Shown: positions 1 through 64,000 of the stretch, in pieces
Position numbering within the stretch: position 1 is the stretch's first letter
Layout of the letters: each line of letters begins with the position of its first letter
Source: Candidatus Anderseniibacteriota bacterium
Lineage (GTDB): Bacteria; Patescibacteriota; JAUYIX01
DNA: 64,000 bases
Reading direction: 5' to 3'
NCBI GenBank assembly: GCA_046350855.1
Contig: JAXLZM010000001.1
Location: 14,104 to 78,103, forward strand
The notes under the pieces: generated by a model
What the model was told of the DNA's origin: nothing
Databases searched by the model: none
Seen by the model: only the letters and a program-made list of their open reading frames with translations
Translations under genes and position numbers: made by a program

Positions 1-205
1 GGCGGTCAAGTCTGGTTTTGTGCCGAGGCTCAGGTGATCCATGACTATGGTTCGAGTGGCTCGCGTGAGCGTGCACAACGGTATACGACCGAGGGTTTGC
101 TCTACTTTGCTAAAAAGTACGGCCAAGCCGTTAAACCGCTCGCCACGATTCAGTCCATTAAGGACACCTTACGAGCCTAAGACCGGCTCGTCAGTACGGA
201 TCATC

Positions 206-1486
206 ATGAAAATTATTCACGTCAACAAGTTTTACTTTCCTGAGTACGGTACCGAGCGCTACCTATTTAGTTTGATGCAAGAGCTCGAGCGTCGCGGTCA
301 CACCGTGGTGCCCTTTGCCATGCAGCATCCTAAAAATCAGCCCACACCCTACAGTAAGTACTTTGTCTCACAGATCGATTTAGCCCAGTCTTCTTCTTTT
401 ATCCGGGCGCTCCTGCGAGGAGTTACGATTTTTGGTCGAATGGTCTACTCACTCGAGGCACGCAAAAAGTTTGCGGCCCTACTCGATGAGGTGCAGCCGG
501 ATGTGGTGCACGTCCATACGATTCACCACCATATTTCTCCTTCAATTTTACATCAGGCCACCAAGCGGGGGATTCCGGTTGTACAAACCTTGCATGACTA
601 TAAATTAGTTTGCCCTAGTTATCTGTTTCCGATGCGGGGTGGTCGACCGTGCACCGACTGTCGACGCGGCAACTGGGTGCATGTGATCCGCCATCGTGGA
701 CATAAAAATTCGCGTTCAACCACGGCCGTGCTTGCGGCCGAAAGTTTTTTGCATAGCCTAAGTCGCATGTATGAACGCAACACCGCGCGCTTTATTGCAC
801 CGAGCCAGGACATGGGCGTGCGCTTAGTAGAGATGGGTGTGAGTCCGCGCCAATTGACCGTGATCCCACACTCGATCGATACCACCCTCTGGAAAAAAGC
901 CAGCAAGCTTGGCCAAGGTGTCTTTTTTGCTGGCCGGCTCATGGCTGACCGCGGCATGGATCACTTGGTCAAAATTGCGCAGGGCCTGCCAGCGACAACT
1001 TTTTTTGTGGCTGGAGATGGTCCCGAGCGTGCGGCTCTCGAGGCAAAACTGAGCCTACGTGGGGTGCACAACGTCCGGTTGCTAGGACGTCTGTCCGGCG
1101 AAGAACTCCGTGAGGCCTACCGTCAAGCACGCGTCGTGCTTTTTCCGTCACTGACCCTCGATACCTTTGGTCTAACGGTGCTGGAGGCAATGGCCTCGGG
1201 TAAACCGGTCGTGGCGACCAAGCTGGGCGCAGTGTTGGATTTGGTTCAAGAAGGTGAGACCGGCTCTCTCTATGACCCCGAGCGGCCGGAACAAGCCGTC
1301 GACAGCATCAAAAAATTATTGACGGACGATGCTCTCGCACGCAATCTCGGCAACACTGCCCGGGCCCGCGCCGAGGAGTACACTCTCGACAACCACTACC
1401 GTCAGATCGTAGAACTGTATGCCGAAGTTTTGGTTCAAACTAAGAGCCAGCTCTTTGGTCGTTTGTATCAAGTTACGCAAAGCTAA
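206..1486 (+). CDS. Glycosyltransferase family 4 (GT4), about 426 aa.
   Basis: The ORF runs 41..1486. An internal ATG at 206 gives MKIIHVNKFYFPEYGTERY, a typical GT4 N-terminus. The C-terminal EAMASGKPVVATKLG motif matches the Glycos_transf_1 core. The upstream 55 aa are Arg/Pro-rich and look non-coding. Confidence 0.8.
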   Translation: MKIIHVNKFYFPEYGTERYLFSLMQELERRGHTVVPFAMQHPKNQPTPYSKYFVSQIDLAQSSSFIRALLRGVTIFGRMVYSLEARKKFAALLDEVQPDVVHVHTIHHHISPSILHQATKRGIPVVQTLHDYKLVCPSYLFPMRGGRPCTDCRRGNWVHVIRHRGHKNSRSTTAVLAAESFLHSLSRMYERNTARFIAPSQDMGVRLVEMGVSPRQLTVIPHSIDTTLWKKASKLGQGVFFAGRLMADRGMDHLVKIAQGLPATTFFVAGDGPERAALEAKLSLRGVHNVRLLGRLSGEELREAYRQARVVLFPSLTLDTFGLTVLEAMASGKPVVATKLGAVLDLVQEGETGSLYDPERPEQAVDSIKKLLTDDALARNLGNTARARAEEYTLDNHYRQIVELYAEVLVQTKSQLFGRLYQVTQS

Positions 1487-2646
1487 TGGCCGGCTTACAC
1501 GTTGCTATCGCAGGTCATCGCGGAATCCCCGGTAATTACGGTGGTTTTGAGACTTTTGCTCAGGAGCTCGCTACACGTTTAGTAGAGCAAGGTCATCGAG
1601 TGGATGTGTACTGTCGTACCAACAATGGTACGTACCGCAAACCAAGCTATCGAGGTGTGCGGCTCTTTTACCTCTCGACTATTTCTAACAAATATCTCGA
1701 CACCCTCTACCATTCGCTCAAGTCCGTTTTGCATGCCGCCTTTGTTGGTCGCCCCGATATTTTGCTCCTGGTAAATGTGGGTAATGCTCCAGTCAGTTGG
1801 ATCCCGCGTCTGTTTGGGATCCCCGTGATCCTCAATGTAGACGGTCTGGAGTGGGAACGTCGTAAGTGGAACTGGTTGGCGCGTGTCTACCTGCGTTTTT
1901 GCGCTGCGCTTACCCGAGTAGCACCGACGGCGGTGGTAACGGATGCTAAGGTCATCCAGGATTTTTATAAAGAGCGTCTCGGTCTCGAGACAACCATGAT
2001 TCCGTACGGGGCCGAGGTAACGCGTCGACCTAATGCTGTGGCACTCCGTAAGTACGGTCTCAAGCCCAATCAGTACTATCTGTATGTGGCTCGTTTTGAA
2101 CCGGAGAACAACCCACATTTAGTGGTCGAGGCGTACGAGCAAGTCAAAACTGATAAGCCTCTAGTAATGGTAGGTGATGCTCCCTATGCGCCCGCTTACG
2201 TCAAAAAAGTCCGTGCTACGACCGACCCCCGCATCAAGTTTTTAGGATTTGTCTATGGTCGTGACTACAAAGTCTTGCAGCAAAATGCCTACGCCTATAT
2301 CCAGGCAACCGAGGTGGGTGGAACCCATCCAGCCTTGATCGAAGCCATGGGCTACGGCAACTGTGTCTTAGTCAATGCCACCCCCGAGAACATGGAGACG
2401 GCCAATGGTTCTGCCGTACCATTTTGGTTTTATCGGGGTGGCCGCGCGGCCGAGGGACTGACCCGCAAATTGCGCTTTATTGAGGACAACCCTACGGTGG
2501 CGCAGGAGTTCCGCCGTAAAGCCCGCGTACATATCCGCAAGACCTACCGCTGGGATGTGGTCACACAACAGTATCTAGCTCTGGTTCAACAAGTTCTTGA
2601 ACCACGTCGTAAGGCGACCCTAGCACTCGAATCGCCCAGCACTTAG
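1486..2646 (+). CDS. Glycosyltransferase with a DUF1972-like N-terminus (GIPGNYGGFETF) and a GT1/GT4 C-terminal domain.
   Basis: The MAGLHVAIAGHRGIPGNYGGFETFAQELATRL signature is characteristic of DUF1972 rhamnosyl- or glycosyltransferases. Its ATG overlaps the TAA of the previous gene (TAATG). Confidence 0.7.
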   Translation: MAGLHVAIAGHRGIPGNYGGFETFAQELATRLVEQGHRVDVYCRTNNGTYRKPSYRGVRLFYLSTISNKYLDTLYHSLKSVLHAAFVGRPDILLLVNVGNAPVSWIPRLFGIPVILNVDGLEWERRKWNWLARVYLRFCAALTRVAPTAVVTDAKVIQDFYKERLGLETTMIPYGAEVTRRPNAVALRKYGLKPNQYYLYVARFEPENNPHLVVEAYEQVKTDKPLVMVGDAPYAPAYVKKVRATTDPRIKFLGFVYGRDYKVLQQNAYAYIQATEVGGTHPALIEAMGYGNCVLVNATPENMETANGSAVPFWFYRGGRAAEGLTRKLRFIEDNPTVAQEFRRKARVHIRKTYRWDVVTQQYLALVQQVLEPRRKATLALESPST

Positions 2647-5600
2647 TAAAGTTGCTTGAGAGCGGTTCCGGTGTAGAAATACTTGAGTACTGTGTCAGCC
2701 GATTGCCCAGCCGCGGTGCGAGTTTGGGCGGCTGAGGCGTCTAGACCCACGCCGTGCCCCAGGAGCGGCTTGCCTTGGTTCTCGGGGATCGAGACGCTGA
2801 CGAGCCAGGGTTTAACCGGTCCACCAAAGACCTCGTTAAAACCTCGCGTGTGTCCGTCCGACTGGGAAAAATACGGTGTCACGACCACTTTGTCCTGATA
2901 GGTGACTACCGTACCCCGGGTGGCATTGACCGCCGCGACCACTTTGTCGTTGCGTTTTTCGAGGTTGTAGCCTTTGTACTGCTGGTCGTTTTTGTTATCA
3001 AGATCAAAGCCCTGGGCGGGATGCTTACCGCCAATCGAGCGTTGATACTCGGCATAGGTGCGCGCGGCGATAGCGAGCACTCGTAGATACGTGGCATTGA
3101 GATCATTAGAGGCCTCGGCCAAACCGCGCATATAGAGTTCGAGCGGGAGTTCGTTAATGCCATAGACCTTACCGTCCGTGGCATGACGCACCTCTAGGAC
3201 TCCTCTAAAGGCATTGTCGTTGAGCTGTGGATTCCAGGTGGGGTGATCTTGATAGTCCGCAAACTCTAAAATAGTTTGGCCGTTTGGTACAAACCTAACT
3301 GGCGTTGTGCTTTGACCGGTGAGCGCGCCGGTCAACACGTAGCGCGAGCCGTCCCAGGTCACATCCACGCGACCCGAGCTTACCGAACCCAGTTTGTCCT
3401 TATTGGTATTGGTCACCTGGTAGCTCGACTGCGCCGAGACCCCCACTTTTTTACTGGTCGAGTAGATGCCTATACGCACGTCCGGTCCATTGGAGCCGCC
3501 ACTCGTCTGGGGTGGGGTGCCGGTCGTAGTGCGAACAATCTGGAACGAGCTCCCTGTGATCGCGGCGCCAGTCGGATCTAGTAGGGTAAACCACTCGCTT
3601 GTCTCACTATTTTTGCTGTCAGCCGCAACCTCCATGGAGAGTCGCACTCGTTGATCCGGCCCTACGAGGGGCGGCTCCAGTAAGGTTGGGGTGTACTCAT
3701 TGGTCCAGGAGCCACTCTTAAAGCCACTGGCGTGTTTGATGGATTTGTCCGTCACGACTTGGACTTTGCTTGGTCCGCCGCTCGACCAACTGCGCGCGCC
3801 GAGGTTGGTGAGTTCTACCGAGAGACGTTTGGTTTGGCCAAGCGGGATGCTCACCTTGTTATCGACGGTCTGCAGGCGCGCGGCATAGGCCGGTCGTACC
3901 GCCACTCGGACCGTAACGGTTGAACCATCGATACTCGTTCCACCACTGACCAAGTGATATGTCTCGCTGTACTCTCCCGCATTGGCGGGGGCCTGGATCG
4001 GAAAACTCAAAACGGTCGAACTGCCGCTGACTACGTCTTGGCTCAGTTGCATCGGACGCGTAGTTGAGACCCAACTCCCAGCATGTAAGATCGAGTTGGC
4101 TTGTCCAGCGAGCTCCAGCGCCACCAGGCCTGTACCGCTTGCGCGCCAGGTTTGGGTCGAGTAGTTGGTTAGGCTCAGTTTGACCTGAGCGGTCTCGCCC
4201 GGTGAGACGTAGACCAAGGCCGGACGCTCTTGCAATTCTGCCTGATACGGATTGGAAGCCACCAAATGCAGGGTGAACTCGCTGCCCGCAATAAAGCCAA
4301 CCCCGTCCACGACCGCTTGCATGGGTTCAAAATATTCGGCGGGTTTAGCCGGAATCTGCAGGCTAAAGGTAAAAACACCCTCTTTGTCGGGCGCTACGGC
4401 GCTCGAGTCGAGGAGGGTGGGACGATAGGAGAGTGGCCAGCTGGCATCCCGTAAGACAGAGGTTCGCCCGGTCGGCTGGGTCAAGTTGAGCGCGGCGGGT
4501 GTGGCGCCACTAGCAGACCAAGCTGTAGCCCCGGTGTTGCGGATACGTACCGTAATCTGGGCGGTCTTGCCGCCTTCGACCGCGATGGGATCGACCAGGC
4601 CAATTACTTTGCCCTGGTAGGCTTCGCGGACCGAGCGAGTCAGTGTAAAGGCGGTTCCTGGTATCACGGCCGAACCGCGCCGGGCTACTACAAAGGTATC
4701 TTTGGTGTCTCCGAGGCCCGCGGCCGCGAGTGGAACGATAAAGCTACCGGTTTGTCCCGGTCCGACCGAACTCTCTTTGAGCGTGGTGGGTTCGCTGGCG
4801 GAGTTCCAACCAGTGGTGGCCAAGGTACTCGCGTGGTTAGCGGGACTAGTGGTTCGTAGTACCACTGGAGTAGTCCCACTGTTGGTCCAAGCACTTTGGC
4901 CGGTATTTTTGATCCGCACCGTGGCTTTACCCGCGGTATTTTTAGGTAAAATCGCGCCCGTTACCTCGATAAGACTGCCGCCGTTGCCGCTTGAATAGTA
5001 CGAAGCCCGCGCGGTTAGAGCTTCACTACGGATCCCAGATAGTTGTCCATACTGTGCCGTACCTGGACAGAGCGTTTGGCCAAAATCACGATGCCCGGCC
5101 AAGGTCGGTCCATTTTTATTGACAAAAAAGTGCGTAGCAGTGGGGTCTAAATCATATTTGGCTGAGATAAAGGCAGCGAGTTGTACCAAGGCCTGACGCG
5201 TTTGGCTCGAGATAGGGTTGTTCTCGTAAGTACCAAGCAAAGCGATCCCGATCGAGCCGGTGTTGTAACCGAGTGCATGCGCACCGATCACGCCCCACCC
5301 ACCGGTTCGGCCCTCATAGATCCGGCCTTGGGGGTCAATAATAAAGTTGTAGCCGATGTCACCCCAGCCGAGCGTTTGGGCATGATACTGGTAGATGCCC
5401 CGGATAGTCGCGGCTGGATCGGAGCCACCGTTACCCCCGGCTGTGTGGTGCACCACAATCTGTTGCACCGAAGCGTACTGCGGAGCCCACTCCATCAGTG
5501 ACTCATCGGCGCCCCACTGAGCTCGGCTAATAATAGCCGGTTGATTAGTCGTGGCCGATTGTGCGTTGAGCTGACCCTCTTGGCCGTTGAGATCCGGTGG

Positions 5601-6179
5601 CGGAGCATCCGGTCCGGGGTCGGGGTTCATAAAGTCAAAGCGGATGTCCTCCAAACGTGGAGTACGATCGATGCGGTCGGTTTTGAGATCAGCCGAGAAC
5701 TGTAAACGATTGCCAGGCGGCACAAAGAGCAAATCACTGACCCGGGCGGTAGGATCATCGGCAACAAAGGCATCCTCAGAGAGATGCACTGGTTGCCAAG
5801 CCTGCCAGGAAGTATCTGTGCCGTTGCCGGTCCGGACTGCGAGAGTAAGAGACGTTTGCGCTGGCAGAGCAGCGTGCCACCGTACACCCACGGCAGTAAA
5901 AATCGTCTTAGTGGTGTAGATCTCTGACTCCACGTGACGTGCATCGGCATAGCCACCTTGGCTTTGCGTCAAGGTCAGTCCCGGATTTGAGCTCAAGGTT
6001 TCGACGTTTTGCGCTACCTGAGACTGCGTTGCAAAACTTTGCCCAAGGGAACTGACCAGTTGTTCGACCCCTAACCAACGACGCAACTGGGGAGCGGCCG
6101 AGACCACAGCAAATCCCACCAAGGCTACCGTCAAAAAGACTAAGCCCCAGCGACGTAATCGCCCTGGTGTTGACATGAT
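2643..6179 (-). CDS. Secreted multidomain peptidoglycan hydrolase with an N-acetylmuramoyl-L-alanine amidase domain (amidase_2/PGRP), four repeated Ig-like domains and a C-terminal SpoIID/LytB domain.
   Basis: The N-terminal signal/TM is MSTPGRLRRWGLVFLTVALVGFAVVSA, with the start codon chosen at the internal Met. The amidase_2 motifs are IVVHHTAGGNG and GWGDIGYNFIIDPQGRIYEGR. There are four repeats carrying a T(V/L)RI(K/R)NTG..W..SG motif. The C-terminus, GINELPLELYMRGLAEASNDLNATYLRVLAIAARTYA...TPYFSQSDGHTRG, is SpoIID-like. Confidence 0.8.
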   Translation of the reverse strand: MMSTPGRLRRWGLVFLTVALVGFAVVSAAPQLRRWLGVEQLVSSLGQSFATQSQVAQNVETLSSNPGLTLTQSQGGYADARHVESEIYTTKTIFTAVGVRWHAALPAQTSLTLAVRTGNGTDTSWQAWQPVHLSEDAFVADDPTARVSDLLFVPPGNRLQFSADLKTDRIDRTPRLEDIRFDFMNPDPGPDAPPPDLNGQEGQLNAQSATTNQPAIISRAQWGADESLMEWAPQYASVQQIVVHHTAGGNGGSDPAATIRGIYQYHAQTLGWGDIGYNFIIDPQGRIYEGRTGGWGVIGAHALGYNTGSIGIALLGTYENNPISSQTRQALVQLAAFISAKYDLDPTATHFFVNKNGPTLAGHRDFGQTLCPGTAQYGQLSGIRSEALTARASYYSSGNGGSLIEVTGAILPKNTAGKATVRIKNTGQSAWTNSGTTPVVLRTTSPANHASTLATTGWNSASEPTTLKESSVGPGQTGSFIVPLAAAGLGDTKDTFVVARRGSAVIPGTAFTLTRSVREAYQGKVIGLVDPIAVEGGKTAQITVRIRNTGATAWSASGATPAALNLTQPTGRTSVLRDASWPLSYRPTLLDSSAVAPDKEGVFTFSLQIPAKPAEYFEPMQAVVDGVGFIAGSEFTLHLVASNPYQAELQERPALVYVSPGETAQVKLSLTNYSTQTWRASGTGLVALELAGQANSILHAGSWVSTTRPMQLSQDVVSGSSTVLSFPIQAPANAGEYSETYHLVSGGTSIDGSTVTVRVAVRPAYAARLQTVDNKVSIPLGQTKRLSVELTNLGARSWSSGGPSKVQVVTDKSIKHASGFKSGSWTNEYTPTLLEPPLVGPDQRVRLSMEVAADSKNSETSEWFTLLDPTGAAITGSSFQIVRTTTGTPPQTSGGSNGPDVRIGIYSTSKKVGVSAQSSYQVTNTNKDKLGSVSSGRVDVTWDGSRYVLTGALTGQSTTPVRFVPNGQTILEFADYQDHPTWNPQLNDNAFRGVLEVRHATDGKVYGINELPLELYMRGLAEASNDLNATYLRVLAIAARTYAEYQRSIGGKHPAQGFDLDNKNDQQYKGYNLEKRNDKVVAAVNATRGTVVTYQDKVVVTPYFSQSDGHTRGFNEVFGGPVKPWLVSVSIPENQGKPLLGHGVGLDASAAQTRTAAGQSADTVLKYFYTGTALKQLY

Positions 6180-6276
6180 CAAATGCATCGCGAGAGGGAA
6201 GGTGATTGCGACATCTAGCCCTGATTTTGTCAATAATCGAGGCAAACGGCAAGAGAGGCGTGGTACGATAGCGGCA

Positions 6277-9060
6277 ATGCGTAAAAGCGGCCTCAGTTTG
6301 CTCGTAAGTCTCCTTGTTGTACTCATTTTGGGTACGCCTTCTACTCGTCTTTTGGCGGCTCCCGCGTCTGCATCCTCCCTTAGTCTCGCCGCGTTGGCCG
6401 AGCGGGGAGCAATTTTGCCAGATCGGGTAGTGGTTCAACTGGATGAACACACCACCACACCCGCTTTGATCGCCGCGAGTATTGGTAAACAGAGCACAGC
6501 TCTGGTGCGGGCGACGGCCGCGGACCAACCGGTGGCAAGTTTTTTTTCGTTACCGGTTGCGGCCGATCAACGCGACGCGCTCTTGGCGCAACTGCGTGAG
6601 ACCCCAGGCGTGCGCTATGCCGGACCGGAGTATGTCTATCATGCCACCTCAGAACCGCTCTTTACCTCAGAGTGGTCCATGCACAATACCGGGCAAGTGA
6701 TTGGGGGTGTCACGGGTACGGTTGACGCCGATCTCGACGGACCAGAGGCCTGGGCCAACAGCACCGGTAGTGCCAGTGTAGTCGTGGCGGTGGTTGACTC
6801 AGGGGTTGATCTTACGCATGTGGATCTTAGTGCCAACATTTGGACCAATTCTGGACAAGCGTGCGGAGTAGGGGACGGAGATGGCAACACTTTAATTGGT
6901 GATTGCAAAGGCTACGACTTTGTCTCGAGCTTTAGTGGTTCTGGTTCTAACGGACCGCGGGATGATGACCCCAGTCCTTGCAGTACAGACATTTTGGTGC
7001 CTGACACGGGTGACTGTAATGGCGTGGATGATAATGGGGATGGTTCGGCCGACAACTTTGCGGTGCATGGCACACATGTAGCGGGGATCATCGCCGCGCC
7101 TCAAAACTCATTGGGTATCTCCGGGGTAGCACCGAATGTCAAAATTATGCCGGTGCGCGCTTTGACCGAGGATGGTACGGGCATTACCACGGATGTGTTG
7201 GCCGCCATGAACTACGCCATTGATGAGGGTGCCGACGTAATCAACATGAGCTTTGGCTCGGATGTGTTTGACAGCTCTTTTGATAGTGTCGTGTTGGCCG
7301 CCGATGCAGCTAACGTGGTCTTGGTTGCTGCCGCAGGTAACGCTAACGAGAACATCATGACGGGGACGGATTGTGACTCGCCGGTCTGTAACGACGACCC
7401 TAATAGTACCGGACTTAACGGTGTCATCAGTATTGCTGCTACCAATAATAAAGATCGTAAATCGGGTTTTTCTAACTACTCGACGCAGGGGTACGTCGAC
7501 CTTGCGGCCCCTGGACAATCCATTATTTCTACTTGCTACCAAAACAGCGGCACACCGAGCTGTCCGACGGACTTAGGTGGCGGTGGGCGGTACGCCACGA
7601 TCAGTGGAACCAGTCAGGCGACGCCACACGTCAGTGGAGTAGCGGCGCTGATTCGCTCGATTTCGCCGAGTATTTCGGCGCAGGATCTCGCGACCGTTTT
7701 ATTTGCTACCTCCGACAACATCACCTCGGCTAATGTCGGTTTGGGCGGTTGCGGTGGCTCTGATTGCACGACGGGTTCGGGCGGACAGATCGGGCGAGGG
7801 CGGGTCAACGCTGCTAACATCTTTGACCCATCGATCATCTCGCTCTCACCGGGACGGGCCACTCGCGGTACACTCGGATTGAGCGTTACTTTGACCGGAC
7901 TTAATACAGGTTTTTCGGGGAGCTCCAACGCTTCTTTTGGGACCGGAATAAACGTCACGAGTACCTCGTGCAGCAGTGCGACCCGTTGTACGGCCGTTAT
8001 CGATGTTACTGACTCAGCCACCCTAGGAGACCACAGCGTTACTATTAAAACCGGTTCACAAACGGTCAGTAGTCTAGCAGCCTTTGTTGTAGATGATTCT
8101 ATCTTACGAATCGCCGGACCCAACCGGATTGGTACTGCTATCGAAATTAGCAAAAACGGTTTTCCAGCCAACGGCTCAGCTGATGCGGTCTTGATCGCAC
8201 GCAGTGATACCTTTCCGGATAGCTTGGCGGGTGGACCACTGGCGAGTTTAGCTACTGCTCCAATTCTCTTTACGCCCTCTGACTCACTGGACAGCTTTAC
8301 TCAAGCTGAGATCGAGCGTGTGTTGGATCCTGGCAGTGATAGCACCCCGGATATTTACGTGCTCGGACAAACGGCAGCGCTGAGCTCGGCCGTGGAGGCC
8401 CAACTCGGCACGCTTAACGCTAACTGGCAAGTTAAGCGTCTCGGTGGCATTAATCGAGTCGATACAGCCGTGGCCATCGCCGATGAGGGTAATGCCTTAC
8501 GTGGTGGAGCACCTTCGCAAGTGGTTGTGGCGACTCAAGGGACTTTTGCGGATGCACTCAGTGCTGGTGTCCCAGCCGGTGACCCAGTGATTGATGGATC
8601 CCGCATGCCCATTTTATTGACCGATCGAACCAACTTGTCCGCTGGTACCGCCGCCTACCTCAGCGCCTACCGGAATACGATCGGTGCCATCTTTGTGGTT
8701 GGCGGAACCGCTGCGGTGAGCGACGCAGTGGTAACACAGATGTCGCAGTACGTAGGAAATATTCAGCGATTAGATGGTGCCGATCGCTACGAGACCGCTC
8801 AAGCCGTGGCGGAGTACTTTTATCCTACTCCCGTCTCGATCTCATTTGCCTCAGGCTTAAACTTTCCGGATGCAATGGCAGGCAATTGGCACTCAAGCTC
8901 ACAGGGGTCACCCCTCCTGTTAGTACGCGGCAGCGAGACGCCCCAAGCCACCATTGACTACGTCCAAGCGCACGCAGGCACGGTCCTCGGCGGCTTTTTG
9001 TATGGTGGAACAGCTGTAATTCCCGACGATGTCAAAACACTTTTGGAAGGTATCATGTAG
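6277..9060 (+). CDS. Secreted subtilisin-like serine protease (peptidase S8) with three C-terminal CWB2-type cell-wall-binding repeats.
   Basis: The signal peptide is MRKSGLSLLVSLLVVLILG. The S8 catalytic triad motifs are VVAVVDSGVD, HGTHVAGIIAA and GTSQATPHVSGVAAL. There are three repeats of roughly 100 aa with RIAGPNRIGTAIEIS, RLGGINRVDTAVAIA and RLDGADRYETAQAVAEY signatures of the CW_binding_2 type seen in LytC and Cwp proteins. Confidence 0.85.
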   Translation: MRKSGLSLLVSLLVVLILGTPSTRLLAAPASASSLSLAALAERGAILPDRVVVQLDEHTTTPALIAASIGKQSTALVRATAADQPVASFFSLPVAADQRDALLAQLRETPGVRYAGPEYVYHATSEPLFTSEWSMHNTGQVIGGVTGTVDADLDGPEAWANSTGSASVVVAVVDSGVDLTHVDLSANIWTNSGQACGVGDGDGNTLIGDCKGYDFVSSFSGSGSNGPRDDDPSPCSTDILVPDTGDCNGVDDNGDGSADNFAVHGTHVAGIIAAPQNSLGISGVAPNVKIMPVRALTEDGTGITTDVLAAMNYAIDEGADVINMSFGSDVFDSSFDSVVLAADAANVVLVAAAGNANENIMTGTDCDSPVCNDDPNSTGLNGVISIAATNNKDRKSGFSNYSTQGYVDLAAPGQSIISTCYQNSGTPSCPTDLGGGGRYATISGTSQATPHVSGVAALIRSISPSISAQDLATVLFATSDNITSANVGLGGCGGSDCTTGSGGQIGRGRVNAANIFDPSIISLSPGRATRGTLGLSVTLTGLNTGFSGSSNASFGTGINVTSTSCSSATRCTAVIDVTDSATLGDHSVTIKTGSQTVSSLAAFVVDDSILRIAGPNRIGTAIEISKNGFPANGSADAVLIARSDTFPDSLAGGPLASLATAPILFTPSDSLDSFTQAEIERVLDPGSDSTPDIYVLGQTAALSSAVEAQLGTLNANWQVKRLGGINRVDTAVAIADEGNALRGGAPSQVVVATQGTFADALSAGVPAGDPVIDGSRMPILLTDRTNLSAGTAAYLSAYRNTIGAIFVVGGTAAVSDAVVTQMSQYVGNIQRLDGADRYETAQAVAEYFYPTPVSISFASGLNFPDAMAGNWHSSSQGSPLLLVRGSETPQATIDYVQAHAGTVLGGFLYGGTAVIPDDVKTLLEGIM

Positions 9061-10075
9061 TGGTCTCGGCTTGGTATTGCTCGCTGCAACCCTGGCCGTA
9101 CCGACGTACCACTCGGCGCAGGCCGCCGGTTCACTCCAACGTATCGCGGGCCCCAATCGTTTAGGCACCGCCATCGAGGCGAGTCGTCAATTGTTTGCCG
9201 CAACAGACAGTGCCGGCGGCGTAGTACTTGCACGTCAAGATGGATTTGCAGATGCCTTAGCGGCGAGTAGCTTGGCAGGATTGGTGCGAGGCCCAATTTT
9301 ATTAACCCCCGCCAATGCAGCACTTGATCCACTTGTCCTGGATGAGATTAATCGCGTGCTTGCTCCCGGTAAGCCCGTCTTTATTATTGGCGGAACCAGT
9401 GCCCTCAGTAGCAGCCTTGAAGGTGCGCTTGGACAGTATGCGGTTACGCGCCTGGCCGGTCAGGATCGTTTTGAAACCGCAACGCTTATTAAAAAAAGAG
9501 GGGATACGGTACGCGGGAGTGTCGCCAGCGCCGCATTTTTTGTGCGAGGTGATACCTATCCCGATGCACTCTCGGTCTCGAGCTACGCGGCCCTCAGTGG
9601 AACACCGATTTTGTTGGTGCAGCAAAATTTGATTCCACAGACGGTTGCGGATCTGCTCGACTCCACACTTGCTACCGCATATGTTGTAGGAGGAACCTCG
9701 GCCGTGAGTGACGGCGTGCTCACTACCATAGAATCCGCTACCAATAATTTGGCAACGCGCCTGGCCGGTGCCAACCGTTATGAGACCTCGGCCTTGATCG
9801 CTGAGTATTTTTTCCCGAGTCCTTTGGCAGTTTTGCTTGCGACTGGAGAAAATTTTCCGGACGCACTCGCTGGTGGTGTCTTAGCGGGGCTCTCACTGAT
9901 TAGTCCGTCGGGACTACCCGTCCTATTGATTACACAAAACAGTGTGCCTTCGCCGGTTGGGACCTACCTGACGGATAACGCAGCAACCATCGATGATGTA
10001 ACCAGTGGCTACGTAATGGGTGGCGAGGCGGCCGTCTCACTCGATACCGAGCTCTATCTCGAAGGTCGGCTTTAG
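9029..10075 (+). CDS. Secreted protein made only of three CWB2 cell-wall-binding repeats.
   Basis: The signal peptide is MSKHFWKVSCSGLGLVLLAATLAVPTYHSAQA. The repeats are RIAGPNRLGTAIEAS, RLAGQDRFETATLI and RLAGANRYETSALIAEYF. The gene overlaps the protease 3' end by 32 nt. Confidence 0.75.
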   Translation: MSKHFWKVSCSGLGLVLLAATLAVPTYHSAQAAGSLQRIAGPNRLGTAIEASRQLFAATDSAGGVVLARQDGFADALAASSLAGLVRGPILLTPANAALDPLVLDEINRVLAPGKPVFIIGGTSALSSSLEGALGQYAVTRLAGQDRFETATLIKKRGDTVRGSVASAAFFVRGDTYPDALSVSSYAALSGTPILLVQQNLIPQTVADLLDSTLATAYVVGGTSAVSDGVLTTIESATNNLATRLAGANRYETSALIAEYFFPSPLAVLLATGENFPDALAGGVLAGLSLISPSGLPVLLITQNSVPSPVGTYLTDNAATIDDVTSGYVMGGEAAVSLDTELYLEGRL

Positions 10076-10173
10076 TCGTCGCGCGCTAGCTTGCCAGACC
10101 TGAGTGAACATTGTAGAGTTTTGCCGCTCTAAAGGCGGATTTTCTTGATTACTAATGGCTCTACAAAGCCATA

Positions 10174-11352
10174 ATGAAGCTATTGCTTTTTACCTCCGTC
10201 AAGGCGGTGCACAGTCAAAAATGGATCCGCAGTTTAGTAGCTCTTCCGTCGCAGCAGAAGAGTGGTCTTGAGATACATGTTGCGACCTTTAGCGTAGCCC
10301 CTGAGGATCGCATCCCGGGAGTCACCTATCACGAGCTTATACCGAGTACTAAAAGTATTCAGAACGACAAAACCCTACCTGTTAGGCAGGCCCAATCCAC
10401 CATTGCGAGCGAAGCCTGGTTGACGTTCAAAAATGGTCTCAAATTTGCCAAGCGGTTTGCTGAGGTGATCCAAAACGTTGCGCCCGATATGGTCCATGCC
10501 CACCAGTCGGTGCCCTTTGGATGGTATGCCGTACGAGGACTTGCCCGCTCCAGAGTAAAAGTTCCCTTGATCGTCTCGGTCTGGGGAACGGATGTGTTGG
10601 CGTATGCCGAGCAACACTGGCTTTTTAGATTAATGAACTATAGCGTCCTCAAACATGCCACCCTCCTTTGTGCGACTAGCCTGGCGTTAGTCCGAGCCGC
10701 GCAGCGTTGGACGCGTAATCCACGTTGGCTCGTGATTCCATTTGGGGTTGATCCACGGTTATTTAGACAAAAAAAGAACGTGGCAGAGCGGGCCCGGGTC
10801 TTTGGTATGGCTAAGCAACTTAAGTTTATTGGCACCTTAGATGTATACGGATTTGAGACGGCACTAGCTGCCCTCAAGCTAGCCAGTCAAAAAAAATCTG
10901 ATCTTATTTTGGAGATCGCTGGCTCCGGCCCTAAAGAACACTATCTTAAAAAACGTGCTCAGGAGTTAGGAGTTGCTGAGCGGGTTCGTTTTTTGGGGCA
11001 GGTTCAGCCACAAGCATTAGCACAGGTGATGACGAGATGGGATGCATTACTGCTGCCCTCACGCCAGGAGAGTTTTGGGGTGGCTGCGGTGGAGGCTGCC
11101 GCGGTTGGGATCCCGGTCATCGGAGCACGAGTAGGAGGTGTGCCAGAGATCGTTCGAGAGGGGCATACCGGTCGGCTCTTAGCACCCTGTACTCCCGAAC
11201 GTTTGGCTGAGGCGATGCTGCACGTAGATGCGTCGTTGCTCAAAAGTGCTCATACAATTGGACCGCAGCTGGTGCGAGAGCGTTTTAGTTGGGACCAAAG
11301 CGTGCAACGCATGTTGCGCGTCTATACAGTCTTAACGGAGCGTGGAGCATGA
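10174..11352 (+). CDS. Glycosyltransferase family 4.
   Basis: The C-terminal VAAVEAAAVGIPVIGARVGGVPEIVREGHTGRL is the Glycos_transf_1 EX7E region. This is the first gene of the long coupled operon. Confidence 0.8.
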   Translation: MKLLLFTSVKAVHSQKWIRSLVALPSQQKSGLEIHVATFSVAPEDRIPGVTYHELIPSTKSIQNDKTLPVRQAQSTIASEAWLTFKNGLKFAKRFAEVIQNVAPDMVHAHQSVPFGWYAVRGLARSRVKVPLIVSVWGTDVLAYAEQHWLFRLMNYSVLKHATLLCATSLALVRAAQRWTRNPRWLVIPFGVDPRLFRQKKNVAERARVFGMAKQLKFIGTLDVYGFETALAALKLASQKKSDLILEIAGSGPKEHYLKKRAQELGVAERVRFLGQVQPQALAQVMTRWDALLLPSRQESFGVAAVEAAAVGIPVIGARVGGVPEIVREGHTGRLLAPCTPERLAEAMLHVDASLLKSAHTIGPQLVRERFSWDQSVQRMLRVYTVLTERGA

Positions 11353-12650
11353 ACGTCTTACGCAAAGGTTTTGGCGTTTTTATTACGCGCATCTGGACCG
11401 CGGCGGTTTCGCTCATTTTAAGTATCGTCGTAGCACGCGCATTTGGAGCGGATGGCAAGGGGGTCGCTTCGCTCATCTTGCTTTTACCAACCTTACTTGG
11501 AACCTTCGGTAACGCCGGCTTACATATCGCTAATGTGTACCTATATGGCAAACGCGGTGCGCGGATCGAGGCACTCGCCGCTAACTCCATTTGGGTGGCG
11601 CTCGTCCTGGGTCTTGTAGTCACCGGACTCTCACTCGCGCTTTATCCACTGTTAGGACCGCGCTTGTTTGCAGGCGTTCCGGGTTCTTATTTGCTAGCCG
11701 TGACCCTTTTGACTCCGGCTATGCTGGTCTGTTCGTACTTTGGAAATTTACTCCTCGCCACACGTCGAATAAACGCTTTTAACCTAACGGTCGCGCTCCA
11801 AACGGCACTGCAACTCGTAACCGTCCTGGCCGCCGTCTACATTTTTGACGCAGGGGTGGTTGCCGTAGTGTACGGCTTGGTAGCCAACTTACTGTTTGGG
11901 GCTGTCGTCTCGCTGGTCTTGGTCTATCGCACGCACCCTTTTGGTTGGCACTTTGAGCGTGGACTCTTTAGAGAGAGTATTCGCTACGGACTCAAGGGCT
12001 ACCTCGCCAATGCTTTACAGTTTTTAAACTACCGGAGTGACGTTTTAATCGTCAGTTATTTTTTGGGAACGGTCGCGGTCGGCTGGTACAGCGTGGCGGT
12101 CAACTTTGCCGAGATCCTCTGGTACGTCCCGACCGCGCTTGGCACGATTTTGTTTCCGGTGGTTGCGACCTCAGCTTTTGAGTTGGCTAACCAAACCACC
12201 GCCCGCATCAGTCGCCAAACCGTTTTGCTCATGACTTTTGCCTCGGCTGGTGTAGCACTGGCCTGTCCCTGGCTGATTCCTAAAGTCTTTGGTCCTGAGT
12301 TTGAACCCGCCGTCAATGCCCTCTTAGTGTTGCTACCAGGAGTACTCATCTTTTCGGTTGCCAAAATTTTAGGTAATGATTTTTCGGGGAGGGGACTGGT
12401 CGTGACTAATAGTGTGATTAGTGGTTTAGCACTGGTTGCCAACGTTGGGCTTAATATTCTATTTATCCCACGGTTGGGCATCAACGGCGCCGCACTCTCC
12501 TCGACCATTACCTACTCGCTGGCCACAATCGTGTTGGTTATTTTGTTTGCCCGACATACCAAGACGCCCATTGGCCGAGTGGTTCTGCCAGAGAATGGGG
12601 ACGTGATGGATTTGGTACGGTCGGCTCGCTTTAAAAAACGCCCGTCATGA
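11349..12650 (+). CDS. Polysaccharide flippase (Wzx/MOP superfamily) membrane protein.
   Basis: It is a roughly 430-aa polytopic membrane protein with 12 or more hydrophobic segments. An internal ATG at 11349 overlaps the upstream TGA (ATGA). Its position inside a GT cluster is typical of Wzx. Confidence 0.7.
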   Translation: MNVLRKGFGVFITRIWTAAVSLILSIVVARAFGADGKGVASLILLLPTLLGTFGNAGLHIANVYLYGKRGARIEALAANSIWVALVLGLVVTGLSLALYPLLGPRLFAGVPGSYLLAVTLLTPAMLVCSYFGNLLLATRRINAFNLTVALQTALQLVTVLAAVYIFDAGVVAVVYGLVANLLFGAVVSLVLVYRTHPFGWHFERGLFRESIRYGLKGYLANALQFLNYRSDVLIVSYFLGTVAVGWYSVAVNFAEILWYVPTALGTILFPVVATSAFELANQTTARISRQTVLLMTFASAGVALACPWLIPKVFGPEFEPAVNALLVLLPGVLIFSVAKILGNDFSGRGLVVTNSVISGLALVANVGLNILFIPRLGINGAALSSTITYSLATIVLVILFARHTKTPIGRVVLPENGDVMDLVRSARFKKRPS

Positions 12651-13825
12651 ACACAGACCTACGGCCTCTGACTCCAAAAAAAATCGTTATGACGGTCGCT
12701 AATGAATTTACGACCGACTATCGTGTTTTTAGAGAGGCGAGTGCGCTGACCCAGGCAGGCTATGATGTCACGGTTTTGTGCGTGTACCGTGCGGGATTGC
12801 CACGGAGCGAAGAGCGCGCAGGTGTGCACATACGCCGCGTCCTTGACCAACATTTGCGTCTGCCCGTAACGCGTCGGGCCCGGGCGGTGCGGCGGGTCTG
12901 GTGGCAGGCCTTAGTCGCCGCCAAAGCCGATCTGTACCACGCACATGACCGCGATACGCTCGATCTGACCGCCCGCGTGGCGCGTCGCTTTAACGTGCCG
13001 TTTATCTATGATTCGCACGAATTTTGGCCTGATAAAAACCAGTACGAGAACAATACCGGCAGTCTGCGTGATCGTCTCTCTGAGCGGTGGTGGACCGCCA
13101 AAGAGCGCCGCTACGCCCGGCAAGCAAGTGCCAGTATCATGACCAGTGAAGGACATGCCCGTGGGTTGCGACTGCTATATAGTGTCGCGCAACCGGTCTT
13201 AGTACGTAACATCCCCGAGTACCAGCGTGGCCAGGACAAGACTTACTTTAGAAAACGGTTTGGCCTCAAATCGGATGACTTTTTAATCCTGTACTCCGGC
13301 AACATCCAACGCAATCGTGGCCTCGAGCAAGTTTTGGCCGCACTGCGCTTGCTCCCCAAGCACTGTCACTTGGTTATCGTTGGCTATGGACCGTACGCCA
13401 AAACGCTCGAGCAGAGCTTGGCACCCGATCTGCGTCCGCGGGTGCACTTTCATGCTGCGATCCCATTTACGCAGTTGGTGGCGGCCCAGTCTTCGGCCGA
13501 TCTAGGAGTAGCACCGTTCCAGGCCAACTGTTTTAGCCACCGTCACGTGTTACCCAACAAGCCCTTTGAGTACATGATGGCGGAGTTACCCGTGGCGGTT
13601 AGTGCTCTACCGGAGCTGAGCCGTCTGGTACAGGCTGTTGGCTACGGCGAGGTCTTTAAGCCGGATGAACCCAAAGATATCGCCCGTGTCATTAACGGGA
13701 TGTTGCATGATCCGGCTCGGTTACAGCGCTACCGGGAACGGGCCCGGACTGCCTCCGAGACGACCTATCGCTGGGACAAAGAAAAACTAGCCTTGCTCAG
13801 GCTGTATAAACGGATCGTGCCATGA
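12647..13825 (+). CDS. Glycosyltransferase family 4.
   Basis: It has the GT4 architecture with an N-terminal Rossmann start and a C-terminal sugar-donor domain. It is coupled by ATGA to both neighbours. Confidence 0.7.
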   Translation: MNTDLRPLTPKKIVMTVANEFTTDYRVFREASALTQAGYDVTVLCVYRAGLPRSEERAGVHIRRVLDQHLRLPVTRRARAVRRVWWQALVAAKADLYHAHDRDTLDLTARVARRFNVPFIYDSHEFWPDKNQYENNTGSLRDRLSERWWTAKERRYARQASASIMTSEGHARGLRLLYSVAQPVLVRNIPEYQRGQDKTYFRKRFGLKSDDFLILYSGNIQRNRGLEQVLAALRLLPKHCHLVIVGYGPYAKTLEQSLAPDLRPRVHFHAAIPFTQLVAAQSSADLGVAPFQANCFSHRHVLPNKPFEYMMAELPVAVSALPELSRLVQAVGYGEVFKPDEPKDIARVINGMLHDPARLQRYRERARTASETTYRWDKEKLALLRLYKRIVP

Positions 13826-15060
13826 GTCGCTCACTGCGCTCAATGTTATTGGTAGCGTACTACTATCCGCCGCGCGGTGGAGGTGGTGTGCAACGCACGG
13901 TTAAATTTGCTAAGTATTTGCCAGCCTTTGGGGTTCGGCCGGTGGTATTAACCGTGGGTGCCGCGCCACGTTCACTCGTGGACCACTCTTTTAGTGTGGC
14001 CAAAGATGTTGTCCGGGTACCGTACCGCGAACCTGGTCGCTTTTTGGGACGATTGTTTGAGTACACTCGACTTGAGCGCATTGCGGGGTGGATCAGACCC
14101 GCCATTCGACAAGCTCTTGCGACCGTGCATGAGCAGGGGATCGAGCTGCTCTACTCAACCGCCTCGCCGTACAGTAATCATATTGTGGCTTTGCAGGTCG
14201 CGCGTGAGTTGGGCCTGCCCTGGATCGCCGATTTTAGGGATCTCTGGACGGGCAATGCCCTGTACCGCGCTCGTACACCCTGGATTGCAAAACACCATCG
14301 GACTTTAGAGGCAACGGTCTATCGCGAAGCCACCAAGATTGTAGTCACGAGCCCTTCGCAAAAAAAGTATGTCATAGAGGATTTTGGCGTGGCTCCTGAC
14401 AAAATTGTGGTGATTACTAACGGATTTGACTCGCAGGACTTTGCCCAATCCCGTGCCTTGGCAGAACCCACCAACACTACGGCTGCCGCGAGCACCAGTA
14501 GCACACTTGAAATTGGTTACATCGGCTCTTTTTATGGCGACTACCGCCCGGATGATTTTTTACTGGCTCTGCGTTTTTTGCTGCAGCGCCGACCCGAAGT
14601 TTTGCGCGGGGTGCGTTTTAGATTTATTGGGGATTACGATCGGACCAGTCGTGAGGTCCTCGGCCATCCAGAACTCGCGCACGTTATTTCGGTCGAGTCA
14701 TACCTACCGCATGACCAATTACAACGTATGCGCGCCGGGCTTGCGGCAAACCTGCTCTACCTACCAGACCAGGGCGAACGGATTAGGGCTATGATTCCGC
14801 AAAAAGTGTTTGAGTACCTGGCCACCGGTAAGCCGCTTTTTGCGGTGCTGCCCGCCAGTGATGTGGGCGATATTTTATTGCAACACAAAGCCGCGACCCT
14901 GGCCCCTGCCGGCGATCCACTCGGGATTGCCCACACCTTGCAGACTTTTCTTGAGCAGCTGCGGGCCGGCAAGGCAGCACGACCGCAGGGAGATTTTAGC
15001 GCCTTTGAACGTAAAAACCTGACCGCCAAGCTGGCGCGGGTCATTGAGGAGATCGCATGA
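13822..15060 (+). CDS. Glycosyltransferase family 4.
   Basis: The N-terminus LLVAYYYPPRGGGGVQRTVKFAKYL is GT4-like. It is translationally coupled to its neighbours. Confidence 0.7.
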   Translation: MSRSLRSMLLVAYYYPPRGGGGVQRTVKFAKYLPAFGVRPVVLTVGAAPRSLVDHSFSVAKDVVRVPYREPGRFLGRLFEYTRLERIAGWIRPAIRQALATVHEQGIELLYSTASPYSNHIVALQVARELGLPWIADFRDLWTGNALYRARTPWIAKHHRTLEATVYREATKIVVTSPSQKKYVIEDFGVAPDKIVVITNGFDSQDFAQSRALAEPTNTTAAASTSSTLEIGYIGSFYGDYRPDDFLLALRFLLQRRPEVLRGVRFRFIGDYDRTSREVLGHPELAHVISVESYLPHDQLQRMRAGLAANLLYLPDQGERIRAMIPQKVFEYLATGKPLFAVLPASDVGDILLQHKAATLAPAGDPLGIAHTLQTFLEQLRAGKAARPQGDFSAFERKNLTAKLARVIEEIA

Positions 15061-16196
15061 TTGTACGTGGCAAAACGATCGTACTGATCGCGACGGTTGC
15101 ATGGCAGCGTAACTGGCAGCGCCAGCAAGAGTGGGCTAAGCGCCTGGCCGAGCATAACCGGGTTTTATACGTAGCGCCCTACGGTATGACCAGTATGGGT
15201 CCACTGACCGTGCTTAAAAAATTTGCCCGGGAGCGCGGCTTTACCTACCAACATCATCTCTCAACTCAGGCCCAAAAAAATCTAGAGCACGTGCGGCTCA
15301 AATTTATCCCGATCCGCAACAAAGTCTGGCTTAATTGGGTTAACGTCCGCTGGATGCAGCACCAGCTCAAAAAGCTGGGAGTCTTGGATGGACCTGAGAC
15401 GCTTTTTTGGGTCTGTAATCCGGCCGACACAAGTGTTGCCTTGGTTACCCGGTACCCCAAGTCACGTGTTCTCTACGATATTGCTATGCGGTTCAGCCTG
15501 CTGCCCGACGCACCCCCCTGGATTATGGAGTCACAGGCTAGACTGGCCGAGCGCGCCAACGTGATCATCTATGACGCCACGGCTTCGCTGGAGGACTTGC
15601 CAAGCAATAGCCACTATAAAGCGACGTACATACCGCAAGGTTGTGCGGAGGAACGTCTCACGCAAACCGTAAAGGAGCACCCGGCGGTCGCCCAGATCCC
15701 ACACCCACGTGCGGTGTACATTGGACTAGACACGGTCTTGGACGTGCCGCTCCTCAAAAAATTGTTGGCCGAAGTCCCAGCCCTGCAGCTTGTCATGATT
15801 GGCGATGTGTCGCCTCATCCAATTGAGGATCCTCGCGTACACTGGATCGGCCCGGTAAACTACCACCAAAAAGATCGCTACCTGGCCGGGGCGGACGTAG
15901 CCCTTATCCCATATTTGGTTAACCGCTACACGGCTGGAACGTTCCCGACTAAGTTTTTTGAGTATCGCGCCTTGGGCTTGCCGGTCGTGAGCACCGCCTT
16001 ACCCGAACTCAGGCAATTTACCGGGCAGGTGCAACTCGCCAAGACGCCTCTCCAGTTTGTAGAGCAGGTCCGGACTCTGCTGAACAAATCCGCTAAGAGC
16101 AACGGCATAGTACAGACGGTACCGCACGACTTTTTGGCAGAACACACCTGGTCCAAGCGTTTTGAAAAAGTGCAAGAAGTGCTGGGGCCACTCTAA
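15057..16196 (+). CDS. Glycosyltransferase with a GT1-like C-terminal domain.
   Basis: The C-terminal ADVALIPYLVNRYTAGTFPTKFFEYRALGLPVVSTALPEL resembles the Glycos_transf_1 core. The N-terminal domain is divergent. Confidence 0.55.
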   Translation: MIVRGKTIVLIATVAWQRNWQRQQEWAKRLAEHNRVLYVAPYGMTSMGPLTVLKKFARERGFTYQHHLSTQAQKNLEHVRLKFIPIRNKVWLNWVNVRWMQHQLKKLGVLDGPETLFWVCNPADTSVALVTRYPKSRVLYDIAMRFSLLPDAPPWIMESQARLAERANVIIYDATASLEDLPSNSHYKATYIPQGCAEERLTQTVKEHPAVAQIPHPRAVYIGLDTVLDVPLLKKLLAEVPALQLVMIGDVSPHPIEDPRVHWIGPVNYHQKDRYLAGADVALIPYLVNRYTAGTFPTKFFEYRALGLPVVSTALPELRQFTGQVQLAKTPLQFVEQVRTLLNKSAKSNGIVQTVPHDFLAEHTWSKRFEKVQEVLGPL

Positions 16197-16200
16197 TTGT

Positions 16201-18831
16201 ATGCGCGCCAAAACTGCCATCCTCCAATTTAGCGCTCTACTGTTCCTGACCGCGGCCGTAGAGTTTAGTGGTCTACCTTGGGCTCCTTGGTTTGCGCTCC
16301 TGGCTACACTCCTTTTAGCACTGCACTGGACGCGCCAGGGTAAACAACGTTGGATTTTGTATGGCGTCTTGATCTTGACGCTTTTTCCGGAGTTTCAATC
16401 GGGGACACTCGGGGGTCTTGAACTCCATCACATTTTAGCGCTCGTCCTGGCAGTGGTGGTCTTGGTGCCGTGGTTAGTGGTTCGGCCACGACCGCTCCCA
16501 CGCCTCTCGCGTCTACTCATTCTGTACTATGGAGTGGCTCTGGCGGTAACACTCCTGCAGGCCGGTTCACTCGCCAGTACGCATCGCTTGTTGACCGTTA
16601 GTCTCTTTGTCCTCATCGCGTTGCTGGTGCCGTTTGTGGTTACAAAACGTCAGGAGTTGCTCGAACTTTTTTGGGTGCTCACCGCTGCCACTCTTGTCTC
16701 ACTCGTGGTTGGTTTGGCCGCCTACTACTACGCTAGTCTCACGCATACACTCTTTACCAACCCGTACATTCATATCAGCACGGTCGAGGGAGTACCACGT
16801 CTAGCCGCAACCGTACTAGACTCTAACTTTTTGGGGCATCAACTCTTACTAATCGTCCCAGGGTTACTACTGATTACGCACAAATTGCAGGCCCATCTAC
16901 CACGTCTCAAACGTACCGCGCTCTTTTTAGTGACGACCTTTTGTCTTGCCGCCCTCTGGTTAACCTACTCGCGCTCGACCTACCTAGGATTGGCTGTGGC
17001 AGTGGTCGTTCTGCTCTTGGCGGTTCGTCAAAAAATTTGGCGCACCCTGCTCTCCGTCACGATCGCAAGTCTGGCGCTGGCGACGATTTTGATTTCGGCC
17101 TTTCCGTTTTATTCGATCTACCGGGTGCCGTCGAGGGTGTTGCCGACCGAGACTAAAGAGCGGTTGCTTTTAGGTTTTAATCCGCGGGCCTTGGTCGATG
17201 AGTACATTGCACAAATCCAATCGGACCCCACGTTGAGTGAGGAGGAGCGCGAGCAACTCTTGGCACGAGATGTCTCGTCCGAGTCGCTCGGCTACCGCAT
17301 TGAGTTTTGGAAGGCTGGAATACGTATGTTTAAAGACCATCCGGTTTTGGGGGTCGGGGTCGGGCAGTTTCGCTACCGCTTTACGGAGTACTCGGACTTG
17401 AGCTTTATTCAGCAGCCCGACATGCACAATATTTTTATCGAGCAGCTGGCCGAGACGGGTCTCTTGGGTGAACTCGCTCTGCTGCTTGTACTTGGATACG
17501 CCTGTCTCGTTTTGACCCAGACCATCCGGCACGGCACACAAGCAACCAAGCAAGAGGCCAGTGTGCTCTTGGCAGTACTCCTGGCCTTACTTACACAATC
17601 GTTGCTACTCGGTGGTCTCGGCGCTCTACCTATGTACTTGGCCTTGGGAGTGAGTGCCCGCTACGCCTCCTCAGCTCTTTATAAAACTAAAAAACCCCAA
17701 GCGGCGCGACGACGAGTGGTCTTTATCACCGCTACAACCAAAAAAGATGGGCCGGGTAATGTCCTCTTTACCCAAATTAAGGGGCTAGATCGCACACGTT
17801 TTGAGCCGATCGTACTCACCATCTTGCGGGGTGGACCCTGGGATCCCGAATATAGAAAAATGGGTGTACGGCGCATCAATTTGCGTCTACGCAAACCGTT
17901 GGATTTGGCCGCACCGTTTATTTTGTGGATACTGCTACGGCGCTTAAGACCCGCCTTGGTGCAAACCCAAATGATTCGCGGGGACGTTTATGGTCGTTGG
18001 GCCGCCCTTCGTGCAGACGTACCGTTTATTTCGGTCGTGCACAACATGGATATCTGGAAGCAAACTAAGCGGCGCTTTCATCGGTTTGCGACCTGGTTTG
18101 ACGCGCAGGGGCTACTCCAAGCACGCGCCGTCGTAGCCGTCTCGGATGCGGTCAAAAAACACTTACACACTCGACAGGGGATCAACCTCGATATGATTAC
18201 GGTCATCCGTAACGCGGTTGACTTTAAGCGCTTTGCAAAAAAACCAAGTGCGGGGCAACTGGCTCACTTGCGTTTAGAGCTTGGGATTCCTCCTGGTGCT
18301 CCGGTGGTCTTTACCGTAGCGCGAGTTCACCCACAAAAAGCACCTGAGATTTGGTTGCAGGCCGCACTGCAGGTCTTGCGCACCCAGCCTCAGGTCTACT
18401 TTGTATGGGCCGACCGCGGTCCGCTGCTTAACGAGATGCGCAGGGCGGTTCCTCCTCAGTACCGCAAGCAGATCAAGTTTATTGGGTTCCGCACCGACAT
18501 TGCTGAGTTGCTGTATTTGGGTGACCTCTTTGTCTTACCCTCGCGCTTTGAGGGGTTACCTATGGTACTGCTCGAGGCCATGGCCGCCGGTCGGGCCTGC
18601 ATCGCAACTAACGTCTCGGGCAATCCTGAACTCATCGCCCACAACGAGCGGGGTGTGCTGGTTGCTCCAAATCAACCCCTGCAACTCGCGACGGCACTAC
18701 GGGAACTTCTAACAGATCAGCCACGCAGAGAGCGTTTGGGCAGGGCGGCGCAGCGGTTCATCCAGCAAAACTTTACCAGTGAACGGTTATCACGGGAATA
18801 TCAGGACTTGTTTGTTGCACTACTAAGCTAG
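16201..18831 (+). CDS. Fusion protein with an N-terminal polytopic Wzy/O-antigen-ligase-like polymerase domain and a C-terminal GT4 glycosyltransferase domain.
   Basis: The N-terminal 500 aa are highly hydrophobic and carry the Wzy_C/O-antigen-ligase signature GYRIEFWKAGIRMFKDHPVLGVGVGQFRY. The C-terminal region from about aa 520 (VVFITATTKKDGPG...EAMAAGRACIATNVSGNPELI) is GT4. Confidence 0.7.
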   Translation: MRAKTAILQFSALLFLTAAVEFSGLPWAPWFALLATLLLALHWTRQGKQRWILYGVLILTLFPEFQSGTLGGLELHHILALVLAVVVLVPWLVVRPRPLPRLSRLLILYYGVALAVTLLQAGSLASTHRLLTVSLFVLIALLVPFVVTKRQELLELFWVLTAATLVSLVVGLAAYYYASLTHTLFTNPYIHISTVEGVPRLAATVLDSNFLGHQLLLIVPGLLLITHKLQAHLPRLKRTALFLVTTFCLAALWLTYSRSTYLGLAVAVVVLLLAVRQKIWRTLLSVTIASLALATILISAFPFYSIYRVPSRVLPTETKERLLLGFNPRALVDEYIAQIQSDPTLSEEEREQLLARDVSSESLGYRIEFWKAGIRMFKDHPVLGVGVGQFRYRFTEYSDLSFIQQPDMHNIFIEQLAETGLLGELALLLVLGYACLVLTQTIRHGTQATKQEASVLLAVLLALLTQSLLLGGLGALPMYLALGVSARYASSALYKTKKPQAARRRVVFITATTKKDGPGNVLFTQIKGLDRTRFEPIVLTILRGGPWDPEYRKMGVRRINLRLRKPLDLAAPFILWILLRRLRPALVQTQMIRGDVYGRWAALRADVPFISVVHNMDIWKQTKRRFHRFATWFDAQGLLQARAVVAVSDAVKKHLHTRQGINLDMITVIRNAVDFKRFAKKPSAGQLAHLRLELGIPPGAPVVFTVARVHPQKAPEIWLQAALQVLRTQPQVYFVWADRGPLLNEMRRAVPPQYRKQIKFIGFRTDIAELLYLGDLFVLPSRFEGLPMVLLEAMAAGRACIATNVSGNPELIAHNERGVLVAPNQPLQLATALRELLTDQPRRERLGRAAQRFIQQNFTSERLSREYQDLFVALLS

Positions 18832-18833
18832 CC

Positions 18834-19676
18834 ATGCGTATCTCGACCGTCATCGTCAACTATAAAACGCCGGAGTTGCTACGGGAGTGTTTGCGTTCGC
18901 TCGCTCAACACGCGCCCCAAGCTCGGGACATTATCGTGGTCGACAATGCCTCCAAGGACGAGACCATCGCTTTGCTAGCGCGGGAGTTTCCGCAGGTGCG
19001 ACGCATCGCCTCACGTACCAATGCCGGGTTTGCCAAGGCGGTCAACTGGGGAATTACCAACGCGCGGGAGCCCTACATTTTAATCCTCAATCCGGACGTG
19101 ATCGTCTCGGCTGGTTCGGTTCAACGTCTCTACCAAGAGTTGGAGACCGCGCCGGACATCGCTTTGATTGCGCCCAAGTTGCAGTACCCGGACGGATCGC
19201 TCCAGTACTCCTGTTGTCGCTTTCAAACCCCGACTTACATTGTGGCGCACCGCAGCTGGCTTGGTTCAACCAGTTTTGGACAGCGCCTGATCAACCACGT
19301 CCGCATGGTCGATTATGATCATAAAACTCCGCGGGACGTGGACTGGGTGATTGGGGGCTGTATGTTGGTACGACGCAGCGCCATCGAGGAGGTGGGGTTA
19401 ATGGATGAACGCTACTGGCTCTACATCGAAGACATGGATTGGTGTCGGGCCTTTTGGCAAGCCGGCTGGCGGGTTCGCTATGACCCACGCGCGGTGATGA
19501 CCCACCACTACCGTCGCCAATCGGCCAAAGCCCACGGGGTGCGCGGTTTGCTAACTCCACTCGGTCGAGCCCACTTTATCTCGGGAGCCAAGTATTTTGT
19601 TAAGCACATCGGCAACCGTCGTCGTCTAACCGAGGCCCGCAAAACTGGCCAGGACAGCGCGCTGGCGACTCATTGA
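18834..19676 (+). CDS. Glycosyltransferase family 2.
   Basis: ISTVIVNYKTPELLRECLRSL...VVDNASKDETIAL and the DxD region match the GT2 N-terminal signature. Confidence 0.8.
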   Translation: MRISTVIVNYKTPELLRECLRSLAQHAPQARDIIVVDNASKDETIALLAREFPQVRRIASRTNAGFAKAVNWGITNAREPYILILNPDVIVSAGSVQRLYQELETAPDIALIAPKLQYPDGSLQYSCCRFQTPTYIVAHRSWLGSTSFGQRLINHVRMVDYDHKTPRDVDWVIGGCMLVRRSAIEEVGLMDERYWLYIEDMDWCRAFWQAGWRVRYDPRAVMTHHYRRQSAKAHGVRGLLTPLGRAHFISGAKYFVKHIGNRRRLTEARKTGQDSALATH

Positions 19677-19711
19677 CAAGCGTCCAAAGTTTTGGCATAC
19701 TGGCGCGCTTT

Positions 19712-21076
19712 ATGAAGCGTCTCTGGCTCATCATCACGATACTTTCCTTGCTGTGTATCCTCGGTTTGGGGGCACTCTTTTTTTGGATCGCGCAAATGGA
19801 GCCAGGTGGCTCTGCAACGAGTGACGATGCAACTGGTCGTCTGACCCAACTCAAGTCTGAGCTCACGCGGGGCTACCATACCGCGGCAGTACTGCGTCAG
19901 TTTAAAGATGCGGACCCTGAGTCGGTTCTGCTCGTTATCCAAAATGAGTGGGAACTCCGCCCGACCGGTGGCTTTATGACCGCTTTTGGTGAGGGCGAGA
20001 TCGTTAATGGCGGACTTACCAACCTCAGGATCGTCCCGAGCGAGTACTTTGACCCGCAAATCTCACTCAAAGCTCCCATGCCGGCCGGCATGGCCTATCG
20101 CATCACGACCCCAACCCTGGCTATGCGCGACAGTAACTGGGACGTTGACTTTGCCACGACCGCTGCGACTCTCGGCCGCTACTATCAGGACGCCACGGGC
20201 AAAACCCCTGACCTAGTCATCGCTATTACGACCGAGGCCGCCGAGCACGTCTTAGCGCATACTGGGCCGCTCGATTTTACCGTAAACGGCCACACCTTGA
20301 GCGTCACCAGCCAAACCGTTACCGAGACCCTCGAGAACTATACCGACCAATCCTTTAGGGAGCTCGGGCTCGAGTGGGAGACTCGCAAGCAAATCTTGAG
20401 TGCGTTTGGAGAGGCGCTCTTGCCGCGACTGCATGCTTTTGTCAAAGAGCACCCGGTCGATACCTTGCGGCTTGCCAATGAGTTACTCGCCTCGTATGAC
20501 GTGCAGCTTTGGTCAGCGCAACCTTCACTAGCGCAGCATCTTGCGTCTTTGGGTGCTGCCCAAACCGTGGCAGCCACGGGCACAACCGACGGTCTGCTGA
20601 TCGTCGACGCCAACGTGGGTGCCCGTAAAACTAATCGCGTCCTGCAGCAACGCGCTGACTATCGGGTCGATCTTGGTGCCGCCCAGCCAACCGCAACCCT
20701 GCACATCACTTACACCCATACGGGTACACTCGAGCCGACGATTATTGAGTACTATGACACCGTCCGGATATATGTACCCCAGGGCAGCACGCTGCTTACC
20801 CAAGAAAATCTCGACCACGTGCAGACGTATATTCGGCATGGACGAACCGTTTTTGAAGGGCGCCTACGTGTACCAGTTGGCAGCAGCAAAACCATTACGC
20901 TCTCCTACGTTTTACCAAACAGGGTAGCCACGACAGAATTTGCTCAGTATCGCTTACTGCTGGAGCGCCAACCCGGTTCTGCCAACTATCCGGTACAAGT
21001 GACGGTCTTTGATGGCGCCCAAAAAGCGACGATCGATACGGACGTGGCTCACGATCGCACCATCGCGGTCCAGTAA
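19712..21076 (+). CDS. DUF4012-like membrane-anchored protein.
   Basis: It has an N-terminal TM (MKRLWLIITILSLLCILGLGALFFW). The motif LVIQNEWELRPTGGFMTAFGEGEI resembles the DUF4012 N(N)AELRPTGGF signature. It is the last gene of the coupled polysaccharide operon. Confidence 0.55.
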   Translation: MKRLWLIITILSLLCILGLGALFFWIAQMEPGGSATSDDATGRLTQLKSELTRGYHTAAVLRQFKDADPESVLLVIQNEWELRPTGGFMTAFGEGEIVNGGLTNLRIVPSEYFDPQISLKAPMPAGMAYRITTPTLAMRDSNWDVDFATTAATLGRYYQDATGKTPDLVIAITTEAAEHVLAHTGPLDFTVNGHTLSVTSQTVTETLENYTDQSFRELGLEWETRKQILSAFGEALLPRLHAFVKEHPVDTLRLANELLASYDVQLWSAQPSLAQHLASLGAAQTVAATGTTDGLLIVDANVGARKTNRVLQQRADYRVDLGAAQPTATLHITYTHTGTLEPTIIEYYDTVRIYVPQGSTLLTQENLDHVQTYIRHGRTVFEGRLRVPVGSSKTITLSYVLPNRVATTEFAQYRLLLERQPGSANYPVQVTVFDGAQKATIDTDVAHDRTIAVQ

Positions 21077-21122
21077 CACAAGTACTCACGCCTGACCACG
21101 AGCGGTGGTATAGTAGAGGGGC

Positions 21123-22340
21123 ATGTCTTGGACAAAAGCAGCTCCGAGTAGCGACGTCCCACCGCGTCGCGGCAAAAGTCGCGTATTTGCGGTCTTGATT
21201 TTGATCATTTTGGCCCTTTTGGGTGGGGTTTTAATTGGGCAGAACAGCACGCTCAAAACCACCGCAGTAAAAGAGCAGAGCCAATCGGGTCTGGACTTTA
21301 CCTTGTTTGATCAAGTCTACGGAATGCTCAAAACACAATATGTTCACCAACCGCTCGATGCCAAAAAGCTCGAGTACGGAATGATCAAGGGGTTAGTGGC
21401 CGGTCTCGGCGATCGCAACTCAAACTTTATGGATCCTGAGGAGACCAAGGCTTTTGAGAGTAACCTCAAAGGTGAGTTTGAGGGGATCGGGATCGAAATT
21501 GCTCTTAAAGACGAGGCTTTGACCGTGGTGGCGCCGCTACCTGGCTCTCCGGCAGAACAAGCTGGCCTCAAATCGGGTGATACCATCCTCCAGATCGACA
21601 CTACCGTCACGTCTGGTTTGCCGTTAGATGAAGCAGTCCATTTGATTAGGGGTGCTAAGGGCACCACCGTTACGCTCATCGTGACGCGCGCCAAAGAATT
21701 TGAAGCTAAAGAGTTCAAAATTGAGCGCGATACGATCGAGGTGGACAGCGTGACCTCCAGCATACGTCAAGATGGCGTGATGATCGCGCGCATCGCCCGG
21801 TTTGGCGAGGACACGGCCGATAAAATGAAGAAAGTTGCCGCCGAGGCGCTCGACAAAAACGCCAAAGGCATGGTGCTCGATTTGCGTGGTAACCCGGGTG
21901 GCTTTTTGGAGTCTTCGGTGCAAGTGGCCAGCCTGTTTGTCGAGAGCGGGACGGTCGTGACCGAAGAATACGGCGATGGTCGTAAGCAGGAGCACAAGGT
22001 TACGGGCCAAGCACCCCTTAAAGACCTGCCCTTGGTTGTACTGGTAGATGAGGGGAGCGCCTCGGCGGCCGAGATTTTGTCGGGTGCACTGCAGGATTAC
22101 GGACGCGCCAAGCTGGTCGGGACCAAGACCTTTGGCAAGGGATCGGTCCAGGAGCTGCAGGCCCTTGATCAGGAGACCAGCCTGCGTTTGACCGTGGCCC
22201 TGTTTGTTCTGCCTAAGGGGCGTAAAATTGATCATCAGGGGATCGAGCCGGATATCAAGGTAGAGCTGCCTCAGGACCTCAAAGAGGGTCAGGATCCGCA
22301 ATTGGACAAGGCGCTTGAAGTTCTGGGCGAGGCACGCTAG
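21123..22340 (+). CDS. ctpA: Carboxy-terminal processing protease (peptidase S41) with a PDZ domain.
   Basis: It has an N-terminal TM, the PDZ motif GIGIEIALKDEALTVVAPLPGSPAEQAGLKSGD, and the S41 core VVLVDEGSASAAEILSGALQDYGRAKLVGTKTFGKGSVQ. Confidence 0.85.
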   Translation: MSWTKAAPSSDVPPRRGKSRVFAVLILIILALLGGVLIGQNSTLKTTAVKEQSQSGLDFTLFDQVYGMLKTQYVHQPLDAKKLEYGMIKGLVAGLGDRNSNFMDPEETKAFESNLKGEFEGIGIEIALKDEALTVVAPLPGSPAEQAGLKSGDTILQIDTTVTSGLPLDEAVHLIRGAKGTTVTLIVTRAKEFEAKEFKIERDTIEVDSVTSSIRQDGVMIARIARFGEDTADKMKKVAAEALDKNAKGMVLDLRGNPGGFLESSVQVASLFVESGTVVTEEYGDGRKQEHKVTGQAPLKDLPLVVLVDEGSASAAEILSGALQDYGRAKLVGTKTFGKGSVQELQALDQETSLRLTVALFVLPKGRKIDHQGIEPDIKVELPQDLKEGQDPQLDKALEVLGEAR

Positions 22341-22370
22341 CATCCGCGAGTCATTCATAAACGCACCCCA

Positions 22371-22838
22371 ATGAGTAAGCAACAAGTCGCGATTATCTTA
22401 CGTAAAGATGTTAAGAAGTTGGGCCAGGCTGGTGAGGTCGTAAAGGCACGTGCTGGATATGTGCGAAATTTTTTGGTCCCGAGTGGTTTGGCCGAGATCG
22501 CCACGGACAAAGCTCTGGCTGCTCATCAAAAGGTAGTTGCTCATCGCAAGGAGCAAAATGCATCGGCGATCGCCGCAGCTGAGGCTCTTGCAAAGACCAT
22601 GAGTACCAAAGTTGTGACCGTGCGTGTTAAGGCCGGTCAAAAAGGCAAGCTTTTTGGATCGGTGACCGCTGCAGACATCAGTAAGGCTGCGGGTGATCAG
22701 CACGGCTGGCAATTGACCAACAAGCAACTCAAACTCAAGTCACCGGTTAAAGCACTCGGTAAACACACCGTCCCGGTCGAACTCGACCAGCACGTCAAAG
22801 GCAACCTGACGATTCAGGTGGTTAGCACCAAGGGCTAA
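22371..22838 (+). CDS. rplI: 50S ribosomal protein L9.
   Basis: The N-terminal VAIILRKDVKKLGQAGEVVKARAGYVRNFLVPSGLA matches the L9 family. It is 155 aa. Confidence 0.9.
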   Translation: MSKQQVAIILRKDVKKLGQAGEVVKARAGYVRNFLVPSGLAEIATDKALAAHQKVVAHRKEQNASAIAAAEALAKTMSTKVVTVRVKAGQKGKLFGSVTAADISKAAGDQHGWQLTNKQLKLKSPVKALGKHTVPVELDQHVKGNLTIQVVSTKG

Positions 22839-22860
22839 GCCGGACAAAAGTGTGCAATCA

Positions 22861-22890
22861 AAAACTCGGCGTAAGGCCGAGTTTTTTGTT
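22861..22890. terminator. Bidirectional rho-independent terminator between the convergent rplI and rpmA genes.
   Basis: The hairpin AAAACTCGGC-GTAA-GGCCGAGTTTT is flanked by A and T runs on both strands. Confidence 0.55.
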
Positions 22891-23220
22891 TTATTTCTTT
22901 TTGGCCGGAGCTTTTGCTTTGGAAGCTGCCTTTGCGGCTGAACCACCCGGTGCTACCTCAACGCGTGTGCGTGGGTGCAAGTTGCCGTCAAATCCCATGT
23001 GTCGAATATGTCGAAAGGCCACTTTGCCCTCGATCGAAGCATGCAACGTATGGTCCTTACCCATAAAAACGTTTTTGCCGGCGATGTAGTGGGTGCCACG
23101 TTGGCGGACCAGGATGTCTCCGGTGCTGACTTGTTCACCCCCAAAAGCCTTAACACCCAGGCGTTGGGCCTGACTATCTCGGACGTTTGATGTACTACCA
23201 GCTGCTTTTTTATGCGCCAT
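22891..23220 (-). CDS. rpmA: 50S ribosomal protein L27 with a C-terminal Lys/Ala-rich extension of about 25 aa.
   Basis: [31 protein letters not shown]...[10 protein letters not shown] is the L27 family signature. The C-terminal tail [18 protein letters not shown] is unusual. Confidence 0.9.
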
Positions 23221-24435
23221 GGACGGGGCTTAAAACGAGTAATTCGCGCCCCACCACTTGGTCGGGACGGCTGTAGATCAGTTTTTGGGCTGAACTAAGA
23301 GCCACAAGACGGTAACCTAGTTTTGGCAGCTCGTCAACTAGCGGAACGGTCGTAGGAGCCTGGCCGACGGTCTGGAGGACCGGAAGGGTCAAAACGACGC
23401 GTGCGGTCGGTTTTAGGGCCGGTTTCCAGTGTTTGAGGACCTTTACCCAGAGGCGTGCCACGTCTTGGGTGACTTGGGAGGCTTCGCTGGGGGAGAGGGG
23501 GCGGCTGCGGGGCGGGCCGAGGACACCCTCGGTGACGATGGCGTCGATGCTTTGGTCTGTGAGCTTGAGCGTGGCAGCGTCGGCTTGGGCCAGCGCTTTT
23601 GGTTTGGCAACCTGGGCGTGTTTGGAGAGCCAGTCTAGGTTTTTTTGGAACGTTCTACCTGCTCGAGGTCGAGATCATAGCCCGAGACTTGGTAACCCAT
23701 CAGGAGTCCCTCTTGCAAAACCGTGCCGATACCGCAGAACGGATCCACGATGTGTGCACCCTCGGATTGGGCGGCAAAGTTGAGCATCATTTGTGCCAGC
23801 TTGGGTGGAAGCGAACCGCCTTTAGGGTTGCGCTCCGGTCGGCCGTAATCGCGGTCAGAGTAGTTGGTAAAATTTTGAACCGCTCGCGTTTTTGCGCGAT
23901 ACACCAGTTGCTCGCCAAAAACTAAGACGATCTCGGCACCGCGCTCTTGCAGGAGACCATTGCCAACTACGACCACGCTCGAGAGCGCTTGCGATTGGCC
24001 GCGTGCATCGACAAAACGAGCTGGGCGTTTGCGACTTTTGAGATACCGCTTAAGGTCGAGGCCAAAATCATGCACGCTGCGTGCGACATCGCGATCTTGT
24101 TCTGCTCCATAGACGGAGATACCAAAGGTCCATTTGCCCTCCTTGCCTTCGTCAAATTCTCGCAAGATGCCGTCGTTTTTGAGCAGCTCTTTGAGGTTGG
24201 CTCGGGTGTCTCGTACTCGGGGGAACGAGTTAGTCATCTCAGCGATCTTGATCGTGCCGCCCAGACGCGGCAAAAACTGAGTTGGATCAAGGGAATCATC
24301 GACGCCGTCGAGCAGCGCCACGTGCGAACTCGCCAAGGTGAGTGGACGTTGCATCTTAAAACTCGAGATAAGCGCGCGAAGCTCAGCAAAACCCAACTCC
24401 GGCTGGCGACCTAAGACAAAAAGCCAGCTCTTCAT
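23210..24435 (-). pseudogene. UPF0020/Trm11-RlmL-like RNA (guanine-N2) methyltransferase split by a 1-nt frameshift in a T7/A7 homopolymer. Its intact length would be about 408 aa.
   Basis: The 266-aa ORF 23635..24435 has SAM motif I (IVDPFCGIGTVLQE) and stops at TAG 23635. The frame one position over continues without a start codon (..KNLDWLSKHAQ..DAIVTEGVLGPP..). It contains the listed 83-aa ORF 23210..23461 and ends at TAA 23210. Adding one T to the homopolymer at 23640-23646 fuses the two parts. Confidence 0.6.
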
Positions 24436-24468
24436 GTTTTCTTAAGGTTTGTTTGCGAAACTCGTAGC

Positions 24469-24813
24469 ATGCGGGCACACCCTAACATATTTTTGCTAGT
24501 TGGCGAGATCGTGCTGATTGGCGCCAGTGGCTTTGTTGCGGGCTTTTTATGGCCCCATCCGAGTCCGGAGTTAACGCTTTCTGTTCCGCCAACGCCGGTT
24601 ATTGAGATCGGGGCAGAGCCCTCTCAGGTTGAATCCGCTCAAGCTCAGAAGCCCCAAGGTCAGTTTATTGCTAGTAAATCTGGTACAAAATATCATCCAG
24701 CGTCAGGCTGCAGCTACGCAGACCGGATTAAAGAAGAAAACCGAATCTACTTCAGGAGCGCAGCAGAAGCAGAAGCTGCCGGTTACGAGCCATCCAGCTG
24801 CATTACCAAATAA
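24469..24813 (+). CDS. Small membrane-anchored protein with a C-terminal Cys/His-containing domain (KYH..SGC......F.S...A...GY.PSSC).
   Basis: It has an N-terminal TM (IFLLVGEIVLIGASGFVAGFLW). The C-terminal 45 aa (SKSGTKYHPASGCSYADRIKEENRIYFRSAAEAEAAGYEPSSC) resemble a widespread small putative metal-binding module. I did not assign a family name. Confidence 0.5.
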   Translation: MRAHPNIFLLVGEIVLIGASGFVAGFLWPHPSPELTLSVPPTPVIEIGAEPSQVESAQAQKPQGQFIASKSGTKYHPASGCSYADRIKEENRIYFRSAAEAEAAGYEPSSCITK

Positions 24814-24820
24814 GACGGGA

Positions 24821-25216
24821 CTACTTACGTACTCTAAGTTTAGCGGCAACTGTCGCGAGCTGCTCGCGAGCTTCGCTGAGCTCGATAGCAGTGAGTTGGC
24901 CGCCTTTTATATCGCCAAGTAAACGATTGCGCTCTGCTTCGGCTTTTGCCAAATCGATAGACTCTACTGGCACAGCCTCACTCACCAAAACCGTTGCGCG
25001 ATTGTCTTTTACCTCAACCGATCCGCTCGATGAGACCATACGGAACTCGCGCGACTTGGTTTTGTATCGCAGCAAACCAGGCTCGATCACTGCCAGGAGG
25101 GGAATATGTCCACTCAAAATACCCGTTGCACCCTCAGAAGTGGTCACGCTCAAGAGGTCGACGGGTTCATCCACGACGACCTTCTCGATGGTAACGATGC
25201 GCAGGTGCAAAGGCAT
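24821..25216 (-). CDS. atpC: F1 ATP synthase epsilon subunit.
   Basis: It is 131 aa and lies immediately downstream of atpD in a canonical atp operon. Confidence 0.85.
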   Translation of the reverse strand: MPLHLRIVTIEKVVVDEPVDLLSVTTSEGATGILSGHIPLLAVIEPGLLRYKTKSREFRMVSSSGSVEVKDNRATVLVSEAVPVESIDLAKAEAERNRLLGDIKGGQLTAIELSEAREQLATVAAKLRVRK

Positions 25217-25234
25217 AACAAGCTGGGCTAACGC

Positions 25235-27567
<2,333 letters not shown>

Positions 27568-27594
27568 TAGTTACGTTGCGTTAGGAGCAATGAG

Positions 27595-29109
27595 TTACTC
27601 AAACTTAGTATCACGAACAAAACTTTCGATAGCCAGATCGAGCATTTTTTGGACCTCGTCGGTCAACTCAGGTTTTTTTACGATGGCGTCTATCAATTTT
27701 TTGTGTGAACCCTCGACGTGACGTAGCAATTGCTCCTCGGCGGTGCGGATTTGTTCGACCGGGACGGAATCAAACTTACCGGTAGTCGTAGCGTACAAAG
27801 CAACCGCCATCTGCCAAACGGCACGAGGTTGCTCCTGGGGCTGCTTGAGAATCTCGGTCAACCGTTGCCCACGAGCCAGGCGCTTTTGGGTCTCCGCGTC
27901 CAAGTCCGACCCGAACTGCGCAAAGGCCGCCAGCTCTCTAAACTGCGCCAGATCGAGACGCAACTTACCGGAGAGGGCCTTAATGATCTTGGTCTGGGCT
28001 TTGCTACCGACGCGCGAGACGGAGAGTCCCACGTTTACGGCAGGGCGAACACCCGCGTTAAAGAGATCCGTTTCCAAAAAGATTTGTCCGTCGGTAATCG
28101 AGATCACGTTGGTCGGGACGTAGGCGGTCAAGTCTCCAGCCTGAGTCTCAATTATCGGCAGTGCCGTAATCGATCCGCCACCAGCTTCTTTGCTGCGCTT
28201 AGCGGCTCGCTCGAGCAAACGTGAGTGGAGGTAAAATACGTCTCCTGGGTAGGCTTCGCGACCAGGGGGACGACGCAAGAGTAGCGATATTTGGCGATAG
28301 GCTTGGGCGTGTTTAGAGAGATCGTCATAGATTACCAAGGCCTCTTTGCCTTGGTACATAAAGTGTTCTGCCATTGCGGTACCAGCGTAGGGTGCCAAGT
28401 AGTTGAGTGCGGCAGAACTCGAAGCAGGGGCTGAGACTACGATTGTATATTCGAGTGCACGGTGCTTGCGGAGTGTCTCGACCAGGCGCGCGACTTTGGC
28501 CTCTTTTTGTCCGATAGCCACGTACACACAGACCAAGTCTTTGCCGCGCTGATTGATAATCGTATCGATCGCGACGGCGGTTTTACCCGTTTGGCGATCA
28601 CCGATGATCAGCTCGCGCTGGCCGCGACCGATCGGGATCATGGCATCGATAGCTTTAATACCGGTTGCGACGGAGGCGTTAACCGATTCGCGCTCCATAA
28701 CACCTGGCGCGATACGCTCGACCGGCAGGCGCGAAGTAGTTTTGATGGCGCCCAGGCCATCGAGGGGTTCACCCAGAGGGGAGACCACACGACCGAGCAA
28801 CGCGTCACCAACTGGAACATCCAAAATGCGGCCGCTTGTCTTGACCGTGTCGCCCTCGCCGATGCCGCTCGCGTCACCGAGCACGATCACGCCAACCGTG
28901 TCCTCCTCGAGGTTAAGGGCCACACCCGCCACACCGTTTTGGAAGGTGACGAGTTCACCCGCTTGGACTTGCTGCAAACCAAACACGCTGGCGATGCCGT
29001 CACCAACTTTAACGACCGTGCCGATGGCCTCGCTGGTAGGGGAGAGGTCGACACCCGCAATCGCTTTGCGGAGGCTCTCAATGAGTGAACTGTCGGTGGC
29101 TTTTTTCAT
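27595..29109 (-). CDS. atpA: F1 ATP synthase alpha subunit.
   Basis: It has a P-loop ([18 protein letters not shown]). It is 504 aa. Confidence 0.95.
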
Positions 29110-29146
29110 GGGGGCTTTGTATATGAGGCTAAAGTAGATGTGTAAA

Positions 29147-29674
29147 TTATCGTGTCAGGGCACTTACCGCAGCGTTGAGGCGCTGTAACTTTCCGCGCAG
29201 ACTAAAATCTTGCCGACGGCCTTGACTATCCAGGATGAACCCCCCTAACACCCCCGCATCAACCAGCTCGGTGAGCTGCACGTCGCGTCCGGTTTGTTTT
29301 TTTAGCGCAGACTTGAGCGCGGTGCTCTGCGTTGGGGTCAGGGCGATGGCCGAGCGCACGGTAGCTTTAGCGGTGCCCAGTCGTGTGCTGATTAGTCGTT
29401 CAGCGGCTAACACAACCTGATCGAGTTGCTTCCAGAGACGGTTCTTATCGATAAAACCAACTAACTCTTGTACCGACTGACTAAAACCAGCCTTTTTTAA
29501 AAGTATTTTTTTTGCGGCGGTGTCCTGGGTCGGTGCGGTCAAACCCGACCGAATCGACCGATCAGAGGCAAAAGCCTTGGCCAAAAGTTCAAGCTGTTCT
29601 AGCGCAAGAGCCAACTCTTTTGGCGCGACCGCTGTAATCCAGGCTTCTACAATAGTGCTGACGGGGAGGTTCAT
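29147..29674 (-). CDS. atpH: F1 ATP synthase delta (OSCP) subunit.
   Basis: It is 175 aa. Its position between atpF and atpA and its OSCP-like C-terminus support the call. Confidence 0.8.
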
Positions 29675-30168
29675 GCTAGCTCCTTGAGAGCGTCATCGAT
29701 CAGACGCTTTTGGGTTTTGGGATCGATCCCCTTAGCGACGACACGTTCGGTAGCCTGCGTCACAAGCTGTAAGGTCTCAGCTTGGAGCTCACGCTTGATG
29801 CGGCGGCGCTCTTCTTTGAGACTTTCTTCGGTACGCTTAAAAATCTGGGTAGCCTCGGCTTCGGCGGCACGCAACTTTTCTATCCGTTTAGCCTCGGCTT
29901 CTTGTTCGACCCCGGCAACGACCTTAGAGGCCCGCTCGTTAGCCGACACCACGATCTGCTGGGCCTTAGCGCGCGAGGACTCGAGATCCTGTTCGATCTG
30001 CTTGGCGTCTTTGATGCTTTTTTCGATGCGCTCCCGGCGCTCGCGCAAAACTTTAAGCAAGGGCTTGTAGAGCAAGCGCCACAAAATCAAAAGCAGCAAG
30101 ACAAAGTTGACGATCTGAGCCAATAGGCTCAGCGGCTTGATGCCAAGTTGTTCGAGGAGTTCTCCCAC
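29671..30168 (-). CDS. atpF: Fo ATP synthase b subunit.
   Basis: It has a single N-terminal TM followed by a long charged helix. It is 165 aa. Confidence 0.85.
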   Translation of the reverse strand: MGELLEQLGIKPLSLLAQIVNFVLLLLILWRLLYKPLLKVLRERRERIEKSIKDAKQIEQDLESSRAKAQQIVVSANERASKVVAGVEQEAEAKRIEKLRAAEAEATQIFKRTEESLKEERRRIKRELQAETLQLVTQATERVVAKGIDPKTQKRLIDDALKELA

Positions 30169-30191
30169 TTCGGTTGAGCCTGTTGGATGAA

Positions 30192-30404
30192 CTAGACGAA
30201 CTTAATAATGAGCGCCACGACCAGCGCGTAGATACCGATGGCCTCGGCAAAGGCGAGGGCCAGAGTCATTGCGGTCTGAATTTTGGAGCTGGCCTCGGGG
30301 TTGCGGCCGATCGACTTGAGACCGCTGGAGGCGAGCATTCCGATGGCAATGGCGGGAGCTAGTCCACCGATTCCGATTGCGAGTGCTGCTGCGAGTGATT
30401 CCAT
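30192..30404 (-). CDS. atpE: Fo ATP synthase c subunit.
   Basis: It is a 70-aa two-helix proteolipid (GLAPAIAIGMLASSG...AFAEAIGIYALVVALII). Confidence 0.9.
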   Translation of the reverse strand: MESLAAALAIGIGGLAPAIAIGMLASSGLKSIGRNPEASSKIQTAMTLALAFAEAIGIYALVVALIIKFV

Positions 30405-30446
30405 ATGTTTGTACTTAAAATTAATTGGGTTAGCGTATTGAGCGCG

Positions 30447-31235
30447 CTACTGCGCGGGTTCTGCCTTGTGCTCTGGCTCGTGCTCACCGTGACTGGTCGT
30501 CGCCAGCGTCATAAAGACGAGCGACAGCATAGTAAAGACGAGCGCCTGGATAAATGCCACAAAGGCTTCGAGCAAATAAAAGGGCAGCGGGGCAACAAAG
30601 GGAACAATAACGGCAATCACCGTGAGCAGTACCTCGCCAGCAAAAATGTTACCAAAAAGACGGAAGGAACACGAGATCATCTTGGCAACCTCAGAGATGA
30701 CCTCGAGCAGCCCCACAAAGGTGTTAGCCGGGCCGCCCTTGAGCGTAAAGTATTTTCGCAGGTGTTTAAACAGTCCAAGCGTCGCGATCCCAAAGACTTG
30801 TGCGCCCACAACGGTTGCGACCGCCAATGCCAAGGTAAAATTAAGATCAGCGGCGGGTGGTCTAAAGTAAGGGATGAACTCCCGGCCGTGTGCACCAATC
30901 TCAAAGAGACCGATCGTACCGATGCCCGGGATAATATCGGTGACGTTGGCCACAAAAATAAACAAGAAAAATGTTGCGAGAAACGGAAAAAATTGTTCGG
31001 CTTTTTTGCGACTCTGGGTGACGGACTCGATTAAATTAAGAAGGAACTCAAAAACCGCCTCGACCACGTTTTGCAGGCCGCGCGGGACGCTCCGGGGCTT
31101 ACGACCGGCCAACCAAGCGACCAAGGCTAGGACCACGATCACGATCCAGGTCACGAGCAAACTGTTAGTAACCGAGAGAGGACCGATCCTAAAGAGTTCT
31201 TCCGCCGCGAGGCTGATATGAATCTCGCTACCCAT
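30447..31235 (-). CDS. atpB: Fo ATP synthase a subunit.
   Basis: It is a 262-aa polytopic protein. The conserved Arg-containing helix FRLFGNIFAGEVLL is present. Confidence 0.9.
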   Translation of the reverse strand: MGSEIHISLAAEELFRIGPLSVTNSLLVTWIVIVVLALVAWLAGRKPRSVPRGLQNVVEAVFEFLLNLIESVTQSRKKAEQFFPFLATFFLFIFVANVTDIIPGIGTIGLFEIGAHGREFIPYFRPPAADLNFTLALAVATVVGAQVFGIATLGLFKHLRKYFTLKGGPANTFVGLLEVISEVAKMISCSFRLFGNIFAGEVLLTVIAVIVPFVAPLPFYLLEAFVAFIQALVFTMLSLVFMTLATTSHGEHEPEHKAEPAQ

Positions 31236-31470
31236 GGGTCCCTCCGGCTGCTCGAGTAGCGGTCCTTACGAGACGAGTCAGGAGCACGGTCGTCAAGACC
31301 AGTGAGAGACCCAAGCCGATCAGTAAAAAAAGCGGTGAGGTACCGCGCATACGGTCGAGCCAACGTCCAAGGACCAGTAACAGTAGCAAGGGCAAGGCAA
31401 TACTGGCACCCAACTGGAGGGCTTGTTTGAGTAACATACGGGAGGTTTGGGCGCGAGACATACGCACCAA
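31228..31470 (-). CDS. atpI: AtpI/AtpZ-like small membrane protein of the ATP synthase operon.
   Basis: It is an 80-aa two-TM protein immediately upstream of atpB and overlaps the atpB start by 8 nt. Confidence 0.5.
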   Translation of the reverse strand: MVRMSRAQTSRMLLKQALQLGASIALPLLLLLVLGRWLDRMRGTSPLFLLIGLGLSLVLTTVLLTRLVRTATRAAGGTHG

Positions 31471-31563
31471 GCCTACGGACGATGTTCTACCACGTCAAGG
31501 AGCGCTCGATTTGTACAGGCCGGTCGCACGGCCCGATTGACTAAAGGTGAGTGACGTTGCATA

Positions 31564-32820
31564 GTGCAGACACCACTTCCAATGCGCACCTCGTTTATTT
31601 CCGTTCTGTTTTTGTCGGTTTTTATTGGGTTTACGCCGGTTGTTTTTTACGGCTGGCTGTTTTTCTTGCGCCGCAAAAAGCGCTTTCAGCAGGGTAAGCA
31701 GCCCACAGCTCTGCTCTCCATGATGTTTTTGGGCGGGATCGCCGCGGTGGTCTTTGCCTTTTTTGCCGAACGCTACCTGATCCAATTTTTGCCCCAGTCG
31801 TTCTCGTTTTGTGTAGCACAGTCACCGCTCTGCCAGACCGCAAGCGCCGCCACGATCGGCGTGTTAGCGCTGGCAACCTTTTTGATCGTGGCTCCGCTCG
31901 AAGAAGGCTTTAAATTTTTGGCGGTGTATTTTATCTCAATCCGCTCACCGCAGTTCACCCGGATCATCGATGGGGCCAAATATGGTATCGCGGTGGCGCT
32001 CGGGTTTGCCTCGGCCGAAAACGCCCTCTACCTCTTTACCAGTCTACGGGAGTTGGATCTCAATACTTTTGTCTCGACGTTTTTGCTGCGCTTTGCGCTC
32101 TCGAGCCCGGCGCACTTGTTTTACTCGGGGCTCTTTGGTTACTACTTGGGTCGAGCGCAATTTACCCGCTACGGTAGGGGACGATTGATCGCGACCGGGC
32201 TCACGCTCGCAATCGTGACCCATGGTCTCTACGATTTTGTGCTGTTCTCACGGGTCGGCTTTTACGCGATCTTTTTGCTGGTCGCGCTGTTTGGGGTTTT
32301 GTACTTTGTCTTTAAGAGTCCCGAGAACTTTGCCGTGCGGATCCCGGAGTTTATGCGGCGCCATCCCAGCTCGCGCGAAAAATTCTTGCAGGTTCCTCCC
32401 CAGCAGGGGATCGCACCTGCTTACCAAGGCTTACGGCCGATTTTGGCAGAGATCTCGCCCGAGTTGCGGCCCATTACCCCACAAAATCTCAAACCTGAGT
32501 ACTTGCCTAAGGAGGTTCCCAGTGAGTTTGCAGAGCAACCGGTAGAACAGCCGGTGCGCGGTGAGATTAAGGTACCGATTTCGACCGTGCCGGTGCGTTC
32601 GATCAAAACGGCCCCTGCCTTGCAGCAACTCACCGCGCGTCCACGAGCGCTTGGCCCGGTTCCGGAGCGTACTGCCGATCGAGCGGCGCGCGTGATGACA
32701 AAACGTATCATCGCTGAACGTGAGCGACATCAGCGGTTCACCCGGAGTAAAGCGGCGTCAGTAGTAGATCGATCCGTAGCCGGGATTAAACGACGTCGGT
32801 TGAACGTTCTGCCAGCGTAG
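31564..32820 (+). CDS. PrsW-family intramembrane protease-like membrane protein with a Pro-rich C-terminal tail.
   Basis: It has several TM segments with the motifs PLEEGFKFLAV, GFASAENALYL and HGLYDF. These correspond to the PrsW EExxK, FxxxE and H motifs. Confidence 0.55.
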   Translation: MQTPLPMRTSFISVLFLSVFIGFTPVVFYGWLFFLRRKKRFQQGKQPTALLSMMFLGGIAAVVFAFFAERYLIQFLPQSFSFCVAQSPLCQTASAATIGVLALATFLIVAPLEEGFKFLAVYFISIRSPQFTRIIDGAKYGIAVALGFASAENALYLFTSLRELDLNTFVSTFLLRFALSSPAHLFYSGLFGYYLGRAQFTRYGRGRLIATGLTLAIVTHGLYDFVLFSRVGFYAIFLLVALFGVLYFVFKSPENFAVRIPEFMRRHPSSREKFLQVPPQQGIAPAYQGLRPILAEISPELRPITPQNLKPEYLPKEVPSEFAEQPVEQPVRGEIKVPISTVPVRSIKTAPALQQLTARPRALGPVPERTADRAARVMTKRIIAERERHQRFTRSKAASVVDRSVAGIKRRRLNVLPA

Positions 32821-32825
32821 TCCGC

Positions 32826-33806
32826 TTACAGTTTTTCGCCGTGAAACTTAGAATGCACGTCTTTGAGCTTAATGTTGGTCACGTGCAAGTACATTTGGGT
32901 CGTGGCTAAGTTGGCGTGTCCTAAAAATTCCTGCACCGTACGCGAATCCACACCTTTATTAAGTAAATCCGTTGCAAAGGTATGTCGCAGCATGTGCGGG
33001 GTCACGCGGTAGGGGAGTCCGGCCTTAGAACTATACTGTTCCAGCGCTCCTTCTATCGCTCGCACGGTCAATCGCCGCGACTCGGTCGTGCGGATTTTGT
33101 TGTGCCTGATAAAGAGGGCAGGGTCATCGTCACTGCGTTTAGCTACATAATTTTTTATCCATTGCATGGCACGAGGGGAGAGATAGATCGGCCTGACGCG
33201 TCCACCTTTACCCGACACGGTGATTTCCGTCGGTCCATCCGACTTAAAGACTTTTGGAACCTGTCTTACATTAAGTGAAGTGAGCTCACTAATGCGGAGA
33301 CCACTACTGAACAACGATTCAATGATCGCTCTATCCCTCAGCCCCTGAATTTTTTTGACGTCAGGTGCTGCAAAGAGGCGACGCAATTGTTCGAGCGTGA
33401 GGAACTTAATATTTTTGTAGCGATCTGCGTCTTTAAGTTTTGGCAGTTCAACCGCGCTCACAGCTAAAGTCTTGATACCTTGAGCCGCAAAAAAGCTTAA
33501 AAAGGAGCGTAGAGCCACGAGATAAAAGAGCCGAGTGCTCTTTTTAAGGGGACGGTTGGTCCTAGGGTTGGCGTATCTGCTTAAAAAGAGGCGGTAGCCG
33601 TAGATATGGTCCGTAGTGAGCTTTTGGGGCTGTAGACCCTCTATACCCTCTACCTTGAGCCATTTAAAGAAGAGGTCCAAAAAGCGTCGGTAGTTCTCGA
33701 TGGTGCGCGGAGAAGCATCCTTAGCGACCTCGAGGTACTGGAAGTACTCAGCACGATAGCCAGAGAGGCCTTTATGGCCAGAGGAGCTCTTTTTAATAAT
33801 ACGCAT
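32826..33806 (-). CDS. Tyrosine site-specific recombinase of the XerC/XerD family.
   Basis: The C-terminal catalytic motifs are HMLRHTFATDLLNKGVDSRTVQEFLGHANLATTQMYLH, which cover the R..HxxR..Y box. The N-terminal core-binding domain is present. Confidence 0.8.
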   Translation of the reverse strand: MRIIKKSSSGHKGLSGYRAEYFQYLEVAKDASPRTIENYRRFLDLFFKWLKVEGIEGLQPQKLTTDHIYGYRLFLSRYANPRTNRPLKKSTRLFYLVALRSFLSFFAAQGIKTLAVSAVELPKLKDADRYKNIKFLTLEQLRRLFAAPDVKKIQGLRDRAIIESLFSSGLRISELTSLNVRQVPKVFKSDGPTEITVSGKGGRVRPIYLSPRAMQWIKNYVAKRSDDDPALFIRHNKIRTTESRRLTVRAIEGALEQYSSKAGLPYRVTPHMLRHTFATDLLNKGVDSRTVQEFLGHANLATTQMYLHVTNIKLKDVHSKFHGEKL

Positions 33807-33843
33807 GGGGAAGGCTGTCTTACGGCTTTTATACCTATCATAC

Positions 33844-33867
33844 TACACTTAAGGTATATTAAGTGCA
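33844..33867. promoter_or_regulatory. dif-like imperfect palindrome ACACTTAA-GGTATA-TTAAGTGC about 40 nt upstream of the xer gene. It is a candidate Xer recombination site or operator.
   Basis: It has 8-9-bp inverted arms around a 6-bp AT-rich spacer, like the dif 11-6-11 layout. It lies in the AT-rich region adjacent to the recombinase gene. Confidence 0.3.
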
Positions 33868-34119
33868 ATTGCCAGTATGTGTGAGTGGGCCCTAGGCTCA
33901 ACACTCCCCTAGAAAGCAGCACGCCAAGAAATAGCCCAGTGGCCTACCGTGTATTCTCTTGTATATTTATACAAATACAATTTTGATTGCTACTACTCCG
34001 ATACTCCACATACTCATGCTGATATGCAGCACCGCAGAGCATGTCTCACTCGCATCGTACTAATGGGTGAGTCACTCCCCTCTTTTTTGAGCGCGCTTAG
34101 CCATGCATAACAAAAAGGA

Positions 34120-34141
34120 GGGAGAACTCATGAGTTCTCCC
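34120..34141. repeat. Perfect 22-bp palindrome GGGAGAACTCA|TGAGTTCTCCC preceded by AAAGGAGG.
   Basis: Seen directly in the AT-rich low-coding region. It could be an operator, a cruciform or an RNA hairpin. Confidence 0.4.
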
Positions 34142-34873
34142 CTGTCACCTATTCTTTAAATTGCGCTTTTCGTAGTCGGCCTTGGCGAACTGGTGATGAC
34201 CGAGTTTTTATAGGCCAGCCAGTTGTTATTGCTCCAGTAGATTGTGCTCGCAGCGATGGCTTGCTGGACCGAGGCGCGCCAATATAGTCCAGATCGCCTG
34301 AAACCTTCCGGTGAGTTCCGGCTGGGCCTCGATGAGCTGCATAAGACCGCTCCGTCCGATCGTATCCACTAAAAGGATTTGCGGTGAACAGTACATCGGT
34401 CTCGACATGGTGTCTCCTCGCTCAAACTCCAGCTTTTTCGTACCACAGTTCGAGCCGTGAATCCGGACTAACCTTGGCAAATACGAGGTAAGACGAGTCG
34501 CTTAGGTGCGTATTACCCAGTAACAGCGAGTCCCAAGACTCTGAACCCGTGCGAGGTCAGGGCCCTTATAGATGACGGTCTGCTCCAGCTTGAACGGTAC
34601 AACCTCCTGCGCGATCAACGTGTTATTACGGATGATCACGCGCAAGATGCGACTGGGGGAGCGTGTGGTTACATTGCAGTTCGAACAAAGCCTGATCAAA
34701 CAGTGCCGTAAAGAGTTCATTACGGTTTTTTATTGGGATCGTGACGCTCAGCGTTGAGTCTATAAAGCTGAAAATCTATTTAAGACCGTATACTTTCTGT
34801 CGATTGCCGTGAGGATGAACCAGACTAGCCCGTGGGGCTATGCGAGTAAAGACGAGGTACTCACGGGTGCCTA

Positions 34874-34904
34874 AAAAAGAAGCGGGAGATCGTATTCTCC
34901 CGCT
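34874..34904 (-). terminator. Rho-independent terminator downstream of the NUDIX triad (minus strand).
   Basis: On the minus strand the stem AGCGGGAGA / TCTCCCGCT has a 6-nt loop and is followed by UUCUUUUUU. Confidence 0.5.
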
Positions 34905-34906
34905 GG

Positions 34907-35437
34907 TTAGGTTACAGTCGTGGTCAGTTGCACCAAGTGTGGCTTGGCGCTTGGCCGTTTGGTACCGGCCAAAAACTCCGGATGGCCGCAGTACTCAAGA
35001 CAGAGATCGTTGGTTGGCACGCAGGCGCGCTTAAGCATTTGCGAGCGTGTCAGCCAGGCGTAGTCGGTGTGTTCATCCGGATTGAGGATGATACGGGGTT
35101 TGTCCCAGACACGCAGCGTAAAGAGCGTTACATCAAACTCGTTACCATCCGGAAAACGCACAAAGACTCGACCAGCCCAGAGTAGAGCAAAGTAGCTAAA
35201 GTGCACCACGATGCCGGTCTCCTCCTCGAGCTCCCGGAGGATGGCCTCACGCTCGCTCTCACCTGACTCGATCGTGCCACCAGGTAAACCCCACAGGTCT
35301 GGATAAAACGCGAGGGTTGGCGCCCGTAAGAGGTTGAGGATTTCGCGCGGCCAACCGACGTGGTAGACGATGCACATACAGATCCGCAGTGCGTCCAGAG
35401 AGAAGTCCTTTGGGCGCTCGGTATAGAGCATGGGCAA
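34907..35437 (-). CDS. NUDIX hydrolase.
   Basis: The Nudix box is GLPGGTIESGESEREAILRELEEETGI. Confidence 0.8.
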   Translation of the reverse strand: MPMLYTERPKDFSLDALRICMCIVYHVGWPREILNLLRAPTLAFYPDLWGLPGGTIESGESEREAILRELEEETGIVVHFSYFALLWAGRVFVRFPDGNEFDVTLFTLRVWDKPRIILNPDEHTDYAWLTRSQMLKRACVPTNDLCLEYCGHPEFLAGTKRPSAKPHLVQLTTTVT

Positions 35438-35453
35438 TCTCCTTTATGGCGTT

Positions 35454-35900
35454 TTACGCCATGATATCTCGCAGCACTCCGTCTAAGTCTTCGATGTACT
35501 TCATCTGGAGCAATTGCTCCCAAATAGGCCAACGGTGCGTCACATGTTCAACCGGGTTGAGCATAACCTCAGGCTTGTCAGCCAAACGCACCACAAACTG
35601 ATGGTACTGATAATCGCCCTCGGGATACCGGATGAACCACGAACGCGGGCCATCGCACTGCTCTACAGAAAGCACAATACCGGTTTCTTCTTTAACCTCA
35701 CGTAAGGCCTCAGTCAAGAGAAGCTGTCTGGTAATGGGAACACCACGCTTTACCTTACCGCCCGGTAAACTCCATCGCAGCGGATGGGGCTTTTCGGGAT
35801 GGCGGTACAAGACGAGGACTTGCGGCCCAACCAACAATGCCATCGTAACGATTTGATCGATGGGCTGGAAATTTTTCGGCTTAGTTGCAAAGAGCATCAC
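35454..35900 (-). CDS. NUDIX hydrolase.
   Basis: The Nudix box is SLPGGKVKRGVPITRQLLLTEALREVKEETGI. Confidence 0.8.
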   Translation of the reverse strand: MMLFATKPKNFQPIDQIVTMALLVGPQVLVLYRHPEKPHPLRWSLPGGKVKRGVPITRQLLLTEALREVKEETGIVLSVEQCDGPRSWFIRYPEGDYQYHQFVVRLADKPEVMLNPVEHVTHRWPIWEQLLQMKYIEDLDGVLRDIMA

Positions 35901-35958
35901 GCCCTCCTTCCAGAAAAACAGTCGTGCTGGATTCGGGAATATAGCATTTTCTGACCGT

Positions 35959-36501
35959 CTAGCGAAACGTAGTCCGCGCAGTACGTTTTGCGAGTGCTTG
36001 CCGCCGAGTAATCAACCGCTTAGCCCGCTGCAACATAACCTTGTCGTCTTTAAAACTGGCAGCACGGATGGCGCGCTCAAAAGTAAACCAGCGAGCCGTG
36101 TCATATTCTTTGTCATGTTGTTCAACCGAGCCATTGGTTTTTTTGAGCAAATAATAGTGCACAAACTTATGGATGAACTTTTTACTCACCGGGTGGGTAA
36201 AGAAGAAGTTAGCCACGCCGAGCTTGGGACCACCACTACCATGGACCCCGGTTTCTTCCGCTACTTCGCGCTTGGCGGCGACTAAGAGTGACTCACCTTT
36301 TTCGGGGTGGCCTTTAGGAAGCCGCCAGGTGACGCTCGGCTTAAAACGACCCACCAAAACTACTTTGTGACGACCACGCCGCTTGGTATAGATAATGCCA
36401 CCGGCCGAGACCTCGAGCACCACTGTACGAGCTACGCGGGGCATGCCGTTGCGTGTTTTGCGCAGGGCCCGCGCCTGACGCTTGGGTTTTTTGGGGTTCA
36501 T
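35959..36501 (-). CDS. NUDIX hydrolase.
   Basis: The Nudix box is RLPKGHPEKGESLLVAAKREVAEETGV. Confidence 0.8.
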   Translation of the reverse strand: MNPKKPKRQARALRKTRNGMPRVARTVVLEVSAGGIIYTKRRGRHKVVLVGRFKPSVTWRLPKGHPEKGESLLVAAKREVAEETGVHGSGGPKLGVANFFFTHPVSKKFIHKFVHYYLLKKTNGSVEQHDKEYDTARWFTFERAIRAASFKDDKVMLQRAKRLITRRQALAKRTARTTFR

Positions 36502-36517
36502 CCGGCGACCTCGCTCG

Positions 36518-37780
36518 TTACAGGTAGAGGTGTGGGTTGACGTGGTTGCAATACGGCAAGAGTCCGTAGGAGCGCTGCACGGTCTGGAGGTTAAAGCAGA
36601 CCATAAAGTGCGTGTGTGGACCGCTCGAGTAGCCGGTACTACCGACCAGGCCGATGATTTGGCCGCGCTTAACGTGCTGCCCCACGCTCACTTTTTGCGA
36701 CAAGAGGTGACCGTAAAGGGTGTCAAAACCCAGCTCGTCGTGGTGCACGCTGATCCAGCGTCCGTAGGCAAAGCCGCCCAAGTCCCCCACCCCTGAGACC
36801 ACGCCATCCGCCGAGGCAAATACGGGTGAACCCAACGGCGCCGCAAAATCTAAGCCATTGTGGCCAGCTCCTGCGTAGGCACCGGCCTGGGCGTAGGAGG
36901 TCATGCCATAGTCCTGCGTGATGGTGCCGTTATTGGGCGGAGCTAAGACACCCGACCCGGCCGGTGGTGCGCCGGCTGGGATACCGCCGGTTTGATTGCC
37001 GAGTTCAGTCTCGAGCGAGCGAATCTCTTTGAGCACGGACTGCTGCTGTTTTTCGTTTTGGACGAGCAGGTCCTGGTAGCTCGCTTCTTGATCTTTAGAG
37101 AGCGCTAAGAGTCGATCTTTTTCGGCACGTTTTTCGGCTAAAGCATCGCGCTGGCCCTCGAGCTGCGCCTGTAACGAGATCGCCTCGTTGCGTTGCTGTT
37201 CCAGTTCTGCCTGACGCTGCTCCAAATCGGACTTGAGCTGCTTGATCAGCTCGAGACTCTCTTGAGTCTTTTTTTGGAGGGTCTCGGTGTACTCAAACTG
37301 GTTGAGCATGTCGGAGAAACTTTTACCGGAGAGCAAAATCTCAAAGGTATTGACGTTGTCTGAGTCGTTGATCAGGCGGATGTACTCAGCCAGAACCTTT
37401 TTAGTTTTTTGAATCTCGCGCTCCTTGGTTTTGATCTCGATCTCGGTTTTTTCGATCTCGGTTTGGGTGCGCTGGATTTTGAGCTGGGTATTTTGAACCT
37501 GAAGCCCTATCTCATCGATCTCGGTCGTGAGGGTCGAGATATCGTTGGAGAGCGAGCGAATCTCCGAGCGTTTTTGCTCGAGCTGCGCCTGCAGCTTACT
37601 GATCTCACCGTCCAGACGATTAACTTCGCCGGTCAGCGAGTTGATTTCACTGGTGATCTCGTCGACCGAACGGGCCTGCACAGGAGTTGGCGCAACCGGA
37701 CTCAGGGGCCGCAAACCAAAGAGCAGGCCAAGGGCCAGGGCAACTAAAAGTAGTTTTCGGGGAAGTCTCATGCTGCCCAT
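36518..37780 (-). CDS. Secreted M23 (LytM-type) metallopeptidase with a long N-terminal coiled coil (EnvC-like).
   Basis: A signal peptide is followed by about 230 aa of heptad-rich Q/E/L sequence. The C-terminal M23 motifs are HNGLDFAAPLGSPV and GSTGYSSGPHTHF. The start codon is set at the internal MGSMRLPRK. Confidence 0.8.
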   Translation of the reverse strand: MGSMRLPRKLLLVALALGLLFGLRPLSPVAPTPVQARSVDEITSEINSLTGEVNRLDGEISKLQAQLEQKRSEIRSLSNDISTLTTEIDEIGLQVQNTQLKIQRTQTEIEKTEIEIKTKEREIQKTKKVLAEYIRLINDSDNVNTFEILLSGKSFSDMLNQFEYTETLQKKTQESLELIKQLKSDLEQRQAELEQQRNEAISLQAQLEGQRDALAEKRAEKDRLLALSKDQEASYQDLLVQNEKQQQSVLKEIRSLETELGNQTGGIPAGAPPAGSGVLAPPNNGTITQDYGMTSYAQAGAYAGAGHNGLDFAAPLGSPVFASADGVVSGVGDLGGFAYGRWISVHHDELGFDTLYGHLLSQKVSVGQHVKRGQIIGLVGSTGYSSGPHTHFMVCFNLQTVQRSYGLLPYCNHVNPHLYL

Positions 37781-37806
37781 ATTACGGCACAAGCGTGAAC
37801 AACTTG

Positions 37807-39261
37807 TCAAAGGCAAGCATCGATGCGTTCGAGGGCTTTTTTTTGGCCTAAGACCCAAATGATCTCTTGGGGTCCAGGCGAGGCTGTACGGCCCGAGAGG
37901 GCCACACGCAGCGGCCAAAAAACTTCACCCACTGAGCGTTTGGTTTTTTGGGCAAACAGTTTGAGCGACTGCTCAATCGTAGTGGGGCTTTTGAGGTCTG
38001 TTGTGGAGAGTGTTGCGACATGCTCACGCACTTCTGCCAGAGCTTTTTTTGACTCTGCGGCCGTACTTTTTTTCCAAGTCAACAATTTGGGATCAACGGT
38101 AAGTGTTTTTGCAAAGTAGAACTCAGTCAATTCGGGCAGTTCTGCCAGATGGGTCAAGCGCTCTTGCACCATGGTGAGGGCGCGCCGTTTGAGATCGGAC
38201 GGACCAGTCCAAAATGGTTCAGCTAAGTGTGCCAACTGGTCAAGGGGCAGTTTACGGAGATACTGTGCGTTGACCCACTGCAAGCGCTTGAGATCAAAAA
38301 CCGAGCCGGACTTATTGATCTGGCGCAGGTTAAAAGCCTCGGTCAGTTGCTCGCGCGTAAAGAGTTCTTGGGTGGTGCCCGGGTTCCAGCCGAGCAGTGC
38401 GATGTAATTGACGATGGCCTCCGGGAGATAGCCGAGCTTGCGATACTCCCCGACGTGGGTCGGGCCGGCACGCTTACTCATCTTGCTGCGATCGGGATTA
38501 AGGATCAGCGGAATATGCGCATACTTTGGTAGGTTGAACCCTAGCGCCTGAGCAAGCAGCACTTGCTTGGGCAAGTTGGGCAGATGGTCCTCGCCGCGGA
38601 TCACGTGGGTAATCTGCATGAGCGCGTCGTCGATGATATTCGCCAGCAAAAACAGCGGCTCGTGGGTACCGGCGCCGCTCTTAGTGGTGCCGCTCGGTTT
38701 GGCGATCACAAAGTCACCAAAGTCTCCGCCATGAAAGCTGAGCTTGCCGTGGACCTCATCGTAGACCTCGATCGGCTCGCGCACTGCTCTAAAGCGCACC
38801 ACGCCCCTACGCCCGGCTTTGTGATGGGCTTCGCGTTGTTCAGCCGTTAACTCGCAACAACGGCCACCGTAGATCGGCGCTTTTCCCGCTTTGAGTGCAG
38901 CTTTACGATCCTTCTCGAGTTCTTCCGTGGTGCAGTAACAAAAATAGGCTAGGTCTGCCTTGAGCAGCTGGTCTAGATACGGCCCATGCAATTTTGCCCG
39001 CTCGGTTTGGCGGATGGGGCCCTCGTCCCAGTTGAGCCCGAGCCATTTAAGATCCTCAATAATGGCTTGCTCAAATTGCGTGGTGCTGCGGGCGCGGTCG
39101 GTATCCTCGATACGCAAAATAAACGTCCCCTTGTGCTTACGGGCAAAGAGCCAATTAAAGAGCGCGGTGCGAGCCGTGCCGATGTGTAAGCCACCGGTAG
39201 GACTGGGAGCGATACGTACACGCGGGGCGGTCTCGACGCGGTTTTGGGGGTCTTGCTGCAT
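37807..39261 (-). CDS. gltX: Glutamyl-tRNA synthetase.
   Basis: It has the HIGH motif (PSPTGGLHIGTARTAL) and the KMSKR motif. Confidence 0.9.
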   Translation of the reverse strand: MQQDPQNRVETAPRVRIAPSPTGGLHIGTARTALFNWLFARKHKGTFILRIEDTDRARSTTQFEQAIIEDLKWLGLNWDEGPIRQTERAKLHGPYLDQLLKADLAYFCYCTTEELEKDRKAALKAGKAPIYGGRCCELTAEQREAHHKAGRRGVVRFRAVREPIEVYDEVHGKLSFHGGDFGDFVIAKPSGTTKSGAGTHEPLFLLANIIDDALMQITHVIRGEDHLPNLPKQVLLAQALGFNLPKYAHIPLILNPDRSKMSKRAGPTHVGEYRKLGYLPEAIVNYIALLGWNPGTTQELFTREQLTEAFNLRQINKSGSVFDLKRLQWVNAQYLRKLPLDQLAHLAEPFWTGPSDLKRRALTMVQERLTHLAELPELTEFYFAKTLTVDPKLLTWKKSTAAESKKALAEVREHVATLSTTDLKSPTTIEQSLKLFAQKTKRSVGEVFWPLRVALSGRTASPGPQEIIWVLGQKKALERIDACL

Positions 39262-39307
39262 ACCGCAAAGCCTAGCATGTCGTGGCTAAGTAGCGTATTG
39301 TGGGCCT

Positions 39308-40075
39308 ATGGCATTGGTTGCTGCCGCACTCATCCCGGGCCCTGAGCAGGGTTCTGCCAAGATCCAAGCGGGCGTTGAGGCCGCCAAAAAGTTGTTTGTG
39401 CAAAAAAAAGTGGATCATATTTTGGTCTTATCCGGCCAGGCACCAAGCCCTTCGCACGCCTACACCACGAGCTCCGTCGATCCGGCTGCCTACTACGCCA
39501 TGGGGTTGGACAAATTGCAGCTGACCGACGGCGGTGCCACCGCTCCGGTCTTTGAAAACGACGTAGCCTTTGTGGCCGGACTTAAAGAGCGAGCGCGACC
39601 GTTTGGATTGCGCATCTTGACCAGTCCGACGATCAAGATCGATCGGGCAAATTCCCGTGCGCTGCGTGCCCTCGAGATTGGGCCGGCGGTAAAATTGGTC
39701 GCCTTTATGCTGCCCTATAAAGCACCTAAAGAGTTGTTTGAGTTTGGACGTGTGCTCGGTGCGGTGGCCCAACAATCCCAAGGCAACGTGGCGGTGCTTG
39801 CGGCCGGTAACCTCTCAGCGCGTCTCAGTAAAGAGGGTTCAGCCGGATTTGACCCGGCCGGAAAACAATACGACACGCTGGTCACCGAGGCAGCAAAAAA
39901 GAACGACTTTATGCCGCTACTCAAAGCCGATCCCACGTTGTTAGAAAAAGCTGGTCAAGAGAGCGCCGGACAAATTGCCGTAATCGCCGCTGCCACCATG
40001 CGCGTCCTCAAAGCCTCCCTCCAAATCTACGAGGCGGCAGGCGGAACCGGCCAGGCCGTACTGACGTGGTCTTAG
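39308..40075 (+). CDS. Conserved hypothetical protein, possibly of the LigB/MEMO1-like (class III extradiol dioxygenase) fold.
   Basis: The 255-aa size, the SPSHAYTT motif and the overall pattern are suggestive. The assignment is weak. Confidence 0.3.
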   Translation: MALVAAALIPGPEQGSAKIQAGVEAAKKLFVQKKVDHILVLSGQAPSPSHAYTTSSVDPAAYYAMGLDKLQLTDGGATAPVFENDVAFVAGLKERARPFGLRILTSPTIKIDRANSRALRALEIGPAVKLVAFMLPYKAPKELFEFGRVLGAVAQQSQGNVAVLAAGNLSARLSKEGSAGFDPAGKQYDTLVTEAAKKNDFMPLLKADPTLLEKAGQESAGQIAVIAAATMRVLKASLQIYEAAGGTGQAVLTWS

Positions 40076-42024
40076 TTTCGGTCACACCCGCTACCAAACT
40101 TCCCCTCCACAAACCGCAGCGCTTTACCTATCAAACATCCGCGGGCTCGGTCGCGGTCGGTACGGTCGTCGATGTGCCGCTCGGTCGGCGCGCCGTGGCT
40201 GGTCTTATTACCGGCCAGGCGGAGCGTCCTCGTGGGATCAGCCTCAAAACCGCACGACCGCGCACGACGGTCATTGCCACCCCGTACTTAGCACTGGTTG
40301 AACGACTCTCTCAGATTTACCGGGTCTCGCAAGGCTTGATCGTTAAGTTACTGCTCTCGGGGGCAGTAGCCACGAAAAAAAACGTGACTACGCCGGCGGC
40401 TCCAACCGATAGCACTCCTATCCAGTTACCCAAACTTACTGACGATCAGACAAGAGCAAGTGCGACGATCAAACGCTCGCTCGGTTCATACGCAGATTTT
40501 TTATTGGATGGGATCACCGGCTCCGGCAAAACCGAAGTCTATGCCGATGTGGCTGAGCGCGTTTTGAGGCAGGGGCAACAAGTCGTTCTGCTCGTCCCCG
40601 AGATCGCCATCGCCACTCATCTGGTCGAGCGCTTGCAACGGTACTTTGGCCCGCGCGCGGCGATTTGGCATAGCGGCCTACGCGGACCCGAGCGCAGCCG
40701 GATTTGGTCGGCCGCGGTTACGGGACAGCCCATGCTCTTGATCGGTCCGCGCTCGGCGCTCTTTGTACCCCTCGCCAAACTGGGCACCATCATTCTCGAT
40801 GAGGAGCATGACGGGGCCTACAAGCAGTGGGATCAAGAACCGCGTTTTCATGCGCGGGTAGTGGCGCGCGAGTTGGCTCGCCTCGCAAACTGTCCGCTCA
40901 TCTTAGGCAGTGCCACCCCCAGTATCGAGACACTCCAGCAAGTGACCCTCGGCAAAACCGAGCGACTCGTCTTGCCGCAGCGTTTTGGTGGCAGTGACTT
41001 GCCCGAGGTACAACTGGTCGACCTGAGCGCCACCCCGGCGGGTCAAGTTTTGGCCCCAGCGACGGAGCAGGCCTTACGTGAGACGCTCGTCCAAGGTTTA
41101 CAAGCGATTATCTTGCTCAACCGACGCGGGGCCGCGCCAGCCGTGGTCTGCCAAGCCTGTGGGCACCAGTGGCGCTGCGCGCGCTGTGAGCGCCTCCTGG
41201 TCTGGCACGTGGCCCCGACCCCGCACCTGGCTTGCCATTTTTGCGCGCTCACACAAGCCGTACCGAGTGCCTGTCCGGAGTGCAAGACCGCGGTCTTACG
41301 CTTGCAAGGTGTCGGCACCCAACGTGTGGAGGCCGAACTCAAAGCACTGTACCCTGCTGCGCGCGTCGCGCGCTTAGACGCGGATATCTCGCGCTCGGCC
41401 GGACGCTTAGCCGACATTACTAACAAACTCAGTGAGGGAGCGATCGATCTGTTAGTCGGCACCCAACTGGTCGCCAAAGGCTGGGACCTAGAAAAACTCC
41501 ACTTAGTCGTGGTGCTCAACGCCGATCAAGGCTTGCAAACGCCCGATTTTAGAGCGCACGAACGTACCGTGCAGCTCCTCTGGCAAGTGGCCGGCCGTGC
41601 CGGTCGCCGCAAAAAACGCGGCCAGGTGTTGATCGAGACGCACTATCCCGAGCACCCTGCCATCCGCGCCATCGTGCAGCACAACTACGCCACCTTTGCC
41701 GAGCAAGAGTTGGCCGAACGCAAACGCTACGGCTACCCACCCTTTAGACATATCGTGACCCTCTACCATGAGGCCAACCCCAACGACCCAAGTGTAGTAC
41801 AGCGTGCCACAACCCTCACCAAAACCTTGCTCAAAAAATTGAGCTCCGAGGCAACAAACGGTGCTCATAGCCTTAGTGAGATTTTGCCGCCAACGATCCA
41901 CACCTTGCCGCGGGGCAAAAAAATCGTCGCACTCTCGGTCCTCACCCAACGGCCCGCGCACGTGTTGGCGGTGGTTCCGCCGGAGTGGTCGGTGGATTTG
42001 GATCCGGAGCAACTCCTCAGCTAG
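40066..42024 (+). CDS. priA: Primosomal protein N' (PriA helicase).
   Basis: It has the Walker A motif GITGSGKTEVY and a Cys-rich zinc-binding insertion (CQACGHQWRCARCERLL...CHFCAL...CPECK). Confidence 0.85.
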   Translation: MVLVSVTPATKLPLHKPQRFTYQTSAGSVAVGTVVDVPLGRRAVAGLITGQAERPRGISLKTARPRTTVIATPYLALVERLSQIYRVSQGLIVKLLLSGAVATKKNVTTPAAPTDSTPIQLPKLTDDQTRASATIKRSLGSYADFLLDGITGSGKTEVYADVAERVLRQGQQVVLLVPEIAIATHLVERLQRYFGPRAAIWHSGLRGPERSRIWSAAVTGQPMLLIGPRSALFVPLAKLGTIILDEEHDGAYKQWDQEPRFHARVVARELARLANCPLILGSATPSIETLQQVTLGKTERLVLPQRFGGSDLPEVQLVDLSATPAGQVLAPATEQALRETLVQGLQAIILLNRRGAAPAVVCQACGHQWRCARCERLLVWHVAPTPHLACHFCALTQAVPSACPECKTAVLRLQGVGTQRVEAELKALYPAARVARLDADISRSAGRLADITNKLSEGAIDLLVGTQLVAKGWDLEKLHLVVVLNADQGLQTPDFRAHERTVQLLWQVAGRAGRRKKRGQVLIETHYPEHPAIRAIVQHNYATFAEQELAERKRYGYPPFRHIVTLYHEANPNDPSVVQRATTLTKTLLKKLSSEATNGAHSLSEILPPTIHTLPRGKKIVALSVLTQRPAHVLAVVPPEWSVDLDPEQLLS

Positions 42025-42067
42025 GACTCCTTGACGTCATGGATTTTTTACTGCACACTAGTCCGTC

Positions 42068-42559
42068 ATGAAACAAACTATCCGCATTGGTAACGACCCG
42101 GTCCTGCGTAAGGTCGCGGCTGTAGTCGAGCACGCCGAGCTAGCACCACAACAAATGCAGGCCACGATCGACGCGCTCTTTGAGACTATGGAGTCGGCCG
42201 ATGGCTTGGGATTAGCCGCACCGCAAGTCGGGCTCTCCAAGCGCATCGTGATCGTGGTGCAAGGCAAAAAAGCCATTTGTTTGGTTAACCCGGAGTTCAC
42301 CCCGATTGGGACCGAGCGTGAGTTGGGCGAGGAGGGCTGTCTGTCTTTTCCAGGTCTGTTTGGTAAGGTGGCGCGCTTTAAGCGGATTACGGTCAAAGCC
42401 CTTGGTCGAACCGGTGAACCTCTCAACTTTACCGCCGAGGACATGGACGCACGGGTGATTCAGCACGAGATCGATCATTTAAACGGAGTGCTACTGCCCG
42501 ATCGACTCAAAGAAAAAGAAGAGGCGCCGGCGGCTAGGTCAGACGGTCGGAGCCTGTAA
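42068..42559 (+). CDS. def: Peptide deformylase.
   Basis: The motifs are EGCLSFPG and HEIDHLNG. Confidence 0.9.
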   Translation: MKQTIRIGNDPVLRKVAAVVEHAELAPQQMQATIDALFETMESADGLGLAAPQVGLSKRIVIVVQGKKAICLVNPEFTPIGTERELGEEGCLSFPGLFGKVARFKRITVKALGRTGEPLNFTAEDMDARVIQHEIDHLNGVLLPDRLKEKEEAPAARSDGRSL

Positions 42560-42567
42560 ACGATTCT

Positions 42568-43509
42568 ATGGATCCTCGCATTATCTTCTTTGGTACACCG
42601 GAGTTTGCCGTACCAAGTCTAGAGGCCTTGATCGCGGCCGGGTACAAGCCGCTGGCCGTGGTGACGCAGCCCGCCGCCCCGGTCGGTCGACATGCAAAAC
42701 CGACCGAATCAGCCGTCGCTCGTGCGGCGCACAAGCATGCGATCCCGGTCCAGACACCCGATTCTATTAAGTCCAAAGAATTTATATCGTGGCTACGCGA
42801 GCAAAAACCGGACGTGGCACTCTTAGTCGCCTACGGAAAAATTTTGCCTGAGCCGGTGCTTGCGGTCCCCAAACTTGGCTTTGTTAATGTTCATCCGTCG
42901 CTGCTACCAAACTATCGCGGTGCCTCCCCTATCGCGGGCGCTCTGCTCAACGGTGAGACGCAAACGGGTGTGAGCATTATGCGGCTGGATGCGCAGATGG
43001 ACCACGGTCCGATTTTGGCCCAACAAACCATCGACATTGCAAGTGACGCTACGATGGGCTCACTCTCCAAAAGCCTTGCTGACCTGGGAGCTACATTGCT
43101 GATCAAGACTCTGCCCGACTTTTTGTCCGGTAACAATCAGGGTGAACCCCAAGATCACAGCCAGGCCACCGTTACAAAATTGCTCAAGCGCTCCGATGGT
43201 GAGTTGGACTGGTCACGCTCCGCGATTGAATTAGAGCGCCAGGTCCGCGCCTTTACTCCCTGGCCCGGGACGTTTACCTATCTCGGGGGTGTTCGCCTCA
43301 AAATTTTGGCGGCACAAATCGGGGCCGACGCCCCAGTAGACAACGCGAGTAAACCAGGCGCACTCACCCTCGAGGGTGAGCGACTGTTCATCCAGACGGG
43401 AGCGGGGCAACTCGAGATACTGCGTGTGCAGCTGGCCGGGAAAAAACCGCAAAACGTGGGTGAGTTCATCCATGGACAGCCGCGACTGCGGGGTGCTACA
43501 GTAGGTTAA
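42568..43509 (+). CDS. fmt: Methionyl-tRNA formyltransferase.
   Basis: RIIFFGTPEFAVPSLEAL is the N-terminus and the SLLP formyltransferase core is present. The def-fmt pair is in the standard order. Confidence 0.9.
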   Translation: MDPRIIFFGTPEFAVPSLEALIAAGYKPLAVVTQPAAPVGRHAKPTESAVARAAHKHAIPVQTPDSIKSKEFISWLREQKPDVALLVAYGKILPEPVLAVPKLGFVNVHPSLLPNYRGASPIAGALLNGETQTGVSIMRLDAQMDHGPILAQQTIDIASDATMGSLSKSLADLGATLLIKTLPDFLSGNNQGEPQDHSQATVTKLLKRSDGELDWSRSAIELERQVRAFTPWPGTFTYLGGVRLKILAAQIGADAPVDNASKPGALTLEGERLFIQTGAGQLEILRVQLAGKKPQNVGEFIHGQPRLRGATVG

Positions 43510-44393
43510 TGACTACGCCCAACACACGCGCCCGCACTGCGCGCCTCGTGATCGGCTTGCTGTTGGTCGCCGGGATCGTGGCCGTGATTTGGTACACCCA
43601 GCAGCAAAAAAACGCCGCGCCGACACCGCCCGTTGCTGGGGTTACGGAGCTCTCACTGGAGACGTTCTCGAGTAAGCTGCTTGCCAATGAGCAGGTTTTG
43701 TTACTCGACATCCGATCCGAGAGTGATTTTACGGCCGAACATATCCCTGATTCGATCTCAGTGCCGTCCTACCAGCTGACCGCGCGCTCCAACGAACTCA
43801 AACTCTTTACCGATTGGGACACCGTGATCGTGTGTTCGGCCGAGTGCGCTGAGTTAGCGCAGGCGGTCCACGACTTACAGCTCAGCGGGTTTACTAAGCT
43901 GTCTACGTTGGCCGGTGGGTTTGCCACCTACAAAGACGCCGGGCTCTCGACCGCCTCGGAGTCTAATTTGGTGCAAGCGGACTTGGCTAAGATCCTCAAA
44001 GGTGTGTCGGTGCCAGAACTCTCGCTCGACGAGTTTAAGGCTACACAAAAGGAGGCCGCCTCAAAATCGGGCGTGTTTATCCTCGATAGCCGCACTTCTT
44101 TTGAATTTGTCACCGGTTTTATTCCGGGGGCTACAAATATTCCGCTGCACACGATCGCCGCGAGTGTCCAACACGGCTTTATTCCGCGTGACAAAAAAAT
44201 CGTGGTCTACGACCGGGTTGGTAATCGCGCCAAGATCGCGGTGCAAGCCCTGCTCGATGCGGGGTACAAAAACGTGTTCAACCTGACGGGTGGAATCGAG
44301 GCCTGGACCAAAGCTAAAGGCGAGACCGCGCTGCCCAAGGCAGACGGCAGCGACCTACCGCAGTTGATCCCGGTGCTCTATCCGGAGCACTAA
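43509..44393 (+). CDS. Membrane-anchored tandem-rhodanese-domain sulfurtransferase.
   Basis: An N-terminal TM is followed by two rhodanese-like modules, each with a conserved Cys-containing loop. The start ATG overlaps the fmt stop. Confidence 0.7.
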   Translation: MTTPNTRARTARLVIGLLLVAGIVAVIWYTQQQKNAAPTPPVAGVTELSLETFSSKLLANEQVLLLDIRSESDFTAEHIPDSISVPSYQLTARSNELKLFTDWDTVIVCSAECAELAQAVHDLQLSGFTKLSTLAGGFATYKDAGLSTASESNLVQADLAKILKGVSVPELSLDEFKATQKEAASKSGVFILDSRTSFEFVTGFIPGATNIPLHTIAASVQHGFIPRDKKIVVYDRVGNRAKIAVQALLDAGYKNVFNLTGGIEAWTKAKGETALPKADGSDLPQLIPVLYPEH

Positions 44394-44461
44394 CTTTGAC
44401 AATCGAGCGTAACTCTGCTTGAATAGCCCACCGTTTATAAGACGGTAAAGGAGCGTACTGG

Positions 44462-44743
44462 ATGAACTTTGCCATTTTCCAAGACGAGGATGGGATGGTA
44501 CTGGCCTCTGTCACTGAGTCAGATCGTACGGATTTCAAAAAAGAACAACCAAAGAACTCTGGTCCGATCAAGCTCCTGGCCTTTGAAAAAATCGAGAACT
44601 ATCTCGGACACAATACGGCTGACTTGGCGGACAACCTCATGGCCCTCGACGAGGTCATGCACGGTAGCATGGATGCCTTTTTGAGCGGCCTGATCTGTAA
44701 CGCTTACGAGTTGGGCCGACAACATGGTCGACGTCGCCGCTAG
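44462..44743 (+). CDS. Hypothetical small protein with an Arg-rich C-terminus.
   Basis: It is a 93-aa ORF (MNFAIFQDEDG...) with no recognisable motif. Confidence 0.35.
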   Translation: MNFAIFQDEDGMVLASVTESDRTDFKKEQPKNSGPIKLLAFEKIENYLGHNTADLADNLMALDEVMHGSMDAFLSGLICNAYELGRQHGRRRR

Positions 44744-44844
44744 CTACACTACGCCGCTGGTTCCAACTAGGACTGGCGGTTTTTTATTCGATGAGCGCTA
44801 CGTGGCTCTAGGCCAGGACGAACCAATACGCTAGCATTACGCGC

Positions 44845-46692
44845 ATGTGTGGAATCGCTGGTTTTGTGGGGCAGAACCCCGCTCTTCTCGAAAAAATGCT
44901 CGGGTCGATCAAACATCGAGGCCCCGACGGCCAAGGCACGGATACCCGTGCGCCCTTTAGCATTGGAATGCGCCGACTCGCCATCATCGACCCAAAGCAC
45001 GGCCAGCAACCGATCTACAGCGCCGATAAAAAGATCAGCATTATTCTCAACGGCGAAATCTACAACTACCCCGAGCTCTGGCGCGAGCTTAAGTCCAAGG
45101 GCTACCGCTTTACCACCGATCACAGCGACACCGAGGCAGTCCTGCATGCTTATGAGGAGTGGGGCCGCGACTGCGTCCACCACCTGGTCGGCATGTTTGC
45201 TTTTGCGATTCATGATGCAAGACGGGGTGAACTCTTTATCGCCCGCGACCGCCTCGGGATTAAGCCGCTTTATTACACGACCGCCGGCAAAAGCAGTGGC
45301 TCAACTCACTTCGCCTTCGCCTCAGAATTCAAATCGCTCTTGCAAGACCCGAGCATCCCCCGTCGCCCCAACCGCGACATCGTCCGACAATTTCTCTTGT
45401 ACCGCGTCCACGACGCAACAGAGCACACTTTTTTTGACGGCATCAAGCGACTCCTCCCCGGCCACTGGATGATCGTCACGGACCAAGGAATCCAAAAAAT
45501 CCAGCGCTACTGGGAGCCAGAGGTTAATCCGGAGTTTAGTTCAGCCAAGTCAGACGACGAGTATGCACAAGAATTTTACGAACTCTACAAAAAAGTAATC
45601 AAGCGCCACTTGCTCGCGGACGTGCCGGTCGGCGTGACGCTGTCCGGCGGCCTCGACTCAACCGGCGTGACCTGCGTGACCGCCGAGCTACTGAGAGCAG
45701 GCAGCGACCTCCACACCGGCAACCGGCTGCATACTTTTTCGGCGCTGTTCCCGGGCCAGACCATCGATGAGAGCGAGTTCATCCATGAGGTCGAGCGCTA
45801 TACGCAGACCGTCCCGCACTATGCCCACCCCGATGTCGAGACGTTTTGGGGCGAGCTCGACGCGTGGATGTTTACGCAGGAGGAACCGACGATTTCGAGT
45901 GCGCCCTATGCCTACTACTCCGTGTATCGTGAGGTCAGTAAGCACGTTAAGGTCGCTTTATCGGGCAATGGCGGGGATGAACTCTTGGCCGGCTATGTCC
46001 CCTATCTCAAGTCGTATCTGACGTCGGCGCGCGATCAGCATCATTACGGTGCGATCGTGCGAGAGTTGGTACGGGGTTTTAGTGTGTATCGTCGGGCACT
46101 CGGCCAAGCGGTTGCCGAGCGTAATCGACTGCGGGGCCAACCGCTCTCGATGCGAGAGCTGGTTCTGCCGGACATTGCTGCAACAAAGCGCACGGATTAT
46201 CAGATCGAACGTAACTTAAATAAACGCCTCGCGTTAGATGTCACTCGCTACTCGACACCCAACTTACTGCGCTACGAGGACAAGAACTCGATGGCATTCT
46301 CAGTAGAGTCACGTGTTCCCTTTTTGGATCATGAGTTGGTCGAGTACATCTTTAAGCTCCCGATCGACCAAAAGATTAAAAAAGGTTGGACTCGGGCGGT
46401 CTACCGCAATGCTATGCGCGGTCACATGCCTGAGAAGATTCGGTTGCGACGGAGCAAGATCGGATTTACCAACCCGGAGCTAGGTTGGCTCAAGGCTAAA
46501 TCGGGACCGATTAGTGAGATCTTTGCGAGCAAGCAACTGGCGAGTCGCGAACTCTACCAAGACGGTGCAGTCGCCGATGCCTGGCAAGCCTGGCTCAAGG
46601 GCAAACCGGGCGACGGCCTGCTCTTTTGGCGCATTCTCTGCACAGAACTCTGGATGCGTCGCTTTATTGACCAGTCGGTAGCGAGCCAGTAG
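44845..46692 (+). CDS. asnB: Asparagine synthetase (glutamine-hydrolysing).
   Basis: It has the N-terminal MCGIAGF nucleophile Cys and the PP-loop SGGLDSS. Confidence 0.9.
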   Translation: MCGIAGFVGQNPALLEKMLGSIKHRGPDGQGTDTRAPFSIGMRRLAIIDPKHGQQPIYSADKKISIILNGEIYNYPELWRELKSKGYRFTTDHSDTEAVLHAYEEWGRDCVHHLVGMFAFAIHDARRGELFIARDRLGIKPLYYTTAGKSSGSTHFAFASEFKSLLQDPSIPRRPNRDIVRQFLLYRVHDATEHTFFDGIKRLLPGHWMIVTDQGIQKIQRYWEPEVNPEFSSAKSDDEYAQEFYELYKKVIKRHLLADVPVGVTLSGGLDSTGVTCVTAELLRAGSDLHTGNRLHTFSALFPGQTIDESEFIHEVERYTQTVPHYAHPDVETFWGELDAWMFTQEEPTISSAPYAYYSVYREVSKHVKVALSGNGGDELLAGYVPYLKSYLTSARDQHHYGAIVRELVRGFSVYRRALGQAVAERNRLRGQPLSMRELVLPDIAATKRTDYQIERNLNKRLALDVTRYSTPNLLRYEDKNSMAFSVESRVPFLDHELVEYIFKLPIDQKIKKGWTRAVYRNAMRGHMPEKIRLRRSKIGFTNPELGWLKAKSGPISEIFASKQLASRELYQDGAVADAWQAWLKGKPGDGLLFWRILCTELWMRRFIDQSVASQ

Positions 46693-46987
46693 CCAGTTCG
46701 TAATTGAGTTCTACGGGCCCAATTTTCTCCAGACACTCTTTTTTCATTGCTCGGTGTTTTTGATTTATTTCCTTGTTCATATTCGCGGGTAAGTTTTCTC
46801 CCACACTAAATCCAATCGTGTAGTGTTCTTCATTTAATTTAAAAATGCCAAATCCTTCATGAGTCAGCCCTTCCTCACTTAATGTTCTAATAGCATCTTT
46901 TCTGTAAGTAGTATGCAATAGCTTGCACCAGTTGAGCCATGCTTCTAACTTTCCTTTTTTTATTTTGAATAAACTCATTTTTATCAT
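46664..46987 (-). CDS. Hypothetical protein in a local AT-rich patch.
   Basis: It is a 107-aa ORF that overlaps the asnB 3' end by 29 nt. It is low-GC and has no motif. Confidence 0.3.
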   Translation of the reverse strand: MIKMSLFKIKKGKLEAWLNWCKLLHTTYRKDAIRTLSEEGLTHEGFGIFKLNEEHYTIGFSVGENLPANMNKEINQKHRAMKKECLEKIGPVELNYELATGSLPTGQ

Positions 46988-47096
46988 TCTCGTATTATAA
47001 CCTAAACTACTAATCCCGCGTTGAAAAAACAGGTTTACTGTAGTACCATATACCGATTATTCGGAACGATCAGGCACACTTAGGAGAACCACACCC

Positions 47097-47771
47097 ATGA
47101 CAACCCCAAACATCACCATCGACGGAACCACCTACGACCGCTTCCCGATCAAGACCCACTTGATCCACATCAAGGAGGACATCAATCCGCTGCTAGAAAA
47201 ACTTGTCGTTCCCCAAGCCAAACCCGGCGACTGGATCGCCATCTCCGAAAAATTTGTCGCCATCGCCCAAGGCCGCGTCATCCACGAATCCGTCGTCAAA
47301 GCGAGCTGGCTCGCCAAGCTCCTCGTCAAAGGCGTCAAAAAGCACAAGGACGACATCGGCTACTCGCACCCCAAAAAAATGCAGGTTGCGATTATGCAGG
47401 CTGGTTACACTCGAATGTTCTTTGCTGGTCTTCTTGGCGCGGTCACTCGCCTCTTTGGCCGCCACGGCGACTTTTGGCGCATTGCCGGGCACCGGGTCAG
47501 TGAGATCGATGGGTTCAACCCGGATGCCATCCCGCCCTTTAATGAATTTGCCATGCTCGGTCCGGCCGATCCCACCAAAACCTGTCAGGAGATCGAGGAT
47601 CGCCATCACATCCCGGCCGTGATCATCGACGGCAACAACATCAACGTCGAGGTCCTCGGCATGAGTCGCGGCGTGCCGGTCACCAAGGAGCTCGCCCGTA
47701 AGATTCTCCTCGACAACCCCATGGGCCAGTCGGATGAACTGACGCCGATTATCTTAGTACGGGAAAAGTGA
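47097..47771 (+). CDS. CofE-like (F420-0:gamma-glutamyl ligase family, PF01996) protein.
   Basis: PGDWIAISEKFVAIAQGRV and VIIDGNNINVEV resemble the CofE GD(V/I)xVxSxKxVSKAEGR and NAGID motifs. Its C-terminal 12 aa are duplicated at 55117-55151. Confidence 0.5.
   Translation: MTTPNITIDGTTYDRFPIKTHLIHIKEDINPLLEKLVVPQAKPGDWIAISEKFVAIAQGRVIHESVVKASWLAKLLVKGVKKHKDDIGYSHPKKMQVAIMQAGYTRMFFAGLLGAVTRLFGRHGDFWRIAGHRVSEIDGFNPDAIPPFNEFAMLGPADPTKTCQEIEDRHHIPAVIIDGNNINVEVLGMSRGVPVTKELARKILLDNPMGQSDELTPIILVREK
47731..47760 (+). repeat. Copy 1 of a roughly 38-nt dispersed repeat GGCCAGTCGGATGAACTGACGCCGATTATCTTAGT.
   Basis: It is about 90% identical to 55117-55151 and encodes GQSDELTPIILV at the end of the CofE-like gene. 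Confidence 0.5.
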
Positions 47772-48325
47772 AACTGAGTACGGAGCAAGATATTTTAGAC
47801 CTAATCAGTGCGGACCCGTGGATGATGGAGGTTTTGCGTGTGGTCGAAAAACTAAATCTGCCCAATTGCTGGATCGGCGCTGGGTTCGTCCGGAATACAG
47901 TGTGGGATGCACTCTTTGATACACCAGTGCGCACTCCTCTCGATGACGTCGATGTAGTCTTTTTTGATTCCAAAGATCAGTCAGGGGAAAGAGAAACAAA
48001 GTTAGAACACGAGCTCGCAGCAAAGATGCCTGAAATCAAATGGTCCGTCACCAACCAAGCCAGGATGGCAAAAATAAAAGGAGACGCCCCCTATCTGTCT
48101 ACTAAAGATGCGCTGGCGGCTTGGCCGGAGACTGCAACCGCTGTGTCAGTCCGCCTTACCGGTGTTGAGCTTGAGTTACTTGCACCGCATGGCATCAAGG
48201 ACATGATTGGTGGGATTGTTCGGCCAACGCCAATCTTCTCCAGGAAAGAAGAGCAGTTTGCGGCCCGTCAAGCTAAGAAAAACTGGAAAAGCAAGTGGCC
48301 CAATCTCATCCTACCTCGGTTTTAA
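47768..48325 (+). CDS. Uncharacterised nucleotidyltransferase family protein (PF06042-like).
   Basis: CWIGAGFVRNTVWDALFD and DVDVVFFD motifs are present. It is coupled to the preceding gene (ATGA-type overlap). Confidence 0.55.
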   Translation: MKLSTEQDILDLISADPWMMEVLRVVEKLNLPNCWIGAGFVRNTVWDALFDTPVRTPLDDVDVVFFDSKDQSGERETKLEHELAAKMPEIKWSVTNQARMAKIKGDAPYLSTKDALAAWPETATAVSVRLTGVELELLAPHGIKDMIGGIVRPTPIFSRKEEQFAARQAKKNWKSKWPNLILPRF

Positions 48326-48703
48326 CTCTACTTCTCCCTTACGATAATCAAACTTAACTACGAAGTTCTCGAAAAGTCCTATTTGGCCAACAACACCATA
48401 GTTTGACACTTCTCCAACCTGCGGCATAAATGCCACGTCAGTCTCAAAACTCCAGCCGCCCACTTCGATTTCGACTTTGTGTGCATATGACGGAGCGTTT
48501 TGACCGGCGATGCCCGTAATACTACCCCTTGTGCCTGTGGTCACGTCTAAACCAATCGCGTCGCCAATTTCCGCATCAAATACTGCCAGATCAGCCCCGG
48601 AGTCGACTAAGACTTCATAGTTCGCTATTTTGCTGGCATTTTTTACCGTAACCGGAATGACCGGCCGTAAGTACGGTCCGAACTTTTTATAACGAAATTT
48701 CAT
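48311..48703 (-). CDS. Retropepsin-like (clan AA) aspartyl protease.
   Basis: EVLVDSGADLAVF carries the D(S/T)GA active-site motif. It is about 130 aa, the size of a single-lobe pepsin-like fold. Confidence 0.6.
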   Translation of the reverse strand: MKFRYKKFGPYLRPVIPVTVKNASKIANYEVLVDSGADLAVFDAEIGDAIGLDVTTGTRGSITGIAGQNAPSYAHKVEIEVGGWSFETDVAFMPQVGEVSNYGVVGQIGLFENFVVKFDYRKGEVELKPR

Positions 48704-48905
48704 TGCGATAGCCTACGTACGCATTCAAGTTAGTAGGCATTCGCATGAGAATAGGATTATCGTGGCCCTTCTCTCGGGCCACGGCCAGCGCTTGTTTAGC
48801 AGTCTTACCACTGCCAACAACCGTCTTTTCGTCCTTGAGAAAAGCGACCCAGAGTCCTTTGTATTTTTTATAGGTTTTGGTCCAGTCGATTGCCATGCTT
48901 GGCAT
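48687..48905 (-). CDS. Small protein, the partner of the aspartyl protease.
   Basis: It is a 72-aa ORF whose stop overlaps the protease start by 17 nt. Confidence 0.4.
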   Translation of the reverse strand: MPSMAIDWTKTYKKYKGLWVAFLKDEKTVVGSGKTAKQALAVAREKGHDNPILMRMPTNLNAYVGYRNEISL

Positions 48906-49034
48906 GCTAGCAACCTAACATTAAATAATTGTTAAATAAAAAGTACCTTTTGCACAAGACCACTATTCGCTATATATCCCTACGTTTCCAAAAGAAAAGC
49001 CGCCCCAGGAGATCCCAGGACGGCTAACGAGTAG

Positions 49035-50303
49035 TCAGGCAACTTCAACGATCGGCTCTACGCTGATGATCTCAGTGGCAACGGGCAAAGAACGCTCCGG
49101 CCTACCAAAGCACCAGAACCAAAGGACTAGGGCCACCAAACAAATGGCGCTTGTGCAGATCCATGTACCAAGTGGACCAACCGTACCAACAATCAGCGCT
49201 CCGAACGTGAGTCCGGCAACCGCGGCAATACTTTGCGCGGTACTGTCGATCGACAGGATGGTCGCCTGGACGTCGTCCTGCTCTCGTTGAGCGATACAGC
49301 CAAGATGGGAGCGTCGACTAACACCAAAGAGTCCCCTACCCAGCTCGTGCAGCAAAAAGCAGAAGACAATCACACTAAAGTGCCGCGCAATACCCGCACC
49401 GATTAACGCCACGAGCGTGATACTACCAGTCGCCATAAACCAGCGATTAGGCGCGACGCTCCCGCTCGTACGTTTGGCAATCCACATACCAAACGTGCAA
49501 GCGATAATAATCAGCACCCAGGCCATTCCAAACCACTTTGTCGCAACTCCGGATGAACTCAAAACGAGTGCCCAGTACATGTTGGCAGGCTGCATAGCGA
49601 TGGCCAAGATTACGCCAAAGAGTGAACAGCTCAGGATTCGCTCGTGCTTGCAGGATCGAAGCGCCTGCAAAAACACGTCGCGAGAACCCGCCTTCAACTT
49701 ACGATTGGGTGCCGGTTGAGCGCTCGATTTGGTGTCCTCCATTAATACCCAAGCACACAGAGCCGTCGTCAGATACAACATGCTGCACAATGCAAATGGT
49801 ATCCCCAATCCCCAGACCGAACTGTACGCACCAACAACCGAGGCAACCATCGAGAAACCATTACTGATCATCTCGCGCTGATTGTAGATCTGGTTGAGGG
49901 CCTGGGAGTACGACTCGCGATCGGTCGCGAGCTCACGCTCGTATCGGGCATTAAACCACGCTTCAAACGCTCCACTTTCGCAGGTACTGCCGACGGCAAT
50001 CAGTGACTCCGCAAGGATAAACAACCCCAGTGTCGAGACTTGCGAGTAGAGCGCGGTTCCGCCAGCCATAAGGACACATGCCACAATAAACGAGAGCTTA
50101 CGGCCAAAGAGATCAGCCATAATCCCTGTCGGCACGTCCGAAAAACACTTGATCGCCCAGTACGCGATATTGGGCAACATGATCTGCGCTGGTGTGAGCC
50201 CATGCGCGTGCAAAAAGATCACGTAGTACCCAAAGCAAAAAGAAATACTGCTCTTGTAGAGCGCTGAGAGTAGCCAATAAATCCAAACCGTGCGTGTGCG
50301 CAT
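49035..50303 (-). CDS. MFS transporter.
   Basis: It has 12 predicted TM helices, and the DLFGRK motif sits between TM2 and TM3. Confidence 0.8.
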   Translation of the reverse strand: MRTRTVWIYWLLSALYKSSISFCFGYYVIFLHAHGLTPAQIMLPNIAYWAIKCFSDVPTGIMADLFGRKLSFIVACVLMAGGTALYSQVSTLGLFILAESLIAVGSTCESGAFEAWFNARYERELATDRESYSQALNQIYNQREMISNGFSMVASVVGAYSSVWGLGIPFALCSMLYLTTALCAWVLMEDTKSSAQPAPNRKLKAGSRDVFLQALRSCKHERILSCSLFGVILAIAMQPANMYWALVLSSSGVATKWFGMAWVLIIIACTFGMWIAKRTSGSVAPNRWFMATGSITLVALIGAGIARHFSVIVFCFLLHELGRGLFGVSRRSHLGCIAQREQDDVQATILSIDSTAQSIAAVAGLTFGALIVGTVGPLGTWICTSAICLVALVLWFWCFGRPERSLPVATEIISVEPIVEVA

Positions 50304-50380
50304 TGAGACCTCGCCTTTCTAATCGTTACGTTGGTATTAAGTTGGTAATGAGCCCTAGTTCTGCCTGCTATTAGCCTGTG

Positions 50381-64000: not shown

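Follow-up and report, generated by a model that had tools for sequence, protein, structure and literature searches.

[quoted passage not shown] A second arrangement is that of Clostridioides difficile, in which the S-layer/cwp cluster (cwp/slpA) lies beside the locus for the CWB2 ligand, the anionic polymer (AP) PSII (Willing 2015, PMC4973711; Chu 2016, PMC5065235). CWB2 triplets need a secondary wall polymer, not bare peptidoglycan, in the one system tested, and a P[ILV][ILV][ILVF]-type motif class is needed for anchoring in C. difficile (PMC4973711). Also, in Peptostreptococcaceae, the distribution of a polymerase homologue follows that of CWB2 systems (bioRxiv 10.1101/2025.04.02.646754).

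Here we present a conserved cell-envelope cluster from a Parcubacteria (Andersenbacteria) lineage with small genomes. As in the C. difficile cwp/AP locus, its genes for CWB2-triplet proteins directly adjoin a flippase/polymerase/glycosyltransferase cluster. The window, by which we mean the whole 64-kb stretch of DNA analysed, belongs to a contig of an NCBI 'Candidatus Andersenbacteria' MAG (Patescibacteria; candidate phyla radiation), and not to the Firmicute-like setting assumed in the initial annotation. That annotation had placed a glycan pathway and CWB2 proteins at one locus, which Pfam confirms (every domain call clears its gathering threshold). Its picture of a single pathway is incomplete: three wall-active exported-protein genes, for an Amidase_2-Ig-SpoIID hydrolase, an S8 protease with a CWB2 triplet and a CWB2-triplet-only protein, are flanked by two distinct Wzx/Wzy-type glycan modules, A and B. 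Module A starts upstream and is cut by the window start, leaving 1-2646 ahead of the amidase gene. Module A and the protein genes comprise the following:

1-180, plus strand: 3' end of a module A GT2 gene (frame-1 stop at 178-180)
206-1486, plus strand: module A GT4 glycosyltransferase, 426 aa (Glycos_transf_1 111.9, Glyco_transf_4 78.1 bits)
1486-2646, plus strand: module A DUF1972-type GT4 transferase, WchF/Cps2T-like (DUF1972 59.3 bits)
2643-6188, minus strand: membrane-anchored peptidoglycan hydrolase, 1181 aa (Pfam and PDB sequence matches, hydropathy)
6277-9060, plus strand: secreted S8 subtilase with a C-terminal CWB2 triplet (Pfam, triad motifs, signal-peptide-like N-terminus)
9029-10075, plus strand: secreted CWB2-only protein, 348 aa, signal peptide and three CWB2 repeats (Pfam, PDB, AlphaFold2/Foldseek)

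The CWB2 triplets reported earlier proved to be real. CW_binding_2 scores of 160 bits in the S8 protein and 176.7 bits in the CWB2-only protein, each over three stretches, are clearly above the PF04122 cut-off of 24.9 bits, the threshold on which the initial annotation had staked its claim. The P[ILV][ILV][ILVF]-type motif is present in all six repeats (PILL, PILL, PVLL; PILF, PILL, PLLL), and periodic invariant columns (R/G/T, DAL, P..L, GG) hold in 30 homologues. The S8 reading frame opens at 6175 (6175-9060), with alternative starts at 6202 and 6277, of which 6277 is likely; its S8 domain (about 6775-7737; Peptidase_S8 164.8 bits) carries the D/H/S triad motifs VDSGVD, HGTHVAG and GTSQATPHVSG, and the triplet follows at about 8056-9057. 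The CWB2-only gene, which overlaps the S8 gene by 32 nt, encodes no further Pfam domain. Its product matches Cwp8 and Cwp6 (E about 2e-24) and SLP-H (E about 1e-18) in sequence searches of the PDB, and its AlphaFold2 model (pLDDT 91.2, pTM 0.87) superimposes on C. difficile SLP-H (7acy_B) with a TM score of 0.79 and an rmsd of 2.6 A, and on SLP-H, Cwp8 and Cwp6 at 0.75-0.80 by Foldseek; the fit to the CWB2 prism of these three C. difficile proteins is a confident one. The protein is identical to an NCBI 'cell wall-binding repeat-containing protein [Candidatus Andersenbacteria bacterium]', and, beyond its own small clade, the closest named relatives (about 40%) belong to Actinomycetes, Bacilli and Coriobacteriia. 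Hydropathy shows N-terminal hydrophobic leaders in the S8, CWB2-only, amidase, DUF4012 and S41 proteins.

For the giant hydrolase, the domains described previously were recovered, and its orientation had to be corrected, as the gene is divergent, on the minus strand. The ORF spans 2643-6326 (2643-6188 from the annotated start) and comprises an N-terminal hydrophobic anchor segment (residues 11-29), Amidase_2 (5061-5474; 69.8 bits), a single match to an NBR1-type Ig-like domain (3897-4208; N_BRCA1_IG 53.1 bits) and a C-terminal SpoIID domain (2898-3176; 49 bits); PDB sequence matches are to PGRP/T7-lysozyme amidases and SpoIID. The gene keeps its position in all four relatives.

The parallels to C. 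difficile thus extend to a CWB2-anchored protease, analogous to Cwp84, a nearby wall amidase, analogous to Cwp6, and a CWB2-only protein whose model comes nearest in structure to SLP-H, the half of SlpA that consists only of CWB2. Unlike C. difficile, however, the protease is a serine (S8) and not a cysteine enzyme, the amidase is membrane-anchored and lacks a CWB2 triplet, the flippase is of the Polysacc_synt and not the MviN type, the protein genes are flanked by two glycan modules, the phylum is Patescibacteria, and there is neither a lattice-forming S-layer subunit nor SecA2. The proposed non-covalent anchoring by a three-repeat module on a dedicated wall glycopolymer would also resemble SLH systems, although the anchor folds are unrelated and we saw neither a csaB pyruvyl transferase nor tagA here.

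In module A, the truncated GT2 shares 81% identity with its counterpart in relative L164, and the same gene on Logan contig L163 matches Glycos_transf_2. The GT4, for which the mechanical ORF start is 41 and the annotated start 206, is 100% identical to MFO0704360.1 ('Candidatus Andersenbacteria bacterium'). The DUF1972 transferase, 70-81% identical in relatives, has as its best NCBIfam match the beta-1,4-rhamnosyltransferase Cps2T, full-length at 174 bits, below the 500-bit equivalog cut-off. The WchF/Cps2T class adds the second sugar to a lipid-linked primer. In relatives, module A encodes Wzx, a two-TM CpsC/Wzz-like protein (weak PF02706 matches, E 4e-4 and 8e-3), a secreted protein without assigned function, methyltransferases, a Wzy_C protein, GT2, GT4 and the DUF1972 transferase.

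Module B (10174-21076) is tightly packed, in the order GT4, Wzx, three GT-B transferases, a Wzy_C-GT4 fusion, GT2 and DUF4012. The lines below include the region ahead of it and its downstream neighbour:

10076-10173, plus strand: intergenic region (promoter/terminator scan, five-genome alignment)
10174-11352, plus strand: GT4 glycosyltransferase, first gene of module B (Glycos_transf_1 112.3, Glyco_trans_4_2 51.5 bits)
11349-12650 (ORF from 11289), plus strand: Wzx-type MOP flippase (Polysacc_synt 52.4, Polysacc_synt_3 48.6 bits)
12647-13825, plus strand: GT4 glycosyltransferase (Glycos_transf_1 71.9, Glyco_trans_4_4 57.5 bits; ATGA overlap)
13822-15060, plus strand: GT4-like glycosyltransferase (Glyco_trans_4_4 60.6, Glyco_transf_4 55.1 bits)
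15057-16196, plus strand: GT-B glycosyltransferase with a C-terminal GT1-type domain (Glyco_trans_1_2 42.8, Glyco_trans_1_4 41.1 bits)
16162-18831, plus strand: Wzy_C and GT4 fusion (Wzy_C 80.8, Glycos_transf_1 114.2 bits)
18834-19676, plus strand: GT2 glycosyltransferase (Glycos_transf_2 79.9 bits)
19712-21076, plus strand: DUF4012 protein, one N-terminal membrane anchor and an extracytoplasmic domain (DUF4012 72.9 bits, hydropathy)
21123-22340, plus strand: membrane-anchored S41/CtpB-like PDZ protease (Peptidase_S41 172.9 bits, PDZ, CtpB_N-like)

A promoter-like element, TTGCCA-17-TAGAGT, lies at 10091-10119 of the intergenic region. Between the CWB2 genes and the glycan operon stands a small hairpin with a T-run after it (10124-10146), and an inverted repeat, ATGGCTCTACAAAGCCAT, directly precedes the GT4 start codon; CTTGCC/TAnAGT and TGGC...GCC are conserved over the five aligned genomes. 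With its own conserved promoter-like element, module B is probably a transcription unit separate from the CWB2 genes. The initial annotation had counted eight or nine glycosyltransferases in 10174-21076, all translationally coupled. Six transferase genes are found there, and the DUF1972 transferase and one GT4 sit instead at 206-2646. Four junctions from the first GT4 through the GT-B gene at 15057 have ATGA overlaps, the Wzx ATG at 11349 overlapping the GT4 stop; the fusion ORF overlaps the GT-B gene, and GT2 begins 2 nt past the fusion stop. DUF4012 is most likely not coupled, as its ORF opens at TTG 19673 and its most likely start, ATG 19712, lies 36 nt past the GT2 stop (23-50 nt in relatives).

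Among the products, the flippase has about 11 hydrophobic segments, and the N-terminal GT4 domain alone scores in the 13822-15060 protein. The GT-B transferase has a weak NCBIfam match to TuaH (44.7 bits, far under the cut-off). GT2 has one to rhamnosyltransferase TIGR01556 (55 bits, under the cut-off), and JGI annotates one of its cluster mates as a WbbL-type rhamnosyltransferase. The fusion joins a polytopic Wzy_C domain (Pfam 16936-17481), with about 10 hydrophobic segments and a large loop at residues 315-432, to a cytoplasmic GT4 (17749-18756); in L167 and L168, distinct neighbouring genes encode the two halves. Like the WaaL/PglL/WsaB family, it has a large external Wzy_C loop that aligns to the WaaL-type structure 7tpg_B and keeps the Arg ('SLGYRIEFW') and His-Asn ('HN...ETG..G') motifs, both invariant in 13 homologues. 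Unlike that family, it shows low overall similarity (27.7 bits), is fused to GT4 and has no lipid A-core or known protein acceptor here. The domain may be a polymerase or a ligase, roles between which its sequence does not discriminate. A survey reports enrichment of DUF4012 (PF13196) among CPR and Gram-positive bacteria (Meheust 2019, PMC6744442) and, citing PMC5412050, traces its first mention to a CPS/EPS cluster of Bifidobacterium longum. In agreement with the survey's prediction, the DUF4012 gene here ends a surface-polysaccharide operon in a CPR genome; it is present in L161, L162 and L167, and dispensable for the locus in L168, where it is absent. Sequence and profile searches found no PDB relative of this protein, and a single-sequence AlphaFold model (pLDDT 42) was unusable.

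The modules also resemble Gram-positive coccal Wzx/Wzy loci such as cps of Streptococcus pneumoniae in having Wzx, a Wzy_C-type enzyme, several GT-B and GT2 transferases, a DUF1972/Cps2T(WchF)-like committed-step transferase and, in relatives, the CpsC-like protein; they differ in that there is no CpsE/WchA-type initiator, CpsA (LCP), CpsD kinase or CpsB phosphatase here, the polymerase is fused to GT4 in this genome, and DUF4012 stands at the operon end. Among plausible non-shadow ORFs of at least 150 aa over the whole 64 kb, there was no Bac_transf, WecA/MraY-type or LytR_cpsA_psr match, in accord with the earlier statement that the window has no initiating phosphoglycosyltransferase. The description of the system as self-contained, however, has to be dropped: no initiating transferase, LCP-type ligase, nucleotide-sugar synthesis gene or SecA2 was found in the window or within 10 kb either side of those anchor genes that were looked up in relatives, so that, as observed, the pathway to a wall-attached polymer is incomplete. 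The C. difficile counterparts CD2783, LcpA/LcpB, manC/pgm2 and uppS2 have no equivalent here; no glycerophosphotransferase, pyruvyl transferase or UDP-sugar dehydrogenase was seen, and nothing points to a PSII-type anionic polymer. The DUF1972/Cps2T-like transferase and the rhamnosyltransferase-like GT2, both on sub-threshold matches, would be compatible with a second-step role on a primer that is synthesised elsewhere.

Four relatives (L161/L164, L162/L166, L167 and L168) share the whole arrangement collinearly, at 40-85% protein identity, and the co-location of CWB2 and glycan genes, conserved in these four other genomes, is more than chance. A CWB2 profile search found no CWB2 ORF in 160 unrelated GT4-centred loci from many phyla, a weak baseline only, since CWB2 is not expected in the phyla of most of them. 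The core block (amidase, both CWB2 genes, and module B from GT4 through GT2) is intact in every relative where it is in view. Around it, copper genes replace the ATP synthase neighbour in L161, and extra genes lie beside the amidase: a methyltransferase in L166, an epimerase in L167 and L168, and two small ORFs in L168. Downstream, the S41 protease gene occupies the position it has in this genome in L161 and L162 too; this neighbour is conserved, and its membership in the system is uncertain. Because synteny in relatives also extends past the locus (S41, L9, ATP synthase in L162), conservation of the adjacency is weak as evidence of function and may reflect inertia.

Adjacency and the analogy with the C. 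difficile S-layer/AP locus make it plausible, at about an even chance, that the CWB2 proteins bind the product of a neighbouring glycan operon. For the primer, the wall-attachment step and the ligand, we infer the following pathway. An unlinked WecA/TagO-type enzyme would prime undecaprenyl phosphate, cytoplasmic transferases would build the repeat unit, Wzx would flip it over the membrane, and a Wzy_C enzyme would polymerise or transfer it outside. The polymer would then be fixed to peptidoglycan by an unlinked ligase, and both CWB2 triplets, folded into a pseudo-trimeric prism, would dock non-covalently onto one of the modules' wall polymers. Module B is the nearest candidate source; as two modules flank the CWB2 genes, the source may be either one, or neither.

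It is possible, though we consider it doubtful, that the modules make a capsule, EPS or other surface glycan unrelated to docking, with CWB2 binding peptidoglycan or a polymer encoded elsewhere and adjacency reflecting a synteny-preserved envelope neighbourhood in a compact genome. Such a reading would account for the generic Wzx/Wzy character of the modules (CpsC/Wzz-like protein, Cps2T-like transferase, DUF4012), the lack of an LCP ligase in the locus, the separate promoter-like element of the glycan operon, the equally syntenic flanking housekeeping genes and a CWB2-only gene in L170 that has no glycan genes nearby. It sits less well with a core block that stays intact while its neighbours vary, with the polymer requirement of CWB2 triplets in the system tested (PMC4973711), and with an independent CWB2 cluster adjoining wall-polymer genes: in an unrelated lineage (L172/L173), four CWB2 proteins are clustered with sugar-modifying genes and two LCP ligases.

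Surface-protein O-glycosylation, in which the Wzy_C enzymes would act not as polymerases but as PglL/WsaB-type oligosaccharyltransferases, moving Wzx-flipped oligosaccharides en bloc to secreted wall proteins, is improbable. PF04932 does span ligases, O-oligosaccharyltransferases and polymerases, and candidate substrates are encoded between the modules of a locus in which an LCP ligase is not present. Yet the loop's likeness to 7tpg_B and its GxR and His-Asn motifs fail to separate ligases from Wzy_C-type polymerases, the weak NCBIfam 'O-glycosylation ligase' match (43.8 bits) is far under the 188-bit cut-off, neither a glycosylation sequon nor a Ser/Thr-rich acceptor region was identified, and the chain-length-regulator-like protein in the relatives' module A implies polymerisation. 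CPR bacteria are widely regarded as symbionts (see PMC8080830), and for an episymbiont the CWB2 triplets might instead recognise the wall polymer of a Gram-positive host and position the protease there, while the amidase-SpoIID enzyme opens the host wall. This we regard as highly improbable: the Actinomycetes, Bacilli and Coriobacteriia affinities of the CWB2 protein and the long Ig-like spacer between the hydrolase's membrane anchor and its distal SpoIID domain fit it, but ordinary autolysin and wall-protein biology would also account for these features, and the genes lie in among glycan operons that belong to the cell itself.

Docking of the CWB2 proteins onto a wall polymer, if true, would retain a protease, together with a small wall-coating protein, at the cell surface. 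The arrangement resembles one already known in Gram-positives, here in a phylum where it was not expected.

The genes of the locus are arranged as follows; every domain that the initial annotation had named among them was confirmed by Pfam scans.

2643-6188, minus strand: hydrolase of 1181 aa with a hydrophobic anchor at its N-terminus, an Amidase_2 domain of the PGRP/T7-lysozyme type, an Ig-like region of NBR1 type and SpoIID at the C-terminus
6175/6277-9060, plus strand: secreted S8 subtilase with three C-terminal CW_binding_2 (CWB2) repeats, by Pfam, and intact D/H/S motifs
9029-10075, plus strand: CWB2-only protein of 348 aa, consisting of a signal peptide and three CWB2 repeats (176.7 bits) and nothing else
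10174 (start), plus strand: GT4, first gene of module B
11349 (start), plus strand: Wzx flippase
12647 (start), plus strand: GT4
13822 (start), plus strand: GT4-like
15057 (start), plus strand: GT-B
16162-18831, plus strand: Wzy_C-GT4 fusion
18834 (start), plus strand: GT2
19712-21076, plus strand: DUF4012

The S8-CWB2 and CWB2-only genes overlap by 32 nt and are divergent from the amidase-SpoIID gene, and a gap of 98 nt separates the CWB2-only gene (9029-10075) from the start, at 10174, of the glycan operon designated here as module B. Glycosyltransferases do fill this operon, but the "eight or nine" first counted between 10174 and 21076 come down to six genes. The DUF1972-GT and the further GT4 of that tally exist (1486-2646 and 206-1486, respectively), but they lie on the opposite side of the amidase gene and partly outside the extent originally given for the locus; positions 1-180 of the window hold the 3' tail of an additional GT2. 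Junction sequences revealed ATGA overlaps at four module B junctions. The translational coupling once proposed to extend to DUF4012 probably stops short of it, as its likely ATG lies 36 nt past the GT2 stop, with gaps of 23-50 nt in the relatives. The five window proteins that were looked up are identical to NCBI entries MFO0704360, -61, -71, -73 and -74, the CWB2-only protein matches a further, sixth entry exactly, and all six lie on one MAG contig of 291,925 bp that carries its submitter's label, "Candidatus Andersenbacteria bacterium" (Patescibacteria group, Parcubacteria). An origin in Chloroflexota/Ktedonobacteria, first entertained for the GC content and a weak Ktedonobacterales match, was dropped in view of the NCBI labels. 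The NCBI accession numbering agrees with our reading of fifteen genes from GT4 through ribosomal protein L9, and the closest relatives lie on contigs of 0.87-1.22 Mb, which fits the small genomes of the candidate phyla radiation (CPR).

By every test available, the CWB2 modules are genuine. Pfam recognizes three tandem repeats, in three stretches each, in the S8 protein (160 bits) and the CWB2-only protein (176.7 bits), the gathering cut-off being 24.9 bits. A P[ILV][ILV][ILVF]-type motif is present in each of the six repeats and reads PILL, PILL and PVLL in the CWB2-only protein and PILF, PILL and PLLL in the S8 protein, where the motif of the first repeat ends in F and not in I, L or V. In Clostridioides difficile, anchoring requires the PILL-type motif and is abolished by its mutation (PMC4973711). 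In an alignment of 30 homologues, invariant R/G/T, DAL, P..L and GG columns recur three times, and the P and L columns of the motif are invariant or nearly so. The CWB2-only protein matches Cwp8 and Cwp6 by sequence at E ~2e-24 and SLP-H at ~1e-18. Its AlphaFold2 model, made from the same 30-homologue alignment (pLDDT 91.2, pTM 0.87), was matched by Foldseek to SLP-H (7acy_B, TM 0.79, rmsd 2.6 Å), 5j6q (TM 0.75) and 5j72 (TM 0.76), with no significant fold match besides SLP-H, Cwp8 and Cwp6. The repeats of the CWB2-only protein are predicted to adopt the pseudo-trimeric prism of these three proteins; the model is of that protein only. Both CWB2 proteins begin with a hydrophobic segment followed by an AQA/ASA-type site and, by this hydropathy heuristic, are predicted to be exported via a signal peptide.

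In the window, a CWB2 profile derived from the 30-homologue alignment picks out two CWB2 proteins and no more. Among 160 unrelated GT4-centred loci, drawn from many phyla, it detects no CWB2 ORF; they are a weak background set in that most of these phyla are not expected to carry CWB2. These loci came from scans of genome and metagenome collections with the first GT4, which returned distant GT4 relatives only (≤37% identity, unrelated phyla). The orthologous group of the CWB2-only protein is small, with ~16 clusters at ≥50% identity; those of its clusters that are named come under Andersenbacteria, Parcubacteria or "bacterium", and the closest named relatives after them belong to Actinomycetes, Bacilli and Coriobacteriia.

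The grouping of the CWB2 proteins with module B stands, but the locus is larger than was claimed, since a second glycan module also flanks it. As the sequence of the source organism is readable only ~480 bp upstream of the window start (a 7.7-kb Logan copy of the contig, which begins 688 bp before the start of the module A GT4 at 206), the rest of the upstream context was taken from relatives. In the related loci with the 5' flank in view (L164/L165 and L166), the GT2-GT4-DUF1972-GT block closes a second Wzx/Wzy module, module A. This includes a Wzx gene read from the other strand, a ~250-aa protein with two TM segments, a secreted protein of ~530 aa, methyltransferases, a stand-alone Wzy_C and then the GT2, GT4 and DUF1972-GT. 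The two-TM protein has a CpsC-like topology and sub-threshold Wzz matches (21.2 and 17 bits; cut-off 25.5). The secreted protein (L164 4142-5746 and L166 4995-6578), located between this CpsC/Wzz-like gene and the methyltransferases, is conserved and beta-rich, with no Pfam, NCBIfam or other recognizable domain, and is presumably also encoded just upstream of the window. A recent duplication giving rise to modules A and B is ruled out by identities of 28% over 145 aa for Wzy_C and 23% for Wzx.

The anatomy of the locus is thus module A, the divergent amidase-SpoIID gene, S8-CWB2, CWB2, module B, an S41 protease and L9. Gene order is collinear in four other genomes (represented by L161/L164, L162/L166, L167 and L168), so that the placement of CWB2 genes beside a wall-glycan cluster is kept in all four, with proteins 40 to 85% identical to those of the window (for scale, AtpD is 81% identical). 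The differences are local: DUF4012 is missing from L168, and some relatives have an epimerase or methyltransferase inserted beside the amidase gene, to which L168 adds two small ORFs. Copper-handling genes stand at the border in L161 in place of the ATP synthase, which in the window is represented by F-type subunit genes a, b, delta, alpha, gamma and beta (25235-31235, minus strand). Beside L27/L9, a methyltransferase gene (23210-24435, minus strand) is split in the window into 83 aa (23210-23461) and 266 aa (23635-24435) and measures 428-434 aa in L161 and L162; a frameshift, a pseudogene and faulty assembly are all possible explanations of the split. In some relatives the flanking housekeeping genes are syntenic too, so the conserved adjacency is real but modest evidence for functional coupling.

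The gap between the CWB2-only gene and the first GT4 contains a promoter-like element, CTTGCC-N17-TA(G/T)AGT, that is conserved in all five genomes, and in the window also a small hairpin with a T-run. Directly before the first start codon of module B lies an inverted repeat, ATGGCTCTACAAAGCCAT (10155-10172), the TGGC...GCC arms of which are likewise kept in five of five genomes; it could serve as an operator or as a 5'-UTR hairpin that hides the ribosome-binding site. From the promoter-like element, the inverted repeat and the hairpin, the glycan operon is probably transcribed apart from the CWB2 genes.

The description of this locus as a self-contained system is not supported: initiating transferase, LCP ligase, nucleotide-sugar genes and SecA2 are all absent from it. 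The initial annotation had itself seen no initiating phosphoglycosyltransferase, and we agree, there being no Bac_transf or WecA/MraY-type match among the plausible ORFs of ≥150 aa in the 64 kb; nor does the module A GT4 of L164 and L166 have a Bac_transf or Glycos_transf_4 match within 10 kb of it in either direction. Neither the related loci nor the window's plausible ORFs (≥150 aa) include an LCP (LytR-CpsA-Psr, PF03816) protein, and none of these window ORFs is SecA-like. The Andersenbacteria locus has no nucleotide-sugar genes and nothing to make a polymer anionic. Module B has no chain-length regulator (Wzz/PCP), and DUF4012 sits at its end. There is no lattice-forming S-layer subunit either, the S8 domain of one of the two CWB2 proteins being the only further domain in them. 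The absence of an initiator is no decisive objection: wecA/tagO is often unlinked from the glycan locus, and the DUF1972/Cps2T-like transferase and the rhamnosyltransferase-like GT2, both similarities being below NCBIfam cut-offs, look like enzymes of the second step, acting on a primer from an unlinked WecA/TagO.

The Wzx of module B is a MOP-family flippase (Polysacc_synt 52.4 bits, Polysacc_synt_3 48.6 bits, ~11 hydrophobic segments). The Wzy_C-GT4 fusion (Wzy_C 80.8 bits) has, by hydropathy, ~10 hydrophobic segments and a large external loop, where conservation within the protein is highest; R379, H422, N423 and six of the seven residues of GVGVGQF are invariant in 13 homologues. The loop segments "SLGYRIEFW...GVGVGQF" and "HNIFIEQLAETGLLG" align with "SVGVRLKIW...GVGVGQF" and "HNDIVEAASTTGIPG" of 7tpg_B, a WaaL-type ligase structure, and the loop Arg/His residues are ones that we take to be catalytic in WaaL. 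Since the Pfam Wzy_C family spans polymerases, ligases and O-oligosaccharyltransferases, the alignment does not settle the role of the protein, and the loop motifs do not separate polymerase from ligase. Wzy_C and GT4 form one polypeptide in the window and nine homologues and are encoded separately, side by side, in at least four more; since the latter include L167 (17082-19699) and L168 (17117-19743), the fusion in the window is lineage-specific. It implies that the membrane enzyme and the GT4 would work together physically.

By hydropathy, DUF4012 consists of a single membrane anchor plus an external domain. Neither its sequence nor a three-sequence profile retrieved anything but noise from the PDB, and its single-sequence AlphaFold2 model is unusable (pLDDT 42). 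The family is on record as enriched in CPR and Gram-positive bacteria and as a component of a CPS/EPS cluster in Bifidobacterium (PMC6744442); finding it here was therefore to be expected and is not new.

Does either neighbouring module make the ligand of the CWB2 proteins? Weighing the comparisons, we put the chances that the ligand would be a product of module B or A at about even. The only CWB2 system studied experimentally, that of C. difficile, binds the secondary wall polymer PSII and not bare peptidoglycan, and its probable PSII biosynthesis locus directly adjoins the cwp/slpA cluster, which speaks for the link (PMC4973711, PMC5065235). The Andersenbacteria locus is like that S-layer/AP locus in that CWB2 genes adjoin a wall-glycopolymer cluster, and unlike it in having no CD2783-like initiator, LCP ligases, S-layer subunit or SecA2. 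Also in favour of the link, a polymerase homologous to CD2777 co-distributes with CWB2 systems in Peptostreptococcaceae (bioRxiv 10.1101/2025.04.02.646754); the Wzy_C protein of module B is assigned at the level of the generic Pfam family. We count on the same side an unrelated lineage, probably a high-GC Gram-positive one (L172/L173; DAIOFF010000028.1, GCA_036745855.1; L172 1-21008; CWB2 protein 35% identical), with four CWB2 proteins: an Amidase_2-CWB2 protein, one of 1237 aa with a low-complexity acidic region, one of 782 aa and a CWB2-only protein of 335 aa. Beside them are genes for a UDP-sugar dehydrogenase, an oxidoreductase, an aminotransferase, an acetyltransferase, a GT2, DUF2304 and two LCP ligases, the sugar genes forming a diacetamido-uronic-acid-like pathway; this is a fuller example of a locus combining CWB2 and wall-polymer genes.

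In the mechanism that we consider the most probable, an unlinked primer enzyme would load undecaprenyl phosphate, the cytoplasmic GT4, GT-B and GT2 enzymes would build the repeat unit, Wzx would flip it, and Wzy_C would polymerize or transfer it outside the membrane. An unlinked ligase would then join the polymer to peptidoglycan, and the CWB2 prisms would dock onto one such polymer and so hold the S8 protease and the 348-aa protein at the surface; the membrane-anchored amidase-SpoIID enzyme would remodel the wall. Against the link we count a lone CWB2 gene without glycan neighbours in the other lineage sampled (L170), the competition of two modules for the ligand role, and the absence of initiator, LCP ligase, nucleotide-sugar genes, SecA2 and anionic-polymer enzymes. 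It is possible, if doubtful, that the glycan modules serve a capsule or EPS role unrelated to CWB2. The ligases and O-oligosaccharyltransferases within the Wzy_C family, together with the alignment of the fusion loop to the WaaL-type 7tpg_B, would suit protein O-glycosylation, in which the glycans are transferred to proteins and not polymerized; we regard this as improbable. A host-directed role we hold to be very improbable. It would start from the occurrence in a CPR lineage of a CWB2 module of Firmicute/Actinobacteria type: the secreted CWB2 proteins would bind the wall glycopolymer of a Gram-positive host and, aided by the S8 protease and by the amidase-SpoIID hydrolase with its long arm, attach to and breach its wall, and the glycan modules would build the symbiont's own coat.

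The window holds several further features. A PcsB-like coiled-coil M23 peptidase (36518-37918, minus strand), a PrsW-family membrane protease (31564-32820, plus strand) and an XerC/D-type tyrosine recombinase (32826-33806, minus strand) are encoded in it. The DUF3800-IX RNA motif (Rfam RF02968; gathering score 36.8) occurs twice on the plus strand, at 52113-52177 and 52881-52943 (50.5 and 41.2 bits), on either side of a DUF3800 protein gene (52179-52796) that lies on the opposite, minus strand. A Type ISP restriction-modification enzyme of 1031 aa (56371-59466, minus strand; Type_ISP_C 267.5 bits, N6_Mtase) is flanked by ORFs of 358 aa (59414-60490, minus strand) and 380 aa (55198-56340, plus strand) without a Pfam match. 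This stretch has 41% GC, as against 51-60% over the first 52 kb of the window and 47-48% from 52 kb; the drop suggests that the stretch is a defence islet gained by horizontal transfer.

Most of what is known of the CPR/Patescibacteria envelope comes from images, and to our knowledge the mode of attachment of CPR surface proteins is essentially unknown. CWB2 genes beside wall-glycopolymer genes are already known from C. difficile, and all the component families have been described; the new element is the host lineage, Andersenbacteria of the CPR, and we found no paper in the literature that ties CWB2 to CPR/Patescibacteria. In a Parcubacteria lineage whose relatives' contigs are ~1 Mb, two glycan pathways take up roughly 30 kb and enclose two proteins with the wall-docking module that C. 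difficile uses for its S-layer. The components are ordinary and the functional link between CWB2 and polymer is putative; as a reading of sequence, the locus offers a useful and testable lead on CPR envelope architecture. Were the link false, this would be an ordinary surface-polysaccharide neighbourhood. Were it true, non-covalent anchoring to a secondary wall polymer would reach past the classical Gram-positive phyla, with the 348-aa CWB2 protein and module B as its concrete candidates, and a CPR secondary-cell-wall-polymer/CWB2 system would be the first molecular handle on how surface layers are attached in these bacteria.

Follow-up and report, generated by a model that had tools for sequence, protein, structure and literature searches.

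We examined a 64,000-nucleotide stretch of a Candidatus Anderseniibacteriota contig (hereafter the window) and identified a single gene whose 876-aa product carries a WaaL-like membrane domain followed by a complete GT4 glycosyltransferase. We assign a probability of about 0.6 to this protein being a bifunctional membrane enzyme whose active sites lie on opposite faces of the membrane, acting in a conserved Wzx-dependent envelope-glycan locus of Patescibacteria (CPR). The donor, acceptor and sugar specificities of the fused enzyme discussed below are all ones that we infer. Table 1 lists the features of the gene and its neighbours.

Table 1. Features of the fused gene and of the locus around it (positions in the window)
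Feature	Position (nt)	Strand	Basis or remark
Two CWB2 (cell-wall-binding 2) proteins	6175..10075	+	Directly upstream of the glycan genes; position conserved in orthologous loci
Upstream co-oriented genes	10174..16196	+	Pfam/NCBIfam, synteny
GT4	10174-11352	+	Upstream gene
Wzx/MOP-family flippase	11289..12650	+	Pfam Polysacc_synt, Polysacc_synt_3; kept in all orthologous loci
GT4	12647-13825	+	Upstream gene
GT4 N-lobe protein	13822-15060	+	Upstream gene
TuaH-like GT	15057-16196	+	Directly upstream of the fusion; TuaH 44.7 bits, cut-off 550
Fused-protein gene, complete ORF	16201..18831	+	876 aa plus stop, from ATG
Membrane domain, aa 1-488	16201..17664	+	14 predicted TM helices, N- and C-terminus inside; WaaL/GT-C-type fold
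Pfam Wzy_C (PF04932), aa 246-427	16936..17481	+	80.8 bits, gathering score 31.7
R258 codon, TYSRS motif, outer end of TM10	16972..16974	+	Proposed equivalent of WaaL R191
Large extracytoplasmic loop TM11-TM12, aa 298-410	17092..17430	+	Predicted; holds invariant R366 and H409
R366 codon, SLGYR	17296..17298	+	WaaL R265 equivalent; high-confidence HMMER alignment to 7TPG
H409 codon, PDMHN	17425..17427	+	WaaL H313 equivalent; high-confidence HMMER alignment to 7TPG
Cytoplasmic linker, aa 489-503 as delimited here	17665..17709	+	Basic (YKTKKPQAARRR)
Cytoplasmic GT4 glycosyltransferase, GT-B fold, aa 504-876	17710..18828	+	Pfam, Foldseek
GT4 N-lobe, Glyco_transf_4, aa 517-676	17749-18228	+	80.4 bits, gathering score 28.5
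GT4 C-lobe, Glycos_transf_1, aa 693-852	18277-18756	+	114.2 bits, gathering score 26.4
R708 and K713 of GT4	18322-18339	+	Invariant in 10/10 fused sequences
EX7E motif, E784...E792, FEGLPMVLLE	18550..18576	+	Invariant in 10/10 fused sequences
Downstream co-oriented genes	18834..21076	+	Pfam, synteny
GT2	18834-19676	+	Directly downstream of the fusion
DUF4012 protein	19673-21076	+	Downstream of GT2

The fusion is genuine

The gene is one ORF on the + strand, running from 16162 (TTG) or 16201 (ATG) to 18831, in which the ORF scan of the window found no internal stop. In the other five frames over the 16201-18831 span the longest ORFs are of 143 aa or less, and the same scan found no alternative-frame ORF restarting at the junction. 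The ATG lies 5 nt past the stop of the upstream gene, ortholog N-termini line up from its Met in the alignment, and use of the in-frame TTG as the start codon is unlikely.

The single polypeptide proposed in the first-pass annotation holds up, and the frameshift that it feared might be hidden in the reads does not. An identical 876-aa protein was called independently by NCBI (MFO0704370.1, from a 292-kb contig of a Candidatus Andersenbacteria MAG), and nine fused orthologs of 875-900 aa and 45-64% identity run colinearly and uninterrupted across the linker and have invariant residues in each half. The NCBI record and the relatives belong to Patescibacteria, and a Chloroflexota origin, at first suggested by GC content and DUF4012, was rejected on that ground. 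It could be argued that the true genome has two genes and that assembly, sequencing or gene calling joined them, given that split orthologs (described below) overlap by just 4 bp, so that a one-base error could mimic a fusion, and that at least one related metagenomic contig appears chimeric. We give such an artefact next to no chance in view of ten independently assembled fused sequences (NCBI, JGI, ENA, Logan) with 36-55% sequence difference, and of a linker that in all fused forms is in frame and exceeds the split tail and head together by 10-20 aa. With ten independent assemblies in agreement, a hidden stop or frameshift near nt 17665-17710 is very unlikely, and the fusion is confirmed as genuine.

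The membrane half resembles WaaL

The N-terminal half, about 490 aa with 14 predicted helices, is the polytopic Wzy_C domain that the first-pass annotation had described: the motif GYRIEFWKAGIRMFKDHPVLGVGVGQFRY is present, beginning at aa 364, and the Wzy_C gathering score is clearly exceeded (Table 1). 'Polymerase', the name given there, is not the best label, since the fold and the invariant Arg/Arg/His residues match the WaaL class of O-antigen ligases. GT4 matches swamped the full-length Foldseek search against the PDB, and we therefore modelled the N-terminal 500 aa alone, obtaining 14 helices with a pLDDT of 86.6. The modelling points to a WaaL-class domain of GT-C type, using an undecaprenyl-diphosphate (Und-PP)-linked glycan, with Arg/Arg/His on its outer face. 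The sole PDB sequence match of this half is 7TPG (E 9e-6 with the single sequence, 4.9e-10 with a profile); as no Wzy polymerase structure is among its PDB matches, the structural leaning towards WaaL partly reflects what the database contains.

WaaL of Cupriavidus metallidurans (CAZy GT121; 7TPG/7TPJ) shares with the fused protein the Pfam Wzy_C domain and a long outer loop that precedes the final three helices. Identity to 7TPG is about 17%, and there are 14 helices here compared with 12 in WaaL. The loop of aa 298-410 matches 7TPG residues 259-314 in the alignment and is longer, at about 113 aa, with conserved motifs of its own (the highly conserved LARDVSSxSLGYR...GVGxGQFRY...PDxHN). The CPR host and the C-terminal GT4 are further differences from WaaL. 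The WaaL triad R191, R265 and H313 corresponds to R258, R366 and H409, which are invariant in 16 of 16 sequences. R366 also matches SLGAR of E. coli WaaL by hhalign, with weak statistics. R258 was placed against N188-G-T-R191 of 7TPG by a weak HMMER sub-alignment, and its equivalence to R191 is of low confidence because this alignment is low-scoring. In WaaL, R191 and R265 bind the Und-PP phosphate and H313 is the proposed acceptor-activating base (PMC10920833).

Aligned by hhalign with E. coli K-12 WaaL, the membrane-domain profile found the right loop and placed HLHNE at H409, but with a probability of 1.5% and E of 0.034; with the K-12 Wzy protein WbbH no meaningful alignment was obtained. 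Such comparisons with single K-12 sequences are too weak to discriminate between ligase and polymerase. The NCBIfam scan of the membrane half gave only ligase-like partial matches (IctB, PEP_O_lig_1) and matched no Wzy polymerase model.

In the predicted topology all K/R-rich loops and the linker (6 K/R) lie on the GT4 side and the conserved loops all lie opposite. By this positive-inside arrangement the putative WaaL-like site faces outward and the GT4 is cytoplasmic. The full-length model has a pTM of only 0.66 and does not predict the relative placement of the two domains.

The GT4 half is probably active

The first-pass annotation was also right that the C-terminal GT4, about 370 aa, is complete: both Pfam lobes score above their gathering scores (Table 1) and the motif EAMAAGRACIATNVSGNPELI is present, beginning at aa 792. 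Foldseek aligned this half with the retaining GT4 enzymes HepE (4xsp), BA1558 (2jjm), BshA and MshA (3c4q) at TM 0.80-0.86. The GT-B fold, EX7E motif and R/K phosphate-binding residues are common to it and to HepE (4XSP), BshA (3MBO/5D00), MshA (3C4Q) and PglA (8DQD); unlike these enzymes it is tethered to a membrane domain. We take E784, E792, R708 and K713 to be the residues with which retaining GT4 enzymes typically bind the nucleotide sugar and carry out catalysis. Judged by its motifs, the GT4 half appears catalytically intact and retaining.

Its best NCBIfam family match is TIGR03088 stp2 (PEP-CTERM/XrtA glycosyltransferase), at 146.5 bits for a cut-off of 409, and the TuaC model scored 80.4 bits for a cut-off of 550. 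The NCBIfam scans yielded no equivalog-level assignment for either half or any neighbour, and since the scores are far below equivalog cut-offs no specific GT4 function is transferable.

The linker varies in length and sequence among fused clades, and at this place the split orthologs have a stop codon and an ATGA restart. A GT4 of the same subfamily, 33% identical, forms the C-terminal part (aa 588-909) of a metagenomic MurJ-GT4 fusion (P0016; MurJ at aa 40-489). There too the N-terminal polytopic partner handles lipid-linked glycans, but it is a flippase and not a GT-C transferase. Tandem GT4 polyproteins were grouped with P0016 among related architectures.

A conserved locus, probably for an envelope glycan

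The conserved locus comprises CWB2 wall proteins, GT4s, Wzx, the fusion, GT2 and DUF4012, and the synteny of Wzx, at least six GT domains, DUF4012 and CWB2 holds in genomes down to about 45% identity. A 7.7-kb contig reaching past the upstream edge of the window adds one more GT2. The whole looks like a Wzx-dependent cell-wall glycan pathway. Within ±10 kb there are Wzx and only one GT-C-type protein, with no separate Wzy, a pattern expected of a polymerase. DUF4012 proteins, of unknown function, are enriched in CPR and Gram-positive bacteria (PMC6744442).

The CWB2 pair consists of an S8 subtilase with three CWB2 repeats and a 348-aa SlpA-like protein, also with three. In C. difficile, CWB2 proteins bind PSII, a wall polysaccharide encoded next door (PMC4973711), and by analogy it is possible that the CWB2 proteins here bind the glycan that the locus produces. 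Neither the window nor the 7.7-kb upstream contig revealed an initiating phosphoglycosyltransferase, an LCP or rml genes. LPS genes were not seen in the window either, and no Wzz/PCP Pfam domain occurs in the genes scanned or within ±10 kb of the orthologs.

Fused and split forms of the enzyme

That the two halves are normally separate proteins and their union unusual, as first proposed, agrees with what orthologous loci and databases show. At several loci (L002, L008 and L009/L010) the same neighbours enclose two genes, one for Wzy_C (494-512 aa) and one for GT4 (375-378 aa), with a 4-bp overlap (ATGA). Fused forms are rare: an exhaustive profile search of 1.84 billion proteins returned only two representatives at 50% clustering. 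The nearest stand-alone relatives of the GT4 half are the same-locus split partners (P0021, P0037), and of the roughly 100 Wzy_C relatives farther away that a membrane-domain profile search collected, none has a GT domain in its Pfam architecture. In literature searches on bifunctional ligase/GT enzymes and on glycan enzymes of Saccharibacteria and Patescibacteria, the architecture was undescribed beyond WadA, to which we return below.

In an unrooted bipartition bootstrap of 200 replicates, three fused clades and two split clades each had 100% support, alongside a lone split sequence (P0013), and all fused forms were parted from all split forms in 0/200 replicates. Fused and split forms are thus interspersed in the tree and the fusion is evolutionarily labile; the state has switched more than once. 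The fusion arose by the joining of two adjacent genes with a 4-bp overlap that are still separate in sister lineages. Function does not depend on covalent fusion, as the translationally coupled split orthologs show. Paralogy, by which one genome would have both a fused and a split copy, was rejected as unsafe, the contig bearing both also having duplicated ribosomal protein genes.

Proposed function and its alternatives

In the mechanism that we propose, the GT4 half would use a nucleotide sugar to glycosylate a lipid-linked intermediate in the inner leaflet, adding either the last sugar of an Und-PP-linked glycan or one in an acceptor head-group. Wzx would flip the Und-PP-glycan, and the WaaL-like half would then take the glycan off Und-PP and pass it on en bloc, by an inverting reaction, to an acceptor outside the membrane. 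For this acceptor we envisage either a glycolipid, on the example of TacL and WadA, or a surface protein; in the Patescibacteria lineage an acceptor other than lipid A-core is expected. The acceptor is without genomic support, since an initiating phosphoglycosyltransferase, an LCP ligase and a glycolipid synthase were not found in the window. The product would probably be the secondary cell-wall glycan recognised by the adjoining CWB2 proteins, and a functional coupling of the GT4 and membrane halves is plausible.

We judge ligase-type transfer to be likelier than repeat-unit polymerisation, favouring it slightly in absolute terms and holding polymerisation possible at rather less than even odds. 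Polymerisation would imply a classical Wzx/Wzy pathway in which the membrane half is the Wzy polymerase, the GT4 half adds the last sugar of the repeat, and peptidoglycan attachment is encoded elsewhere. Wzy polymerases (BP-Pols, CAZy clan GT-C1) and B. subtilis TuaE are of the same superfamily and have the same membrane architecture, a long C-proximal outer loop and a Wzx partner. True polymerases also fall under Pfam Wzy_C, Wzx is present here, and the conserved locus encodes no other membrane protein of GT-C type. The teichuronic-acid pathway uses a Wzy_C-type polymerase, TuaE, and weak tua-like echoes (TuaH and TuaC as above; TuaG in a neighbour at 27 bits) are found here, but all score far under the equivalog cut-offs (400 for TuaG). 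DUF4012 could serve as a co-polymerase-like auxiliary protein; against this pathway, the locus showed no co-polymerase, the ±10 kb examined yielded neither a Wzz/PCP domain nor an LCP, and no NCBIfam polymerase model matched. At least 6-9 GT domains would also make for an unusually large repeat unit. In BP-Pols, as in the WaaL class, conserved Arg residues bind Und-PP, but related inverting polymerases have Asp/Glu at the position of the WaaL His, a rule that comes from a single bioinformatic study (PMC10920833), whereas the residue aligned there in the fused protein is the invariant H409. Taken as a complete pathway, the polymerase alternative is a tentative one.

The Wzy_C domain and an essential His are also common to O-oligosaccharyltransferases, and a PglL/WsfB-like membrane half could glycosylate surface or S-layer-like proteins with the locus oligosaccharide, for example the two secreted CWB2 proteins found directly upstream in every ortholog. 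A single complex oligosaccharide would agree with the many GTs and the lack of a polymerase or co-polymerase. We nevertheless consider this activity unlikely: Pfam found neither PglL_A (PF15864) nor Wzy_C_2 (PF11846) in the fused protein, the match to TIGR03097 ('putative O-glycosylation ligase') is weak at 43.6 bits, far under its cut-off of 188, and the CWB2 adjacency is equally explained by non-covalent glycan binding, as in C. difficile. Both accessory domains are present in a distant relative (P0246).

Returning to ligase-type transfer, a 'self-priming' version can be envisaged in which the GT4 half would make the head-group of a glycolipid acceptor and, after flipping, the WaaL-like half would join the Wzx-exported Und-PP-glycan to that same acceptor. 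We regard this version as speculative and improbable.

Comparison with WadA and TacL

WadA of Brucella and Mesorhizobium is bimodular, with a GT25 and an O-antigen ligase (PMC9938171, PMC10920833). In its model the GT is cytoplasmic and the ligase periplasmic, and the GT makes the sugar needed by the ligase step (PMC9938171). The fused protein is predicted to resemble it in uniting a cytoplasmic Leloir glycosyltransferase and a Wzy_C-type ligase in one polypeptide, with sites on opposite faces. Compared by description, the WadA glycosyltransferase is an N-terminal GT25 (GT-A) and the one here a C-terminal GT4 (GT-B), and WadA acts in a setting of LPS core and O-antigen in diderm Alphaproteobacteria, unlike the present CPR locus. 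As there is no evidence of common descent with WadA, the fusion appears to be an independent invention. The coupling of last sugar addition to ligation, suggested in the first-pass annotation, is not new in principle, being already the published WadA model (PMC9938171).

TacL (RafX), the lipoteichoic acid ligase of Streptococcus pneumoniae, is a Wzy_C membrane protein from a bacterium without LPS, proposed to transfer a Und-PP-linked polymer flipped by a Wzx-type protein to a membrane glycolipid, with inversion (PMC5727136). It differs, again by description, in being a stand-alone protein of 397 aa with separate GTs making the glycolipid anchor.

Implications

WadA (2023) was the first described enzyme whose active sites lie on both membrane faces in one glycan pathway. 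The fused protein would be the same solution arisen independently, with another GT fold, reversed domain order and a different cell-envelope type; it overturns no current concept. The natural fused and split orthologs act as a 'Rosetta stone', indicating that a specific GT4 and a WaaL-like transferase act as a unit. If the 'self-priming' version were true, CPR bacteria would gain a lipid-anchored secondary wall polymer docking CWB2 surface proteins; the WadA logic would have been reinvented independently in a monoderm-type form, offering a way into the envelope of lipid-scavenging epibionts. The envelopes and host-attachment surfaces of Patescibacteria are largely unknown, and the fusion, because it lies in a conserved chromosomal locus beside CWB2 wall proteins, offers a concrete entry point into how these bacteria build their surface glycans.

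A single reading frame encodes a Wzy_C domain and a GT4 glycosyltransferase

The first-pass annotation described one polypeptide joining a Wzy/O-antigen-ligase-like membrane domain to a GT4 glycosyltransferase, and the reading frame bears this out. The fusion is encoded by one unbroken ORF, whose product is 876 aa long if translation starts at the ATG (16201) and 889 aa if it starts at a TTG farther upstream (16162). The remaining reading frames across this span contain short ORFs only, and the ATG begins 5 nt past the stop codon of the preceding gene. The protein contains both peptide motifs quoted in the annotation, one at aa 364, the other at aa 792. Pfam-A recovers Glyco_transf_4 (80.4 bits) and Glycos_transf_1 (114.2 bits) above threshold, and failure of the Wzy_C model, one way in which the proposal might have been wrong, is ruled out by its score of 80.8 bits (gathering score 31.7).

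The other, a hidden frameshift, is ruled out by an identical NCBI protein and nine colinear fused homologs. The NCBI entry MFO0704370.1 (Patescibacteria/Parcubacteria group), titled 'MAG: glycosyltransferase [Candidatus Andersenbacteria bacterium]', has the exact 876-aa sequence on a 292-kb contig. Searching 5.8 billion clustered proteins, we found nine full-length homologs (875–900 aa, 45–64% identity), each with Wzy_C plus GT4; JGI labels three of the nine 'glycosyltransferase involved in cell wall biosynthesis/O-antigen ligase'. The alignment is colinear across the linker and both halves contain invariant residues. Since ten independent assemblies, at 45–64% identity, are all fused, a shared sequencing error is excluded and, by these comparisons, the fusion is real.

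Fused and split orthologs are intermixed in a small family

The same search returned six stand-alone Wzy_C proteins of ~500 aa, 42–47% identical to the N-terminal half. Their genes fill the syntenic slot of the fusion in the split loci L002 (a Ca. Saccharibacteria MAG), L008 and L009/L010, where a GT4 gene (375–378 aa) comes next after the Wzy_C gene, the stop codon of the one and the ATG of the other overlapping by 4 bp (ATGA). Linkers of the fused forms exceed split tail plus head by 10–20 aa and differ from one fused clade to another. In an unrooted bipartition bootstrap of the membrane domain only (200 replicates), each of three fused clades (the window's protein with P0001–3, P0004–6 and P0007–9) had 100% support, as did split clades P0010–12 and P0014–15, with split P0013 standing alone. 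Fused P0007–9 joined split P0014–15 in 65% of replicates, and all fused forms separated from all split forms in 0/200. To judge from these sequences the fusion is facultative, and the intermixing of fused and split clades indicates that the state has switched at least twice, the deep branching order being poorly resolved.

One JGI contig, Ga0606640_0000003 (1,223,257 bp), carries two complete copies of the locus, a split one at 95.4–116.9 kb (L008; 494 aa + 378 aa) and a fused one at 1,169.5–1,184.2 kb (L014; P0006, 892 aa). They are ~45% identical to each other, and both precede CtpA plus ribosomal protein genes L9 and L27. This contig more likely results from chimeric assembly of two related genomes than from a true duplication.

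When 1.84 billion representatives (50% clustering) were searched exhaustively with a HMMER profile, only two fused representatives (P0006, P0003) and one split (P0010) were recovered; the remaining top matches carry either two to four GT4 modules in tandem or a different combination of GT domains. Searching with the membrane domain alone brought up ~100 more remote Wzy_C proteins at 36–78 bits, compared to 600–840 bits within the family; none of them has a GT domain, C-terminal TPR repeats being their commonest added feature. As far as these searches extend, the Wzy_C-GT4 fusion occurs only in a single small and isolated family of Patescibacteria. It is a genuine, uncommon architecture; our literature searches found no publication describing the family, whose sequences sit in databases under generic names.

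The nearest non-orthologous relatives of the GT4 half (P0019–P0165) have two to four tandem GT4 modules and reach 1,863 aa, some with additional GT2 or polysaccharide deacetylase domains. A metagenomic protein of 938 aa (P0016) joins a MurJ-family flippase (aa 40–489) to a C-terminal GT4 (aa 588–909) 33% identical to that of the fusion, a second case of such a GT4 tethered to a membrane protein handling lipid-linked glycans.

The fusion lies in a conserved envelope glycan locus

The fusion belongs to a co-oriented run of genes that extends from the S8 protease gene to the gene for ribosomal protein L9 (Table). Farther upstream are two GT4-type genes, one of which encodes a protein resembling the beta-1,4-rhamnosyltransferase Cps2T (174 bits, under cut-off); Cps2T catalyses the second, committed reaction in building pneumococcal capsule units. 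A divergent Amidase_2/SpoIID gene, conserved in orthologous loci, lies between two glycosyltransferase gene groups. A further GT2 gene is found immediately upstream of the window start (L011:1-663), and the glycan locus therefore runs past the window. Among the genes scanned, none encodes an initiating phosphoglycosyltransferase, LCP, Wzz/PCP or second GT-C protein.

Table. Features in the window and domains of the fused protein
Feature	Position	Strand
Low-GC stretch	52000-58000	
DUF1972/GT4 protein, Cps2T-like	1486-2646	+
Amidase_2 (N-acetylmuramoyl-L-alanine amidase) + Ig-like N_BRCA1_IG repeats + SpoIID, 1,227 aa	2643-6326	-
S8 protease (subtilase), three CWB2 repeats	6175-9060	+
CWB2 protein, 348 aa, three CWB2 repeats; resembles C. 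difficile SlpA anchoring region (84.6 bits)	9029-10075	+
GT4	10174-11352	+
Wzx	11289-12650	+
GT4	12647-13825	+
GT4 N-lobe protein	13822-15060	+
TuaH-like GT	15057-16196	+
Fusion	16201-18831	+
Fusion, Wzy_C	aa 246-427	
Fusion, Glyco_transf_4	aa 517-676	
Fusion, Glycos_transf_1	aa 693-852	
GT2	18834-19676	+
DUF4012 protein, 467 aa	19673-21076	+
CtpA-type S41 protease, then ribosomal protein L9	downstream of DUF4012 gene	
PrsW-family protease	31564-32820	
Tyrosine recombinase (Phage_integrase + SAM-like N-domain, XerC/D-like)	32826-33806	-
ORF, no Pfam match	55198-56340	
Type ISP restriction-modification enzyme (MmeI-like methylase + Type_ISP_C), 1,031 aa	56371-59466	-
ORF, no Pfam match	59414-60490	

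The gene order is repeated on orthologous contigs of 0.34–1.2 Mb, down to ~45% identity, marking this as a conserved chromosomal envelope locus; the same synteny led us to reject a mobile-island reading. In every orthologous locus two CWB2 proteins are encoded directly upstream of the glycan genes, a layout that mirrors the C. difficile slpA/cwp genes beside the anionic-polymer locus. In C. difficile, PSII is the wall polysaccharide to which CWB2 proteins bind, and CWB2 genes adjoin its presumed locus (PMC4973711). The locus described here may, by analogy, produce the glycan ligand of its CWB2 proteins. In most of the orthologous loci inspected (L006, L007, L008, L014) the DUF4012 gene comes directly after GT2, and none was called at that position in L009/L010. 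The DUF4012 family is over-represented among CPR and Gram-positive bacteria and occurs in a Bifidobacterium CPS locus, with no known function (PMC6744442); in this pathway its member may play an auxiliary or co-polymerase-like part.

Elsewhere in the window, a gene for a Type ISP enzyme overlaps a stretch of low GC (0.41–0.48 compared to ~0.55 elsewhere), with two ORFs lacking Pfam matches nearby; this region looks like a horizontally acquired defence island. A tyrosine recombinase gene adjoins that of a PrsW-family protease.

The membrane half resembles WaaL

The AF2 model of aa 1–500 is confident (pLDDT 86.6, pTM 0.88) and has 14 helices, and Foldseek matched it to 7tpg_B (E 7e-7), a WaaL O-antigen ligase of Cupriavidus metallidurans. 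7TPG was also the sole PDB match by sequence (E 9e-6 with a single sequence, 4.9e-10 with a profile). High-confidence columns align SLGYR366 to SVGVR265 and DMH409N to HAH313N of 7TPG, and a weak sub-alignment places TYSR258 on NGTR191; R258, R366 and H409 are invariant in 16/16 family members. In inverting repeat-unit polymerases of the same clan the His position is occupied by Asp or Glu (PMC10920833). NCBIfam gave partial sub-threshold matches to IctB and 'putative O-glycosylation ligase', and none of its polymerase models matched. The same loop of E. coli K-12 WaaL (SLGAR...HLHNE) aligned with weak statistics, and direct comparison with the K-12 polymerase WbbH gave nothing. On this evidence, the membrane domain appears to belong with the WaaL ligases and not with the polymerases, the matches including no Wzy structure for comparison.

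The GT4 half is predicted to be cytoplasmic

The C-terminal half matches solved retaining GT4 enzymes, including HepE, BA1558, BshA, MshA and PglA, at Foldseek TM 0.80–0.86, and its EX7E motif (E784, E792), R708 and K713 are invariant. Its top NCBIfam match, TIGR03088 stp2, scores 146 bits against a cut-off of 409, so that it gives no basis for assigning a specific activity.

With 14 modelled helices and the N-terminus inside, the K/R-rich loops are all cytoplasmic, as is the linker (6 K/R, no D/E), and the conserved loops are all outside: aa 62–74, 182–207, 255–257 (beside R258) and a 113-aa loop at 298–410 containing R366 and H409. Because of this distribution the GT4 domain is predicted to be cytoplasmic, the placement that a nucleotide-sugar-dependent enzyme requires. 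The full-length model (pLDDT 79.6, pTM 0.66) leaves the mutual orientation of the two domains undefined.

Proposed mechanism and comparison with WadA

The protein comprises two intact catalytic modules, encoded in a Wzx-containing glycan locus and predicted to lie on opposite membrane faces. Across the family the two modules are tightly coupled genetically, through fusion in some members and an ATGA overlap of 4 bp in others. We suggest that the GT4 half would act at the inner leaflet on a lipid-linked intermediate, that Wzx would then flip the Und-PP-glycan, and that the WaaL-like site would move the glycan from Und-PP onto an acceptor outside. Ligase-type transfer, to a glycolipid or protein, is the reading we favour, at a probability of about 0.55; a glycolipid acceptor has been proposed for TacL, a Wzy_C ligase of S. 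pneumoniae (PMC5727136). That the membrane half acts in polymerisation instead is a tentative but serious alternative, for which its being the sole GT-C protein among the genes scanned stays a strong argument.

In Brucella WadA, a bimodular protein, a cytoplasmic GT makes the sugar needed by the outer reaction (PMC9938171). The fusion suggests a similar logic, in which the sugar could belong to the donor or the acceptor. WadA is cited as the sole bimodular ligase in the CAZy GT121 paper (PMC10920833). It differs from the present family in its glycosyltransferase (GT25/GT-A rather than GT4/GT-B), in domain order, and in phylum and envelope type; split orthologs, known for the present family, are a further difference. 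The Wzy_C-GT4 fusion does not challenge current understanding; it provides a useful functional link and a way into envelope biogenesis in Patescibacteria.
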